From Chiloscyllium plagiosum (Eukaryota), in NCBI RefSeq assembly GCF_004010195.1, contig NC_057719.1, forward strand, positions 13,750,731-13,812,588: a stretch of 61,858 nt of DNA, read 5' to 3'. The position numbers were made by a program, and so were the translations under genes. The notes below the pieces were generated by a model, which ran no database searches, was not told the origin of the DNA, and saw only the letters and a program-made list of their open reading frames with translations. Shown piece by piece: positions 1 to 61,858 of the stretch (position 1 is its first letter; each line of letters opens with the position of its first letter).

Positions 1-902
1 ATTTCAAATTATTGGATTTTGAACTAGTGGCATTGTTGTTTTCTATCTGCTGTAAAGAAGTTTTATGATTTACTTGCAAGTATTTCTATATCCATGTTGA
101 TTCTTTTTAAAACACTGTGTGAGGGGCAGACTTGCTAGAAAATAATGGGGTTTTGATTACAATAAGAGTTTTACAAGCACAGATTAAACAGTGTAGAACA
201 TCAGACTTCAGTTATCCCCTTCACTTAAGAGAAATATTAACTTCGTTTGGCAGGTTTTCTGAAGTTTTAGCTGAAGCTGTCTGAATAAGATAGTTGCTCC
301 TGAAGAAGAGAGATAGTTTAAAAAGTTAAGAAATAAATTACTTCAGTGCAGGGAAGGAGGTTGAAGTGTTTGGTTAAAACTCTGAAGGGGCTATTTGAAG
401 CTGACAAAGTCTAACCTCTGCTGTGTGAAGATTTGGGGAAGAGGCTGTCAGATTTTCAGGATTGCTGGGGATGCTGGAAGGTCTGAAGCTGGATAAATGA
501 CTTACCCCAGTGTTCTGAAGAGGAGAGCTGAGGAGATTGTAGATGCAATGCTGGTGATCGTTCAGGAATCACTGGAATCACAGAAGGCCAGAAAATATAA
601 ACATCTTTTTAAGGAAGGAGGCAGAGATTGAGAAATTATAGGATGGTTAGGCCATTTGTTGATTTTAGAATCTATTATTAAGTATGAGATTGTGGAATAT
701 TTGGAAGTGCTTGGTAAAATAATTCTGAGTCAGAATGCTTCATCAACAGAAGGTCATTCTTTTTAACTGCTTGCTGTACCAGTCAGTGCTTATAATCTTC
801 ACGTTACAATTCAGTTTTCAAGTGGGTTGCAAGAGAAAAATCAAGTGCTGAGACATGCCACAGAACTCTGCATGTTCAATTTCAGACAAAAGTACGTATG
901 AT

Positions 903-1218
903 GGCACGGTGGCTCAGTGGTTAGCACTGCTGCCTCCCAGCGCCAGGGACCCAGGTTCAATTCCCGCCTCAGGTATCTGTCTGTGTGGAGTTTGCACATT
1001 CTCCCTGTGTCTGTGTGGGTTTCTTCCGGGTGCTCCGGTTTCCTCCCACATTCCAAAGATGCGCAGGTCAGGTAAATTGGCCATGCTAAATTGCCCATAG
1101 TGTTAGGTGCATTAGTCAGGGGTGAATGTGGGGAGTGGGTCTGGGTGGGTTGCTCTTCAGAGGGTCAGTGTGGACTTAATGGGCTGAAGGGCTTGTTTCC
1201 ACACTGTAGGGAGTCTAA
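903..1218 (+). mobile_element. HE1-type tRNA-derived SINE
   Basis: A-box tggctcagtgg, B-box ggttcaattcc, core ctgtgtggagtttgcacattctcc, CR1-like 3' tail. Confidence 0.9.
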
Positions 1219-1658
1219 GGGTCATGGCTGAAAAAATCTCTGATAGATTTCTTTGAGGAGGCAAGACCAAGTTAGATGAAGGACAACCAGTGGATATGAT
1301 CTATTTGGATTTCCAAAAGGCTTTTGATATTGTGCCACACAGGACACCACTACTAAATAAGATAAGAGTGTTAGGGGCAAGGTACTGGCATGGATAGAGG
1401 ATTGGCTGACTGGCAGAAGACAAATAGTGGGGATAAAGAGTCTTTGTCAGGAAGGCAGCTGATGACTAATGGACTTCTACAGGGATCAGTGTTGGGGTGA
1501 AGGAACTGAGGGTATTGTTGCTACATTTGTAGAGGACACAAAGATAAGTGGAGGGACAGATCATGTTGACAATGCAGACAGACTTGGACATGCTAGGAGA
1601 GTGGACAAAGAAGTGGCAGATGGAATAGAATGTGGAAATGTGTGAGGTAGCACATTTT

Positions 1659-1760
1659 GGTAGTGTCCCTACCCCTGGACTGAGAGGCCTGGGTTCATAT
1701 CCCACCTGCTCCAGAGGTGTGTAATAACATCTCTAAACAGGCTGGCTAGAAAAATAGTTT
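1659..1760 (+). mobile_element. Short tRNA-like SINE fragment (different family)
   Basis: B-box-like gggttcatatccc preceded by ggtagtgtccctac; interrupts the CR1. Confidence 0.45.
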
Positions 1761-1774
1761 ACATATAAAAGAAA

Positions 1775-2090
1775 GCAGACCAGTCCAGGCAGCAAGCTGT
1801 GAAGGAAGTCAAATCTGCTGACTATCTGCCTCCTCCTCTGTGGATGTCCTTGGAGAGGGTGCGCGTGGTGTCCAATGATCTCGATGCTTTGGAGAGGTGG
1901 GCACTGCGGCGGATACACTGCTTTATTTCCCCCTCCAACTTCTTTTTAATCCAGCCTCTTCCCTGTCTCCCTAACCCCCTCTTCACTGTTGATAGTTTCC
2001 ATTGCCTGTAATGGACTTTGCTTATAAATGTCTAATTGATTACATGGGGGTTTTACTGGTGGTAGGTTAAACCAAGGAAAAGTCACAGCG
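1775..2090 (+). mobile_element. Tx1/L1-like LINE 3' fragment
   Basis: Translation SLERVRVVS...ERWALRRIHCFISP resembles the recalled shark Tx1-type ORF2 C-terminus. Confidence 0.5.
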
Positions 2091-4214
2091 ATTTGGTGGT
2101 GGGAAAGTCATTCAGTTGTGTGTGATAGCACTTCTGGGTTGAAGACAAAACAATTTATAGCAGACTCAGGAATGTCTGTCCCAGGCTGGGACTTGCCTGT
2201 TTACATTACAGGTAGTGGTTCTATTTTGGTGTACAATGAATAATAGTGCTCCTTTCCGATTGGTCTCCTGAGTTAATACAGAGACCTAGTTTGGGATTCT
2301 CTTAAGGTTAACATGAAGGTTCAGTTGGCGTTAGGAAGCCAAATGCAATGTTAGCATTCATTTGGAGAGGCCTGGAATACAAGAACAGGGGTGTACTACT
2401 GAGGCTGAATAAGGCTCTGGTCAGACTGCATTTGGGATATTGTGTGCAGCTCTGGGCCCCACATATAAGGCAGGTTCTGCTGGCATTGGATGGAGTCCAG
2501 AGGAAGTTCACAAAAATTTTGCTGGGGGATAAAGGGTTTATCACATAAGGAGTGGCTGAGGACTCTGGTCTGTATTTTGGGTTTAGAAGGATGGTGGAAG
2601 GATGTTACAGATTATTGAGAGGCCTGGATGGAGTGGAATTGGAAAGAAGTTTCCACTAGCTGGAGAGACTCGGACTTGAGGGCACAGCCTCAGAATGAAT
2701 GGACAACTCTTTTGAATGGAGATGTGGAGGACTTCCTTCAGCCAGAGGGTGGTGAATCTGTGGAACTCATATATGGAATACTTAGAATTCAATTGAAGGC
2801 TAAGGCAGAGATAGCTAGGTTCTTGATTATTAAGGGGATCAAAGGTTATGGAGAGAAGGCAGGAGAATGGGGTAGAGAAACACATCAGCCATGGGGAAGC
2901 AGATGTGATGGCCTAATGGACTAATTTTGCTCCGCTATCATATGGTCTTATTGTGAATTGGAGGTACAGTTAAATAAAACCATTTGGATGTGATGAAAAA
3001 GGGGAGTTTTTTCTGATGTGATTCATGGAATTTTATTTCACTGTGAGTTTCAAAATCTTTAAACTTGAGTTATAAGCAAATAATTTGTTTTATTGAAAAC
3101 TGTCTTTACTTCTTTTATGTAATAAACTTCTGTTTTATTGTGAATTCCAAATCTGCAGTATAGTGTTTTTTTTTAAATTTCAATCAAAGTCCACTTTGTT
3201 AAACTAAGAAAAAAATCCCCCACCAAGTCAGATTTCAGTCTGGGATCTGACTTATTCAATAATAACATCAGCTGGAATCATAACAATCTGAAATCCAACC
3301 TTAGAGAAACAATGTCTGCTATACCAGCACTCACCATTCCAATGGAATTTTAGGGTAGCAGTTGTTAATTCTCTGATAAATTTCTGCAGAGTTCCCTTTG
3401 AAGATGGAAATTAATTAACTTAATTAATAAATGGAAAATACAGAGCAACACCTTCGGAATATTCACCTCGACCCTAGCAACTCCTGGTTGATCCTTTCTC
3501 ATAATACACAGGGGAAAGGTTCATCGGTTTCTTGTTTAAAATGAACCAGTTTTCCACAGCAAATGACCTGAGAAAAGGCAATGTTGAACACTGAACATCT
3601 CAAAACCGAGATTAGCAGGAACTATCCTTCAGCAAAATGTTTAATGAACGTTGGGTACGTATGTGTGACTGTGCTCATATGCCGTGCTCTCTGAGGAATA
3701 CACCCAGACTGCTGCTTATAGTAAACGGCAATATGAAATTCTAAAGTACACAGTTAGTCAGATAACCTGCCGACGGCAGCTAATTCACTGGAGTTGCCAA
3801 CATTCTGACAGGCCAATTTATTATGAATAAGTAGCAAATTGCTGTTGAAAGCTTATCTCCTTCTCTAAAAGACCAGTGGGAGCTTCCGTTTGTGACAATA
3901 CCATACACACAATTCTTCTCTGTGGTAATGTGACCAGAGATTTAGTGTTTAGAATTACTTTGCATCAATACCAGACTTAAAGAGCAAACTAGTTACAATG
4001 TAGGTTACACTCTTGTAATGGCTACCAAAACAGCAGATTATATCAATTCCTAAATCCTTGATTCTGTTCGGGTTGTAAGTCCATTATCATGCATTGGCTA
4101 ACTTGCTAGATCCAGCATCAAGAGGAGATGGTGTGTGGAGCACTGTATTGATGAGGGCAATGAAAATTAACATTTGGAAGTGGGGTCAGAGAATATCTTT
4201 GAAAAGGTTTTTCT

Positions 4215-5003
4215 GTTATTTTTGCATGAGAGCTGGTTGTTGCTGGCAAGACCAGAATTTGTCACCCATCCCTAATTACTCTTGAACTGAATGGCTCATT
4301 AGGCCACGTTAGAGGGCAATTCAGATTGCCGGGCTCACTTCCTGATTGTCCAAAACTTGTTCACCATCTGCAAGGAACAAGTCCAGAGTGTGATGGGTGC
4401 AGCTCCAACAACACTCAAGAAACTTGATACCACCCAGGACAATGCAGACTCTTCATTGGCACCACATCCACTCCCTCCATCATCGATGCTCAGGAGCCGC
4501 AGTGTGTACTATCTACAAGGTGCACTGCAGAAACTCACCAAAGATCCTTAGATAACACCTTCCAAATCTGAGACCTCTTCCATCCAGAAGGATAAGGACA
4601 ACAGATACATGGGAGCATCAACACTTGTAAGTTCCCTTGCAAGCCACTCATCATCCTGGCTTGGAAATACTTTCTTCACTGCTGCTGGATGAAAATCCTG
4701 GAATTCCCTCCCTAAGGGCATTGTGGGTCAACCCACAGCAGGTGGACTGCAGCGGTTCAAGAAGGCAGCTCACCACCACCTTCTCAAGGGCAATTAGGGA
4801 CAGGTAATAAATGCTGGGCCCAGCCAGCGACACTCACATCCCATGAGTGAATAAAAAAACACATAGGTCTTACCAGGTAAGGATGACTGATTTATTTCCC
4901 AAAAGGGCATTAGTGAACTAAATGGATATTTGCAACATTGGGCCGTCATCAATAGGTTAAATTTTAATTGCAGACTTTATTGAATTTAAATTTTCTCATC
5001 TGT
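4215..5003 (-). mobile_element. Second tRNA-SINE family (shares its 3' tail with the Zenon-like LINE), interrupted by that LINE
   Basis: 4215-4335 and 4860-5003 are the reverse complement of the family seen intact at 27585-27930. Confidence 0.6.
4336..4859 (+). mobile_element. 3' fragment of a CR1/Zenon-like LINE
   Basis: TICKEQVQSVM..AAPTTLKKLDTTQD and WNSLP-type motifs; ends gaataaaaaaa. Confidence 0.7.
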
Positions 5004-5029
5004 CAATTCACTCAGTTTTCATGTAAATT

Positions 5030-5860
5030 GCGCAACCTCATGAAAGGCTGTAACATGGTCGCTCATAGTTCAGAAAAGTGTCCATTCTACATCTGACTAC
5101 TTTGAAGGAGAAGGTTTCTCGAAGGTTTGAGCCACAGTTGAAGCTAGCTGTTTAATGGTGCTACTATGCAATAGTAACATGAGCGGTTATCACCACTAAC
5201 AGGATGCTGCCATCGTGACAAAAAGGCCTTCTGCCCTATCACACAAATGAATAAGGTGGTATATAAATTTCAGTGCTGGTGTGATACCAGATATGAAGGC
5301 CATGTGTCCTAAAGACTAGCGGACAGTATCTAAATGCATTTCCCTTCAGCCGTTTGCAACATGTAGAGTATAGACTCCACTCAAATATTTGCAATTGTGC
5401 TCAACATTAGTTGAGATTCTGCAATTAGTCAATACTTGCTTACGATCCTCAATGTTTGAAGAAATACACTGACAACAATTTAGGATTGCCAGTCAGGTAT
5501 GCACTTATTTGCACTGGAGGCTACACATAATAAAAGACAGGTAGACGGAACATGTACATGCACTGCACCTGTTTAAACTCAATAAAATAGTTAATAGCTA
5601 TTCGTTCATTCATTGTTCAAGGCACTTAACAATGAGAGTCAATCTGTCTGCTTTAAAATTTAAACAAAACCTGGCAGTTAACTGTCAAGCTTCATTAATT
5701 GGTACATTCTCTGTGGCAGTGCCTCTACCAATCAGAGTCCACTTGCCGATCAATAACCATCTCCTGTTCTGAAGTGTAAATATTGGATTCCTCCTTGGGT
5801 TGAGAATTGTTCTGATCAATACAAAATGGCAAACCTCTCCCAAATGTATCTATTTCCTCA
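5030..5860 (+). mobile_element. Decayed Penelope-like element 3' part (GIY-YIG endonuclease plus terminus)
   Basis: Manual translation from ~5250 gives NKVVYKFQCWCDTRYEGHVS*RLADSI*MHFP, then DSAISQYLL, DPQCLKKYTDN and LEAT. These are typical PLE GIY-YIG motifs with stops and frameshifts. Confidence 0.7.
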
Positions 5861-7070
5861 ATTAATAGCCAGAACATTGTTCTCTTTTCAACATAAAAAT
5901 AAACCCCTTCTGAACATGCACATTCTAATTCAGTTTTATAAGTTTAATCATAGCTTTCAACATTTTAAATAAAGAAATCCCCTTTGTGAATTCTAAGACC
6001 CGAACAAATAGGAACAGTGGTAGGCCATTCTGCCCCTTGGGTCTGCTCCCCCAATTACAGCTGATCCAACATTCCTCAAGTCCACTTTTGTGGGTTGCAC
6101 CCTTATTTAAGCATCTGCCTGAACTCTGTATGTCTGCTCCTGCTGATCTTCAATTGAGAGACTCTGATTGGTGGCCCGGTTTCAGCCTGCATCCCTCCCC
6201 AGGCCTGGGCTGGCCAATGGGGAAATGATGAAGGCACAGATTGCATGGCAAGGATGGAGGCAGTACTGCTCTCAGCCCAGGACAGGACAACAGGTTCATG
6301 TTCCATGGAGCTTCTGCCACTCATTCCGATTGCCAGCCCAGCAATTCTAATAATCTGCTGCATGACAGATCACCTTGAAGCTCTGTGAAGCTGCTGTGAA
6401 CAGTGTTGCTGTATCCGTGAGGCAGTACACCTTTATTCTACATAGCTACCGAACATGGGCACAAGGAACTGCATGTCATAGTAATAACAGATCACGAGGA
6501 ACTAGAACTGCAGGGCTCCAGATAAGATGCCCTCTCTTATCATCTTTACAGATGCGTTCAATAAAGCCTGTTTGTGTTCGCTCTCAAGAACACAGAAATC
6601 ACGTTACTTAGTATTCAGGACTATGATGCTGCAGTAGACTCAGCTTTGACTGCAGCACTCAAACTTTCGATAAAATCCTTTCAGGGAAAATGCGTGTGCT
6701 GCAGCATAAGGTCAGACACAAGCCTTCGGACTGGTTGGGTTCGACAGAGGTGGCCATGCATTCCTTGTTGGCAAGTAATAGGGATGCATGTAGCTGCCCG
6801 GCACATTCATCCTATGGCACAGGAGGCCACTCAGCCCATTGTACGCCTGCACCTGAAAAAATTCCTACAAAGTTTGATCCCACTTTCCAGCTCTCTGTCT
6901 GTAGCCTTATAAATTCAAGCACCTCAAGTTGATCTCCAAGTATCTTTTATCAACGCAATGTAGGTTTCTACCTCTATCGCTCTTTCAGGCAATGAGCTCC
7001 AGACCCTGAGCACCCTCTCCCTGCTATAGGAAGGATGTTGTGAAACTTGAAAGGGTTCAGAAAAGATTTA

Positions 7071-7243
7071 CAGAGGAACCTTGATTATCCAGCATTCGAT
7101 TAACCAAATTTCCAATTATCTGAAGAAGATCATATGGTCCTGATGTGTGGCTAACTATGTTATTCAGCATCGATTATCTGGCATTCTACTAACTGAAGGA
7201 AACACTCCCCAACCTTGTCCTTTGGATAATCGAGGTTCCTCAG
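7071..7243. mobile_element. 173-bp Tigger/pogo-like MITE
   Basis: 21-bp TIRs cagaggaaccttgattatcca / tggataatcgaggttcctcag (2 mismatches) with TA duplicated at 7069-70 and 7244-45. Removing it restores the CR1 sequence aaaagattta|caaagatg. Confidence 0.85.
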
Positions 7244-7589
7244 TACAAAGATGTTGCTAGGATTGGAGGGTTTGAGCTACAAGGAGAGGCTGAACAGGCT
7301 GGAGTTGTTTTCCCTGGAGCGTCAGAGGCTGAGGGATGACCTTCCAGAGGCTTATAAAATCATGAGGGGCATGGATAGGATAAATAGACACAGTCTTTTC
7401 CCTGGGGTGGGGGAATCAGGAACTAGAGGGCATAGGTTTAGGGTGAGAGGGGAAAGATATAAAGAGGGACCAAAGGAGCAACTTTTTCACACAGAAGGTG
7501 GTGCATGTATGGAATAAGCTCCCAGAGGAAGTGGTGGAGGCTGCTACAATTACAACATTTAAAAGGCAGCTGGATGGTACATGAATAAG

Positions 7590-8697
7590 TTGAATTTGAA
7601 TTTTGAATTTGAATTGAATTTATTGTCACATGTACCGAGGCACAGTGAAAAGCTTTGTCTTGCAAGCAATACAGGCAGATCACAGAGTTAGGTAGCATAG
7701 ATAGTAAATAATAGGTAAATGGGGGCAAAAACAAAACACAGATACAGGTGAATGTTAAGAGTTTGTGATTCCATTCAGTATTCTGAAACAACAGTAGGGT
7801 AGAAACTGCTTCGAAACCGGTAGGTGCGTGTGTTCAGGTTTCTGTACCTTCTCCCCGATGGTAGAGGTTGTAGAAAAACATCGCCAGGGTGGGATGGATC
7901 TTTGAGAATGCTGGTGGCCTTTCCTTGACCGCGGGCCTGGTAGATGAATTCTATAGATGGGAGATTGGCCTTTGTGATTGTCCGGGCTGAGTTCACCACT
8001 CTCTGTAACCGTCTCCGATCTTGAATGGTACAGTTGCCATACCAGGTAGTGATATGTCCAGACAGAATGCTCTCGATGACGCACCTATAAAAGTTGGCGA
8101 GGGTATTCGCTGTCATGCCAAATTTCCTCAGCTGCCTGAGGAAGAAGAGATGTTGTTGGGCCTTTGTGACCAGTGCGTCCACATGAAGGGTCCAAGAAAG
8201 CTTGTTGTGGAGCTTGACACTCTCCACTCGTTCCACCTCTGTGCTGTTAATATGTAGGGGGGCATGAATAACATCCTGCTGAAAGTCAATAATGAGTTCC
8301 TTGGTTTTGCTGGCATTGAGAGCTAGATTGTTCTCAGTGCACAATTTTTCCAGGTTTTCCACCTCCCGTCTGTAGTCTGTTTCGTCGCCATCTGAGATTC
8401 GACCAACTATGGCAATGTCATCAGCGAACTTGTAAATGGCATTAGTCTGGTATTTGGCAACACAGTCATGGGTATACAGTGAGTACAGTAGGGGGCTGAG
8501 TACGCACCCCTGGGGCGGCGCTTCAGTGTTGAGTGTTAGTGAGGATGAAATATTGTCACCAATCTTCACTGATTGTGGCCTGTGGGTCAGGAAACTGAGG
8601 ATCCAGTCGCAGAGAGTGGGGCTTAGTCTGAGATCACTAAGCTTAGTAATCAGTCTCGAGGGGATAATAGTGTTGAAGGCTGAACGGTAGTCAGTGA
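7590..8697 (-). mobile_element. 5'-truncated Rex1/Babar LINE
   Basis: RT motifs [29 protein letters not shown]; (TTCAA)n-like tail at 7590-7620. Confidence 0.9.
7775..8569 (-). pseudogene. Rex1 reverse transcriptase C-terminal ORF (frame stays open upstream to ~8697)
   Basis: 264-aa ORF in the track with QG and FADD motifs. Confidence 0.85.
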
Positions 8698-8850
8698 GGG
8701 TTTTATGGGATATGAGCCAAGTGCTGGGAAATGGGACTAGATTAGGTTAGGATATCTGATTGGCATGAATGAGTTAGATTAAAGAGTCTGTTTCCATGCT
8801 GTACATCTCTATAACTGTGATTATATGCTCAATTGTCCTCTAAATCTCCC

Positions 8851-9158
8851 TAGATTAGATTCCCTACAGTATGGAAACAGGCCCTTCGGCCCAACCAGTC
8901 CACACCGATCCTTGGAAGAGTAACCCACCCACATCAATTTCCCTCTGACTAATGCACCCAACACTACAGGCAATTTAGCATAGCCAATTCACCTGGCCTA
9001 CATATCTTTGGACTGTGGGAGGAAACCGGAGCAAACCCGCACAGACACGGGGAGAGAATGTGCAAACTCCACACTGACAGTCGCCCGAGGCTGGAATCGA
9101 ACCTAGGACCCTGGTGCTGTGAGGCAGCATTGCTAACCACTGAGCCACCATACTGCCC
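8851..9158 (-). mobile_element. HE1-type SINE
   Basis: Reverse complement of the 903-1218 family, full length with tagattagat tail. Confidence 0.9.
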
Positions 9159-9456
9159 ATACTTCTGCCTATTTGTTTCATAAATGTCTGTAATGACACA
9201 GATTATAAAATACCAGTGGCATCTGCCATTACCTTTGAATTATAGTCTCTCTTTATTTTTAAAATTTATTCTCAGGAACATGAGCATCCTGGCTCGGCCA
9301 ACATTTATTGTCCACACTTAATTTCCCTTGATAAGGTGGTGATGAACTGTCTTCTTGAACAACTGCAATCTGTGTAGTGTCCTTAAGGAGGAAGTTTGGA
9401 CTGAGTAACATTGAAGGAACGGTGATATAGTTCCAGTCAGGATGATGTGTGATTGA

Positions 9457-10529
9457 TATTATGATCCCAGTTGATGTTATTACTGGACAAATCAAATCCT
9501 GGACAAAGACCTGGCTTGATGGAACATATTTTACTTCATTTTGGTTTTACTGAAATAGTCTCTCACTGAAATATAAGTATGCAATTTTGCAGATTTGATT
9601 TTAACAGAAAATCAGAATTTTATTTCACATAAAGATCAAATAGAATATGACCTAACAATTTATACATAGCACAAGTTTAGAAGTTGTGGAACATATGGTG
9701 AAATATTATCCCATTAATTTCAATAGCACTCCTTCATATGTTCTAAAACACGCCTTTACAGTTTTCACATAGGGGAAAAAAATCTTTTCCTAGCATCTTG
9801 ATTGGCTTAATGTAACTGTTAATTCATCTACAATCTGATTAGACTTTTCCTGGACTTCTCCTGGGTTTAAATATTCCTGGGCTTAAATGTTCTGAGCTTC
9901 AAATAATCTCTTCAGGATTTTATTCAAACACTTCTGGTCTGGAATGATTATTAATCGCCTTACTCCAAAACAATCTAATTTTACTATCTTTTTTCATGCA
10001 GAGGAGTGCTGCACTATGCATCCATCTTTATTTAAGAACTTTTGGATGACTATCCAAACTGAAACTAAAAAAAACAGCTTGATTTTCAAACTCTGTGCTC
10101 AGAGCCCAGCACACAAGGTTAAGCCTAAAAAAAACCCCAGAAATTTTGAAAAGAAATGCTGATGTTTAGTTTGCTGAGTCGTTAACTCTTACTTACAGAT
10201 AAAACATCAATTCTGCAAGTTGCCTCTTCATCTTGTTGTTTCAAAGTAAATCGTTATGATTGCAGAAAAGCTCATAGGCTAATCGTTAAACCCTTCAGGC
10301 AGATAGAGAAACCCATATGTGACCACTTCAAAGTTTAAAGAAATCCAAATAAAAATAAATGATATTCTTCAGTATTTACTCAGGAACAGGGCATTGTTGT
10401 CGATGAGAATACTGAGTCACAAATAAGTAGAATGGATGGCTTTGATGTGACCACTTCAAAGTTTAAAGAAATCCAAATAAAAATAAATGATATTAGAATA
10501 TATATATAAATCACACATCCTACACCACA
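9457..10529 (-). mobile_element. Probable ~1.07-kb solo LTR inserted in a Zenon-like LINE fragment
   Basis: Interrupts LINE sequence (9255-9456 / 10530-10700). Terminus tattatgatcccagttgatgttatta matches the reverse complement of 3260-3285; the other end reads TGtggtg on minus. Confidence 0.5.
10317..10494 (+). repeat. 50-bp perfect direct repeat (10317-10366, 10445-10494)
   Basis: atgtgaccacttcaaagtttaaagaaatccaaataaaaataaatgatatt occurs twice with a 78-bp spacer. Confidence 0.95.
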
Positions 10530-10623
10530 CTTGCAGGTGGTAGTGTTTTCATTCACCTGCTGCCCTTGCTCTTTGAGATGGCAGAGGTTGTGTGTTTAGA
10601 AGGTGTCGTCAAAGGAGGTTTGC

Positions 10624-11470
10624 AAGTTGCTGCTGTTCACCTTGTAGCTGGTACACATTTTGACCTGTGTGCTGGTGATGGAAGGAGTGAAAAACTCAAT
10701 CTAACATGACCATCAAGTGGTTCAGAAAAGATTCGCGAGGATGTTGCCAAGGTTGGAGGGGTTGAGCTATAGGGAGAGGCTGAATAAGCTGGGGCTGTTT
10801 TTCCCTGCAGTGTTGGAGGCTGGGGGGTGAACTTATAGAGGTTGATAAAATCATGAGGGGCATGGATAGGGTAAATAGGCAAGGTTTTTCCTCTGGGGTG
10901 AGGGTGTCCAGAACAAGAGGGCATAGCTTTCGGGTGAGAGGGGAAAGGTTTAAAACGAACCTAAGGGGCAACTTTTTCATGCAGAAGGTGGTGCTTGTAT
11001 GGAATGAGCTGCCAGAGGAAGTGGTGGAAGCTGGTACAATGGCAACGTTGAAAAGGCATCTAGATGGGTAAATGAATAGAAAGAGTTTTGAGGGATATGG
11101 GCCAAATGCTGGATTTATTTTGGGTATCTGGTCAGTGTGGATGAGTTGGACTGAAGGATCTGTTTCTGTGTTGTATATCCCTATGATTCTGTTAGATCAA
11201 CCCTCATTCAATAAAGCATGTCACTGGCCATGTGAAGAGAATACAAAAAAAAGATACCCAGCTGCTGATACAATCACATGGTCCTATATGATTACTAAAC
11301 AGTGGAAACAGCATGCCTTAGACCAAACAAAAATCTTAGACTTGTTCTCTGACATGCCTCATTGAATGAGGGTTGATGTCCTGGCTTGATGGTAATAATA
11401 GATTGAGGGTTTCACCCCTTCCATCACCAGCGCACAATGTGCCAGCTACAAGATGCAATGACAGCAACTT
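10624..11470. repeat. Interrupted fold-back inverted repeat
   Basis: 10624-10717 pairs with 11385-11470, and 11196-11223 pairs with 11350-11377 (26/28). Confidence 0.8.
10718..11192 (+). mobile_element. CR1 (HER1-like) 3' fragment
   Basis: ORF 10853-11071 RTRGHSFRVRGERFK...WNELP; ctatgattct tail. Confidence 0.9.
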
Positions 11471-11678
11471 AGTGGTTGAGAAGGCAAATGGAATGCTTTG
11501 ATCTGACAGAAAGCAGTTCAGAAGAAAGTTCTGTAGTCTTGTTACATCTAATCATGCTCGAAGGCAAGGAATCGGAGGAGTCAGTTCCATGAATGTTCCC
11601 ATAGTCAATGACGACAAAGACCATCACACCAAGACAAAAGATGAACAATCATCTTCATCCAGAAGTGAAGAATCACAC

Positions 11679-11973
11679 CTTAGATTACTTACAGTGTGGA
11701 AACAGGCCCGTCGGCCCAACAAGTCCACACCTACCCTCTGAAGAGCAATCCACTCAGACCCACACCTCTACATTTACCCCTTCACCTTACCTACAGGCAA
11801 TTTAGCATGGCCAATTCACCTAACTTGCACATTTTTGGATTGTGAGAGGAAACCCACACAGACACAGGGAGAACGTGCAAACTCCACACAGGCAGTTGCC
11901 TGAGGTGGGAACCGAACCCGGGTCTCTGGTGGTGTGAGACAGCAGTGCTAAACACTGTGCTACCGTGCCGCCC
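11679..11973 (-). mobile_element. HE1-type SINE
   Basis: Family similarity; tRNA head at the right end. Confidence 0.85.
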
Positions 11974-12906
11974 ACTTGCTTTCCTTTCTGAGGTCAATCC
12001 TGCATCGCCACTCCATCCCCATCTTATAGTGTGCAGTTTTAATTCCCCTTACTTAAGAAAAAATATGAATGCATCCAAAAAAGTTCAAAAACCATGTTCT
12101 ATTGACTGTTATCTAGGATGTGAAGATTATCACGTGGCCCTTTATCCACTGGAGCTTCGAAGGATCATGGAGCTTTTAGTTTGAAACAAACAAGATCCTG
12201 AAAGGACTGAGCAAAGCAGAGGCTGACAGTTGCTTTTCCTCATGAGACAGACTTGAACTAAGAGCCTCGGTTTGAAAACTAGAGGTCCTCCATTTAAGTT
12301 AGAGATGAGGACAATGTTGTTCTCTCAGAGAACATGAGTCTTTTGAAAGCTCTTCCACAGAGAGTGTTGGAGGTAGATTCATTAAATATTTTTAAGGTAG
12401 CGATAGACTCTTGAAGAGTTAATGAATATAAGGAGTAAGTGGGTACGTGTAGTTAAAGCTATTAACAGATCAGCAATGATCTTATTTGATGGTGCAGCAA
12501 GACCAAGGGGCTGAATGGACTATTGGTTTGTATGTTAGTGTGATCTGTTCAGTAATAATGCCAGCCTTAAAGCCAGTTCAATTTGCACAGAATGGATTTA
12601 GCGTCAAGCTCTGGCAAATTCCCAACTGTCTGCTGAATATTTTTATTCCAGGATGGGACATGCCTGTAGCCAAGCTGTTCCAATATGGGCTCCTAACGAT
12701 GTGGAAAAGTACCAGGTACTGTCCAGAAAAGACGGCCATATTCAAAATGGACTATTTCTGCCCCTTCAGTCTACTCTCTGTGAAGGTGTCAATCAGGTGA
12801 CAACAAATGAATACAATTATATTTCTTTCACATTCAATGGCATTAACACTGTTATATGCACCACCATCTACAACAGAGGGTCATGGTTGACCAGAAATCT
12901 CACTAG

Positions 12907-13111
12907 TGTCGAGATTGTGGTGCTGGAAAAGCACAGCTGGTCAGGTAGCATCCGAGGAGCAGGAGAGTTGACGCTTCGGACATAAGTCCATAAGAAGAGA
13001 TTATACCTGAAACGTCGACTCTCCTGCTCCTTGGATGCTGCCTGACCTACTGTGCTTTTCCAGCACCACACTCTCGACTCTGATCTCCAGCATCTGCATC
13101 CTCCCTTTATC
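12907..13111. mobile_element. PLE-derived palindromic insertion (family A variant)
   Basis: Inverted arms meeting at a decayed hammerhead; degenerate 16-bp TSD 12891-12906 / 13112-13127 (3 mismatches). Confidence 0.8.
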
Positions 13112-13164
13112 CCAGGAACCTAACTAGACCAACTATATAAATACCATGGCTTTTTACAAAAAGT

Positions 13165-13490
13165 TTTCCTAAGATGCGGGTGTCACTAGCTAAGCCAGCA
13201 TTTATGATCCATCCTAATTGTCTGGGGGTGCAGTTAAGGGTCAATTCGCTGCTTTGGGGCTGGAGTCATATACAGGCCAGACCGAGTTAGCTTGCCTAAA
13301 AGGCATTTGTGATCTCGATGGATTTTTATGTCCATTAATAATGGCTTCATGGTCATCATTACACTCTTCATTCCAGGTTTCTCTTGAATTGAAATTCCAC
13401 AACCTGCTGTGGCAAGATTCAAACCATGGTCCCCAGACCATTACCTGAGTCTCTGGCTCTAGGGATAATAACACTGTGCCATCATCCCCC
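13165..13490 (-). mobile_element. Second tRNA-SINE family copy
   Basis: Reverse complement of the 27585-27930 family. Confidence 0.7.
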
Positions 13491-13869
13491 CCTATACAGC
13501 TTATGAAAGTACATCAGAAATTGTATGGTGTGTGATTCACTTCTTGGCAACCTTTATAACAACATCACATCCTGGGCGTGATGAAATGCCCCCTACTTAC
13601 ATGGATGAGGTGTACAGCTCCAACAACACTCAAGAAACACAATAACATCCAGCCCAAAGTGACCTGCTCGAGTAGCACCCAGTCCATCACCTCCTTCTTA
13701 TTCATTTGTGGGATCTGGGCTTTGCTTGTGAGGCCAATATTTACTTCCCATCTCTAATTGCCTTTGAAAATGTCATTGTGAGCTGCCTTCTTAAATGGTG
13801 AAGCCCTTGTGGTGCAGGTACACCCACAATGCTGTAGACAGGGAGTTCCAGCATTTTGATACAGCGTTG

Positions 13870-14515
13870 AATCAGAGAGTTATACAGCATGGAAAATAGA
13901 CTTTTCAGTCCAACCAATCCGTACCACCCATTTTCCCAAACTAAACTAGTCCTTCCTGTCTGCACTTGGCCCTTCCAAACCTTTCCTATTCATGACCTTA
14001 TCCCAAATGTCTTTTAAACATTGTAACTGCACTCGAATCCACCACTTTCTCTGATAGTTCATTCCACACTCTCTGTGTAAAACAGTTGTCCCTGAAGTCC
14101 TTTTTAAATCTTTCTCCTCTCACCTTAAAAATATGCCCTCTGGTTTTGAACTTGCCCATCCAAGGGAAAAGACCCTAATCATTCACCTTATCCATGCCTT
14201 TCATGATTTTGCAAACTTCAATAAGGTCACCCCTCAACCTCCTACAGACCAGTGAAAAAAATCCCAGTCTTTCCAGTCTATTTTCATATCTCAAACTCTC
14301 CATTCCTGGCAACATCCTGGTAAATCTTTTCTCAACTCCCTCCAGGTTAATAATATCCTTCCTGTAACAGGACGACCAGAACTGCACACACTACTCCAGA
14401 CGAGGTCTGATCAACACCCTGTACAAACTCAACAAGATTTCACAAATCTTATGCTCAAAGGTTTCAGCAATGAAGGCAAGCTTCCTAAATGCTTTCTTAA
14501 TCACCCTGCCTACCT
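13870..14515 (-). mobile_element. CR1 3' fragment
   Basis: ORF 14175-14387 QFWSSCYRKDIINLEGVEKRFTRMLPG. Confidence 0.85.
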
Positions 14516-14517
14516 AT

Positions 14518-15032
14518 GAGCTGAAAATGTGTTGCTGGAAAAGCGCAGCAGGTCAGGCAGCATCCAAGGAACAGGAGAATCGATATTTCGGGCATCAGCC
14601 CTTCTTCAGTATAGGGAAAGTGTGTCCAGCAGATTAGGATAAAAGGTAGGGAGCCAGGACTTGGGGGAGGGGCGTTGGAAATGTGATAGGTGGAGGGAGG
14701 TCAAGGTGAGGGTGACCTCCCTCCACCTATTGCATTTCCAAAGCCCCTCCCCCAAGTCCCTCCTCCCTACCTTTTATCTTAGCCTGCTGGATCACCCTCA
14801 CCTTGACCTCCCTCCACCTATCGCATTTCCAAAGCCCCTCCCCCAAGTCTCTCCTCCCTAACTTTTATCTTAGTCTGCTGGACACACTTTCCTCATTCCT
14901 GAAGAAGGGCTTATGCCCGAAACGTCGATTCTCCTGTTCCTTGGATGCTGCCTGACCTGCTGTGCTTTTCCAGCAACACATTTTCAGCTCTGATCTCCAG
15001 CATCTGCAGCCCTCACTTTCTCTCAAAGATTT
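14518..15032. mobile_element. PLE-derived palindromic insertion (family A) with internal 79-bp duplication
   Basis: Arm 14518-14715 inverted to 14792-14990; 14713-14791 repeated at 14804-14882; ctgcctacc duplicated at 14506-14 and 15033-41. Confidence 0.9.
14899..14926 (+). ncRNA. Minimal type I hammerhead ribozyme core
   Basis: CUGAAGA-A-GGGC-uuau-GCCC-GAAAC-GUC. Confidence 0.75.
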
Positions 15033-15654
15033 CTGCCTACCACTTCTGTGTATAAAGACTGTCGGCTAACTGTCTACCCTATCCCAGCTCTCTCACAGGT
15101 CCTGTAGTCTTCTGGTCACTCTGTGTTCCTTCAATACCAGGAACATAGGAAACAGGAGCAACAGCAGGCCATTTGGCCCCTCAAGCCAGCTCTATCAGTC
15201 AACAAGATTATGGCAAATCATGAGGGGGGGGGGTGGGGGGATGTTCAGCAATGGTAATGCCTTTGAATGCCAAAGGAACATGGTTGGGTTCTGTCTTGTT
15301 AGAGATCAACATTGTCTGGCACTATAACAATTCTGTCACTTTGCAACTGTTGTTTGCCATTTTTCGGTCCAAGCCTGGATGGTATGGACATAGACACTTC
15401 AATATCTGACATTTTGTGAATGGTGTTGAACGTTGGGCCATCATCAGTGGACTTCCCAACTGTAAACATCCATTTCCTCCACCACCGATGCACAGTAATT
15501 GTAACGGGTATTTCCTAACCTCAACAGCCTAGAACAGTAAAGGGGATAACCAAATGGAACCATCATTGTCCTATCAAAGTGACAGACTAGCCTGATTTGG
15601 ATCAATGTGCTACTTCTTCATAATCACTGGGCAAAATCCATGCTGGCTTAGTTT

Positions 15655-15748
15655 GGAAGAAGGGTCACAGGATCTGAAAGGTCAACTCTGCTTTCTGTCC
15701 ACAGATGGTGCCAGACCTGCTGAGTTTCTCCAGCAATTTCTGTTTTTA
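15655..15748 (+). mobile_element. PLE terminal fragment (family D)
   Basis: gaagaagggtcacaggatctgaaaggtcaactctg; same family as 43171-43414. Confidence 0.6.
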
Positions 15749-17314
15749 ATAGTAAAAGCCAGCCTTGCCAACCTTTTGTGGCAAACCCTTGCTGTCTTAT
15801 TGATGATCCAGTTTGTAACTATGATTCTGCTTCCCTGTGCTTCCAGGAAATTGGACACTGGGGCTTGCTGTTCATTGTTATCTGCCCATTATGGATGGGT
15901 TATGTGTGTGACTATAGTTTGTTAAGTTTTGGGCTCCATTCAATGCACATTCTACGCTGGAAACATTAATCGTGGAATTGCGCCGATCGGTTTTGGAATA
16001 CTCAATAGGCTCATGCCACATTAGTCATTATTCTTCGACTGCGCTTTATTTGCCCTTTTGGACTACAGATAAGGCTATACTGGGCCAATATTAATCATGG
16101 AAAGCTTGAATTCAGGGCCCAGAGCAAATAGTTGTCAGAAATCTTTGTGAACTCTTAAACAGAGCTGGCTTATCTCTGTTTATTTAGCACTGTAAGGGAT
16201 CATTTTCTGCATATTGGTCTCTCTATGAAAGAACATTTGATGCTCTGAGCCGTCTTGCAAGTTAATCTTGACTGAATTATAGGATCTGATTTAAATAATA
16301 GCTCTTTCCCAAGATAATTCACTTTTAGTTCTTTTTGTATTTCTTTCCCTCTGAATATCATGCACTTTGGCTGAAGTCTCATTAAAAACCAAGGGGGAGA
16401 TAAACCACTCCACTGCACGGTATGATAGCCTGTATGCTGTTGAGATATGAAGGTTGAAGCATATGGTGGCTGTTATTGAATTCCCTCATCTGTTGACTTC
16501 CCAGTGAGACTTGCAGCATTTAAATGAATACAACTTATTTTGGGTGGATGAAAGGCGGCTGAGAATTTATTGGGACAAGTGTACTGAATTGCACAAAGTT
16601 CGGCTTCATTTTCTGATTAACTCTCAGGGAAAATTGGGCTGAATTTTCTGGAGATCCCGACTCCAAGCCTAAATGGTCAGTGTGGGGTTTGCCTCTTTCT
16701 CTATATCCCAATCCCTTGGGAATAAGAGGCTTATCACAGGAAGGCTGGAGCTCCCTCGTGTGTGATTTAGGGAGGGGGAGGGGAGGAGCTCTGATGAACT
16801 ATTGACATTTGTGTTAATTAATTGGCTTGTTTGTTGGTGAGCTGCCAAATTTTACTGGCACTATATCTATATCTCACAAGGATTCGGCCACTGATTTGTA
16901 TATTTTGGTGAATAAAGATGCTCTGCTGTAACTTTATTCTGATCAGAGGGAAGATAATCACAGGACCTTGATCAGCTGAGGAAGTGGACCGAGAAATGGC
17001 AAATGGAGTTTAATACAGATAAGTGTGAGGTCTTGCATCTTGGAAAGTCAAATCAAGGTCAGAGTTTCATGGTGAATGGTAGGGCCTTAAGGAGTGTAGT
17101 GGAACAGAGGGACTTTGGAGTTCAGGTGCATGGTTTTCTGAAAGTGGAGACACAGGTGGACAAGGCAGTGAAGAAGGCTTTTGGCACACTGGCCTTCATC
17201 AGTCAGGGCACTGAGTATAGAAGTTGAGAAGTTATGTTGCATTTGTACAGGATGTTGGTGAGGTCGCACTTGGAATATTGTGTTCAGTTTTGGTCACCTT
17301 GTTATAGGAATGAT

Positions 17315-17507
17315 ATGGAGATGCCAGTGTTGGCCTGAGGTGTACAAGTTAAAAATCACACAACACCAGGTTATAGTCCAAAGGTTAATTGGAAGCACTA
17401 ACTTTCGGAGCACCGCACAATCACCTGATGAAGGAGCGGCACTCTGAAAGCTAGTGCTTCCAATTAAACCTGTTGGACTATAACCTGGTGTTGTGTGATT
17501 TTTAACT
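17315..17507. mobile_element. PLE-derived palindromic insertion (family E)
   Basis: aaaaatcacacaacaccaggttatagtcc inverted arms; 16-bp TSD 17299-17314 / 17508-17523 (2 mismatches). Confidence 0.85.
17422..17456 (+). ncRNA. Minimal hammerhead ribozyme (family E)
   Basis: CAC-CUGAUGA-A-GGAG..CUCU-GAAAG-CUA-GUG; stem I CAC/GUG and palindromic stem III AGCU. Confidence 0.75.
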
Positions 17508-19080
17508 TTGTTGTAGGAAGGATGTTATTAAACTGGAAAATGTGCAGAAGAAATTTACAAGAAAGTTGCCAGGACTCAAGGGTCTGAGTTATAGGGAGAT
17601 GTTGGACAAGCTGAGACCTTTTGTTTAGAGCATAGGAGACTGAGGGGAGAGCTTATAGAAGTGTAAAAGATCACAAGAGACACGGATAGGGTTAATGCAC
17701 TCAGTCTTTTCCCAGCGTTGGGGAATCGAGGACTAGAGGGCATCAGATTAAGGTGAGAGGGGAAAGAATAAAAGGGAACCTGAGGGGGCAACCTTTTCAC
17801 ACAGAGAGTGGTACAAATATGGAATGAACTGCTGTGGAAGTGGTTGAGGTGGGTACATTAACAACATTTAAAAAACGTTTGGAAAAATACATGGATAGGA
17901 GAGGTTTGGAAGGATATGGGCCAAGTGCAGGGAAATGGAGTTGACATGGATGGACAATTTGGTCGGCATGGAACAGTTTGGGCCAGTTTGGTCTCCATGC
18001 TGTAGGACTTTACCACTCTATGAGATCGGAAAATGAGGCAGATATTTCAGTCAATTCAGATGTGCACTTCTGTTGTAGCTGTGACTTGACCACAGCACCA
18101 CAAAAGCCCAATATCAGCCATATTGGAGCAATAGGCTCATTTCTATCCCTGGAAGAGCATATCAAAATATATCCTAGCCTGTATCTAAATACTATATAAA
18201 TACTTTATACAGCTCATCATAGAATCCAATGAGTCCCTGATTCGCTGAGAGAAGTGAAGTTGGATTTGGTCAACTGAGAGACATTGATGACCTAGACTCG
18301 TAGCACCTCCTCTCAGATCAGTCATGATCCTATTGAATGGCGGAGCAGGCTTGAGCAGTCAAATGGCCTACTCCAGTTGCTATTTCTTATGGTCTTATCA
18401 TGTCGCGGTAAAATTACTGCTTCTCCTAGCTTGACAGAAAGACTTGGGAATTTTATTTTGGAAGTCAAAATGGAATGACATTTTTTGGCAGTCACTGAAT
18501 ATCCTAGATAGGCCCAAATCTTGTAGCATTATCTTCAATTTTTCACTGAAGGCGATAACAGATGTCAGGCCTCTGCTCTATTTGTATCAGTAAATGATAT
18601 AACCACTGTTTTATATCACTGCCAGAGACACTTTGTGAGAGCTCAATTAAAGACCTGACCGATGTCTCACAAATATCTTTTGACAGAGGACTTTGATTCT
18701 CAGAATTGACCCTCACGCTTCCAGCTTTGAAACAATTAAATTGGATCCAGTTTATGTAATTTTGATTTTTGTTTTTTTCTTCATCGATGATGCAATTTCA
18801 CTTTCATTGTATAAAAGAACATTTGGTTTATTCTTACACCCATTTCACCCTGGTTTCTTGTACTTTCTAATGTCATGCATGCTGTCGTTTTCCATTCCTG
18901 AAACTGTTTTTCTCATGAAGGCCTTACCCATTTTTCCTTTGCTATTTGATCTTTCTAAGGGCTGCCATTCTTGATGTGCTGTAGATGACATAGTCTTCCG
19001 GCCTGTATCAGCTTTAATGCCTTTCCGACTGTGATGAAACAAGCAATGCTATTGAATACAACATGGGTTTCTTAAACCAG

Positions 19081-19184
19081 AGCTGAAAATGTGTTGCTGG
19101 AAAAGCGCAGCAGGTCAGGCAGCATCCAGGGAACAGGAGAATCGACGTTTCGGGCATAAGCCCTTCTTCAGGAATGAGGAAAGT
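19081..19184 (-). mobile_element. 104-bp single-arm PLE terminus (family A) with intact hammerhead core at 19144-19171
   Basis: Perfect 13-bp TSD tttcttaaaccag (19068-80, 19185-97). Confidence 0.9.
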
Positions 19185-19458
19185 TTTCTTAAACCAGGCA
19201 AAGCTTTCAATCATTTTATATCTTTCTAACAAGAGATTAGTGGTAGCACTACCACAAAGCCTTACAAACAGCATCTCACACATTGAAAAAGAGACCTATT
19301 TCTTCATTTTCTACAGAAGAAGATAACAGGAGGATGTGTTAGTTACTTATTCCATTGAACCTACTCCATGATTCAATATGATAATAACTAATCTGCTCAA
19401 CTTCATTTTCACTCACTGTCATTGCATCCATTGATTCCTTCAGTATCCAGAAATCTAT

Positions 19459-20525
19459 TATAGAACATAGAACACTGAACATTATTCCTTGGCCCTTGAT
19501 TTTGCATCAACCTGTGAAACCAATCTGAAGCCCATCTGACCTACACTATTTCATTTTCACCCACATATTTATCCAATGAACATTTAAATGCCCTTAGAGT
19601 TGGCGAGTTTACTAGTGTTTCAGGTAGTGCATTTCATGCCCCTACTACTCTGAGTAAAGGAACTACCTCTGACATCTGTCCTATATCGATCACCCTTCAA
19701 TTTAAAGCTATGTCCCCTCATGCTATCTGTCACAATCCAAGGAAAAAGACCCTCACTGTCCACCCTATATAACCCTCTGATTATCGTATATGTCTCAATT
19801 AAGTCACTTCTCAACCTTCTTCCTTCTAACGACAACAGCCTCAAGTCCCTCAGCCTTTCCTCATAACACCTTTTCTCTGTCCCAGGCAACATCTGAGTAA
19901 GTCGCCTCTGAACCCTTTCCAGTGCTTTCATGTCCTTCCTATAATGCGGTGACTAGAACTATACTTATTACTCCAAGTCCAGCTGTACCAGAGTTTTGTA
20001 CAGCTGCAACATGACCTCGTGGCTCCAAAACCCAATCCCTCTACCAATAAAAGCTAACACACCGTCTGCTTTCTTAACAATCCTATCAATCAGAGTGGCA
20101 ACTTTTAGGGATCTATGACATGGACTCCGAGATCTCTCTGTTCATCCATACTACCAAGAATCTTACCATAGACAAGTAAGCTGCATTCCTGTTGCTCCTT
20201 CCAAAGTAAATCACTTCACACTTTTCCACATTAAATTCAATTTTCCACCTCTCAGCCCAGCTCTGCAGCTTATCTCTATTTCCTTCTGTAATCTGCAATA
20301 TTCTTCGGCACTGTCCACAACTCCTCCAACCTTAGTGTCATCCACAAATTTACTAACCCATTCTTCTAAGCCCTCATCCATGTTGTTTATAAAAATGACA
20401 AACAGCAGTGGTCCCAAAACAGATCCTTGCGGTACATCACTAGTAACTGAACACCAGGATGAACATTTCCCATCAACCACCACCTTCTTTCAGCTAGCTA
20501 ATTTCTGATCCAAACCTCTAAATCC
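19459..20525 (-). mobile_element. CR1 RT/3' fragment nested in an older minus-strand CR1 (~19320-21178)
   Basis: ORF 20211-20483 VPQGSVLGPLLFVIFIN...KFVDDTK; atagaacatagaaca tail. Confidence 0.9.
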
Positions 20526-21181
20526 CCCAGTGTTCATTACTGATATACAAAACACTGCATTAGAAATTCCAAACAGTTACAATCTGCCAGGTGAAGAGTT
20601 TCTCTTCATCTTAGTCCTAAATTATTAATTCCTTATCTTATATCTGTGATCCTAGTTCTAGACTTACTAGGTTGAGGCAACAATTTCCCAATGTTTATTC
20701 CAGGAAGACTCTTCAGCATTTTATATATTTTGTAGTTAGACTATCTTTCATTCTTCTAAACTTTAGGAAATATAGAACTGCTCTACACAATACCATCTCG
20801 TAAGAAAATTCTCTTATATCAGTAATTAGTCAGGGAAGATTTGTTGCACTTCCCTCAAAAGCAAGCATATCTTTCCTTATGTAAGGAGACCAAATAATAC
20901 ATCATGTACCATGTGTGATCTGACCAAGAGCACATCTAATTGCAGTCAGATTCCATTACTGTTATATTCTAAGCCCTTTATAGTACACAACAACAGTTTT
21001 CTAATTGCTTGCCGTACCTAAAAGTTAACATTATGATTTAAGTATACCAGGCATCCAGCTCCCTGTGAATGCCAAAATTTTCAGCCTGCTACCAATTAAA
21101 AAATGTTCTGCTTCTTCTTATTATTCTACTGTCAATGACTTTATATTTCTCCACATTCGATTCCATCTGTCCCTTAGTTAT

Positions 21182-23241
21182 CCATAACAGCAGACATGTG
21201 GAGAGTATTTGAGGAACAGTTGTTGCAAGTGATGCACAAATTTGTTCCTCTGAGACAGGCAAGAAGGGGTAAAATTAAGGAACCTTGGATGACGAGAACA
21301 GAGGAGCTTCTCGTCAAAACGAAGAAGGCAGCTTATGTAAGGTGGAGGATGCAAGGATCTAGCACAGCTTTAGAGGATTACAGACTTGCTAGAAAGGAGC
21401 TCAGAATTGGACTGAGGAGAGCCAAGAGGAGGCATGAAAAGGACTTGGCAAGAAGGATTAGGGAGAACCCAAAAGCATTTTACTCAAACATGACGAATAA
21501 GAGAATGATCAGGGAGAAGGTAGGGCTGATCAGAGATAACGGAGGGAACTTGTGCGTGGAGTCGGAGCAGATAGGGGAAGCCCTAAATGAGTTCTTTGCT
21601 TCGGTTTTCACCAAGGAAAGGGAACTTGTTGTAAATGAAAACTTTGAGGAGCTGGGATACAGGCTTGACCAGATCAAGATTGATGAAGTTGATATGCAAG
21701 AAATTTTGGAAAACATTAAGATTGATAAGTCCCCAGGGCCAGAGCAGATTTATCCTAGGCTGCTTCAGAAAGCGAGAAAGGAGCTTGCTAAGCTACTGGT
21801 GAGGATATTTGTCTCCTCGCTCTCCACAGGAGTTGTACCAGAGGATTGGAAGGAGGCGAATGTTGTTCCTCTTTTCAAGAAGGGTAATAGGGAAATCTCA
21901 GACAATTACAGACCAGGCAGTCTTACGTCTGTGATCAAAGTTTTGGAAAGAATTCTGAGGGATAGTATTTATGACTATTTGGCAAAGCATAGTGTGATTA
22001 AAGTCAGCATGGCTTTGTGAGGGGCAGGTCATGCCTCACAAATCTTATTGAGTTATTTGAGGAGGTGTCAAGACAGGTCAACGAAGTTCGAGCAGTGGAT
22101 GTGGTGTATATGGACTTCAGCAAGGCATTTGATAGGGTTCCCCATGGTAGGCTCATTCATAAAGTCAGGAAGTATGGGATACAGGGAGATTTGACTATCT
22201 GGATTCAGAATTGGCTGGCTGACAGAAGGCAGAGAGCAGTTGTAGATGGAAAGTATTCTGCCTGGAGGACAGTGTTGAGTGGGGTCCCGCAGGGCTCTGT
22301 CCTTGGACCTCTGCTCTTTGTAGTTTTTGTAAATGACTTGGATGAAGAGGTTGAGGGGTGGGTTAGTAAATTTGCAGATGACACAAAGGTTGGAGGTGTC
22401 GTCAATAGTATAGAGGGCTATTGCAGGCTGCAGTGCGACATAGACAGGATGCAGAGCTGGGCTGAGAAATGGCAGATGGAGTTCAACCTGGATAAATGCG
22501 AAGTGATGCATTTTGGAAGGTCGAACTCAAATGCTGAATATAGGATTAAAGACAGGATTCTTGGCGGTGTGGAGGAACAGAGGGATCTGGGTGTGCAAGT
22601 ACATAGATCCCTCTAAGTTGCTACCAAGTGGATAGGGTTGTTAAGAAAGCATATGGTGGTTTGGCTTTCATCAATAGGGGGATAGTGTTTAAGAGCCGCG
22701 AGGTTTTGCTGCAGTTCTACAAGTCCCTGGTGAGACCACACTTGGAATATTGTGTCCAGTTCTGGTCGCCCTACTATAGGAAAGATACAGAGGCTTCGGA
22801 GAGGGTACAAAGAAGGTTTACCAGTATGCTGCCTGGACTGGAGGGCATGCCTTATGAAGAAAGGTTGAATAAGCTCGGACCTTTTCTCTCTGGAGAGAAG
22901 GAGGAAGAGAGGAGACCTGATCGAGGTGTACAAAATAATGAGAGGAATAGGTAGAGTCAATAGCCAGAGACTTTTCCCCAGGGCAGGATTGACTGGTACG
23001 AGAAGTCATAGTTTGAAGGTATTTGGAGTAAGGTATGAGGGAGACATCAGAGGTAGGCATTTTACACAGAGAGTTGTGAATGCATGGAATGCGTTGCCAG
23101 CTGTGGTGGTGGAAGCAGAGTCATTGGGGATACTTAAATGACTGCTGGACATGCACATGGATAGCAGTGAGTTGAGGGGTGCGTAGGTTAAGTTACTATA
23201 TTTTTCATGTGCTGTACTTTTCTATGTTCTATGTTCTATAA
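21182..23241 (+). mobile_element. ~2.06-kb 5'-truncated CR1 LINE, relatively young
   Basis: Consecutive ORF2 pieces; (ttctatg)n tail at 23220-23241. Confidence 0.95.
21196..23141 (+). pseudogene. CR1 ORF2 reverse transcriptase, frameshifted (21196-22020, 22017-22616, 22628-22954, 22926-23141)
   Basis: KSPGP, NYRP, DFSKAFD, GVPQGSVLGP, KFADD and WNALP motifs. Confidence 0.95.
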
Positions 23242-23244
23242 TTC

Positions 23245-23525
23245 CTTGGAGCAATTAAGAGTCAACCACATTGCTGTGGGTCTGGAGTCACACGTAAGCC
23301 AGACCAGGTAAGGATAGCCGTTTCCTTTCCGAAAAGACATTAGTGAATCAAACGGGTTTTTTCCTGACAATCAATACATGGTCATCATTAGACTTTTAAT
23401 TTCTGATTTTTATTGAATTCAAATTCCACCAGCTGCCATGGCAGGATTCGAACCCAGGGCCAGAACATGATCCCAGTCTCCAGATTAATTGTCTTAGCAA
23501 TAATATGACTAGGCCCTCACCTCCC
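23245..23525 (-). mobile_element. Second tRNA-SINE family copy
   Basis: B-box ggattcgaaccc on minus; matches 27585-27930. Confidence 0.75.
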
Positions 23526-24394
23526 TTTTTAGTCACATTCAGTTCTCCATTCCTTTTTCTTAACCAGTATTAATCCTCATTTTCCCTTGATCTTTGGTTC
23601 CTCACTATTGCTGGATTTTTAAAATACTTTTTGTCTTGAACTGAGACTCAAAGTTTAATGTCTATGCTATTTTTTGATTCCCCATCACAATTTGTCTTGT
23701 CTCTGCCAGGGATCTTTGTTTACTTTTGCTAATCACTGTCTTTTCAAATATCTATAGACACTAGTACAATCTGCTTTTATTTCTCCCTGCTCCGTGAAAT
23801 GTGAAAGTATTCCCCAGTGTGAGCAAATTGCCAATTGGTTCAGATCTTGTAATTCTGAATCTTGCAAAGAACTGGGCCCATAATTTCACCTTGAACAGCT
23901 TGAACTCACTTGTAACTCAAAGAGATGGTTGATTATGAAAAATTCAGTTTTAGGAGATAATTTCAAGTACAGGCAAAACCCTCATAATTAACACCTGAAG
24001 AAGAACGTCACTAAAGTTGAAAGCAGAATTTTTCTTTGTTGGATCATGTCAGCAGGGGGAAAAAAAGAGAAAAGGATTTCTTGTGTTTGCTGAGGCTCCC
24101 GAAGCATATTCTGACTTAGGAAACAGAACACTTGCCTTTCATACTTAGAAAGCTGCCTTTATTGTTCGCAAGTAGGCGCAATCTTCTCACTCACAGTAAT
24201 GGCTAGACACTAAAATCTAGTGTGTATGTGTTAAAGGAACTACATTGACTTGATGGTGTTCTGTGATATCAGTTAGAATTCTTTTTAGATTGTATTCAAA
24301 AACTGGCATTCTGACATGAAGGTTCCACAGCTACACATGATTAATAAACATTTATGTAGGTGTATGATGGAAATACTGCATAATTTGTGGGCAG

Positions 24395-24684
24395 ATAGTA
24401 GAATCCCTACAATGCAGAGAGAGGTCACTTGGTCTATAAAGACTGCACTGACTCTCCCAACCCCATCCCCAACCCCTGAACACTATGGGGCAATTTAGCA
24501 AGGCCAATCCGCCTCATCTGCACATCTTTGGACTGTGGGAGGAAAGTGGAGCGCCCAGAGGAAACCCACGCAATTACAGGGAGAAGGTTTAAACTCCACA
24601 CAGACTATCGCCTGAGGCTGGAATTAACCTGGGTCCCTGATGCTGTAAGGCAGCAGTACTAACCACTGAGCCTCTGCCCTGCCC
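24395..24684 (-). mobile_element. HE1-type SINE
   Basis: Family similarity. Confidence 0.85.
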
Positions 24685-25075
24685 TTAGATTGCCCTATCT
24701 ATTGAGAAGCTGTATTTTTTATAAAGTTGACACAGTTCCAGAGAACTATAAGCAGCTGTCGCATTAGAGAGCGATGACTAGTGGTGGTTTAACCTGAGGG
24801 TCACCAAGCCTCAGACAGGAGGAGAGGTTGAGAAGGTAGGACTTTCCTGGTAATACAGTTGATGCAGGAATTAAACTGTATTTGTATAGCTACGAGTATA
24901 AGATCAGAATGTTTTTCTTCTGAGTACTTTGTTTTTACTAAAAAGGGATTTTTAAAAAAACATTTTAAAATTTATTTATACAGAACCTTTGTGTTCTTGA
25001 TTCGATTTCGCCTCCCCAAAACATTCCCACTCATAGTCTGCTGCAAGATGTTAAACCCTGCTGACTGTGCATCTG

Positions 25076-25288
25076 GAAGAAAGTGCGGACTGCAGTTGCT
25101 GGAGATCAGAGTTGAGAATGTGGTGCTGGAAAAACACAGCAGATTAGGCAGCATCCAAAGAGCAGGAGAATCGACGTTTCAAGCATAAGTCTCATTCCTG
25201 ATGAAGAGCTTATGCTCGAAACATCGATTCTCCTGCTCCTCCGATGCTGCCTGACCTGCCGTGCTTTTCCAGCACCACGCTTTCGACT
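25076..25288. mobile_element. PLE-derived palindromic insertion (family A variant); hammerhead core 25198-25225 (+)
   Basis: 15-bp TSD ctga(c/t)tgtgcatctg at 25061-75 / 25289-303; stem II GAGC/GCUC. Confidence 0.85.
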
Positions 25289-26819
25289 CTGATTGTGCAT
25301 CTGAGAAGGAACTCGGAAGCTCAAGCAACATTTCAAAGTCATGCCTGGATATTTCAACTGAAATTTAATGCTAATTGATATAAAATAGTTGGTTGAGCTC
25401 TGTGGTAGATACATAAAAATGAGGAACTAGATTAAGGTGACTGAAATTCATTTCATTGATTCACCTTTCAGCTGTCAAAGAGAAGTATTTATCCTGTCAG
25501 TTTCTGGACTTGATTACAGTGCAGGTCGCAATGGTGAATAGGTGGATTTACAGTGTCAATCCAGCCCTCTTGTAATTATAAACTGTGATGCTTCCAGCTA
25601 AATCCATAAACCCATCATTGCAAATGAGTAACTATCAATGCCTACAATTATCTCCATGTTTACATCATCATTAGTTTCATGCACTGTCCTGAGGGTTTGT
25701 CAGATTGGGTTCATCCTCTAGTGTTTTGTCCCACTTTGACACTTGTGATAAATTATGATTAAAGTCCAATCTTTTAATTAGATAAGCCTTTAGATAAACA
25801 TTAATGAAACTGAAAATCAGCAAAACCTTCATTTGTGCTATAATTTTAATCTCCTCTCTTCTTTTCTTGAAGTCATGGATTTGTGTTTTCTTTTATTTGA
25901 TGAATTTGTCACCTTTGGATATCCGACTAATCCTGACAAGAAACAAGAGGTTTTGTGGTTGGATCAAATTCTGTCCTTCTCTAGTATGCAGAGGCAGGCA
26001 CTCTGGCTTGCTGTTATCCCTTTCCAGCGCCCGTGGAGACAGTGCTGTACAGCACCGAAACAGACCCTTCAGGCAACTCGTCCATGCTGACCAGATATCC
26101 TAAATTAATCTAATCATTCCACCCCCGCTAACTCCAGCGAACTTGCATGAACGTACGCTATTCTGTCACCCTGGCTCAGACCAGCTGTCTCAATATAAAC
26201 CAGAATCAAATCTGTGACTGTCCCTGTGTGTAGATACTAATGTCATAAATACAAGATAAAGTGCTTTTACTGTTATCAATAACATTACTGTTCTATGTGT
26301 CATGACTGCTAACTGCTGTTTTTTATCTTCACCTTTTAATGATGAGTGTTATTTAATTTGGTACTTTGCTAATACTGTTGCTACATGGTATTGTTCAAAC
26401 CTTTGTTTTTGTGCATCTTAGCCTTGTGTTCCAAAATAACATTTTAAGGTTGACTCTTTGCCTGCAAGTGCCATATTTTCAGAAGTCGCTGATTCACAGT
26501 CCTGTTCTCAGGCAGTGTATCTACAAGTCCCATTATGCTGCAACTAAGCTTTGCTGTCCATTGGGAACACAGAATTGATGTCAACAGTCATGTAGCAGTC
26601 TGTCTTCAAGCACATCAGAAGGCAGCAGAGCTGGCATTCATGATCCTCATTCACATGGAGAGGTGACCAGAACCATTTAGATAAACTGAGCTGTGTGTAC
26701 CTTTACTGCGATGTAGATTTCAGACTTCATTAAATACTGTATTCATATTTGGAAACCCAAGCACAATATAAAAACACAGGTTAACATCTTCCTTAGTGAA
26801 TCTTTTTGGGGAAGTCATC

Positions 26820-27577
26820 AAGTCATAGAAAACAGACCCTTTGGTCCAACTCATCCATGCCGACCAGATATCCTAACCTAATCTAGTCCCATTTGCCAGC
26901 ACTCGGCCCATATCCCTCTAAACCCTTCCTATTCATATACCTATCCAGATGCCTTTTAAATGCTGTAATTGTACCAGCCTCTACCACTTCCTGTGGCAAC
27001 TCATTCCATACATGTACCACCCTCTGTGTGAAAAAGTTTCCCCTTTTTAAATCTTTCCCCGATCATCTTAAACCTATGCCCTCCAGTTTTGGACTCCCCT
27101 ACCCTGGGAAAAGACCTTGGTTATTATCCCTTTCCATGACCCTCATGATTTTATAACCTCTATAAGGTCACCCCTCAGCCTCTGACGCTCCAGGGAAAAC
27201 AGCCCCAGCCCGCTCAGCCTCTCCCTATAGCTCAAACCCTCCAACCCTGGCAACATCCTCGTAAATCTTTTTTGAATCCTTTCAAGTTTCGCAACATCTT
27301 TCTGATAGGAAGGAGACCAGATTTATGTGCAGTATTCCAGTAGTAGCCTAACCAATGTCGTGCAGCACAACCTCCCAACTCCTATACTCAACAAAGGCAA
27401 GGATAGCAAACACCTTCTTCACTATCCTATCCACCTGCAACTCCTCTTTCAAGGAACTATGAACCTGCACTCCAAGGTCTCTTTGTTGAGCAACACTCCC
27501 CAGGACCTTACCATTAACTGTATAAGTCTTGCTCCAATGTGCCTTTCCAAATATAGCACCTCACATTTATCTGAAGT
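26820..27577 (-). mobile_element. CR1 (HER1-like) 3' fragment
   Basis: Reverse complement of the 7018-8822 family. Confidence 0.9.
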
Positions 27578-27584
27578 AAACATG

Positions 27585-27930
27585 GGTGATGGCCAAGTGG
27601 TATTATCACTGGAGTGTTAACCCAGAGACCCAGGTAATGTTCTGAGGATGTGGGGGCTGAATCCCACCACGGCAAGTGATGGAATTTGAATTCAATAAAA
27701 CAAAATCTGAAATAAAAATTAAAAGTCTAACGATGATCATGAATTGATCATCAAGAAAAACCTCTCTGGTACACTAATGTCCTTTAATGGAGGAAACTTC
27801 TATCCTTACCTGCTCTGGCCTACATGTGACTCCAGACCCACAGCGGTGTGGTTGATTCTCAAGTGCTGTGTGGGGGGTTAATACTGACCCAGCCAGTGAT
27901 GCCATCATCCTGTGAATGCCTAAAAAGAAG
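27585..27930 (+). mobile_element. Second tRNA-SINE family, near full length
   Basis: A-box-like tggccaagtggta, B-box-like ggctgaatccc, and a tail shared with the LINE at 4336-4859. Confidence 0.75.
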
Positions 27931-29090
27931 AATCAGTCTGTAAAAGTCTATCAGGTTTGTCTTTACATTGACAGCTCTTCTTTCAAATGTGTTGAAGCTG
28001 ATCCAATAATTGGAGGTGTTTTTAATTAGAGAATGCAAGGACTATTACACTTTGTGAGGAGAATGGTCCTCTATAACTCCAAGTGGGCAATGAATTAGAA
28101 ACCAATTAAGTTAAGCAGGTTAAAGGAAGGTCAGCCGACTGATAACATTTAAAATGCAAGTCGAGAAAAGCTTGTGAGGTTTCTGTAAGTTGAAAGCTTT
28201 TCTTTTCAGAGGTTATTGCAATGATGGGCTGAGTTGCAGCCTTGCAGTGATCCTCCTCAGCTACTGTTACTCTAAAAGTAATCGGTGATATTAATTCTGC
28301 TGATGTTCAACTAAGTGGAAAGTCCAAAAGCAGCATGTCCCCAGAATGAACTTCTCAAGCAAATACTTTAATTATCTTCTTGCTGGACTAAATTTTTAAT
28401 CAAGTTATTCCCCTGGACCAATGCATTGATGGAATACCACTGCCACTCTGTGAGTGTTTGTGCTCATTACCTTCTGAGATGGAGTCTGCATTAATGTTGG
28501 TGGGTCGCCTCAGAGCGGAGGTGGTTCAGGGGAGATTGAATAGAGGTGTCAAAAGCATGAAGTGTTTTGATAGAGTAAATAAGGAAAAGCTATTTGTGGT
28601 GGCTGGAGGACCAGCAACCAGAGGATACAGATTGAAGGCAGTTGCCAACAAAAAAATGTTCAGAGGCTAGACGAGTTATTTTTATGCAATGAATTATTAC
28701 AATCTGGAATTCTCTGCTGAGAAGGACAGTGGAAGCAGACTCACTAATGAATTCCATAAAGAGAAATGGGTGAATACTTTCAGGGGAAAATATTACAGGG
28801 GAGCGAGACTAACTTTGTAGCTCTTTTAAAGAAGAGGCCAGCACAGATACACAGCCTCGATGCTGTACCGATCTTTGATTCAGTTCGTGAAACCACTTCC
28901 TGCTCCAAGACTTGTGAATGCGCCAACTGAAGCTTTCCAGGATATAAAGTCAACAAACAGCAGAGGCAATGAGAAAGGGCATGTAAAAGCACCGAACCTG
29001 TAAGAAATAGGAGATTCGGCCCCTCGAGCAGGGTCTGCCGTTCAATAGGATCATTTGATTGGAGTTATTTATTGTCATGTGTACTAAGTA

Positions 29091-29277
29091 GCTGAAAATG
29101 TGTTGCTGGAAAAGCGCAGCAGGTCAGGCAGCATCCAGGGAACAGGAGANNNNNNNNNNNNNNNNNNNNNNNNNNATTCTCCTGTTCCCTGGATGCTGCC
29201 TGACCTGCTGCGCTTTTCCAGCAACACATTTTCAGCTCTGATCTCCAGCATCTTCAGACCTCACTTTCTCCTCAAAG
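29091..29277. mobile_element. Young PLE-derived palindromic insertion (family A), apex unresolved
   Basis: 60-bp perfect inverted arms around 26 N; perfect 14-bp TSD atgtgtactaagta (29077-90, 29278-91). Confidence 0.9.
29150..29175. other. Assembly gap (26 N)
   Basis: N run. Confidence 1.
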
Positions 29278-31059
29278 ATGTGTACTAAGTACAGTGTTTA
29301 CGAGCACAGGCAGAGCACAGTAAGCAAGGACGTACAAATCATAGGGTGAAATAAAACTTAGACAAAGGTATACAGGTTATTGCCCACAGGGCGTGCACTA
29401 GGCAGGATCAACATTAGCAAGATTGGCATTATTTGGAGTTACACAGCTCCATTCAGCAGTCTAATAATGGCAGGGAAGAAGCTGTTCCTGAACCTGCTGG
29501 TGTCTGTGTGTTCAAGCTTCTGTAATTTCTCCCTGATGGAAGAGGTAGTAGGAGAACCTTACCGGGGTGGGAGGGGTCTTTGATGATGTTCGCATTCTTT
29601 CCGCTGCAATGAGAAGTGTAAATGGAGTCCATGGATGGGAGGTTGGCTTCTGTGATGGTCTGGGCCACGCACACCATCTTCTGTAGTTTCATATGGTCCT
29701 GGGCAGAGCAGTTGCCGTACCAGGCCGTTGTGTACCCAGACACAATGCTTTCAATGGTGCATCTGTAAAAGTTAGTGTGGAAGCTTATGGACGTGCTGAA
29801 TTTCCTGAGTTGCCTGAGGACAAAGATGTATTGTTTTGCCTTCCTTACTATCGCAGCTATGTGGGAAGTCCAGGACAGTCTGTCGGTTATCGTCACTCCG
29901 AGGAACATGACACTCTCAACCCTCTCCACCTCAGCTCCATTGATGTAGATGGGGGCGTGTTCTCCTCCTTTCTTCCTGAAGTCAATGATCAGCTTTTTAA
30001 TATTGCTGATGTTGAGAGAGAGGCTGTTCTCATGGGATCATGGCTGATCTGGTATCCTCTTTCCTATATTTTCCCTTTATTCCTCTACTGTTCAAGAATC
30101 TCTCTCTCTTAGCCTGAAGTATACGTCAGGATTCTGCCCTACAGCTCTCTGTGGCAAGGAGTTCCAATGGTTGTAGATGTAACCTAGGTATACGGCATCA
30201 CACGTGCCTTCAGATTATTGCATTTGTCAGTGTCGCTCAGATTTGGAGGAGCTTCTTTAAGTGGGTTTTGTTTCTGTTAGTGATACTCACTGGAAGACCA
30301 ATTCAGCGTGTTCCATGATGGAAGGTATTCTCAATGTGAAGGCAGCACTTTGCTTCCACAAGGACTGTGCATGGCCACTCTTACTGATACTGTCCTTGGA
30401 CAGATTGTATCTGTGGCAGTCAGATTGATAAGGATGAGGTCAAGTATGTTTTCTCTCATGTTGGTTCCTTCACCCACTGCCACAGACCCAGTCTAGCAGC
30501 AATGTCCCTTAGAACCTGGTCAGCAGGGTCAGCAGTGGTGCTGCTGAGCCACTTTTGATGGTGGACATCGAAGTCCCCCATTCTGCCCCCTGACCAAGTT
30601 CAACGCTTCCTCCAAATGTTGTTCAACATGAAGGAATCATGATTTATCAGTTGAGGGGGTGGGGGGGCAGAGAAATAAACTCATCATGCGGGCTGTGAAA
30701 AGTCAAAATAATAGAGAGAGATGATCTTGACATTGAGGTGGGCCCTGCCATACTTGTTGTTCAATTTGGCCACTCGTCTCAACATAGCCCATGTAGCACA
30801 CAGCCCGACCAGATTCTGTCTGTTGTTCCCATTGCGGAAAGATAAGGATCCAAATGAAGGTGATTAGAAAAAGAAACAATCTTAAAAGGTTTCATGCAGA
30901 GTGATGGTTTTGGATGGAGAATGCAATGCCCAAGAGTGAGGTGGAGGCTGATTCAATTATGCTTTTGATTAGAGAATAGGATAAAAGCCTTTAACATAAT
31001 TGCTGGGCTGATGTGTGACATTGTCACTATGTTAAATGCGACTGACATCGAACAGATCT

Positions 31060-31310
31060 TGGATTTTGGATTAGTGGTGCTGGAAGAGCACAGCAGTTCA
31101 GGCAGCATCTGAGGAGCAGCAAAATCGACGTTTCGGGCAAAAGCCCTTCATCAGGAATAAAGGCAGAGAGGCTGAAGCGTGGAGAGATAAGCGAGAGGAG
31201 GGTCGGGGTGGGGAGAAAGTAGCATGGGGTACAATAGGTGAGTGGGGGAGGGGATGAAGGTGATAGGTCAGGGAGGAGAGGGTGGCGTGGATAGGTGGAA
31301 AAGGAGCTGG
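31060..31310 (-). mobile_element. PLE terminus (family B) running into the gap; intact hammerhead core 31127-31154
   Basis: Minus strand CUGAUGA-A-GGGC-uuuu-GCCC-GAAAC-GUC. Confidence 0.85.
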
Positions 31311-32015
31311 NNNNNNNNNNNNNNNNNNNNNNNNNNNNNNNNNNNNNNNNNNNNNNNNNNNNNNNNNNNNNNNNNNNNNNNNNNNNNNNNNNNNNNNNNN
31401 NNNNNNNNNNNNNNNNNNNNNNNNNNNNNNNNNNNNNNNNNNNNNNNNNNNNNNNNNNNNNNNNNNNNNNNNNNNNNNNNNNNNNNNNNNNNNNNNNNNN
31501 NNNNNNNNNNNNNNNNNNNNNNNNNNNNNNNNNNNNNNNNNNNNNNNNNNNNNNNNNNNNNNNNNNNNNNNNNNNNNNNNNNNNNNNNNNNNNNNNNNNN
31601 NNNNNNNNNNNNNNNNNNNNNNNNNNNNNNNNNNNNNNNNNNNNNNNNNNNNNNNNNNNNNNNNNNNNNNNNNNNNNNNNNNNNNNNNNNNNNNNNNNNN
31701 NNNNNNNNNNNNNNNNNNNNNNNNNNNNNNNNNNNNNNNNNNNNNNNNNNNNNNNNNNNNNNNNNNNNNNNNNNNNNNNNNNNNNNNNNNNNNNNNNNNN
31801 NNNNNNNNNNNNNNNNNNNNNNNNNNNNNNNNNNNNNNNNNNNNNNNNNNNNNNNNNNNNNNNNNNNNNNNNNNNNNNNNNNNNNNNNNNNNNNNNNNNN
31901 NNNNNNNNNNNNNNNNNNNNNNNNNNNNNNNNNNNNNNNNNNNNNNNNNNNNNNNNNNNNNNNNNNNNNNNNNNNNNNNNNNNNNNNNNNNNNNNNNNNN
32001 NNNNNNNNNNNNNNN
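31311..32015. other. Assembly gap (705 N)
   Basis: N run. Confidence 1.
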
Positions 32016-32084
32016 TGCATACTTCTGCGAAAGGACAATGAGCATGAAGACAGCCAATTTGTCGGCCACTTCTTGGTATTTTGT

Positions 32085-32498
32085 TTCACTGTTGTGGTTC
32101 TGTTCGCCGAGCTGGGAATTTGTGTTGCAGACGTCTCGTCCCCTGTCTAGGTGACATCCTCAGTACTTGGGAGCCTCCTGTGAAGCGCTTCTGTGATCTT
32201 TCCTCCAGCATTTATAGTGGTTTGTCTCTGCCGCTTCCGGTTGTCAGTTCCAGCTGTCCGCTGCAGTGGCCGGTATATTGGGTCCAGGTCAATGTGCTTA
32301 TTGATTGAATCTGTCGATGAGTGCCAAGCCTCTAGGAATTCCCTGGCTGTTCTCTGTTTGGCTTGTCCTATAATAGTAGTATTGTCCCAGTCGAACTCAT
32401 GTTGCTGGTCCTCTGCGTGTGTGGATACTAAGGATAGCTGGTCGTGTCATTTCGTGGCTAGTTGGTGTTCATGAATGCAGATCGTTAGCTGTCTTCCA
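32085..32498 (-). mobile_element. 5'-truncated Poseidon-like PLE: GIY-YIG C-terminus plus terminus (family C)
   Basis: Manual translation GRQLTICIHEHQLATK*HDQLSLVSTHAEDQQHEFDWDNTTIIGQAKQRTAREFLEAWHS...INKHIDLDPIY; hammerhead-like CUGAGGA...GAGACGUC at 32130-32163. Confidence 0.85.
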
Positions 32499-32499
32499 G

Positions 32500-33563
32500 T
32501 ACAACACTGTGGGAAGTGTGTGAGATTGTAGGTAGTGTATTAAGATCGATAGAAAATTATTTAGCACCCAGGCAACAAACAGCAGGAATAAATTAGTGAC
32601 ATAGCAATCGGTACTGGGACCCCAGCTATTCACAACATGTGGTAATGATTTAGGCAACTAAATGTAATACCTCAAAATTTGCAAATAACATCAAGCTGGT
32701 AGGAAGGGTTATGAGGAGGTTTGGCAGTGTGATTTGGATAGTGCGAGTAAGTGGGCAAGCACATGGCAGATACAGTATAATGGGAATAAATGTGAGGTTA
32801 TCCATTTTGGTAGCAAAAATAAGGCGGCAGATTATTCCTTGAACAGCTGTAAAGTGAGAGGAAGGGAATATTCAACAAGACCTGGGTGTGCTTGTGCACC
32901 AGTCGCAAGTGCAGCACCTTGTGGTACTGGCAGTAAAGAAGGCAAACAGCCAGATGATTCCAGTATGGGGACAAGGATGTCTTGCTGTAACTATACAAGG
33001 CGTTGGTAAGGCCACACCTGGAATATTGTGTGCAGTTTTCATCTCCTTATCAGATGCTCTTGCTCCAAAGGGTGTGCAGTGACGGTTTATCAGATTGATT
33101 CCTGGGATAGCAGGACTGACGTATGAAGAGGGAATGAGTCGATCAGGATTGTGTTCACTGGAGTTTAGAAGTATGAGGGAGCCTATAAACTAGAAGCCTA
33201 TAAAATTCTACCAGGATCAGACAGGTTCGATTCAGGAAGCATGTTCCAGATGGTGGAGGGTTCCAAGAGCAGGAGTCACCGTTTAAGGATAACGGGTGAA
33301 CCCTTTAGGACTGAGATGAGGAGAAATTTCTTCACCCAGAGAGTGGTGAGCCAGGAGAATTCACTACCACAAGAAGTGGTTTGGGTCAAAACCTGTGTTT
33401 CCATGAAGGCAGTAGATATAGCTGTTGTGGCTAAAGGGATCAAAGGATTTGTGGGGAGGCTGGGGCGAGAGTATTGAGCTTAATGGTCAGGAAAGATCAT
33501 AATGAAAGGTGGAGCAGGCTCTAGCTGAATGGCCTACTCCTGCTTATGTCTTCCATGTTTCTG
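32500..33563 (+). mobile_element. CR1 RT/3' fragment
   Basis: KCEVIHFG and RRNFFTQRVV motifs; CR1 tail. Confidence 0.85.
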
Positions 33564-34172
33564 CGGGCCATGGAACCAGACTATTTGTTCCAAGCAATCC
33601 AAATTGGCAACTACCATTCACACAAGCAATTCGTTCTATTCACATTTACTTAGCATAAAAATTAGAGAATGAAAAAGCACAGAAAGAGGCCGCTTGGCCC
33701 ATCATATCTGTGATGACTCTTAAGTAAAGCTATCCAATTAATTCCAATCCCTTTCCCATTCCCTATATTTCCCTGTAGACCTTTAACCTTTTTTAGTTCT
33801 CCTTTGAATGGGAGACGGGAGCATGGGGTAAGACTGTATTTATACAACATCTATTACACCCTTTGCAACCAATTAAGTATTTATAACTGATCTATTAGTC
33901 ATGCCATCACAAATTTCCACCACATAACATTGCCAACTTATTCCTTACTTAGTTCCCCTGCAGCATAAACCTTAATCCATGCCTTTGTTACTGCTAGATT
34001 CAACTGTTCCATTGCACTCCTAGATTTTTTCCTCATGCTCTAACTCCCATAAATGTCAATTCCGCTAAAACTTTGTTCCATTTCACATTAAATCCCATCC
34101 CCTTATCACCCCTGTGATTGTTGACATAAGTTGGCCCTCCATCAAGCTAGGTCATAACTGTGCATTCTCATC

Positions 34173-34528
34173 TTAAAAATGTGTTGCTGGAAAAGCGCAG
34201 CAGGTCAGGCCGCATCCAAGGAGCAGGAGAATCGACGTTTCGGGCATAAGCCCTTCTTCAGGAATGAGGAGGGTATGCCCTGAAGCTCTTCAGCCGGCCT
34301 ATCACCTTAACCTCCTTCCACCTATCGCATTCCCAATGCCCCTCCCCCAAGTCCCTCCTCCCTACCTTTTATCTTCGCCTGCTGGGCACACCCTCCTCAT
34401 TCCTGAAGAAGGGCTTATGCCCGAAACGTCGATTCTCCTTCTCCTTTGATGCTGCCTGACCTGCTGCGCTTTTCCAGCAACACATTTTTAAGCTCTGATC
34501 CCCAGCATCTGCAGCCCTCACTTTCTCT
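34173..34528. mobile_element. PLE-derived palindromic insertion (family A) with two intact hammerhead cores (34234-34261 minus, 34403-34430 plus)
   Basis: 15-bp TSD ctgt(g/a)cattctcatc at 34158-72 / 34529-43. Confidence 0.9.
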
Positions 34529-34974
34529 CTGTACATTCTCATCCCTTTTTTCAAATCCCTCCATGGTCTTTCTCCTCCCTATATCTGTTATTCTCTCCAG
34601 CCCCACAGCCCTGTATTTCTGTCACTCTGAACTCCTGTGCAATCCTAATTATAATTTCTTGACCATTGTTGGCAATGTCTTCATTTGCCCAAGCTCCAGA
34701 ATATCTTACCATCATCTATTGAAAGACCCTCTGGAGTATCTGGGTCTTTGATCTGACTTTTGCGCAGCAACTTGTTCCATTCACCCATGGACATGGGCAT
34801 TGCTGGCTGGCCTTCATAAATACTGACCTAATATATCCCTACGTGTCCCCTTTGGTGCTATTAACATAGTGATTGGAATGTGGTCAGCCAGGTGGACCTC
34901 ATAGAATATGAGTTCCCTGACTGGGGCTGTTAACCTGGTCCAATCAGGGAACCCTGGCTGACAGATATAAACAA

Positions 34975-35237
34975 GGTAAAAACAAGGACTGAAGATGCTG
35001 GAAACCAGAGTCTAGATTAGAGTGGTGTTGGAAAAGTACAGCAGGTCAGGCAGCATCCGAGGAGCAGGAAAATCGACGTTTCGGGCAAAGGCCCTTCATC
35101 AGGAATACGGGCAGAGTGCCTGCAGGGTGGAGAGATAAATGAGAGGGGGGTGGGGGTGGGGAGAAAGTAGCATTGAGTACAATAGGTGAATGGGGGTGGG
35201 GATGGAGGTGATAGGTCAGGGAGGAGGGTGGGGGAAG
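34975..35237 (-). mobile_element. PLE terminus (family B); intact hammerhead core 35075-35102
   Basis: Same family as 31060-31310; taaaca on both flanks. Confidence 0.85.
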
Positions 35238-35351
35238 GTAAACAGAAGTGTCAGGGCTCCTGGTCACTCTAGGAGTCAGACAAATAGTTTGGTTCCATGG
35301 CCCAATGAAGCATAGAAGATATGAGCAGGAGTAAGGCATTCAGCCCCTTGA

Positions 35352-35589
35352 CTGGCAAAAGTGAGGACTGCAGATGCTGGAAATCAATGTCTAGATTAGA
35401 GTGGTGCTGGAAAAGCACAGCAGGTCAGGCAGCATCTGAGGAGCAGGCAAATCAATGTTTTGGGCACAAACCCTTCATCCGGAAGGGCTGATCCCGGTAC
35501 TTCGATGTTCCTGATGAAGGGCTTTTGCCTGCTCCTCAGATGCTGCCTAACCTGCTGTGCTTTTCCACCACCACTCTAATCTAGACCCA
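35352..35589. mobile_element. PLE-derived palindromic insertion (family B)
   Basis: Perfect 15-bp TSD cattcagccccttga (35337-51, 35590-604). Confidence 0.9.
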
Positions 35590-36796
35590 CATTCAGCCCC
35601 TTGAGCCTGCTCCACCATTTGTTATGATCTTTCCTGGTCATCAAGTTCAATACTCTCGCCCCAGCCTCCCCACTAATCCTTTGATCCCTTTCGCCACAAC
35701 AGCTCATTCTGAGCTAGCTGGGTCAGTGTCATGTACTATGCATGTGTAAATAAAAGGTGACTTGGCGCCGGGATATCGACCTTGTGGAGTTATTTCAAGT
35801 AACCTTCCTGTTTTTAAATGCTCCTTTGAAGTGCTTTGGAAATGCTTCATTGTGATAGAGGTACTATATAAATAGAAATTGTTGTTATAATTTGGGAAAC
35901 CTAACAGCCAGATCTGTTAGAATTTCATGAACTGCTGGGAACTAATTGACCAGATTGCTTACTTAGGTTAGTGGAAGTGTGAATATTGATTAGAATACTG
36001 TGTGAACTCTCCCCTCCTTATTCAAATGCTATTTAATAGGATATGGGATTTTTCATACCCACACCTTGGAACTTCGGTTGAGAAAGGCAGTGTGGAAGAC
36101 AGTACGCAGAGAAATTATCAGTCTATATTAATAAAGACAAGAAACCTCAACTGAGAGGATAATGAATCTCAAGAAATGAACTGTTTTCCATTGAAGTTTG
36201 TTTTTATTAAAACACTAACTCAACTATACCGCAGTAAATCAGATCAAAAGATACAACAGAAGAATTTCATTCTTTTTAATGTCCCTGAGGTTTTATCAGG
36301 ATTCTGCATGACAATTCAGGGATGCAATAAAGGCCATTCAAAATTAATCTGAGATACACGCTCTGTGCAAAATGATTAGTTTATTTTAGAAAATGAATTT
36401 CAAACTTCTAAAAGTATAACCATCCTCATAAAATAATAATAAACATTAAGCGCTGAATTCCTAGATCACGACACATGCAAATGGCCATAGCCTTGCAAAC
36501 TGAACTCTCTCTGATGTGGGCCTCATTAAGATTAATAAATACAAGCAAATACTAGCCACAGAGATGTGAATAGAAAACCTCCTGCTCTGCAGCTGATGCT
36601 CAGGCTTGTATTGTCTGCTGTATGTAGCTCTGAAATATTATACCATAGAGAAAGATGAGGTTTCATTTGGCCCATACATCAAAGTTTCCACTTACAGTTT
36701 GTTACTATGGAAGTCTGTGTTAGAGTATAGAGATGTACAGCATGCAAACAGACCCTTTGGTCCAACCTGTCCATGCCGACCAGATATCCCAACCCA

Positions 36797-36920
36797 GGGT
36801 AAAAACAATGGCTGCAGATGCTGGAAACCAGATTCTGGATTAGTGGTGCTGGAAGAGCACAGCAGTTCAGGCAGCATCCGAGGAGTAGCAAAATCAACGT
36901 TTTGGGCAAAAGCCCTTCAG
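36797..36920 (-). mobile_element. PLE terminus (family B), truncated in the hammerhead core
   Basis: Ends ...aaaagcccttca. Confidence 0.8.
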
Positions 36921-36924
36921 GGTC

Positions 36925-37172
36925 TCTCGACCTTAACCCTGCATTTCACATAGCCAATCCAACTAGCCTGTGCATCCCTGGACACAATGGACAATTTAGC
37001 ATGGCCGGTCCACCTAACCTGCACATGTTTGGAATGTGGGTGGAAACTAGAACATCCGGAGGAAACCCATGCAGGCATGGTGAGAACATGCAAACTCCAC
37101 ACAGACAATCACCCAAGGTTAGAGTTGAACCTGGGTCCCTGGTGCTGTGAGACAGCAGTGCTAACCACTGAG
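36925..37172 (-). mobile_element. HE1-type SINE
   Basis: Family similarity. Confidence 0.85.
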
Positions 37173-37467
37173 ACACCTGAAAGGACAGAGCGAAAGGCTG
37201 TCCTCCCTGTGCTGTAGCCATCACATGTATACTATTTGTCCTCAATCCAATGTTCCTTCTCCCTCCAACTCAACATGACCTGAATTAGTTTGCAAGGCTA
37301 GTGTGGAGAAGAGTGACTCCGACATTATTTTCTGCGTGACACATTTTAAACAAATTTTAACCAGAGAAAGTAAGTCTCAAGGTAAACGAAGGCCATGTGT
37401 ACTAGAGAGTTGGGGGCTCGGTTAAAACATCAGACATACCAAATAAAACCGGAGGAAGCTAAAAAGG

Positions 37468-37773
37468 ATCAGACCATCGTACAGTGTGGAAACTGACCCT
37501 TCGACCCAACAACTCCACATCAACCCACCGAGATCCATTCCCCCTTCCTAATAATTACCCCTGACTAACCTACACGTCACTGAACACTATGGGCAATTTA
37601 GCATGGCCATTTCACCTAACCTGCACATCTTTTGGATGTGGGAGGAAACCGGAGCAAACCCACGCAGACACGGGGAGAACGTGCAACCTCCACATAGAGA
37701 GTCACCCGAGGCTGGAATCAAACCCGGGTCCCTGGCACAGTGAGGTAGTAGTGCTAACCACTGAGCCACCGTG
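37468..37773 (-). mobile_element. HE1-type SINE
   Basis: Family similarity. Confidence 0.85.
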
Positions 37774-38579
37774 CAGCTCACAGAGGGCGACGAGGGAAGT
37801 GGGAGAGGGTTGAACACTCTCTCAAGATGTCACATTGCTGTAGATTTGCAGCCCGTTAGTGGCTCTTGATTCTTAATGCCACCTCAGCAGTTTAATAAGC
37901 AGCACCTTTCAGATGTGCTCAGATTGCTTCCTGCCCACTCTCTGCCAGAGCTCTGTTCCTTGAACAGCCAGCGCGCTGACGAAAGCACAGCGCAGAGAAT
38001 AGGAAAGACGCAAATCTAGTTCAGTCACTGGCTATTTTGTCCTATTTAGTGCTGCAGCATGTGTAACTCCAACTGAGATTTCAGTTATGCTGCATTCACA
38101 GGTAGGCGACACTCTGACTGGAGGAGATTTGTTTGCTTTTTTTTGTGGCAAATTACATTCTCCGCAGTGGAGAAAGTAGGTCAATTTTCATTTGTCAATT
38201 TAATTTGCTGCTAAGTGGAGAGAGTGTCTGGAATGATAACCCAATTCTGCACACTGGGGTCTGGGTTTTGGAACAATAAGGATGTTTAGCAGCTGTCCTT
38301 TCATTCTGTGCAAATTGACTGCATCCTGTCCCACCCCACCCACTCCACCCACTGCTCAAAAAATAAAACAATTCCTCTGCCACTGGTCAGCCATTTGCAA
38401 TATTGTAAAGAATTATCAGGAACAGGGATTAGAGCTGGATCCCTTCTGAAAACAATTTCAGGCTACACCATAGCCACACCAGCATTTTTAACCCTCAAAA
38501 GCATTCCAAGGTGCTTTGTAGGGGGAATAAGAAATACTGAAGGTGGAATCTGAGCAGGTTGGCTATGGAGAGATTTGTG

Positions 38580-39530
38580 GTCATAGAGCCAGACTTGTAC
38601 AGCATGCAAACAGAACCTTCAGTCCAACTGATCCATGCCCACCACATATCCTAAATTAATCTAGTTCCATTTGCTAGCATTTGGCCCATAATCCTTCTTT
38701 TTTGGGGGTTACCCTCTACACTACTGCTACACAGCAGTAGTGCTTATTTTCCCCATGTCCCTTCCTATTCACGAACCCATTCAGATGCCTTTTAAATGCT
38801 GTAATTTTACCAGCCTCGGTCACTTCTTCGGGCAACTCATTCATACGTTCATCATTCTCTGTGTTAAAAAGTTGCCCTTTAGGTCTCTTTTAAATCATTC
38901 CCCTCTCACCTTAAACCTACGCCCTCTAGTTCTGGATCCCCTACAATGGGAAAAAGACCTTAGTTATTCACCCTATTCACGCCCTGCATGATTTTATAAA
39001 CCTCTATAAGGTCGCCTCTCAGCCTCCACTCCAGGGCAAATATTCAACCTGTCAAACCCTCCAATCCCGGCAACATCTTTGTGAATCTTTTCTGAACCCT
39101 TTCAAGTTTAACAACATCTTTCCCTTAGCAGGGACACCAGAATTGAACGCAGTTTTCCAAAAGTGGCTGAACCAATATCTTGTATAGCCACAACAAGACC
39201 TCCCTACTCCTATTCCCAATACACTGACCTCTTAACACCTTCTTCATTACCCTGTCTACCTACGACTCCACTTTTAAGAAACTATGAACCAGTACCCGAA
39301 AGTCTCTTTGTTTGGCAACACTCCCCAGGATCCTCCCATTAAGTGTATAAGTCCTGCTCTCATTTGCTTTGCTGAAATGCAACACCTCATATTTATCTAA
39401 ATTAAACTACATCCACCACTCTTCAGCTCATTTGCCCATGTGTTCAAGTCCTGTTGTACTCTAAAGAAACCTTCTTCACTGTTCTCTAAACCACCATAGT
39501 GAGAGTAACCTTGATATCAGGAACCTCCTG
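38580..39530 (-). mobile_element. CR1 3' fragment
   Basis: Similar to 26820-27577. Confidence 0.85.
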
Positions 39531-39579
39531 CTATACCTTTTACGCTTTTCACAATATAAGCGCCCCCCCTTTCCACAAG

Positions 39580-39878
39580 GGGGCAGCACAGTGGTTAGTA
39601 CTGCTGCCTCACAGCGCCAGGGGCCCAGGTTCAATTCCAGCCTCGGGTGACTGTCTGTGTGGAATTTGCACTTACTCCCTGTGTCTGTGCGGGTTTCCTC
39701 TGGGTGCTCTGGTTTCCTCCTACAATCCAAAGATGTGCATGGGCCATGCTAAATTGCCTGTAGTCAGAGGTAAATATAGGGTAGGGGAATGGGTCTGGGT
39801 GGGTTACTTTTCAGAGGGTTGGTGTGGACTTGTTGGGCCAAAGGGCCTGTTTCCGTTTTGTAGAGAATCTAATCTAAC
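39580..39878 (+). mobile_element. HE1-type SINE
   Basis: A/B boxes and aatctaatcta tail. Confidence 0.9.
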
Positions 39879-40124
39879 TTGCAATAATGGCATGTTTCTT
39901 GCTGGCAACAGTGAGTTGCCAATTAAGGGGTATAGTTGCTGGTTTAGTGCCTCATGGATTGTCCATTGATGTTCAGTTTTCTCTTACCAAACATGTCAAA
40001 CCAGATACATATTGAGAAATCTTCAATCAGAGGGTATCTGGTGGATTTTTTCATTCACTCGTAGGACCTGTGTGTTGTTGGTTAGCCTGCATTTATCGCC
40101 AGTTCCCTACTTTCCCTTGGTGAG

Positions 40125-40250
40125 CTCTGAAGAAGGGTTGCCGGGCCTGAAACATTAACTCTGATTTCTTTCACAGATGCTGTCTGACCTGCTGAGCTTT
40201 TTCAGCAATTTACAATTTTGTTTCTGATTTCCAGTTTCTGCAGTTCTTTA
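40125..40250 (+). mobile_element. PLE terminal fragment (family D)
   Basis: ctgaagaagggttgccgggcctgaaacattaac core followed by the family-D 3' end. Confidence 0.65.
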
Positions 40251-41605
40251 TTTAGATACAGAGAATGGTTGATTCAAGTCGACTCCAATGTTCTCTGATG
40301 TTGTCCGGGTATTCCAGGGGTATATTTTTAGCAATTCTGGTCTGTAGGAGTTGCAGAGTGAGTGTGTCACCCAGAATCACCATGTTGAATCTTGGTCGAG
40401 TCTGTTTCTTCTGAAATCCCCTTGTTCTGTGTAGTCTGATGGACATTGTGAAATGGATGAGGTGGTGATCAGTCCAGCAGTTCATCTGAGCCAATCGTAG
40501 ACATGGTGACAATCACGTCCTGAAGGAGTGTGCAGCAAACAATGGTGTAATCAATAAGATGTCATTGTTGTTTTGAGCGTGGCTTCCCCTAAGATGCTTT
40601 GAACTTGTTTTTCTGTTAGAAGAATGTATTTATGATGGTGAGGTTATGCTCAGTGCATTTTGTATGAAGAAAGACTCCAGTGGAGTTGATGTTGTCAATA
40701 GCTTCCCTTTCTATGGTGCCATTCCAAAGGTCGTGGCCTTGACCAACCCTGACATTGAAATCTCCATGAAGAATTACCTTATCCTCATTGAGGCTGCTTG
40801 ACAACAGTGTAGTAAGGTTGGCACAGAATGTCTCCTTTATGTCCTCCTCTGCATCAAAGGTTGGGGCATAAGCGCTCACAACTGTAGACATCTTGTTGAT
40901 AGTGAGCATCAGGCGGGTGGTCATGAGTTGGTCATTGAACCCCATAGGAAGTTCAGAGAAGCAACTGATAAGCTGGTTCTTAATTGCGCATCCAACACAG
41001 TGAATTCTGGGCTCATCCGCAGCCTTCCCTTTTCAGAAGAAGGTATAACTATCTTCCATCTCCTTCAGTCGCCCATTGTTTGCAAGGTGGGTTTCGGAAA
41101 GAGCAGCTAGGTTGATCTGGCAACTCTTCAGTTCATTGGCTATGGTCGCAGTTCTTCTCTCAGGTCGGTCACTGTTAGCTGAGTCCTTCAGGGTTCTTAC
41201 ATTCCAGGCTCCAATTATTATTATATAATAATATTATTATTCATTTATTATTCTTTGTTTCTGACCTCATGTGTGCGAACCTCTCAGACGCGGTAACCCT
41301 CTCAGGAGTTGTGAGGCAGGTTATTTTTAGGACCCTTCCCACTGGGGTGAGCAGAGCAGATCGTAAACAGGGCTGCTCAGTGGTGGGTACAGCTGCTGAA
41401 ATGCTCTATCTGCCTCGCCCGGGGCAAGACTGAATCGGACACCCACCACCTAATGTGTCAGCCTGTGACTAGGGGTTCCTAGACATCACAGTCCTTCCCC
41501 CCTCCCTCTTGGGTGGTCGCCTGTGTGTGACGTTTTTTGTCATGGGGAGGCTGATGCACAGACAGCCACCACACCGACCTTGGCAGATGGGGGTCAAAGC
41601 TCAGG

Positions 41606-41726
41606 AGAAAGTGAGGTCTGCAGATGCTGGAGATCAGAGCTGGAAATGTGTTGCTGGAAAAGCGCAGCAGGTCAGGCAGCATCCAGGGAACAGGAGAATC
41701 GACGTTTCGGGCATAAGCCCTTCTCC
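41606..41726 (-). mobile_element. Single-arm PLE terminus with tail (family A), truncated in the hammerhead core
   Basis: Perfect 13-bp TSD gtcaaagctcagg (41593-605, 41727-39). Confidence 0.9.
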
Positions 41727-41783
41727 GTCAAAGCTCAGGGGCATGGAGACCAAAACAACTGACAGCCCTTCCCAACTGTTGTG

Positions 41784-42064
41784 GAATCATAGAATCCCTA
41801 CAATTTGGAAGCAAACCATCTGGCCATTCGAGACCACACCGACCCTCCAAGGGCATCCCACCCTCTCCCTGTAACCTCGCATTTCCCATGGCCAATCCAC
41901 CTAACCTGCACATCTTTGGACTGTGAGAGGAAACGCACAGAAAGCTAACAAAGACACGGTAGAATGTGCAAACTCCACACGGGCAGTCGTCCTAGGCTGG
42001 AATCGAACCTGGGTCCCTGGCGCTGTGAGGCAGCCATGATAACTACTGAGCCACTGTGCCACCC
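41784..42064 (-). mobile_element. HE1-type SINE inside the RTE 5' UTR
   Basis: Family similarity. Confidence 0.85.
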
Positions 42065-42269
42065 CAGTTGTGATGCTCTAATTTAAGTTCAGCTATCATC
42101 CTCCAGCTACTCTGCCATTGAGGTCTTCATGGATGGTGCTTTGTCTGGAACCTCTCCCCTTGACCTTACCATCATGGGTGACCTATGCTTCAGATAGTTT
42201 AGCTCTCAGGTTCCCAGTACTCACTAGCCTCTCCACCACAACAAGATGGTAATCCTCCGAGAGGCATTG

Positions 42270-43155
42270 GCCCTGGGTTGATCCCTTGACTTGATGGTAA
42301 TAGCTGGGTTGGGGGATATGTTGAGCCATGAGATTGCAAATTGCGATAAAGTTCAATTCTGCTGCTGCTGATGGCTCATAGCACCTCATGAATGCTGAGT
42401 TGTGAGTTACTAGATCTGTTTGGAGTCTATTCCATTTAGCACAGTGGAGGAGCCACTCAGCAGACAGTGGAGTGTTTTCATTATGAAGACAAAGACTGTG
42501 TGGTGGTCACTCTAACCAATGAAAAATCATGGGCAGATGCATCAATGATAGGAAGATTGTTGAGTATGAGTTAAAATGTGTTTTTCCCTCTTGTTGCTTC
42601 TTTCACCACCTGCCACAGTCTAGCAACAAAGTACTTTTGGATGTGACCAGTTTGATCAGTAGTTCTGCTGCCGAACCACTCTTGGTAATGGGTATCGAAG
42701 ACCCAGAATACATTCTGCAACCTTATCACTCTCAGTGTTTCCTCCAAGTGTTGTTCAACATGTTCGCATCATCCGAGGGATGAGGGTTATCCTTGGTAAT
42801 AAGCAGGAGATTTCCCTGCCCATGTTTGACCTGATGTGATGAGATTTCATGAAGTCTGGAGCCAATGTTTCATCCTCCTAGGGTAATTGTCTCCTGACTG
42901 TGTCAGCACCTCAGCTGGATTTGTTCCGCTCGTGGGAGAGGACATACCCAGGGATGGTGATGGTGGCATCCGTAAGGTGTGCTTCCGTGAGTATGACTAC
43001 ATCAGGCTGTTGTTTGACTCATCAGTGAGACAGTTCTCGAATCTTGGCACGAGCCCCCAGACGTGTGTAAAGAGAACTCTGCAGGGTCAATGAGGCTGAA
43101 ACCACTGTCATCATTGCTGGGGCTGAGGTCAGCGCTATGGATTCTGTCCAGTCAC
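42270..43155 (-). mobile_element. Decayed CR1/Zenon-like LINE internal fragments
   Basis: Similar to 30290-30670; recalled shark LINE sequence. Confidence 0.55.
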
Positions 43156-43170
43156 CGGTGTTACATAAAT

Positions 43171-43414
43171 GCAATGCAATAAAACGAGGAACTGCTAGAA
43201 ATCTGAAAAAACAAACAGAAATTCCTGGAGAAACTCAGCAGGTTTGGCAGTATCTGTGGAGAGAAAGCAGCGTTAATGTTTGAGGTCCCGTGACCCTTCT
43301 TCAGAACATTCTGAAGTGTTATGCAAAAGGGTCACTGAACTTGAAACGTTAACTCTGTTTTCACTCCACAGACACTGCCAGGCCTGTCGAGTTTCTCCCC
43401 AATTTCTGATTTTC
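43171..43414. mobile_element. PLE-derived palindromic insertion (family D)
   Basis: Perfect 10-bp TSD ttacataaat (43161-70, 43415-24); minus-strand GUU-CUGAAGA-A-GGGUC..GACCU-cAAACAUU-AAC at 43272-43307. Confidence 0.8.
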
Positions 43415-43822
43415 TTACATAAATTTCAGTAGCTGGCTGAAAGAAGCAGGGGGAGAAAACACTGTAGAGGGCGAGATGGGTGCTGAAATCAAGGAAACGA
43501 CAACAAGATTCAAAACGCAAAGTTTTGGGGGTTAACAGTCCAGTGTGGGTGAGCAAGTAATGATGGTGAGTGGGACCTAAAGGTTCAGGTTTTGGTAAGT
43601 TGGAGTTAGCTGAAGTCCACAAAGGGAAGAATTGAAGAAATCCTGACTGGAGGAGACAAGAACAGAGCTCTGAGTTGCATTATTAGACAAGAAGGGCTCA
43701 ATGAATTTGAATACTGTTGTCACATGCTGATGGGATTGTGGTTGCACTTGCAGTGTGTTCTTTAGTCATCATGCTGAGGAGATAGCCTAAATTCTGGTAC
43801 CATGTTAAGGCCGTGATATACT

Positions 43823-44082
43823 GCCGATGTGGAGTTTGAACTTTATCCCCGTGTCCACATGGGGTTTCCTCCAGGTGCTCTGGTTCCCTCCCACAGTCCA
43901 AAGATGTGCCAATTATGTGGATTGGCCATGCTAAATTGCCCTTAGTGTGCAGCCTAAGTGAGTTAGCCATGGAAAATGTAGGATTATAGGGATAGTTTGG
44001 GTTTGGGTAGCGTGTTCTTTGGAGCGTCGGTGTGCACTTAAAGGGCCGAATCACCTGCTTCTACTATGTAGGGATTCTATGA
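43823..44082 (+). mobile_element. HE1-type SINE, 5' truncated
   Basis: Core tgtggagtttg...ctaaattgccc. Confidence 0.8.
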
Positions 44083-44302
44083 TAGGAACAGAAAGAGGCC
44101 ATTCAGCCCATTGAGTCGACTCTACCATTTAGATGATGGCTCATATATTTCCCAATCTCATTGTCCTGCCTTCACCTCATTAACCATGATCCCCACACTA
44201 ATCAAGAACCTATCTATCTCTGTCTTAAAAACACTCAATGATTTGACATCCACAGCCCTCTGTGGCAATGAGTTCCACAGATTCACCACTCTGTGGCTGA
44301 AG

Positions 44303-44490
44303 TAAAAAATCACGCAACACCAGGTTATAGTCCAACAGGTTTATTTGGGAGCACTAGCCTTTGAAGCGCTGCTCATTACCTGATGAAATCTAGTACTTCC
44401 AAATAACTCTGTTGGACTATATCCTGGTATTGTGTGATTTTTAATTTTGTCCACCCTAGTCCAACACCAGCTGCTCCACATCATGACATT
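44303..44490. mobile_element. PLE-derived palindromic insertion (family E), hammerhead stem II deleted
   Basis: 9-bp TSD tggctgaag (44294-302, 44491-99); same arms as 17315-17507. Confidence 0.85.
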
Positions 44491-44959
44491 TGGCTGAAGA
44501 AATTCTCCTTGTCGTAGTTTTAAAGGTTCATCCCTTCCCTCTGAGACCCCGCCCTTGGGTCCTAATCTCTTTTGGAAAGTCTCAAATACTCTTGATCCTT
44601 CCAGCCCTACAAAATAATTCCAAACTCACCAGGCCATGGAATATGGTCAGAGTATACAAGGGATCACTTCTGATCTAAAACAGCACCATGCATTCTGAAG
44701 CTCTGATTTTCATATTGAGAAAACGAGGTGCCTTCCACTTGAAACAGGGAGGAGTTGTGGGTTCTCAATATGGTTGTTAATTTTTGAAATGCTGCTGGCC
44801 TCTTTGCCAGTGTTAATGTGACAATAAGGCTTTCACTCTCGCACTGTGACTATTGTCTTCTGATTAACATCACATAATCGAGATGAAAATAAACCTCCAT
44901 CACAGGGTTTCTGTAAAGCATTGCCAGCAAAGCCAGGTGAGCTCTGAAGTAATGGGGAT

Positions 44960-45071
44960 GAAGGGCTCCTGCCCGAAACGTCGATTTTCCTGCTCCTTGA
45001 CCTGCTGTGCTTTTCCAGCACCACTCTAATCTTGACTCTGATCTCCAGCATCTGCAGTCCTCACTTTCGCC
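44960..45071 (+). mobile_element. Single-arm PLE terminus starting inside the hammerhead core
   Basis: 10-bp TSD taatggggat (44950-59, 45072-81). Confidence 0.85.
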
Positions 45072-46514
45072 TAATGGGGATTTGCACAGCTCCTTTACAA
45101 CATACAGAGTGGGGGGTAACATTGATTTAATCAAAAAAGCACAGACTCCAGCCACTTTCAGAACATATAACTGTTCATCAGCAATTTAGATACGAGCTCA
45201 AACCATTTTCCAACCTTATAAATAGTTCCCTACCTCTTGCTGAAAATGTCTATTTTCTGAACAGTTTGGCCATCGTTTCATCCTCAAGGACAATACACAG
45301 CAATTTGTAGCAGAGTTTAAAATCTCGCCTTCCATTCTCCCTAAAATATTACACCATAAACCATTTTTCTGATTTTCTCATCACCCTCAGATAAACATTA
45401 ATGAATTTAATTTCGGCGGCATGCTACTTTACTGCAGCAGTTAATGCGTTCACATTAATTCTTTTCTGCACTATTTTAATGGAATTGGTAACCCATTTAA
45501 AATAAACAGGTTAATGATGTTTGTGAGGTAGCGCTGACAGGAATTTATGCAGCTTCATTAACTGCTCCTGAGGAAGGAGGAGTAGGTTCAGTGTATTGTC
45601 TACCTTGGCATGCTGGATGTAGAATAATTACAGAGTCACTGTTTAAATTTGTGTCACACAGACCAAATTTTTCTTCGCAAAAGCAAGCGTCGTTGTGAAA
45701 TCTTTGCTGTTCGAGTAAAACTTTCTTCAATTGTATCTGTCTCAGTAAAGTGTAGAGACCCTAAATCTCTCACTGTGCAAGGCAATTTACTTAGAGCAAG
45801 CCGATGGCAAATGACTATAGCTTGCAACTCACAGGCATAGCCTGTTATTGTTTGTAAAGCCAGCTCTGTTTCCTTCACCTGAGCAAGTTGCCAAAGTCAT
45901 CCCAATGTTCAAAGGCTGAACTGCACCTTTGAAGCCATACAGGCCAGTGATTGGCTGCAGCCTTCATTATAGGGAGGAAACCACACATTCTTTTATTATT
46001 TCATAGCATGGGGGCACCTCTGGCAGGGACAGCGTTTATCACTGATCCCTGGTTATCCTTGTAGTGCTGGTGGCGAGGCTGAACTAATGCCTGGAACAAG
46101 GGCTATATGGTGCCAGTAGGGAAACATAGCAATCATTGAAGATGGGGGACTGCTGAGAGATTGACTGAGAAGGAATGTGGCTGTATCATGTGAGCAGGTA
46201 ATGGAGTTAACAACCAAGGCAACGGAGCAGAAGGAGGCAACGGGTCAAGAAAGGAATGAGAGAAGCAAAGAGCCACAGGATTTAACAAAGGGAAGTAAAA
46301 AGGTCTTCCTGATAGGCCTGGGCTCACTCCAAAATAGCAAGGGCTGTATGAGATGATAATGACAAATGACATCAGCTTATGCCTTGGAAGCACTTGATGC
46401 ACTTAAGCTTCATAACTCCCAATCTGTTTCTGACAATAGGAAAGCAAATCCAATTGTTTACTGCAAGATGTTGCCATCTCTCAGCAGCCATCCAAGCTGA
46501 CTGATCCTTTATAC

Positions 46515-46686
46515 TGGAAGTAGGATTGCTTACTGAGCTGGAAGGTTCATTTCCAGACATTTCGCCCAGAGGCCCACAAATGATGTTACCTAGTATGGTG
46601 ACGAAACGTCTGGAAAAAACCTTCTAGCTTAGCGAGCAACATCTAGAACCTCAATCTGAGCTACAAATCTTCTCAAAAGTCACTAA
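46515..46686. mobile_element. PLE-derived palindromic insertion (family C-like)
   Basis: 12-bp TSD gatcctttatac (46503-14, 46687-98); stem II GUUACC/GGUGAC then GAAACGUC, with the CUGA box mutated. Confidence 0.8.
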
Positions 46687-47931
46687 GATCCTTTATACAG
46701 CTAAGTGATCAAACACTGATTCCCAAAAACATTGTGCATTGGTTACCTAATTTACAAACGATCAGTGGATTTCTAGGTGCTGAGCATATCAGAAATATCA
46801 CCAGATCTGTATGTCTGCCAGTTCCATCATCTTCTGTGACACATTGTCTGTTTGTCGAGGATTGGTTGGGAGGGAGAATGGAGTGGTTGGGAGTTGAGGT
46901 GGAGCTGGAGGATTGAATTAAACATGCATTTTTATAATCTTCATCTGGTTTATGGGGAATGGATTCTAAAGGGCTCAGTTCCAGACTAGTTGCACTGATT
47001 GTCAAGCTGGTAAATTTCTTTTTCTCTATGTACTTGCTCAAGTCCTTCAAAGATGTTAGAGAAACTGCCAAGTAAAGTCAGCATTTGCCATGACCAGTCC
47101 TAGCATGATAGATACTGGAGTCACAGCACATGAGCACGCAAGTTGTAGGAGTAGACAAATCACTCGGCCCCTTAGGTCTGACATCATAGCTGACCTGTCC
47201 AGACCTCAACTCCTCTTTCATGCCAGCTCATAAAATCCTCAACTGCCTGATGGCTCAAAAATTTTACCACCTCCTCTTTAAATATTTTCAATGATCTGTC
47301 TTCCACAACTGTCCACAGATGTGCAGATTAGGTGGACTTGCCATGGTACATTACCCTGTAGTGTCCAGGGTTGTGTAGCTGTGGTGGATTGGTCATGGTA
47401 AAGTGGGGTTACGTGGATAGGATGGGTGCTGGCTCTGGATGGTTAATGAAGGCTTGATGGGCCAAATGGTCTCTATCTGCACTGTAGGGTTTCTATGTTT
47501 CTATGAAACTCTCTGGGGTAGAGAATTCCAGACATTTATTACCTACTGGGAAAAGAAATCTCTTTGCTTCTGTTTTAAATGAATATCAAATGTTATTTGA
47601 TAACAATGCCCCATTGTTCAAGATACCTCCTCTTCTGGAAATGTCTTCTCGACATCTTCATTCTCAAGCCCCCTCAGAATCTTAGATGTTCCATTAAGAT
47701 CACCCTTCATTCTTCTAAACACTAAAGAATAAGGCCTAACCCATTTTGCCTTTCTTGATAAGTCAGCCTCCATCATCCCAGCCATCAGCATTACTGAACA
47801 ATCTTCAATGTCAGTGCATCTGTTCAAATACATGGGGATCAAAATTGTACATAGTATTCCAGGTGAACCCTCACTAACATCCTGCACAGATGGAACTAAA
47901 CTGCCCTAGCCTTTCCAGGAGAGGACAAACT

Positions 47932-48270
47932 GGAGCGGCATTGGTGGCTCAGTGGCTAGCACTGTTGCTTCACAGCGCCAGGGAGGGTTTGATTCCTGCC
48001 TTGCGTGACTATCTGTGTGGAGTTTGCACATTCTCTCTGTGTCTGCATCAGTTTCCTCCCGGTGCTCCAGTTTCCTCCCACAGTCCAGAGATGTGCAGGT
48101 TGGGTGAATTGACCATGCTAAATTGCCCATAATGTTGAGGGATGTGTAGGTTAAGTGCATTAGTTAGGGGTAAATATAGGGTAGAGAAATGGGTCTGGGT
48201 GGGTTACTCTTCAGAGGGTTGGTGTGGACTTGCTTGGCTGAAGGATCTATTTTCACACTGTAGGGATTCA
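47932..48270 (+). mobile_element. HE1-type SINE
   Basis: Family similarity. Confidence 0.9.
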
Positions 48271-48597
48271 TTGAAAAAAAAGGCAGAATAAGTGCAGTTT
48301 TCAGCTCTTGTGAACTTGTGTCAGATTGTGGACACATTTGTGCTTTGTACATGCATCTTTGACAGAGATGGAAATAAGTTCACTTTTTAAAAAAAGTCAA
48401 ATTAAGATGTGACACACTTAAATGTTAGCTGGAGTTAGAGTCAGAGTAATCACATTACAAAATCTTCTCGGAGAGAAAATCGCACACGTTGTGAATTGGA
48501 TACAAGTTTCTGAATTCGATATCAAATGCATTAATTTGTATAGCTAATGGGCATGATGAGAGTGCACAGTCTTAAATCCTCAGCCAAACCCAGGTCA

Positions 48598-48894
48598 TTG
48601 GCTCAGTGGTTAGCACTGATGCCTCACAGCAACTGGGTTTGATTCTAGCCTCGGGCAACCGTCTGTGAGGAGTTTGCACATTCTCCCTGTGCCTGCATGG
48701 GTTTCCTCTGGGTGCTCTGGTTTCCTCCCACAGTTAAAAAGGTGTGCAGGTTAGTGTGGATTGGCTATGGGAAATGCAGGGTTACGGGGTTACAGGGATA
48801 GGGTAGGGGGTGGGTCTGGGTGGGATGCTCTTTGGAGGGCTAGTATGGATCTGATGGGCTGAATATTCCTGATTCCACACTGGAGAGATTCTAT
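48598..48894 (+). mobile_element. HE1-type SINE
   Basis: Family similarity. Confidence 0.85.
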
Positions 48895-50172
48895 AAGGAG
48901 TGCCGGAAGGAGCAGACGTGGTTGTACATTAGATGGGTGAAATTAATGAGCACGAGCATAATTTGGCATTTCATCTGGAAGTAGACTAAATGAAAGTGCA
49001 ACAAATTAACCTCTTGCTGTTGAATTCATAAATGTTCCATTTCCTGCTTTAATCCAATTGGAATTGAAAAAGGCTTTGAAATGAAAGAAAATTCTCAGTA
49101 ATGGTGCAATAACATTGAAATACATCAGTGTTTAAACATAGCTGGACATCAAAAATTAATAAACACAGATATTTCAATACTTCTCTGACAAATATTGATA
49201 CAAAAATGCTTTCTGGAAGTTCTCAAGAGCACTCCCCATCCATGTCAATTGTGGTCATTGAATTCATGTGAATCCATTCTGCAGGAGCTCCCAGCTCTTG
49301 ACTTCTGCTTTTTCAGATAATTTAACTTTTACTCATTTTGCTCTTGCTTTGTTTTGTGGAAGGTGCCTTTATATATTATTCCTTTATTCTGCCCTTTAAG
49401 TGATGACATAGGAGACATTTCCTAACCCCAATCTCAACAGGCTTGTCAACTCTAATTACAGGCAAAAGACGACAAGTAGAAAGCATGAAATTATTAAAAT
49501 GGATGACACAAGGTATGCTTATTTTCTTACAAGACAATCCCATTTGAAGGGTTGTTTTCTGTTCACTACAGATGTTAAACCTTTGTTCCATTATCAGAAA
49601 TGACAAGCAGGCCGATGGAAGTATTGTGAATGGAAACAATCGTAACAATTAGCGAATATATGCAATTGTTCGTTTGCTTTAATTTATTCGATGTTCTTCT
49701 TTCTCTTGTCATTTCTTCTCCAGAGATGGCAGCAAAGTGGTTATGTCATGAAGTTATTAAACTAGGCTAAGGATCAGGTGATGTGAGTTCAAACTGCACC
49801 CGATTGAAAGATCATATGAATTTGATTATCAAATACATCAGCATTACCATTTTGTATCAGTAATGATGACCATGTAACCACTGGATTTGGAGCAGAAAAT
49901 TATCCACTTCTAAAGCAAGTCTGTCTTTAGCTGGTCCAATCTGTATATGGACAGCTTCATCACTGTTCCCTAAATTGGCCAAGTCAACCACTCTATTGTC
50001 AAGAAGGCACCATACCACCACTTCCTCCATCAACAATAAGTGCTGTCTTTCCAAGCAATTCCCAAGCCCATTAATGAATCAATAAAACAATCACTAAATA
50101 TCAATGTTAAAAGGTACCATTGTTGATAAGAGCAGACAAATAGTATGATTGCAGGACAATATCATATTGGTA

Positions 50173-50306
50173 GGCAATATCTGAGGACTGCAGATGCTGG
50201 AAATCAGAGTCTAGATTAGAATGGTGCTGGAAAAGCACAGCCAGTCAGGCAGCATCCAAGGAGCAGAAAAATCGACGTTTCAGGCAAAAGCCCTTCGTCA
50301 GGACTG
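50173..50306 (-). mobile_element. Single-arm PLE terminus (family B)
   Basis: Ends just past a mutated core (cccttcgtcagga); possible degenerate 13-bp TSD. Confidence 0.8.
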
Positions 50307-50470
50307 TATCATTTTGTTACACACCCCACCCCTGCCTATCTCTGTAATCTCCCCCACAACTATCTGTCGTTTCTGACCTCTTAAGCATCCCAGATTAAAT
50401 TGCTCCACTAGAGTCAGTCTTTTCTTCAGATGCCCATGGACTAAGCTCTGGAATTCCCTCCCTTAACCAT

Positions 50471-50512
<42 letters not shown>
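50471..50512 (+). repeat. (TCTG)3(TC)15 microsatellite
   Basis: Direct reading. Confidence 0.95.
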
Positions 50513-50514
<2 letters not shown>

Positions 50515-50534
50515 TCTCTAAGACATCTAAACAC

Positions 50535-51036
50535 ATAGTGTCATAGAGATGTACAGCACGGAAACAAACCCTTCGGTCCAACTCGTCCATGTTGACCAAA
50601 TATCCTAACCTAATCTAGTTCCATTTTCCAGCATTTAGCCCATATCCCTCCAAACCCTTCCTACTCATATACTCTTGTCTTTTAAATGCTGTAATTGTAC
50701 CAGCCTCCACTGCTTCCTCTGGCATCCCAATCCATACACGTACCACCCTCTGCGTGAAAAGGTTGCCCCTTAGGTTTCTCTTACATCTTTCCCCTCTCAC
50801 CCTAAACCTAAGCCCCTTAGTTCTGGACTCCCCTACTCTAGGGAAAAGACCTTATTTACTTATCCTATCCATGCTCCTCATGGTTTTATAAATTTCTATA
50901 GGGTCACCCCTCAGCCTCCGACACTCCAGGGAAAACAACCCTAGCCTGTTCCGCCTCTCCCTGTAGCTCAAATCCTCCAACCCTGGCAACATCCTTGTAA
51001 ATCTTTTCTGAACCCTTTCAAGCTTCACAACATCCT
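50535..51036 (-). mobile_element. CR1 (HER1-like) 3' fragment
   Basis: ORF 50615-50800 RGNLFTQRVVRVW. Confidence 0.9.
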
Positions 51037-51057
51037 TGATTTTTTTTTATTATGTAG

Positions 51058-51686
51058 ATTCATAGAATCACTACTGTGTGAAAACAGGCCCTTTGGCCCA
51101 GCAAGTCCACATCAACTCTCCAAAGAGTATCCCACCCAGACCCACACCCCCCCTATTGTGGGCGGCATGGCGGCACAGTGGTTAGCACTGCTGCCTCACA
51201 GCACCATGAGACTGGGTTCAATTCCTGTCTTAGGTGACTGTCTGTGTGGAGTTTGCACATTCTCCTCATGTCTGTGTGGGTTTGCTCCAATTTCCTCCCA
51301 CAGTCCAAAAATGTGCAGGTTAGGTGATTTGGCCATGCTAAATTGCCTGTAGTGTTAGGTGTAGGGGAATGGGTGGGTTGCGCTTTGGTGGGTTGGTGTG
51401 GACTTGTTGGGCCTGTTTCCACACTGTGAGTAATCTAACCTATTACTTTACATTTACCCATGACCATTGCACCTAACCTACACATCCCTGAACACTATGA
51501 GTAATTTAGCATGGCCAATTCACCTCACCTGCACATTTTGGACTGTGGGAGGAAACCAGAGCAAACTCACACAGACACAGGGAGAATGTGCAAACTCCAC
51601 ACAGACAGTCACCCGAGACTGGAATCAAACCCGGGTCCCTGGTGCAGTGAGGCAGCAGTGCTAACCAATGATACACCCTGCCACCC
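51058..51686 (-). mobile_element. HE1-type SINE interrupted by an opposite-strand HE1 copy (51160-51438)
   Basis: cctatt duplicated at 51152-57 and 51439-44 around the inner copy. Confidence 0.9.
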
Positions 51687-52889
51687 TAATTCTAATTCTT
51701 TAATCTGTGGAATGAGATGTTAATGTAAATCAACTGGTTGTATAAACAGTGATATATGCAGATTGAACAACCTGAGAAGGAGGATGAGAGAGATGGAGCA
51801 CTTAGTATTTAGGGAGACATGGCTCTAATGAAAACTATAATAATGTATAGAGAGTGAATAAAGAATTGGATTTATTTACTGTGCTATGTTCAGACTGCTG
51901 CTAAAGTAGACCAAGTATGTTTTTTTACCAACCAAAGCAGTGTTAAGGGACAAACCGAGATTGACATAAAATGCAGAGGGTAATGGTCACCTTAATCCAA
52001 AATCGCAAAGAGGTTTTGGTAAGCTAGGGCTTGGTGTCAAATTGTGTTTGGTAACACTTCTGTGAAACATCTTTAGACTTTTCACTATGTTAAAGGCATT
52101 ATAGAACTGCAGATTTTTATTGTTATGAACTACATTTATCCAATTGCAGGATGAATCATAAAGGTTTTCAATTCCTAGAACAAGTCACATTAAAACAAAT
52201 GTGTAACTAACTAGTGAAAATGCTTCTACTGTACTGCCTTAACTTTCTAGAGGACAATGGTTCCAGTAAGTTACATGGACAACTCTGGAAAATGAAGAAC
52301 CAAAATGGAAAGTGCTGGAAAATGGGTTTGGAATAGTTAGGCGGTTGTTTTTGACTGGTGTAAACGCGATGGGCCAAAAGGCATTATTCAGTGCCATAGA
52401 CCGTAATGAATCTGTGACTCTGTGGACTCATGACTGGCAAAAGGAACTTCATACCCCAAAGTGTCACCACAAAAGTGGCTCATGGGAATGGACCTCAGCA
52501 CAACCATTTATAGTTCCTTCACTAATTATATTCCCTCTGCACAGAGGTTTCATTCACAATCCTTTTTAATAATAAAGCAACTCATTCCAGCCAGCGTCAG
52601 GACTGGGATAACATTCAGGTTTGTGCTGACAAACAGCAGGTAATATTAATGGTACACAGGCACACAGTAATGACCACCTTAAACAAAAGAAAGTCTAATC
52701 ATCTCCCTTGAGCTTTTAAAAGACCACCATCATTGCGCACGCCTCACCACCAACTTGAGGTTCACCGTTGAAATTAGTCTGAATTGGTCTAATGCATCAT
52801 CATTCTGGCTGCAGGAATAGGGCAGTGAATGGGAATCAAACCCTCTTGTCCATCACTCATTCAGATAGCTTTTGCAAGGTGAATGAGGA

Positions 52890-53195
52890 AGTGTGGTGTT
52901 AGTGGTAATGTCACTGGAGTAGTAGTCCAGAAACCTGGATTAATGCCAAGGGTTATGGGTTCAAATCCTGCCATGGCAGATACAATTTGAATTGAGTGAT
53001 ATTCCAGCCCAATGGTAACCATTACTGTAAAAGCCCATCCTGCTTTGCTAATTCCCTTTAGGGAAGGAAATCTGCCATCTTTACCTGACCTGTGACTCCA
53101 AACCCACAGCAATGTGGCCACCTCTTGGTTAATTAGGTGTGGGCAATAAATATTGGCCTCCTTATTGATATGCTCATGCAATGAACAAATTATAA
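52890..53195 (+). mobile_element. Second tRNA-SINE family copy
   Basis: gggttcaaatcc B-box; matches 27585-27930. Confidence 0.75.
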
Positions 53196-53249
53196 CAAAG
53201 GAATGCACATTGTTCTTCATCATGGTGTACTCTCCATCTGATAAGATGT

Positions 53250-54940
53250 GCTACCACCATTCTGTTTCTTTGTTAAGATCAACGCGGTCTGCTTGTTTTA
53301 GTGGGAAGCCACTTGCTAGTCTAATGATAAAAAGGCTTGACTTCTCTGAAAGAACATGTGGCTTTCTTCATGGAAGTCAACTATATACAAGTTACATTGC
53401 TGTAATAGACATTTTTGCATTGAGCAATAGGAAGTCTCAGGTGCTGAGTACTGCTCCTTTGAGACCTTTAGCTGGTCCCCGACACAATGTCTTTATGACA
53501 TCACATTATGGGTGATACTTAAAAAACTCCTCGGCATTAAAACTTTCAGTCCCCACACCTCAAAGAGCTCTTTTTCTCCCATTGTGAATATTTGAACATT
53601 TGTGTGTAATTATCTCCGATCCTCTACCCCCATGGCTCTGTCTTCACACATTCATTTGGTCTGGAATTTACATTAATCACCTACAATGTATTCTTTTCAA
53701 ACATGGAAGATTTGTAGATTTCTGAGTTGTTAACCTTGACTCTGTTCTTTGTGAGGGCTGTAAGATCCATTAAAACAGAGGACCTGTTACCCCTGGGGGC
53801 TGTCTCCCAGGAAGGACGTAAATCCTGCTGGGAACAAGTGGATGCTCCATTGTAATGTCTGGAGGATACTGAGTAACTTGCTTTGCGGAGAATACCTGCT
53901 CTGTTGAAGCAAGCACTTTTCTTCTTGCAGAACCCTGCATTTCCAGACCAGTACAGTGGATGTCCCAAAGAGGCAATTTGTTCTTCATTGCCTCTTGTGT
54001 CTGTGGACATTTGTCCTCCTGTCTCAGCATTGGTTTCCAGGGTATCCATACAGCACAACTTCAATCTGTGCCAGCAAATTGCTGTTTGGTAGCTGTCAGT
54101 ATATCTGTGCTGAAATATCTAAACTCTTCTCTCGTTACCTTAACTTGGATGCTTTCATTTGCTTTTGTCAATTGTAGCATTGGTGAACCCAAAATGTTCA
54201 TTTCTTCAGTCAGACAGGTCTACTTTTCATGGCCAATGTCACTGGTATTGAGGATTCTTCTTGGGAGGATAAAGTAATAACATTTTCTGCATAAACTTGT
54301 GGCTCCTTGATGTCTAATATCAGATTTAAATCTGTTATGTTTGAACTGTATGTTCACCAAGCCACGTTGTACCCTGATTCAACCAATTAAAGGTTTGTCA
54401 GTTAACTCCAGTGGATATACAGCTTATTGGCTACCTGATTGCTTGAGTTGTCCTGCAAGCTGTGCTGATTTTTGCAAACAGACTCACTTTAGTGTTGCCA
54501 GCAGTGGAAAAATGTTTTTGCCAGTCCAGCATATTTCCATCTTGCTGATAGTATGATATAAATTCCTTCTGCCGCTGCAGCTAATCTCCATGTATTCTGT
54601 GTTTTGTTGGGATCTTCCATGAATCTCATGAGCCCTGTGAAATCTTCTGCCTGTTCTTCTTGCTCCACAGTATTGACAATACCTGGCATTTGTCTTACTC
54701 ACTGCACCATTTTCTAATGTGAGTCTTTAGGCTTTGTTTATCATAAGAACTAAATGGATTCTGCTGATCTCTTGTGATAAGGCTGACCCTCTCCTTTTAG
54801 GTTTGATGTGTCCTACTTCTGGACTTCTACTTCATTAACCATCTAAATAGCTTTTTCCAAAGTCAAATCTTCCTTAGGCTGTGATAAATCTGACAACGTT
54901 TCATCTGCAATTCCAACAGCAATTCTGTTTTCACGAAAAA
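53250..54940 (-). mobile_element. Highly decayed Ty3/Gypsy-like internal remnant (gag, RNase H end, integrase)
   Basis: RENRIAVGIADETLSDLSQPKEDLTLEKAI (54846-54935), CQYCG, LELTDKPLIG, frameshifted GLE/KCR and EHPLVPS...DLCFNG. Confidence 0.6.
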
Positions 54941-55374
54941 AGAAGAAGGGTCTGAAGGAAAGGTCACTGCCAACTGAACCGTCATGCTAACCTTAAAATA
55001 ACCCTGAATGAGGACTTTGTGCTGCAGAATTTCTGAAGCCTTGGCTCTTTTAAAAAATAGTTAATGCCTCTATTCTTCCTATCAAAATGCTTATCTCATA
55101 CTTTCACACATTGTATTCCATCTGCTGTGTCTTTGCCCATTATCCTGACCTATCTAAGTTCTTCTGCAGCCTCCCACATCCTCATAACAACCTGGCCCTC
55201 CACCTATCTTGGTGTGATCTGCAAATTTAGCAACAATGCCCCCAGTTCTTTTATCCAGACCGATAATGTATAATGTTACAGTCCCAACACAGAGCCCTAC
55301 AAACTCCACTAGTCACCATTTACCACCAGAAAAATAACCTCTTTTATTCCTACTTGCTGCCTTCTGTCAGTATG

Positions 55375-55518
55375 GAAATGTGTTGCTGGAAAAGCGCAGC
55401 AGGTCAGGCAGCATCTAGGGAACAGGAGAATCGACGTTTCGGGCATTAGCCCTTCTGCGCTTTTCCAGCAACACATTTCCATCTCTGATCTCCAGCATCT
55501 GCAGACCTCACTTTCTCC
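55375..55518. mobile_element. 144-bp PLE-derived palindromic insertion (family A)
   Basis: Perfect 16-bp TSD gccttctgtcagtatg (55359-74, 55519-34). Confidence 0.9.
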
Positions 55519-55784
55519 GCCTTCTGTCAGTATGCCAATTATCGATCCATGCCAGTACCTTCTCTTATTTAGCAGCCTGCTGTGTGACAGGTGTGTGCTA
55601 CCTTGTTAAAGTCCTTCTGGAAATCCAAACAGGTCATGTCCACTGGCTCTCCTTTATCTAACTTGTTCATTACTTTGTCAAAGAACTCTAACAGATTTGT
55701 CAGGCATGATGTTCCCTTGACGAAGCCATGTAGACTCAGCCCTATTTTACCATGCACTTCCAATACTCTACAATCTCATCCTTA

Positions 55785-56149
55785 TGGAGGAAGTGAGGAC
55801 TGCAGATGCTGGAGACCAGAGTTGAAAAATGTGGTGCTGGAAAAACACAGCAGGCATGGGAGCATCCGAGGAGCAGGAGAATCGACGTTTCAGGCATAAG
55901 CCCTTCTTCAGGAATGAGGCTGGTGTGCCAGGTGGCCTGAGATAAAAGGTAGTGGGGAGGGAATTTGGGGGAGGGGTTCTGGGAATACAATAGGTGGAAG
56001 GTGGTGAGGGTGAGGGTGATAGGCCGGAGAGGGGGTGGGCACGGAGAGGTCAGGAAGAAGATTGCAGGTCAAGAGGGCGGCGCTGAATCTGGGGGTTGGG
56101 ACTGAGATAAGGTGGGGGGAGGGGAAATGAGGAAGCTGGAGAAATCTAC
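55785..56149 (-). mobile_element. 365-bp PLE 3' end (family A variant); hammerhead core 55884-55911
   Basis: 12-bp TSD atctcatcctta (55773-84, 56150-61). Its 5' end translates VDFSSFLISPPP, resembling the PLE endonuclease C-terminus. Confidence 0.85.
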
Positions 56150-56206
56150 ATCTCATCCTTAATAATGGATTTTAAAATCTTATCAATGACTGAGGTCAGG
56201 CTAACC

Positions 56207-57150
56207 CTAAAGTCCTATCCATAGCAGTGGTTTTGTGATTTACGCGGTCTCTGGTCCCAGCATGATTCAGACGGAACTCGTCCCATCAGAACAGCTCCCT
56301 CCTTCCCCAGTACTGGTGCCAATGTCTGATGAATTCGGACCCATTTCTCCCACACCAACCTTTCAGTCACACATTTACCTCTTTATTGACCCTGTGATAA
56401 TTTGCTCATGGCTCAGGTAATAATCCAGAAATTATTCCTTTTTGGTTCTGCTTTGTAAGTTGGCCCTTGTTGCTCATATTCCCTCAGCAGAACCTCGTTC
56501 CTCTTTCTGCCTGTATTATCGGTATCTATATGGACCACGACAACTGGATCTTTTCCCTCTCATTCCCTCTGCAGCCCAGATGAGAGATCCTGAACCCAGA
56601 CACTAGGCAGGCAACACAGCCTTTGGGACTCTCGAGCCTGGCCACAGAGAACAGTGTCTCTTCCCCTGACTATACTATCCCGATTACAGCAAATTTCCTC
56701 TTTTTTCCCCCCCCCCTCTTGAATGGCTCCCTGTACCATGGTGCGAAGGTCAGTTTGCTCATCCTCCCTAAAGCCCCCATTCTCATCCACATGGGGAAAA
56801 AGAATCTAAATCTGGTGGACAAGCTCAAGGGCTGAGGCTCCTTCGGCACTACCTCCTGGATCCCCCTACCTGCCTCGCTCATAGTCACACCCTCCTGTCC
56901 CTGACCAATGACTGAATTCGAGGTAGTTAACCTAAAGGGTGTGACTGCTTTCTGAAACACAGCGTCCAGGTAACTCTCCCCTCCCTGCTACGCTGCAGTG
57001 TTCGAAGCTCAGACTCCAGCTCATTGATTCCGACCCCGAGTTCCTCAAGCAACCAAATGTGCTACAAATGTGGTCACTATGAACCACAATGGGGTCCACC
57101 AGCTCCCACAACATGTAGTTGCAACACATTGCCTGGCCCGGCATCTCTAT
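56207..57150 (-). pseudogene. CR1 ORF1 remnant (Cys-rich N-terminus plus SGNH/GDSL esterase domain)
   Basis: AMCCNYMLWE...HICS; DSIVRGRDTVLCGQARESQRLCCLPS(VWV)QD across frameshifts. Confidence 0.8.
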
Positions 57151-58019
57151 TTTCATTACCTGGTTCTTCATTTGATTTTTAAATTTTTTTATTTTTTTTT
57201 AGTTGGTAATCTGTAAATATTTCCCCAATTTACCTTCAATTTAACCTATATTAGTATCGATCACCAACCAGTGAAATTATGGTTTACCTGTGATATCACT
57301 CTTTTGTGCTAGGCCCCTGATTCTGGATTTCACTTTATCCTGTTTTAAAAAAGCAAGTAAAAGCCATCTCTTCTCCTCCGCACTGAGTTCTCATAATACC
57401 TCTGAATTCCCCAAACTCGTATTCATTCAGGTTGTGTCTCACTTTGAATGTGATCTCTCCTTCCTGACTGTGTGCAGCTTACTGATCCTCCTACCTGTAG
57501 TTTTTAAGCTGAATTCTACCATCTCTAACAGTTTTCTACAGATGTTTCACATTGTCACAGCATTTCCACTAAAACCTGTTACTTTGATAAAGACTTCCAT
57601 TTACTTAATCAGCTACTCCAGTTGAAACCAAATTTTTTGTGGCCTTAAATTGTTCTTGTCTTAACTACAGCTTCAATTATTGCAACCATTCCTTTTATCT
57701 TCTTCTGTTAGACTCATCTGCTCAGGCTTCTAAATTTCTCCTTTATCACTTAAATTCTGACTTTGCAACAATCCCTGTGCTGCTGAATTCTCTTACCCAT
57801 GATTCACCTGCTGACTGTATCTTGTGGTTTCTGCTCACATGCTTGCTCTGAGCTGTAAACACTTTGTAATTCATTCTTGGTTTTTCAGCCTGTAAGTATA
57901 CTGATTTTGAAAAAGTATTCCCTTTGCCTATTAGGGACTTAAACATTACTCACAGAGCATCAATTTTCTGTTTGTTCCCTGGCTGAATATTTCATCCGGA
58001 TTGCTCCAATCCTTGATGA

Positions 58020-58222
58020 GTCAGTTAGCTCAGTTGAATGTACAGCTAGCCTGTGAAGCAGAGTGATACTTACAGTGTATCATCTGAGGTTACCACCACA
58101 GTCCCGTCTTCTCAATCTCTCCTGTTGCCTGAGGCGTGATGATCCTCAGTATAAAATGCCACCAGTCATTGAAGTCAAATGAGAGGTCAGCCCTCTGGTC
58201 CTCAGGGGCTATGGCACTTTTA
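58020..58222 (+). mobile_element. Third tRNA-SINE family (other copies ~24765-24870 and ~60885-61025, minus)
   Basis: ttagctcagttg A-box and a shared cctgaggcgtgatgatcctcag core in three places. Confidence 0.6.
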
Positions 58223-58325
58223 TTCATCTAACTGCTAGGTGCCAGCTCCATATAGCTTCTGGCTCACATTTGCTTCTGTGCTTCTCTTACCAGGTCTGAA
58301 ATATTTATACAATTGACTATAGATT

Positions 58326-58647
58326 GGGCAGCATGGTGGTTCAGTGGTTAGCACTGCTGCCTCACAGCTCCAGAGACTTGGGTTCGATTCCAGCCTTGGC
58401 CGACTGTCTGTTTGGAGTTTGCACGTTCTCCCCGTGTCTACGTGAGTTTCCTCCGGGTGCTCCAGTTTCCTCCCACAATCCAAAAATGTGCAGATCAGAT
58501 GAATTGGCCATGTTAAATTGCCCATAGTGTTTGGTATATTAGTCAGAGTTAAATGTAGGGGAATGGGTTACTCTTCGGAGGGTCGGTGTGGACTTGTTGG
58601 GCTGAAGGGCCTGTTTCCACATTGTAGGGAAACTAATCTAATCTAGA
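58326..58647 (+). mobile_element. HE1-type SINE
   Basis: A/B boxes and ctaatctaatcta tail. Confidence 0.9.
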
Positions 58648-59334
58648 TCATCCCTTGATGAGTCTAATAAATATCAGGCCAGCCAACGTGGCCCACATTC
58701 CTTGAAAGAATAAAGTAAAAGAGGGATCCAGACAGAATAAATAGAGAAAAACTGTTCCTGTTAGTGAATGGGTCAATAAGCAGAGGGCACACATTTAAGG
58801 TAATTATGTACAACATCTGTAAATCAGGTGTGGTTGGAAGTCTGGAGTGCACCACCTGTGAGTATGGCTTAGGATGATTCAACTGAGACTCTCAAAAAGA
58901 AATTGGATGATTATTAGGAGAGAAACATTTTCAGGCCTAGGGTGAATAGGCAGAAAATTGTAACGAGGTGGGTTTATCGCTCAGATAGCCAGCATGGATG
59001 TGACAATCTAAATGGAATCCTTCTGTGTGATAACCAATCAATGATTCTATGACAGAACATGATAATTTGACCAAGGTTACTTTAACAACAACCCCCCCAC
59101 CCTACCTACTTATCCAAAATTCCTCCAACACCAAAGAGACAGGGGCAATCGTGCTGTGGGAAAACCTTTATCTGCAAGGTTCTTTCTGAAGTCACACACA
59201 TGGTTATATATTACTGGTCATGGAGGTTTCCTACTCAACACCATTGTGGATGCGCCATCATAATATTGCAGTACCTCCTTCAAAAAGCTGCTCCCCACTT
59301 TCTAAGAGAAATTGGGGATGTAATTAGAACATTG

Positions 59335-60130
59335 AACATTGTGGGTCAAAAGGCTCAATCCTGTGCTGTACTGTTCTCTGTTCTATGTTCTAATACACAA
59401 AATTGTGCTGATCATAACGTCAAATGAAACCAATCCCTTGTGCCTGCCTTTGGTCCATATTCCTCCATTCCTTGCATACTTTTGAGCTTATCTAAAAGTC
59501 CCTGAAATGGCCCTATTACATCTGCCCCCACGACTACCCCTTGCAGGGCAGTTCTGACTCCTACCACTCTTTGTGTAAAAAACTTGCCCCTCACATGTCC
59601 TTTGAACTTCCCCCCACCCCCCTCACCTTAAATCCATGCCACCTACTATTAGACATTTCAACTGTGGGTAAAAGATTCTGACTGTCAGCCCTATCTATGC
59701 ATCTTACAATTTGAGAGACTTCTGTCAAGTCTTCCCCAGCCTCTGCTGCTCCGGAGAAAACAACCTGTGTTTTTCCAGCCTCTCTTTATAGCCCGTACCC
59801 TCTAATCCAGGCAGCACCCTGGTAAATCTGTTCTACATCCTCTTCACATCCTTTTTGTAATGTGGTGTCCAGAATTGAGCACAATACTCAAAGTGTGTTC
59901 TCACCAAGATCTTATAAAGCTGCAATACCACATCCTGATTCTTGTATTGAATTCCCCAACCAATAAAAGCAAGCATGCCACATGCCTTCTTTACCACCCT
60001 ATCTACTTGAGTTGCCAATTTTAGGGAACTATGGACTTGAACCCCAAGATCCCTCTATACTTCAATGCTGTTCAGGGTCCTGCCATTAACTGTATACTTT
60101 TCCTTCACATTTGGTCTCCCAAAGTGCAGA
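59335..60130 (-). mobile_element. CR1 3' fragment
   Basis: ORFs 59833-60018 (LYKILVRTHFEYCAQFW) and 59412-59594. Confidence 0.85.
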
Positions 60131-61639
60131 ATGTGAGTCTGCACTTCCTATGCCCAATGGCCTTGCTGGGATATAATTTCAGAGTGTTCTTAAAGAGGTC
60201 ATTCCATACGTATATCACATACATATCTCAAAGGGTTAAGAGTGCCTTTAAGGAAGCAGAAATGGAAAAAAGGTAGAGTAAATAATTTGCAAGGTGGAGT
60301 GACATATCTGTTTATGTGATTAACAAATGGCAGGGAATGCACAGCAGTAGATATGGGATCCACAGAGCAGGGTTTTGTGAATTTAAATAAGAACACTCTG
60401 AAAAATGACTGCCAGTATCACAGTGTGGCTTCTGCTCAGAAAACCATTTACAATCTGAAATTTAATTTGAATAAGTAATACCAGTTCTGTACAGCTGCAT
60501 TTTGATAAGCACACAACTGTGCTGCCAAGAGATTTGGAGTTTTGTTCAGGATTATTCATGGATCACTTATGAACTGTGCTTAAAAAATTGCACCTCAGAC
60601 CATTTGCAGCCTTTCATTCTGCAACAGTGTCGAAATGAAAACCATTTGAAACATTTCACTCATGTGTACGGTAACAAGAACAAATGAGCTTTCACAAGAA
60701 GACACTGATTAGGTAGTAACAGCAGAGTTAAAGCATGGAATGAGAAAGATCTATTCAAGCTGTCAAGCCTAGTCTTCCAGTAGACTGTGTATTAACTGTA
60801 TTTATTTAACATTCTGAGGAAGATAAACAACTGCAAATATATTTTGGGGGGAAGAATGGAGAAATAGCTCTATCAAAGCAAAGGTAAAGCTACCATAGTC
60901 CTACTGACCATAAGGTTACCCTCTCATTAGAGAGAGAAAGATGACTGATGGTGACATCAACCTGAGGCTCGCCGTGCCTCAAGCAAGCGGAGAAGGAGAG
61001 TCCTTCATCGTGACCTCAGCCTAGGTGAGAATGTCTCTGTACCACCAAAACAATGGAGTGAAGCCATTTCATAGGAGTAGGGCTATTCATTCAATTAGAC
61101 TGTGGCTGCTTTGTATCTGAATTTACTCACTGGTTCCATATTCCTTTATATCTGTAACAAACATGAATCGATCAGTTTCAATGGCAAAACATTTCAACTG
61201 ATCTGAACTCAATAGTTTTCTGTGGAGGGTTCCAGATGACCACTGCCTTAACAAGGCATAAGCCAACTTGTAATACCATAACATACAGGAGCAGAATTAG
61301 GCCATTCGGCCCATCAAGTCTGCTCTGCCATTCCATCATGGCTGATAGGTTTTGCAGCACCATTCTCCTGCCTTCTATTAATAACTCTTGACTCCCTTAC
61401 TAATCATCAACCTAACCATCTCTGTCTTAAATACACTCAATGACTTGCTCCCCACAGCCTTCTGCAGCAAGGTGAATTATTCAACTGTGTCTGAACATTT
61501 TCTGATAATGACATCTCAACTGAGTCTAGTTCTTTTTGCAGTCATAGTCATTGTCATCCAATGGCTGTTGTGCCATCCCCCAGCCCATCTCACCATGCAT
61601 CCTTCCCAGAACAACTCATGACTCAGCAGATATCTTAGC

Positions 61640-61858
61640 ATTAAAAATGTGTTGCTGGAAAAACGCAGCAGGTCAGGCAGCATCCAAGGAACAGGAGAAT
61701 CGACGTTTCGAGCATAAGCCCTTCTTCAGGAATGAGGAAAGTGTGTCCAGCAGGCTACGATAAAAGGTAGGGAGGAGGGACTTGGGGGAGGGGCGTTGGA
61801 AATGCGATAGGTGGAGGGAGGTCAAGGTGAGGGTGATAGGCCGGAGTGGGGGTGGGGG
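61640..61858 (-). mobile_element. PLE terminus (family A) running off the window; hammerhead core 61702-61729
   Basis: Near-identical to 14518-14715. Confidence 0.9.

What the first reader, a model, noticed from the sequence alone, without database searches (positions are those of the whole stretch)
12907..55518. Eleven short fold-back insertions, each with a hammerhead-bearing PLE end, a one-sided tail and a long TSD
Seen: palindromic insertions of about 144-515 bp at 12907, 14518, 17315, 25076, 29091, 34173, 35352, 43171, 44303, 46515 and 55375, each with a 9-16 bp TSD. In family A one arm repeatedly starts at (ga)gctgaaaatg while the other carries an extra ~35-45 nt tail (tgatctccagcatctgcagacctcactttctcc). 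Families C, D and E, with different sequences, show the same asymmetry. Established: Penelope-like elements produce inverted pseudo-LTRs with a short tail and carry minimal hammerheads. Inference: in this genome the tiny ribozyme-centred hairpin is a dominant PLE product (about one per 6 kb). It may be an abortive two-primed integration product or a non-autonomous, retrozyme/MITE-like mobile unit. This is the best candidate for an under-described system here.
Basis: partly seen in the sequence, partly recalled or inferred. Interest (0 to 1): 0.7.

Follow-up and report, generated by a model that had tools for sequence, protein, structure and literature searches.

The report
Head-to-head Penelope retroelement stumps in shark
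The eleven short hairpin-shaped insertions are real, but they are most likely one-off stumps left when a Penelope-like jumping gene copies its end into both cut DNA strands at once, a pattern already described for this class, and not a new self-spreading mini-element.

Summary
All 11 fold-back insertions are real: 144-518 bp, 9-16 bp target duplications (9 exact, 2 decayed), exactly one tailed arm each. 'Each with a hammerhead' is overstated: 4 of 11 keep both core boxes. They are 3' ends of Penelope-like elements (PLEs) joined head to head. A relative of family E lies in the window behind a GIY-YIG-type coding piece 90% identical to a bamboo-shark PLE protein; no parent was found for A-D. The self-propagating hairpin reading is not supported: all 10 readable apexes differ, TSD-flanked single arms occur too, and reads laid on the family A arm showed no high-copy apex. 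Inverted pLTR plus a 30-40 bp tail is published PLE anatomy, and this scan found the pattern before on other pieces of this genome. Best model: both nicks of a staggered cut prime reverse transcription at the two known internal start sites, and the two cDNAs are end-joined. What is left over: 23 of 31 arms stop 12-48 nt upstream of the hammerhead cut site, many at an initiator-like site. They may be run-off copies of the RNA's 5' end; this is untested.

The parts
12907..13111 (.). Old family A' head-to-head pair; tail on the right arm; decayed 16-bp TSD (12891-12906 / 13112-13127, 3 mismatches); hammerhead core decayed
14515..15032 (.). Family A pair; both arms end at the same 5' base (-135); 76-nt sense piece between them, joined through a TCA/TGA microhomology; 9-bp TSD (14506 / 15033); core boxes intact on both arms
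14895..14926 (+). Minimal type I hammerhead motif of family A: CUGAAGA at 14899, 4-bp stem II, GAAA, palindromic ACGU, predicted cut after 14926. The A at 14895 lies in an initiator-like TCATTCC and is the main 5' end of arms
   Evidence: the initiator consensus is recalled, from no call
14991..15032 (+). One-sided tail of family A: the sequence between the two inferred reverse-transcription start sites
   Evidence: PMC11167929 for the two start sites
17315..17507 (.). Family C pair inside a host LINE RT region; tail on the left; 16-bp TSD with 2 mismatches; core intact on the right arm (17425)
19081..19184 (-). Family A single arm WITHOUT tail, exact 13-bp TSD, intact hammerhead motif: a tail-less end can form an insertion alone
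25076..25293 (.). Family A' pair; tail on the left; the tail-less arm reaches further 5' (-35 against -17); exact 10-bp TSD; arms differ at 10 of 57 sites
29091..29277 (.). Very young family A pair (arms 0 of 56 differences), 14-bp TSD; apex is a 26-N assembly gap (29150-29175)
31062..31310 (-). Family B tail-less arm running into a 705-N gap; partner unknown
32016..32503 (-). 5'-truncated Poseidon-type PLE: C-terminal endonuclease-region coding piece 32147-32503 (one internal stop), 105/117 identical to P0001 (RT-bearing), followed by a family-E-like hammerhead motif at 32163
34173..34533 (.). Family A pair; hammerhead motif intact on both arms; short palindromic filler at the apex; 10-bp TSD
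34981..35234 (-). Family B tailed single arm, 8-bp TSD
35352..35589 (.). Family B pair; tail on the left; both arms end at -31; about 21 nt of filler that starts with a 5-nt snap-back copy; 15-bp TSD in a host repeat
36798..36919 (-). Family B tailed single arm, no TSD found
41606..41726 (-). Family A tailed single arm, exact 13-bp TSD
43171..43414 (.). Family D pair; tail on the left; 10-bp TSD; decayed hammerhead
44303..44490 (.). Family C pair; tail on the right; stem II deleted in the right arm; 9-bp TSD in a host repeat
44960..45071 (+). Family B-like tailed single arm, exact 10-bp TSD
46515..46686 (.). Family E pair; tail on the right; 12-bp TSD; right arm 42 of 58 columns identical to the end of the Poseidon-type piece at 32101-32158
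50170..50306 (-). Family B tailed single arm, 10-bp TSD with 1 mismatch
55375..55518 (.). Young family A pair, exact 16-bp TSD; the tailed arm is only about 65 nt and starts downstream of the cut site; hammerhead cut short on the other arm; 2-nt microhomology at the apex
55785..56149 (-). Longest family A' single arm (365 bp), tailed, 12-bp TSD in a host repeat; its 5' end may hold the last 26 codons of the parent ORF (unconfirmed)
   Evidence: no parent found
61640..61858 (-). Family A tail-less arm running off the window end

Best explanation
These are dead-on-arrival insertion products of several endonuclease-bearing Penelope-like retroelement families in a carpet-shark genome. The PLE protein makes a staggered cut with 9-16 nt 3' overhangs (inferred from the TSD geometry). 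Each exposed 3' end primes reverse transcription on the element's end region: one at the far start site (cDNA with tail), one at the near start site about 35 nt inside (cDNA without tail). Both cDNAs usually stop early, mostly at or just 5' of the hammerhead motif, and their 3' ends are joined by microhomology, short snap-back synthesis or filler. The result is a head-to-head pair with one tail, a new apex each time, and a TSD. If only one nick primes, a single arm with TSD results. Shown: anatomy, TSDs, unique apexes, single arms, PLE kinship for family E. From literature: two start sites and extension of both strands. Inferred: that the two primings are coupled in one complex, and how the apex is joined.
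For: 11 of 11 hairpins carry exactly one tail (p = 0.0005 if each arm chose at random with even odds). Tail length matches the published 30-40 bp tail (PMC8557442), which in vitro is the stretch between two RT start sites; the same protein cuts and extends both strands (PMC11167929). A tail-less single arm with an exact 13-bp TSD (19081) and five tailed single arms with TSDs show that either end can start an insertion. All 10 readable apexes differ and show microhomology or filler. The tail-less arm reaches further 5' than the tailed arm in 3 of 10 (17315, 25076, 55375), less far in 4, and equally far in 3: no fixed polarity, as two primings predict. The partner arm ranks first or second (ties included) among 22 other arms in 6 of 7 A/B hairpins. 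In public runs the arm ends pile up at the same two 3' positions and no high-depth apex was listed. Family E resembles the end of a Poseidon-type piece whose product is 90% identical to P0001, an RT-bearing protein.
Against: No RT-plus-endonuclease parent was found for families A, B, C or D (for A; C and D were not searched). Their PLE status rests on motif, tail and architecture. Pfam GIY-YIG scored only E = 0.027 on one of four homologues and nothing on the window piece. The final sequence cannot separate two primings from fold-back copying followed by trimming, and later deletion at a palindrome could explain the 3 cases with a longer tail-less arm. Snap-back filler at 14518, 34173 and 35352 shows that some self-priming happens. 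The two arms of 25076 are not nearest neighbours (10 of 57 differences, ranks 11 and 14). The joint table is a weak negative: 15 of 94 rows shown, counting incomplete, and contigs break at palindromes. No whole genome was available.
Confidence: 0.68

Rival explanations
1. Fold-back (self-priming) model: one nick primes a cDNA from the tail end; the cDNA 3' end snaps back on itself and is copied, and the copy stops or is cut at the tail border, giving the tail-less arm. Still a one-off PLE product.
For: Snap-back fillers at 14518 (TCA/TGA plus 76 nt), 34173 and 35352. Partner arms are near-identical in young copies (0-3 differences in 30-57 sites). Self-priming was proposed for PLE palindromic junctions in PMC3846280 (there on an antisense template), and endonuclease resolution for the tail in PMC8557442.
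Against: In 3 of 10 hairpins the tail-less arm holds sequence that the tailed arm lacks (57 nt more in the young 55375 copy). A tail-less single arm with an exact TSD exists (19081). In vitro the near site is a true RT start (PMC11167929).
Confidence: 0.2
2. The hairpin itself is a non-autonomous mobile unit (retrozyme- or MITE-like), transcribed and re-inserted as a whole by PLE protein in trans.
For: High density (11 in 62 kb). Similar apex positions recur near the hammerhead (12907 and 25076 both have one arm ending at -17). A few strand-switch joints occur in all three DNA runs. pLTRs can mobilise other sequence in trans (PMC3846280).
Against: 10 of 10 readable apexes are unique and sizes run from 144 to 518 bp. 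The best-supported strand-switch joints had depth 3-115 against summed depth near 10^7 at the same places, and no RNA reads. Hammerheads are head to head, not tandem, are intact in only 4 of 11, and are buried in the stem when folded. The ends are asymmetric and the TSD is long and variable, unlike MITEs (recalled definition).
Confidence: 0.07
3. The pairs arise from two separate insertions at one site, or from later recombination or assembly artefacts between nearby inverted PLE ends.
For: PLE ends are very dense here. One apex is an N gap (29091), and 25076 has divergent arms.
Against: One TSD pair brackets each whole pair, with no second TSD at the apex. Empty sites are restored by removing the whole pair at 4 of 4 testable loci. 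The one-tail rule holds in 11 of 11.
Confidence: 0.05

Closest known systems
Canonical endonuclease-positive PLE insertion with inverted pLTR, optional 30-40 bp tail and TSD (Arkhipova et al. 2013, PMC3846280, passages read; Craig et al. 2021, PMC8557442, passages read; Schostak et al. 2008, PMC2377424, introduction and passages read)
   Same: Head-to-head inverted 5'-truncated copy, tail on one end only, 8-10 bp TSDs, palindromes at the inverted junction.
   Different: Here both copies are cut down to about 65-240 nt, so no coding region is left. TSDs reach 16 bp, and the form is very frequent.
Poseidon from Anolis (PAc), in vitro mechanism (Frangieh et al. 2024, PMC11167929; main text read, supplement 1 gave only figure letters, supplements 2-4 not read)
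   Same: Two adjacent internal RT start sites that bound the tail; both target strands cut and extended; uncleaved hammerhead RNA is the template (arms here run through the predicted cut site).
   Different: The main text does not describe hairpin products or a stop point at the hammerhead's 5' edge (its one use of 'inverted' concerns a primer block). PAc's ORF starts inside the hammerhead; no such start is shown here.
Minimal hammerheads of metazoan PLEs (Cervera and De la Pena 2014, PMC4209133; results and discussion read)
   Same: CUGANGA, extra base before stem II, G-C closing pair in A-D, palindromic ACGU/AGCU in place of helix III, short helix I. The paper notes pairs on opposite strands 100-700 bp apart in Schistosoma and many solo motifs from truncated PLEs.
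   Different: Sharks are not named in the parts read. Stem II here is 4 bp in A/B, shorter than the 7-8 bp of the Schistosoma motifs.
Animal non-LTR retrozymes (Li et al. 2026, bioRxiv 10.64898/2026.07.22.740005; first fifth and passages read)
   Same: Short, non-coding, hammerhead-bearing, derived from PLE pLTRs.
   Different: Retrozymes are head-to-tail tandems with at least two same-strand hammerheads; these are head-to-head pairs with at most one sense hammerhead per strand.
L1 twin priming (recalled, no call; a search for 'Penelope' plus 'twin priming' gave 3 papers, seen as listings only, none about PLE hairpins by title or abstract start)
   Same: Both nicks of the target prime cDNA; the two cDNAs are joined by microhomology; a TSD flanks the product.
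   Different: In L1 the two cDNAs copy different parts of one RNA and give an inversion. Here both copy the same stretch and give a palindrome with a 30-45 nt offset.

Membership tests
Endonuclease-positive Penelope-like element insertion | Parent ORF with PLE-type RT and C-terminal GIY-YIG endonuclease ending in this terminal sequence (family E) | tested here: met
   32147-32503(-) is 105/117 identical to P0001 (RVT_1 E=3e-6; YIGQTGR motif; homologue P0006 GIY-YIG E=0.027) and ends in an E-like hammerhead end, 72% identical over 58 columns to the 46515 arm. It is a sister subfamily, not the direct parent.
Endonuclease-positive Penelope-like element insertion | Parent ORF (families A, B, C, D) | tested here: inconclusive
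   Three searches with family A pieces found no RT-bearing parent: none, one low-complexity bacterial hit, one shark gene model sharing 26 residues with the repeat's translation. Queries were 40-60 aa with at most 26 possibly coding residues. B, C and D have no coding piece in the window.
Endonuclease-positive Penelope-like element insertion | Inverted 5'-truncated copy, head to head | tested here: met
   11 of 11
Endonuclease-positive Penelope-like element insertion | 30-40 bp tail at one end only | tested here: met
   About 29-48 nt, one arm only, 11 of 11; two 3' end positions in public reads
Endonuclease-positive Penelope-like element insertion | Target site duplication | tested here: met
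   9-16 bp; chance 15 of 20,000; empty site restored at 4 of 4 testable hairpins
Minimal type I hammerhead of PLEs | CUGANGA / stem II / GAAA / NUH with palindromic helix III | tested here: met
   14 family-linked cores in the window (a 15th match at 58149 is not in a PLE arm; the 32163 copy has GAGA for GAAA). Stem II sequence differs between families but stays pairable, including G-C to A-U in A'. Intact in only 4 of 11 hairpins.
Minimal type I hammerhead of PLEs | Match to a curated hammerhead model; stable monomer fold | tested here: not met
   No Rfam hammerhead match at E<=1; z-scores -0.84 to +0.73 for six motifs. Expected for minimal motifs without helix III, so weak evidence either way.
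Minimal type I hammerhead of PLEs | Self-cleavage | not testable with these tools
   No pile-up of molecule ends was listed in one polyA RNA run; that library is not suited to the test.
Non-LTR retrozyme | Head-to-tail tandem with two or more intact same-strand hammerheads | tested here: not met
   All pairs are head to head; in the folded transcript the motif is paired to its antisense copy.
Non-LTR retrozyme | Circular RNA | not testable with these tools
   Only a polyA single-cell run was laid.
MITE / amplified fold-back unit | Many copies of uniform size and identical interior, symmetric terminal repeats, fixed short TSD (definition recalled) | tested here: not met
   144-518 bp, 10 of 10 apexes unique, asymmetric ends, TSD 9-16 bp; no high-depth apex listed (incomplete counting).

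The most novel reading that the evidence does not exclude
The short arms are not random truncations but run-off ('strong-stop'-like) cDNAs. PLE transcription starts at an initiator at the 5' edge of the hammerhead; the protein dimer binds the first 130 nt of its own RNA and primes at both internal start sites on ONE RNA molecule, one from each target nick; both polymerases run off the capped 5' end. This would explain in one stroke the one-tail rule, the arms that end at the same base (14518, 35352, 43171), the pile-up of 5' ends at 14894-14896 (often after an extra G, as a cap would template), and the huge number of solo pLTR stumps. The 130-nt arm would then carry both start site and RT-binding site and could itself spread like a SINE.
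Probability: 0.25. Interest if true: 0.55.

Novelty: new member of a known kind. Interest (0 to 1): 0.3.

Why it matters
As a class, little: this is published PLE anatomy in extreme truncation, and repeat annotators should file these hairpins as PLE ends, not as MITEs, microRNA precursors or retrozymes. The value is as a data set. How PLEs make inverted repeats and the one-sided tail is named as an open question in PMC8557442, and this genome seems to hold a very large number of minimal two-ended products. The strict one-tail rule and the stop point at the hammerhead edge give countable predictions for telling twin priming from fold-back, and for finding the transcript's 5' end.

Tried and rejected
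Whole-genome tabulation: no genome held. Search for more copies in metagenome and viral contigs with a 28-base family A pattern: 0 and 0. Rfam scan: only sub-threshold microRNA-type and one lncRNA match, driven by the hairpins, no hammerhead; a microRNA reading is rejected. Parent search for family A: nothing useful; P0009 is a low-complexity bacterial match. Pfam on the window's endonuclease piece alone: 0 families. Run search listed no RNA holder; this is no evidence on expression. In RNA run X21, 94% of laid reads ran on into other sequence and about 60% were on one strand; I take this as read-through from host transcripts and draw nothing from it. Hammerhead cleavage as the cause of the 5' ends: rejected, because arms run about 30 nt past the predicted cut site. 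Memoryless truncation: rejected, 23 arms end at -48 to -12 and 0 in the equally wide nearer window -11 to +25; the window was chosen after seeing the data, so the p-value printed there is too optimistic. Literature searches (Penelope/hammerhead/pseudo-LTR; Penelope-like/shark/inverted; Penelope/twin priming; Penelope-like/palindrom/non-autonomous/pLTR; Penelope/Chiloscyllium) listed no paper on shark PLE hairpins. The library lacks most subscription papers and Repbase, so this does not show that it is unpublished. Supplementary Fig. S2 of PMC11167929 (genomic coverage of PAc ends) could not be seen and may already show a 5' pile-up.

Full report
1. Observation. The 11 insertions are present at the stated coordinates, 144-518 bp long. 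Each folds far better than shuffled sequence (z -4.4 to -43). Nine have exact TSDs of 9-16 bp; 12907 matches at 13 of 16 and 17315 at 14 of 16. An exact repeat of 9 bp or more at such positions turned up in 15 of 20,000 random intervals. I removed insert plus one TSD copy at 17 loci (11 hairpins, 6 single arms) and compared the joined flanks with the window. Five had a paralogous host repeat across the junction (17315, 35352, 44303, 55375, 55785), and in each the host sequence ran on with at most a small gap; the other 12 had no paralogue. One arm only carries an extra 29-48 nt in 11 of 11. Both arms point with their 3' ends outward.

2. Both hammerhead core boxes survive in 4 of 11 hairpins. 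The young copy at 55375 appears to have been born without a complete one. Rfam finds no hammerhead and the motifs do not fold better than shuffles, as expected for minimal motifs that lack helix III (PMC4209133, results and discussion read). The motif call rests on the core boxes, a stem II that differs between five families but stays pairable, and a palindromic ACGU or AGCU before the cut site. The same ends also occur as single arms: 19081 (no tail, exact 13-bp TSD), 34981, 41606, 44960, 50170 and 55785 (tail and TSD), 36800 (tail, no TSD found), and two family D arms at 15651 and 40126 without TSD. For A/B that is 7 hairpins, 7 single arms and 2 loci cut by a gap or the window end.

3. Are they PLE ends? 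For family E, yes by kinship. At 32147-32503 (minus strand) lies a coding piece with one internal stop, 105 of 117 residues identical to P0001, a Chiloscyllium punctatum protein with an RT domain and a YIGQTGR motif. All 8 homologues listed were from carpet sharks, so the window is probably from a bamboo shark or close kin (inference). The piece ends in a hammerhead-like motif and a stretch 42 of 58 columns identical to the right arm of 46515. Pfam's GIY-YIG model scores weakly (E = 0.027 on 1 of 4 homologues). For family A three searches found no parent; B, C and D offer no coding piece. Their assignment rests on motif, tail, TSD and architecture, which match the published description: an inverted 5'-truncated copy, a 30-40 bp tail at one end only, and 8-10 bp TSDs (PMC3846280, PMC8557442, passages read).

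4. Is the hairpin itself mobile? In the window all 10 readable apexes differ (29091 has a 26-N gap there). They show 2-3 nt microhomology (55375, 14518), snap-back or palindromic filler (14518, 34173, 35352) or short filler (46515). No genome was held, so I laid four public runs on the family A arm 14792-15031: two DNA runs of the best-matching organism, one of a relative, and one RNA run (115,710, 99,216 and 102,845 contigs and 3,630 reads laid). Of the 15 best-supported joints shown (79 more hidden), 10 switch strand. Each stands in 1-4 contigs per run at depth 3-115, where summed depth at those places is of order 10^6-10^7, and none has RNA reads. This is a modest negative: the tool said counting was incomplete in the DNA runs, and contigs break at palindromes. 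Structure also argues against a retrozyme: the hammerheads face each other, and in the folded 34173 transcript the motif is paired to its antisense copy. Retrozymes are defined as tandems with two or more complete motifs (bioRxiv 10.64898/2026.07.22.740005, first fifth and passages read).

5. Mechanism. A TSD outside two outward-facing 3' ends needs a staggered cut with 3' overhangs, each end joined to the start of a cDNA (inference from geometry). The Anolis Poseidon protein cuts and extends both strands, starts at two adjacent internal sites that bound the tail, and uses uncleaved RNA (PMC11167929, main text read). The simplest reading is twin priming, one nick at each site. Three facts fit. 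First, one tail in 11 of 11 (p = 0.0005 at even odds), while single arms come both with a tail (6 of 7 in A/B) and without (1 of 7). Second, either arm can be the longer at the apex: tail-less in 3, tailed in 4, equal in 3. Third, partner arms are of the same subfamily in 6 of 7 A/B hairpins; 25076 is the exception. The rival is fold-back of a single cDNA. Snap-back fillers show that it happens locally, but it cannot supply the 57 extra bases of the tail-less arm at 55375 unless a later deletion is assumed. I put twin priming at 0.68, fold-back at 0.20, a mobile hairpin at 0.07 and secondary origin at 0.05.

6. The unexplained part. Of 31 arms whose 5' end I placed (partly by eye; both arms of 29091 left out; two counted as 'long' though cut off; the two family D single arms uncertain for lack of a long reference), 23 end 12-48 nt upstream of the predicted cut site, 0 end in the equally wide nearer window, 1 ends earlier and 7 run further. 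For A/B alone it is 13 of 21. The window was chosen after seeing the data. Public reads agree: raw-read depth rises from about 220 at 14880-14887 to 960 at 14896-14903 and 2,590 at 14944-14951, halves to about 1,310 in the tail and falls to 14 after 15023. The 5' loose ends among the 24 rows shown (of 1,026) lie mainly at 14894-14896. Part of this step may come from subfamilies that diverge upstream of 14895, but the loose letters in the DNA runs are long, AT-rich and without consensus (agreement about 0.31), as unique flanks would be. Position 14895 is the A of TCATTCC, which fits the initiator consensus (recalled). The consensus letter before it is G in the three DNA runs (T in the RNA run), and the short fillers listed before 14895-14896 end in G in 5 of 5 rows shown. 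The runs share insertions and are not independent, and a C at that place would be hidden as a match, so this is a lead only. A transcription start at the hammerhead edge, with cDNAs running off a capped end, would explain it; so would an RT stall at a folded or protein-bound hammerhead. In Drosophila virilis the start lies 46 nt before an intron whose end abuts the hammerhead (PMC2377424, passages; PMC4209133), which does not match a start at the edge.

7. Novelty. The anatomy is known, and opposite-strand minimal hammerhead pairs 100-700 bp apart were noted in Schistosoma (PMC4209133). Five searches listed no paper on such hairpins in sharks, but the library is partial. This scan reported the same pattern on other pieces of this genome, with the same verdict; these notes are not independent evidence, and I had stated my reading before seeing them. 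Verdict: real, PLE-derived, most likely one-off integration stumps; new member of a known kind; interest 0.3, resting on the one-tail rule and the 5' stop point as handles on an open mechanism.

Noticed in passing
window 31062-32503: A family B tail-less arm, a 705-N gap, then the 3' part of a Poseidon-type PLE in the same orientation: two PLE families adjacent or nested; the gap may hide the apex and second arm.
   Followed up: partly
window 14855-14875 (+), and matching places in 55785, 34981, 31062: A pyrimidine tract ending in AG lies about 42-53 nt before the hammerhead cut site in long A and B copies; it looks like a splice acceptor, as for the pLTR intron of Drosophila Penelope. Altered in 34173 and 61640; not tested.
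   Followed up: no
lay of 14792-15031, joints 14980 to 14895 and 14984 to 14898: 'Goes back' joints of 86-87 nt in all three DNA runs at low depth (12-86): possibly head-to-tail tandems of the unit from hammerhead edge to tail-less end, which would be closer to a retrozyme than the hairpins are; letters between are not known.
   Followed up: no
lay of 14792-15031, joints 14973/15022 and 14986/15024: Strand-switch joints between two 3' ends: possible tail-to-tail arrangements, for example one copy inserted into the end of another.
   Followed up: no
window 14515-15032: Both arms end at the identical base (-135), with a 76-nt sense duplication between them: a template jump or snap-back caught in one insertion.
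   Followed up: partly
window 51160-51686: The longest inverted pair in the window (151 nt, 83%) belongs to another abundant repeat family (about 14 copies), not to the PLE ends; not analysed.
   Followed up: no
window 21178-22954 (+), 7775-8746 (-), 40616-41032 (-): Decayed LINE pieces: RT domains (RVT_1 E=8e-26 and 4e-15, the second with an ALKBH8_N-like end) and an endonuclease fragment. About 34% of the window is repeated within itself.
   Followed up: partly
proteins P0002, P0007, P0010: Shark gene models (5'-nucleotidase domain, MAP3K7, PH/SEC7-like) carry translated PLE pieces: exonisation or annotation artefacts.
   Followed up: no
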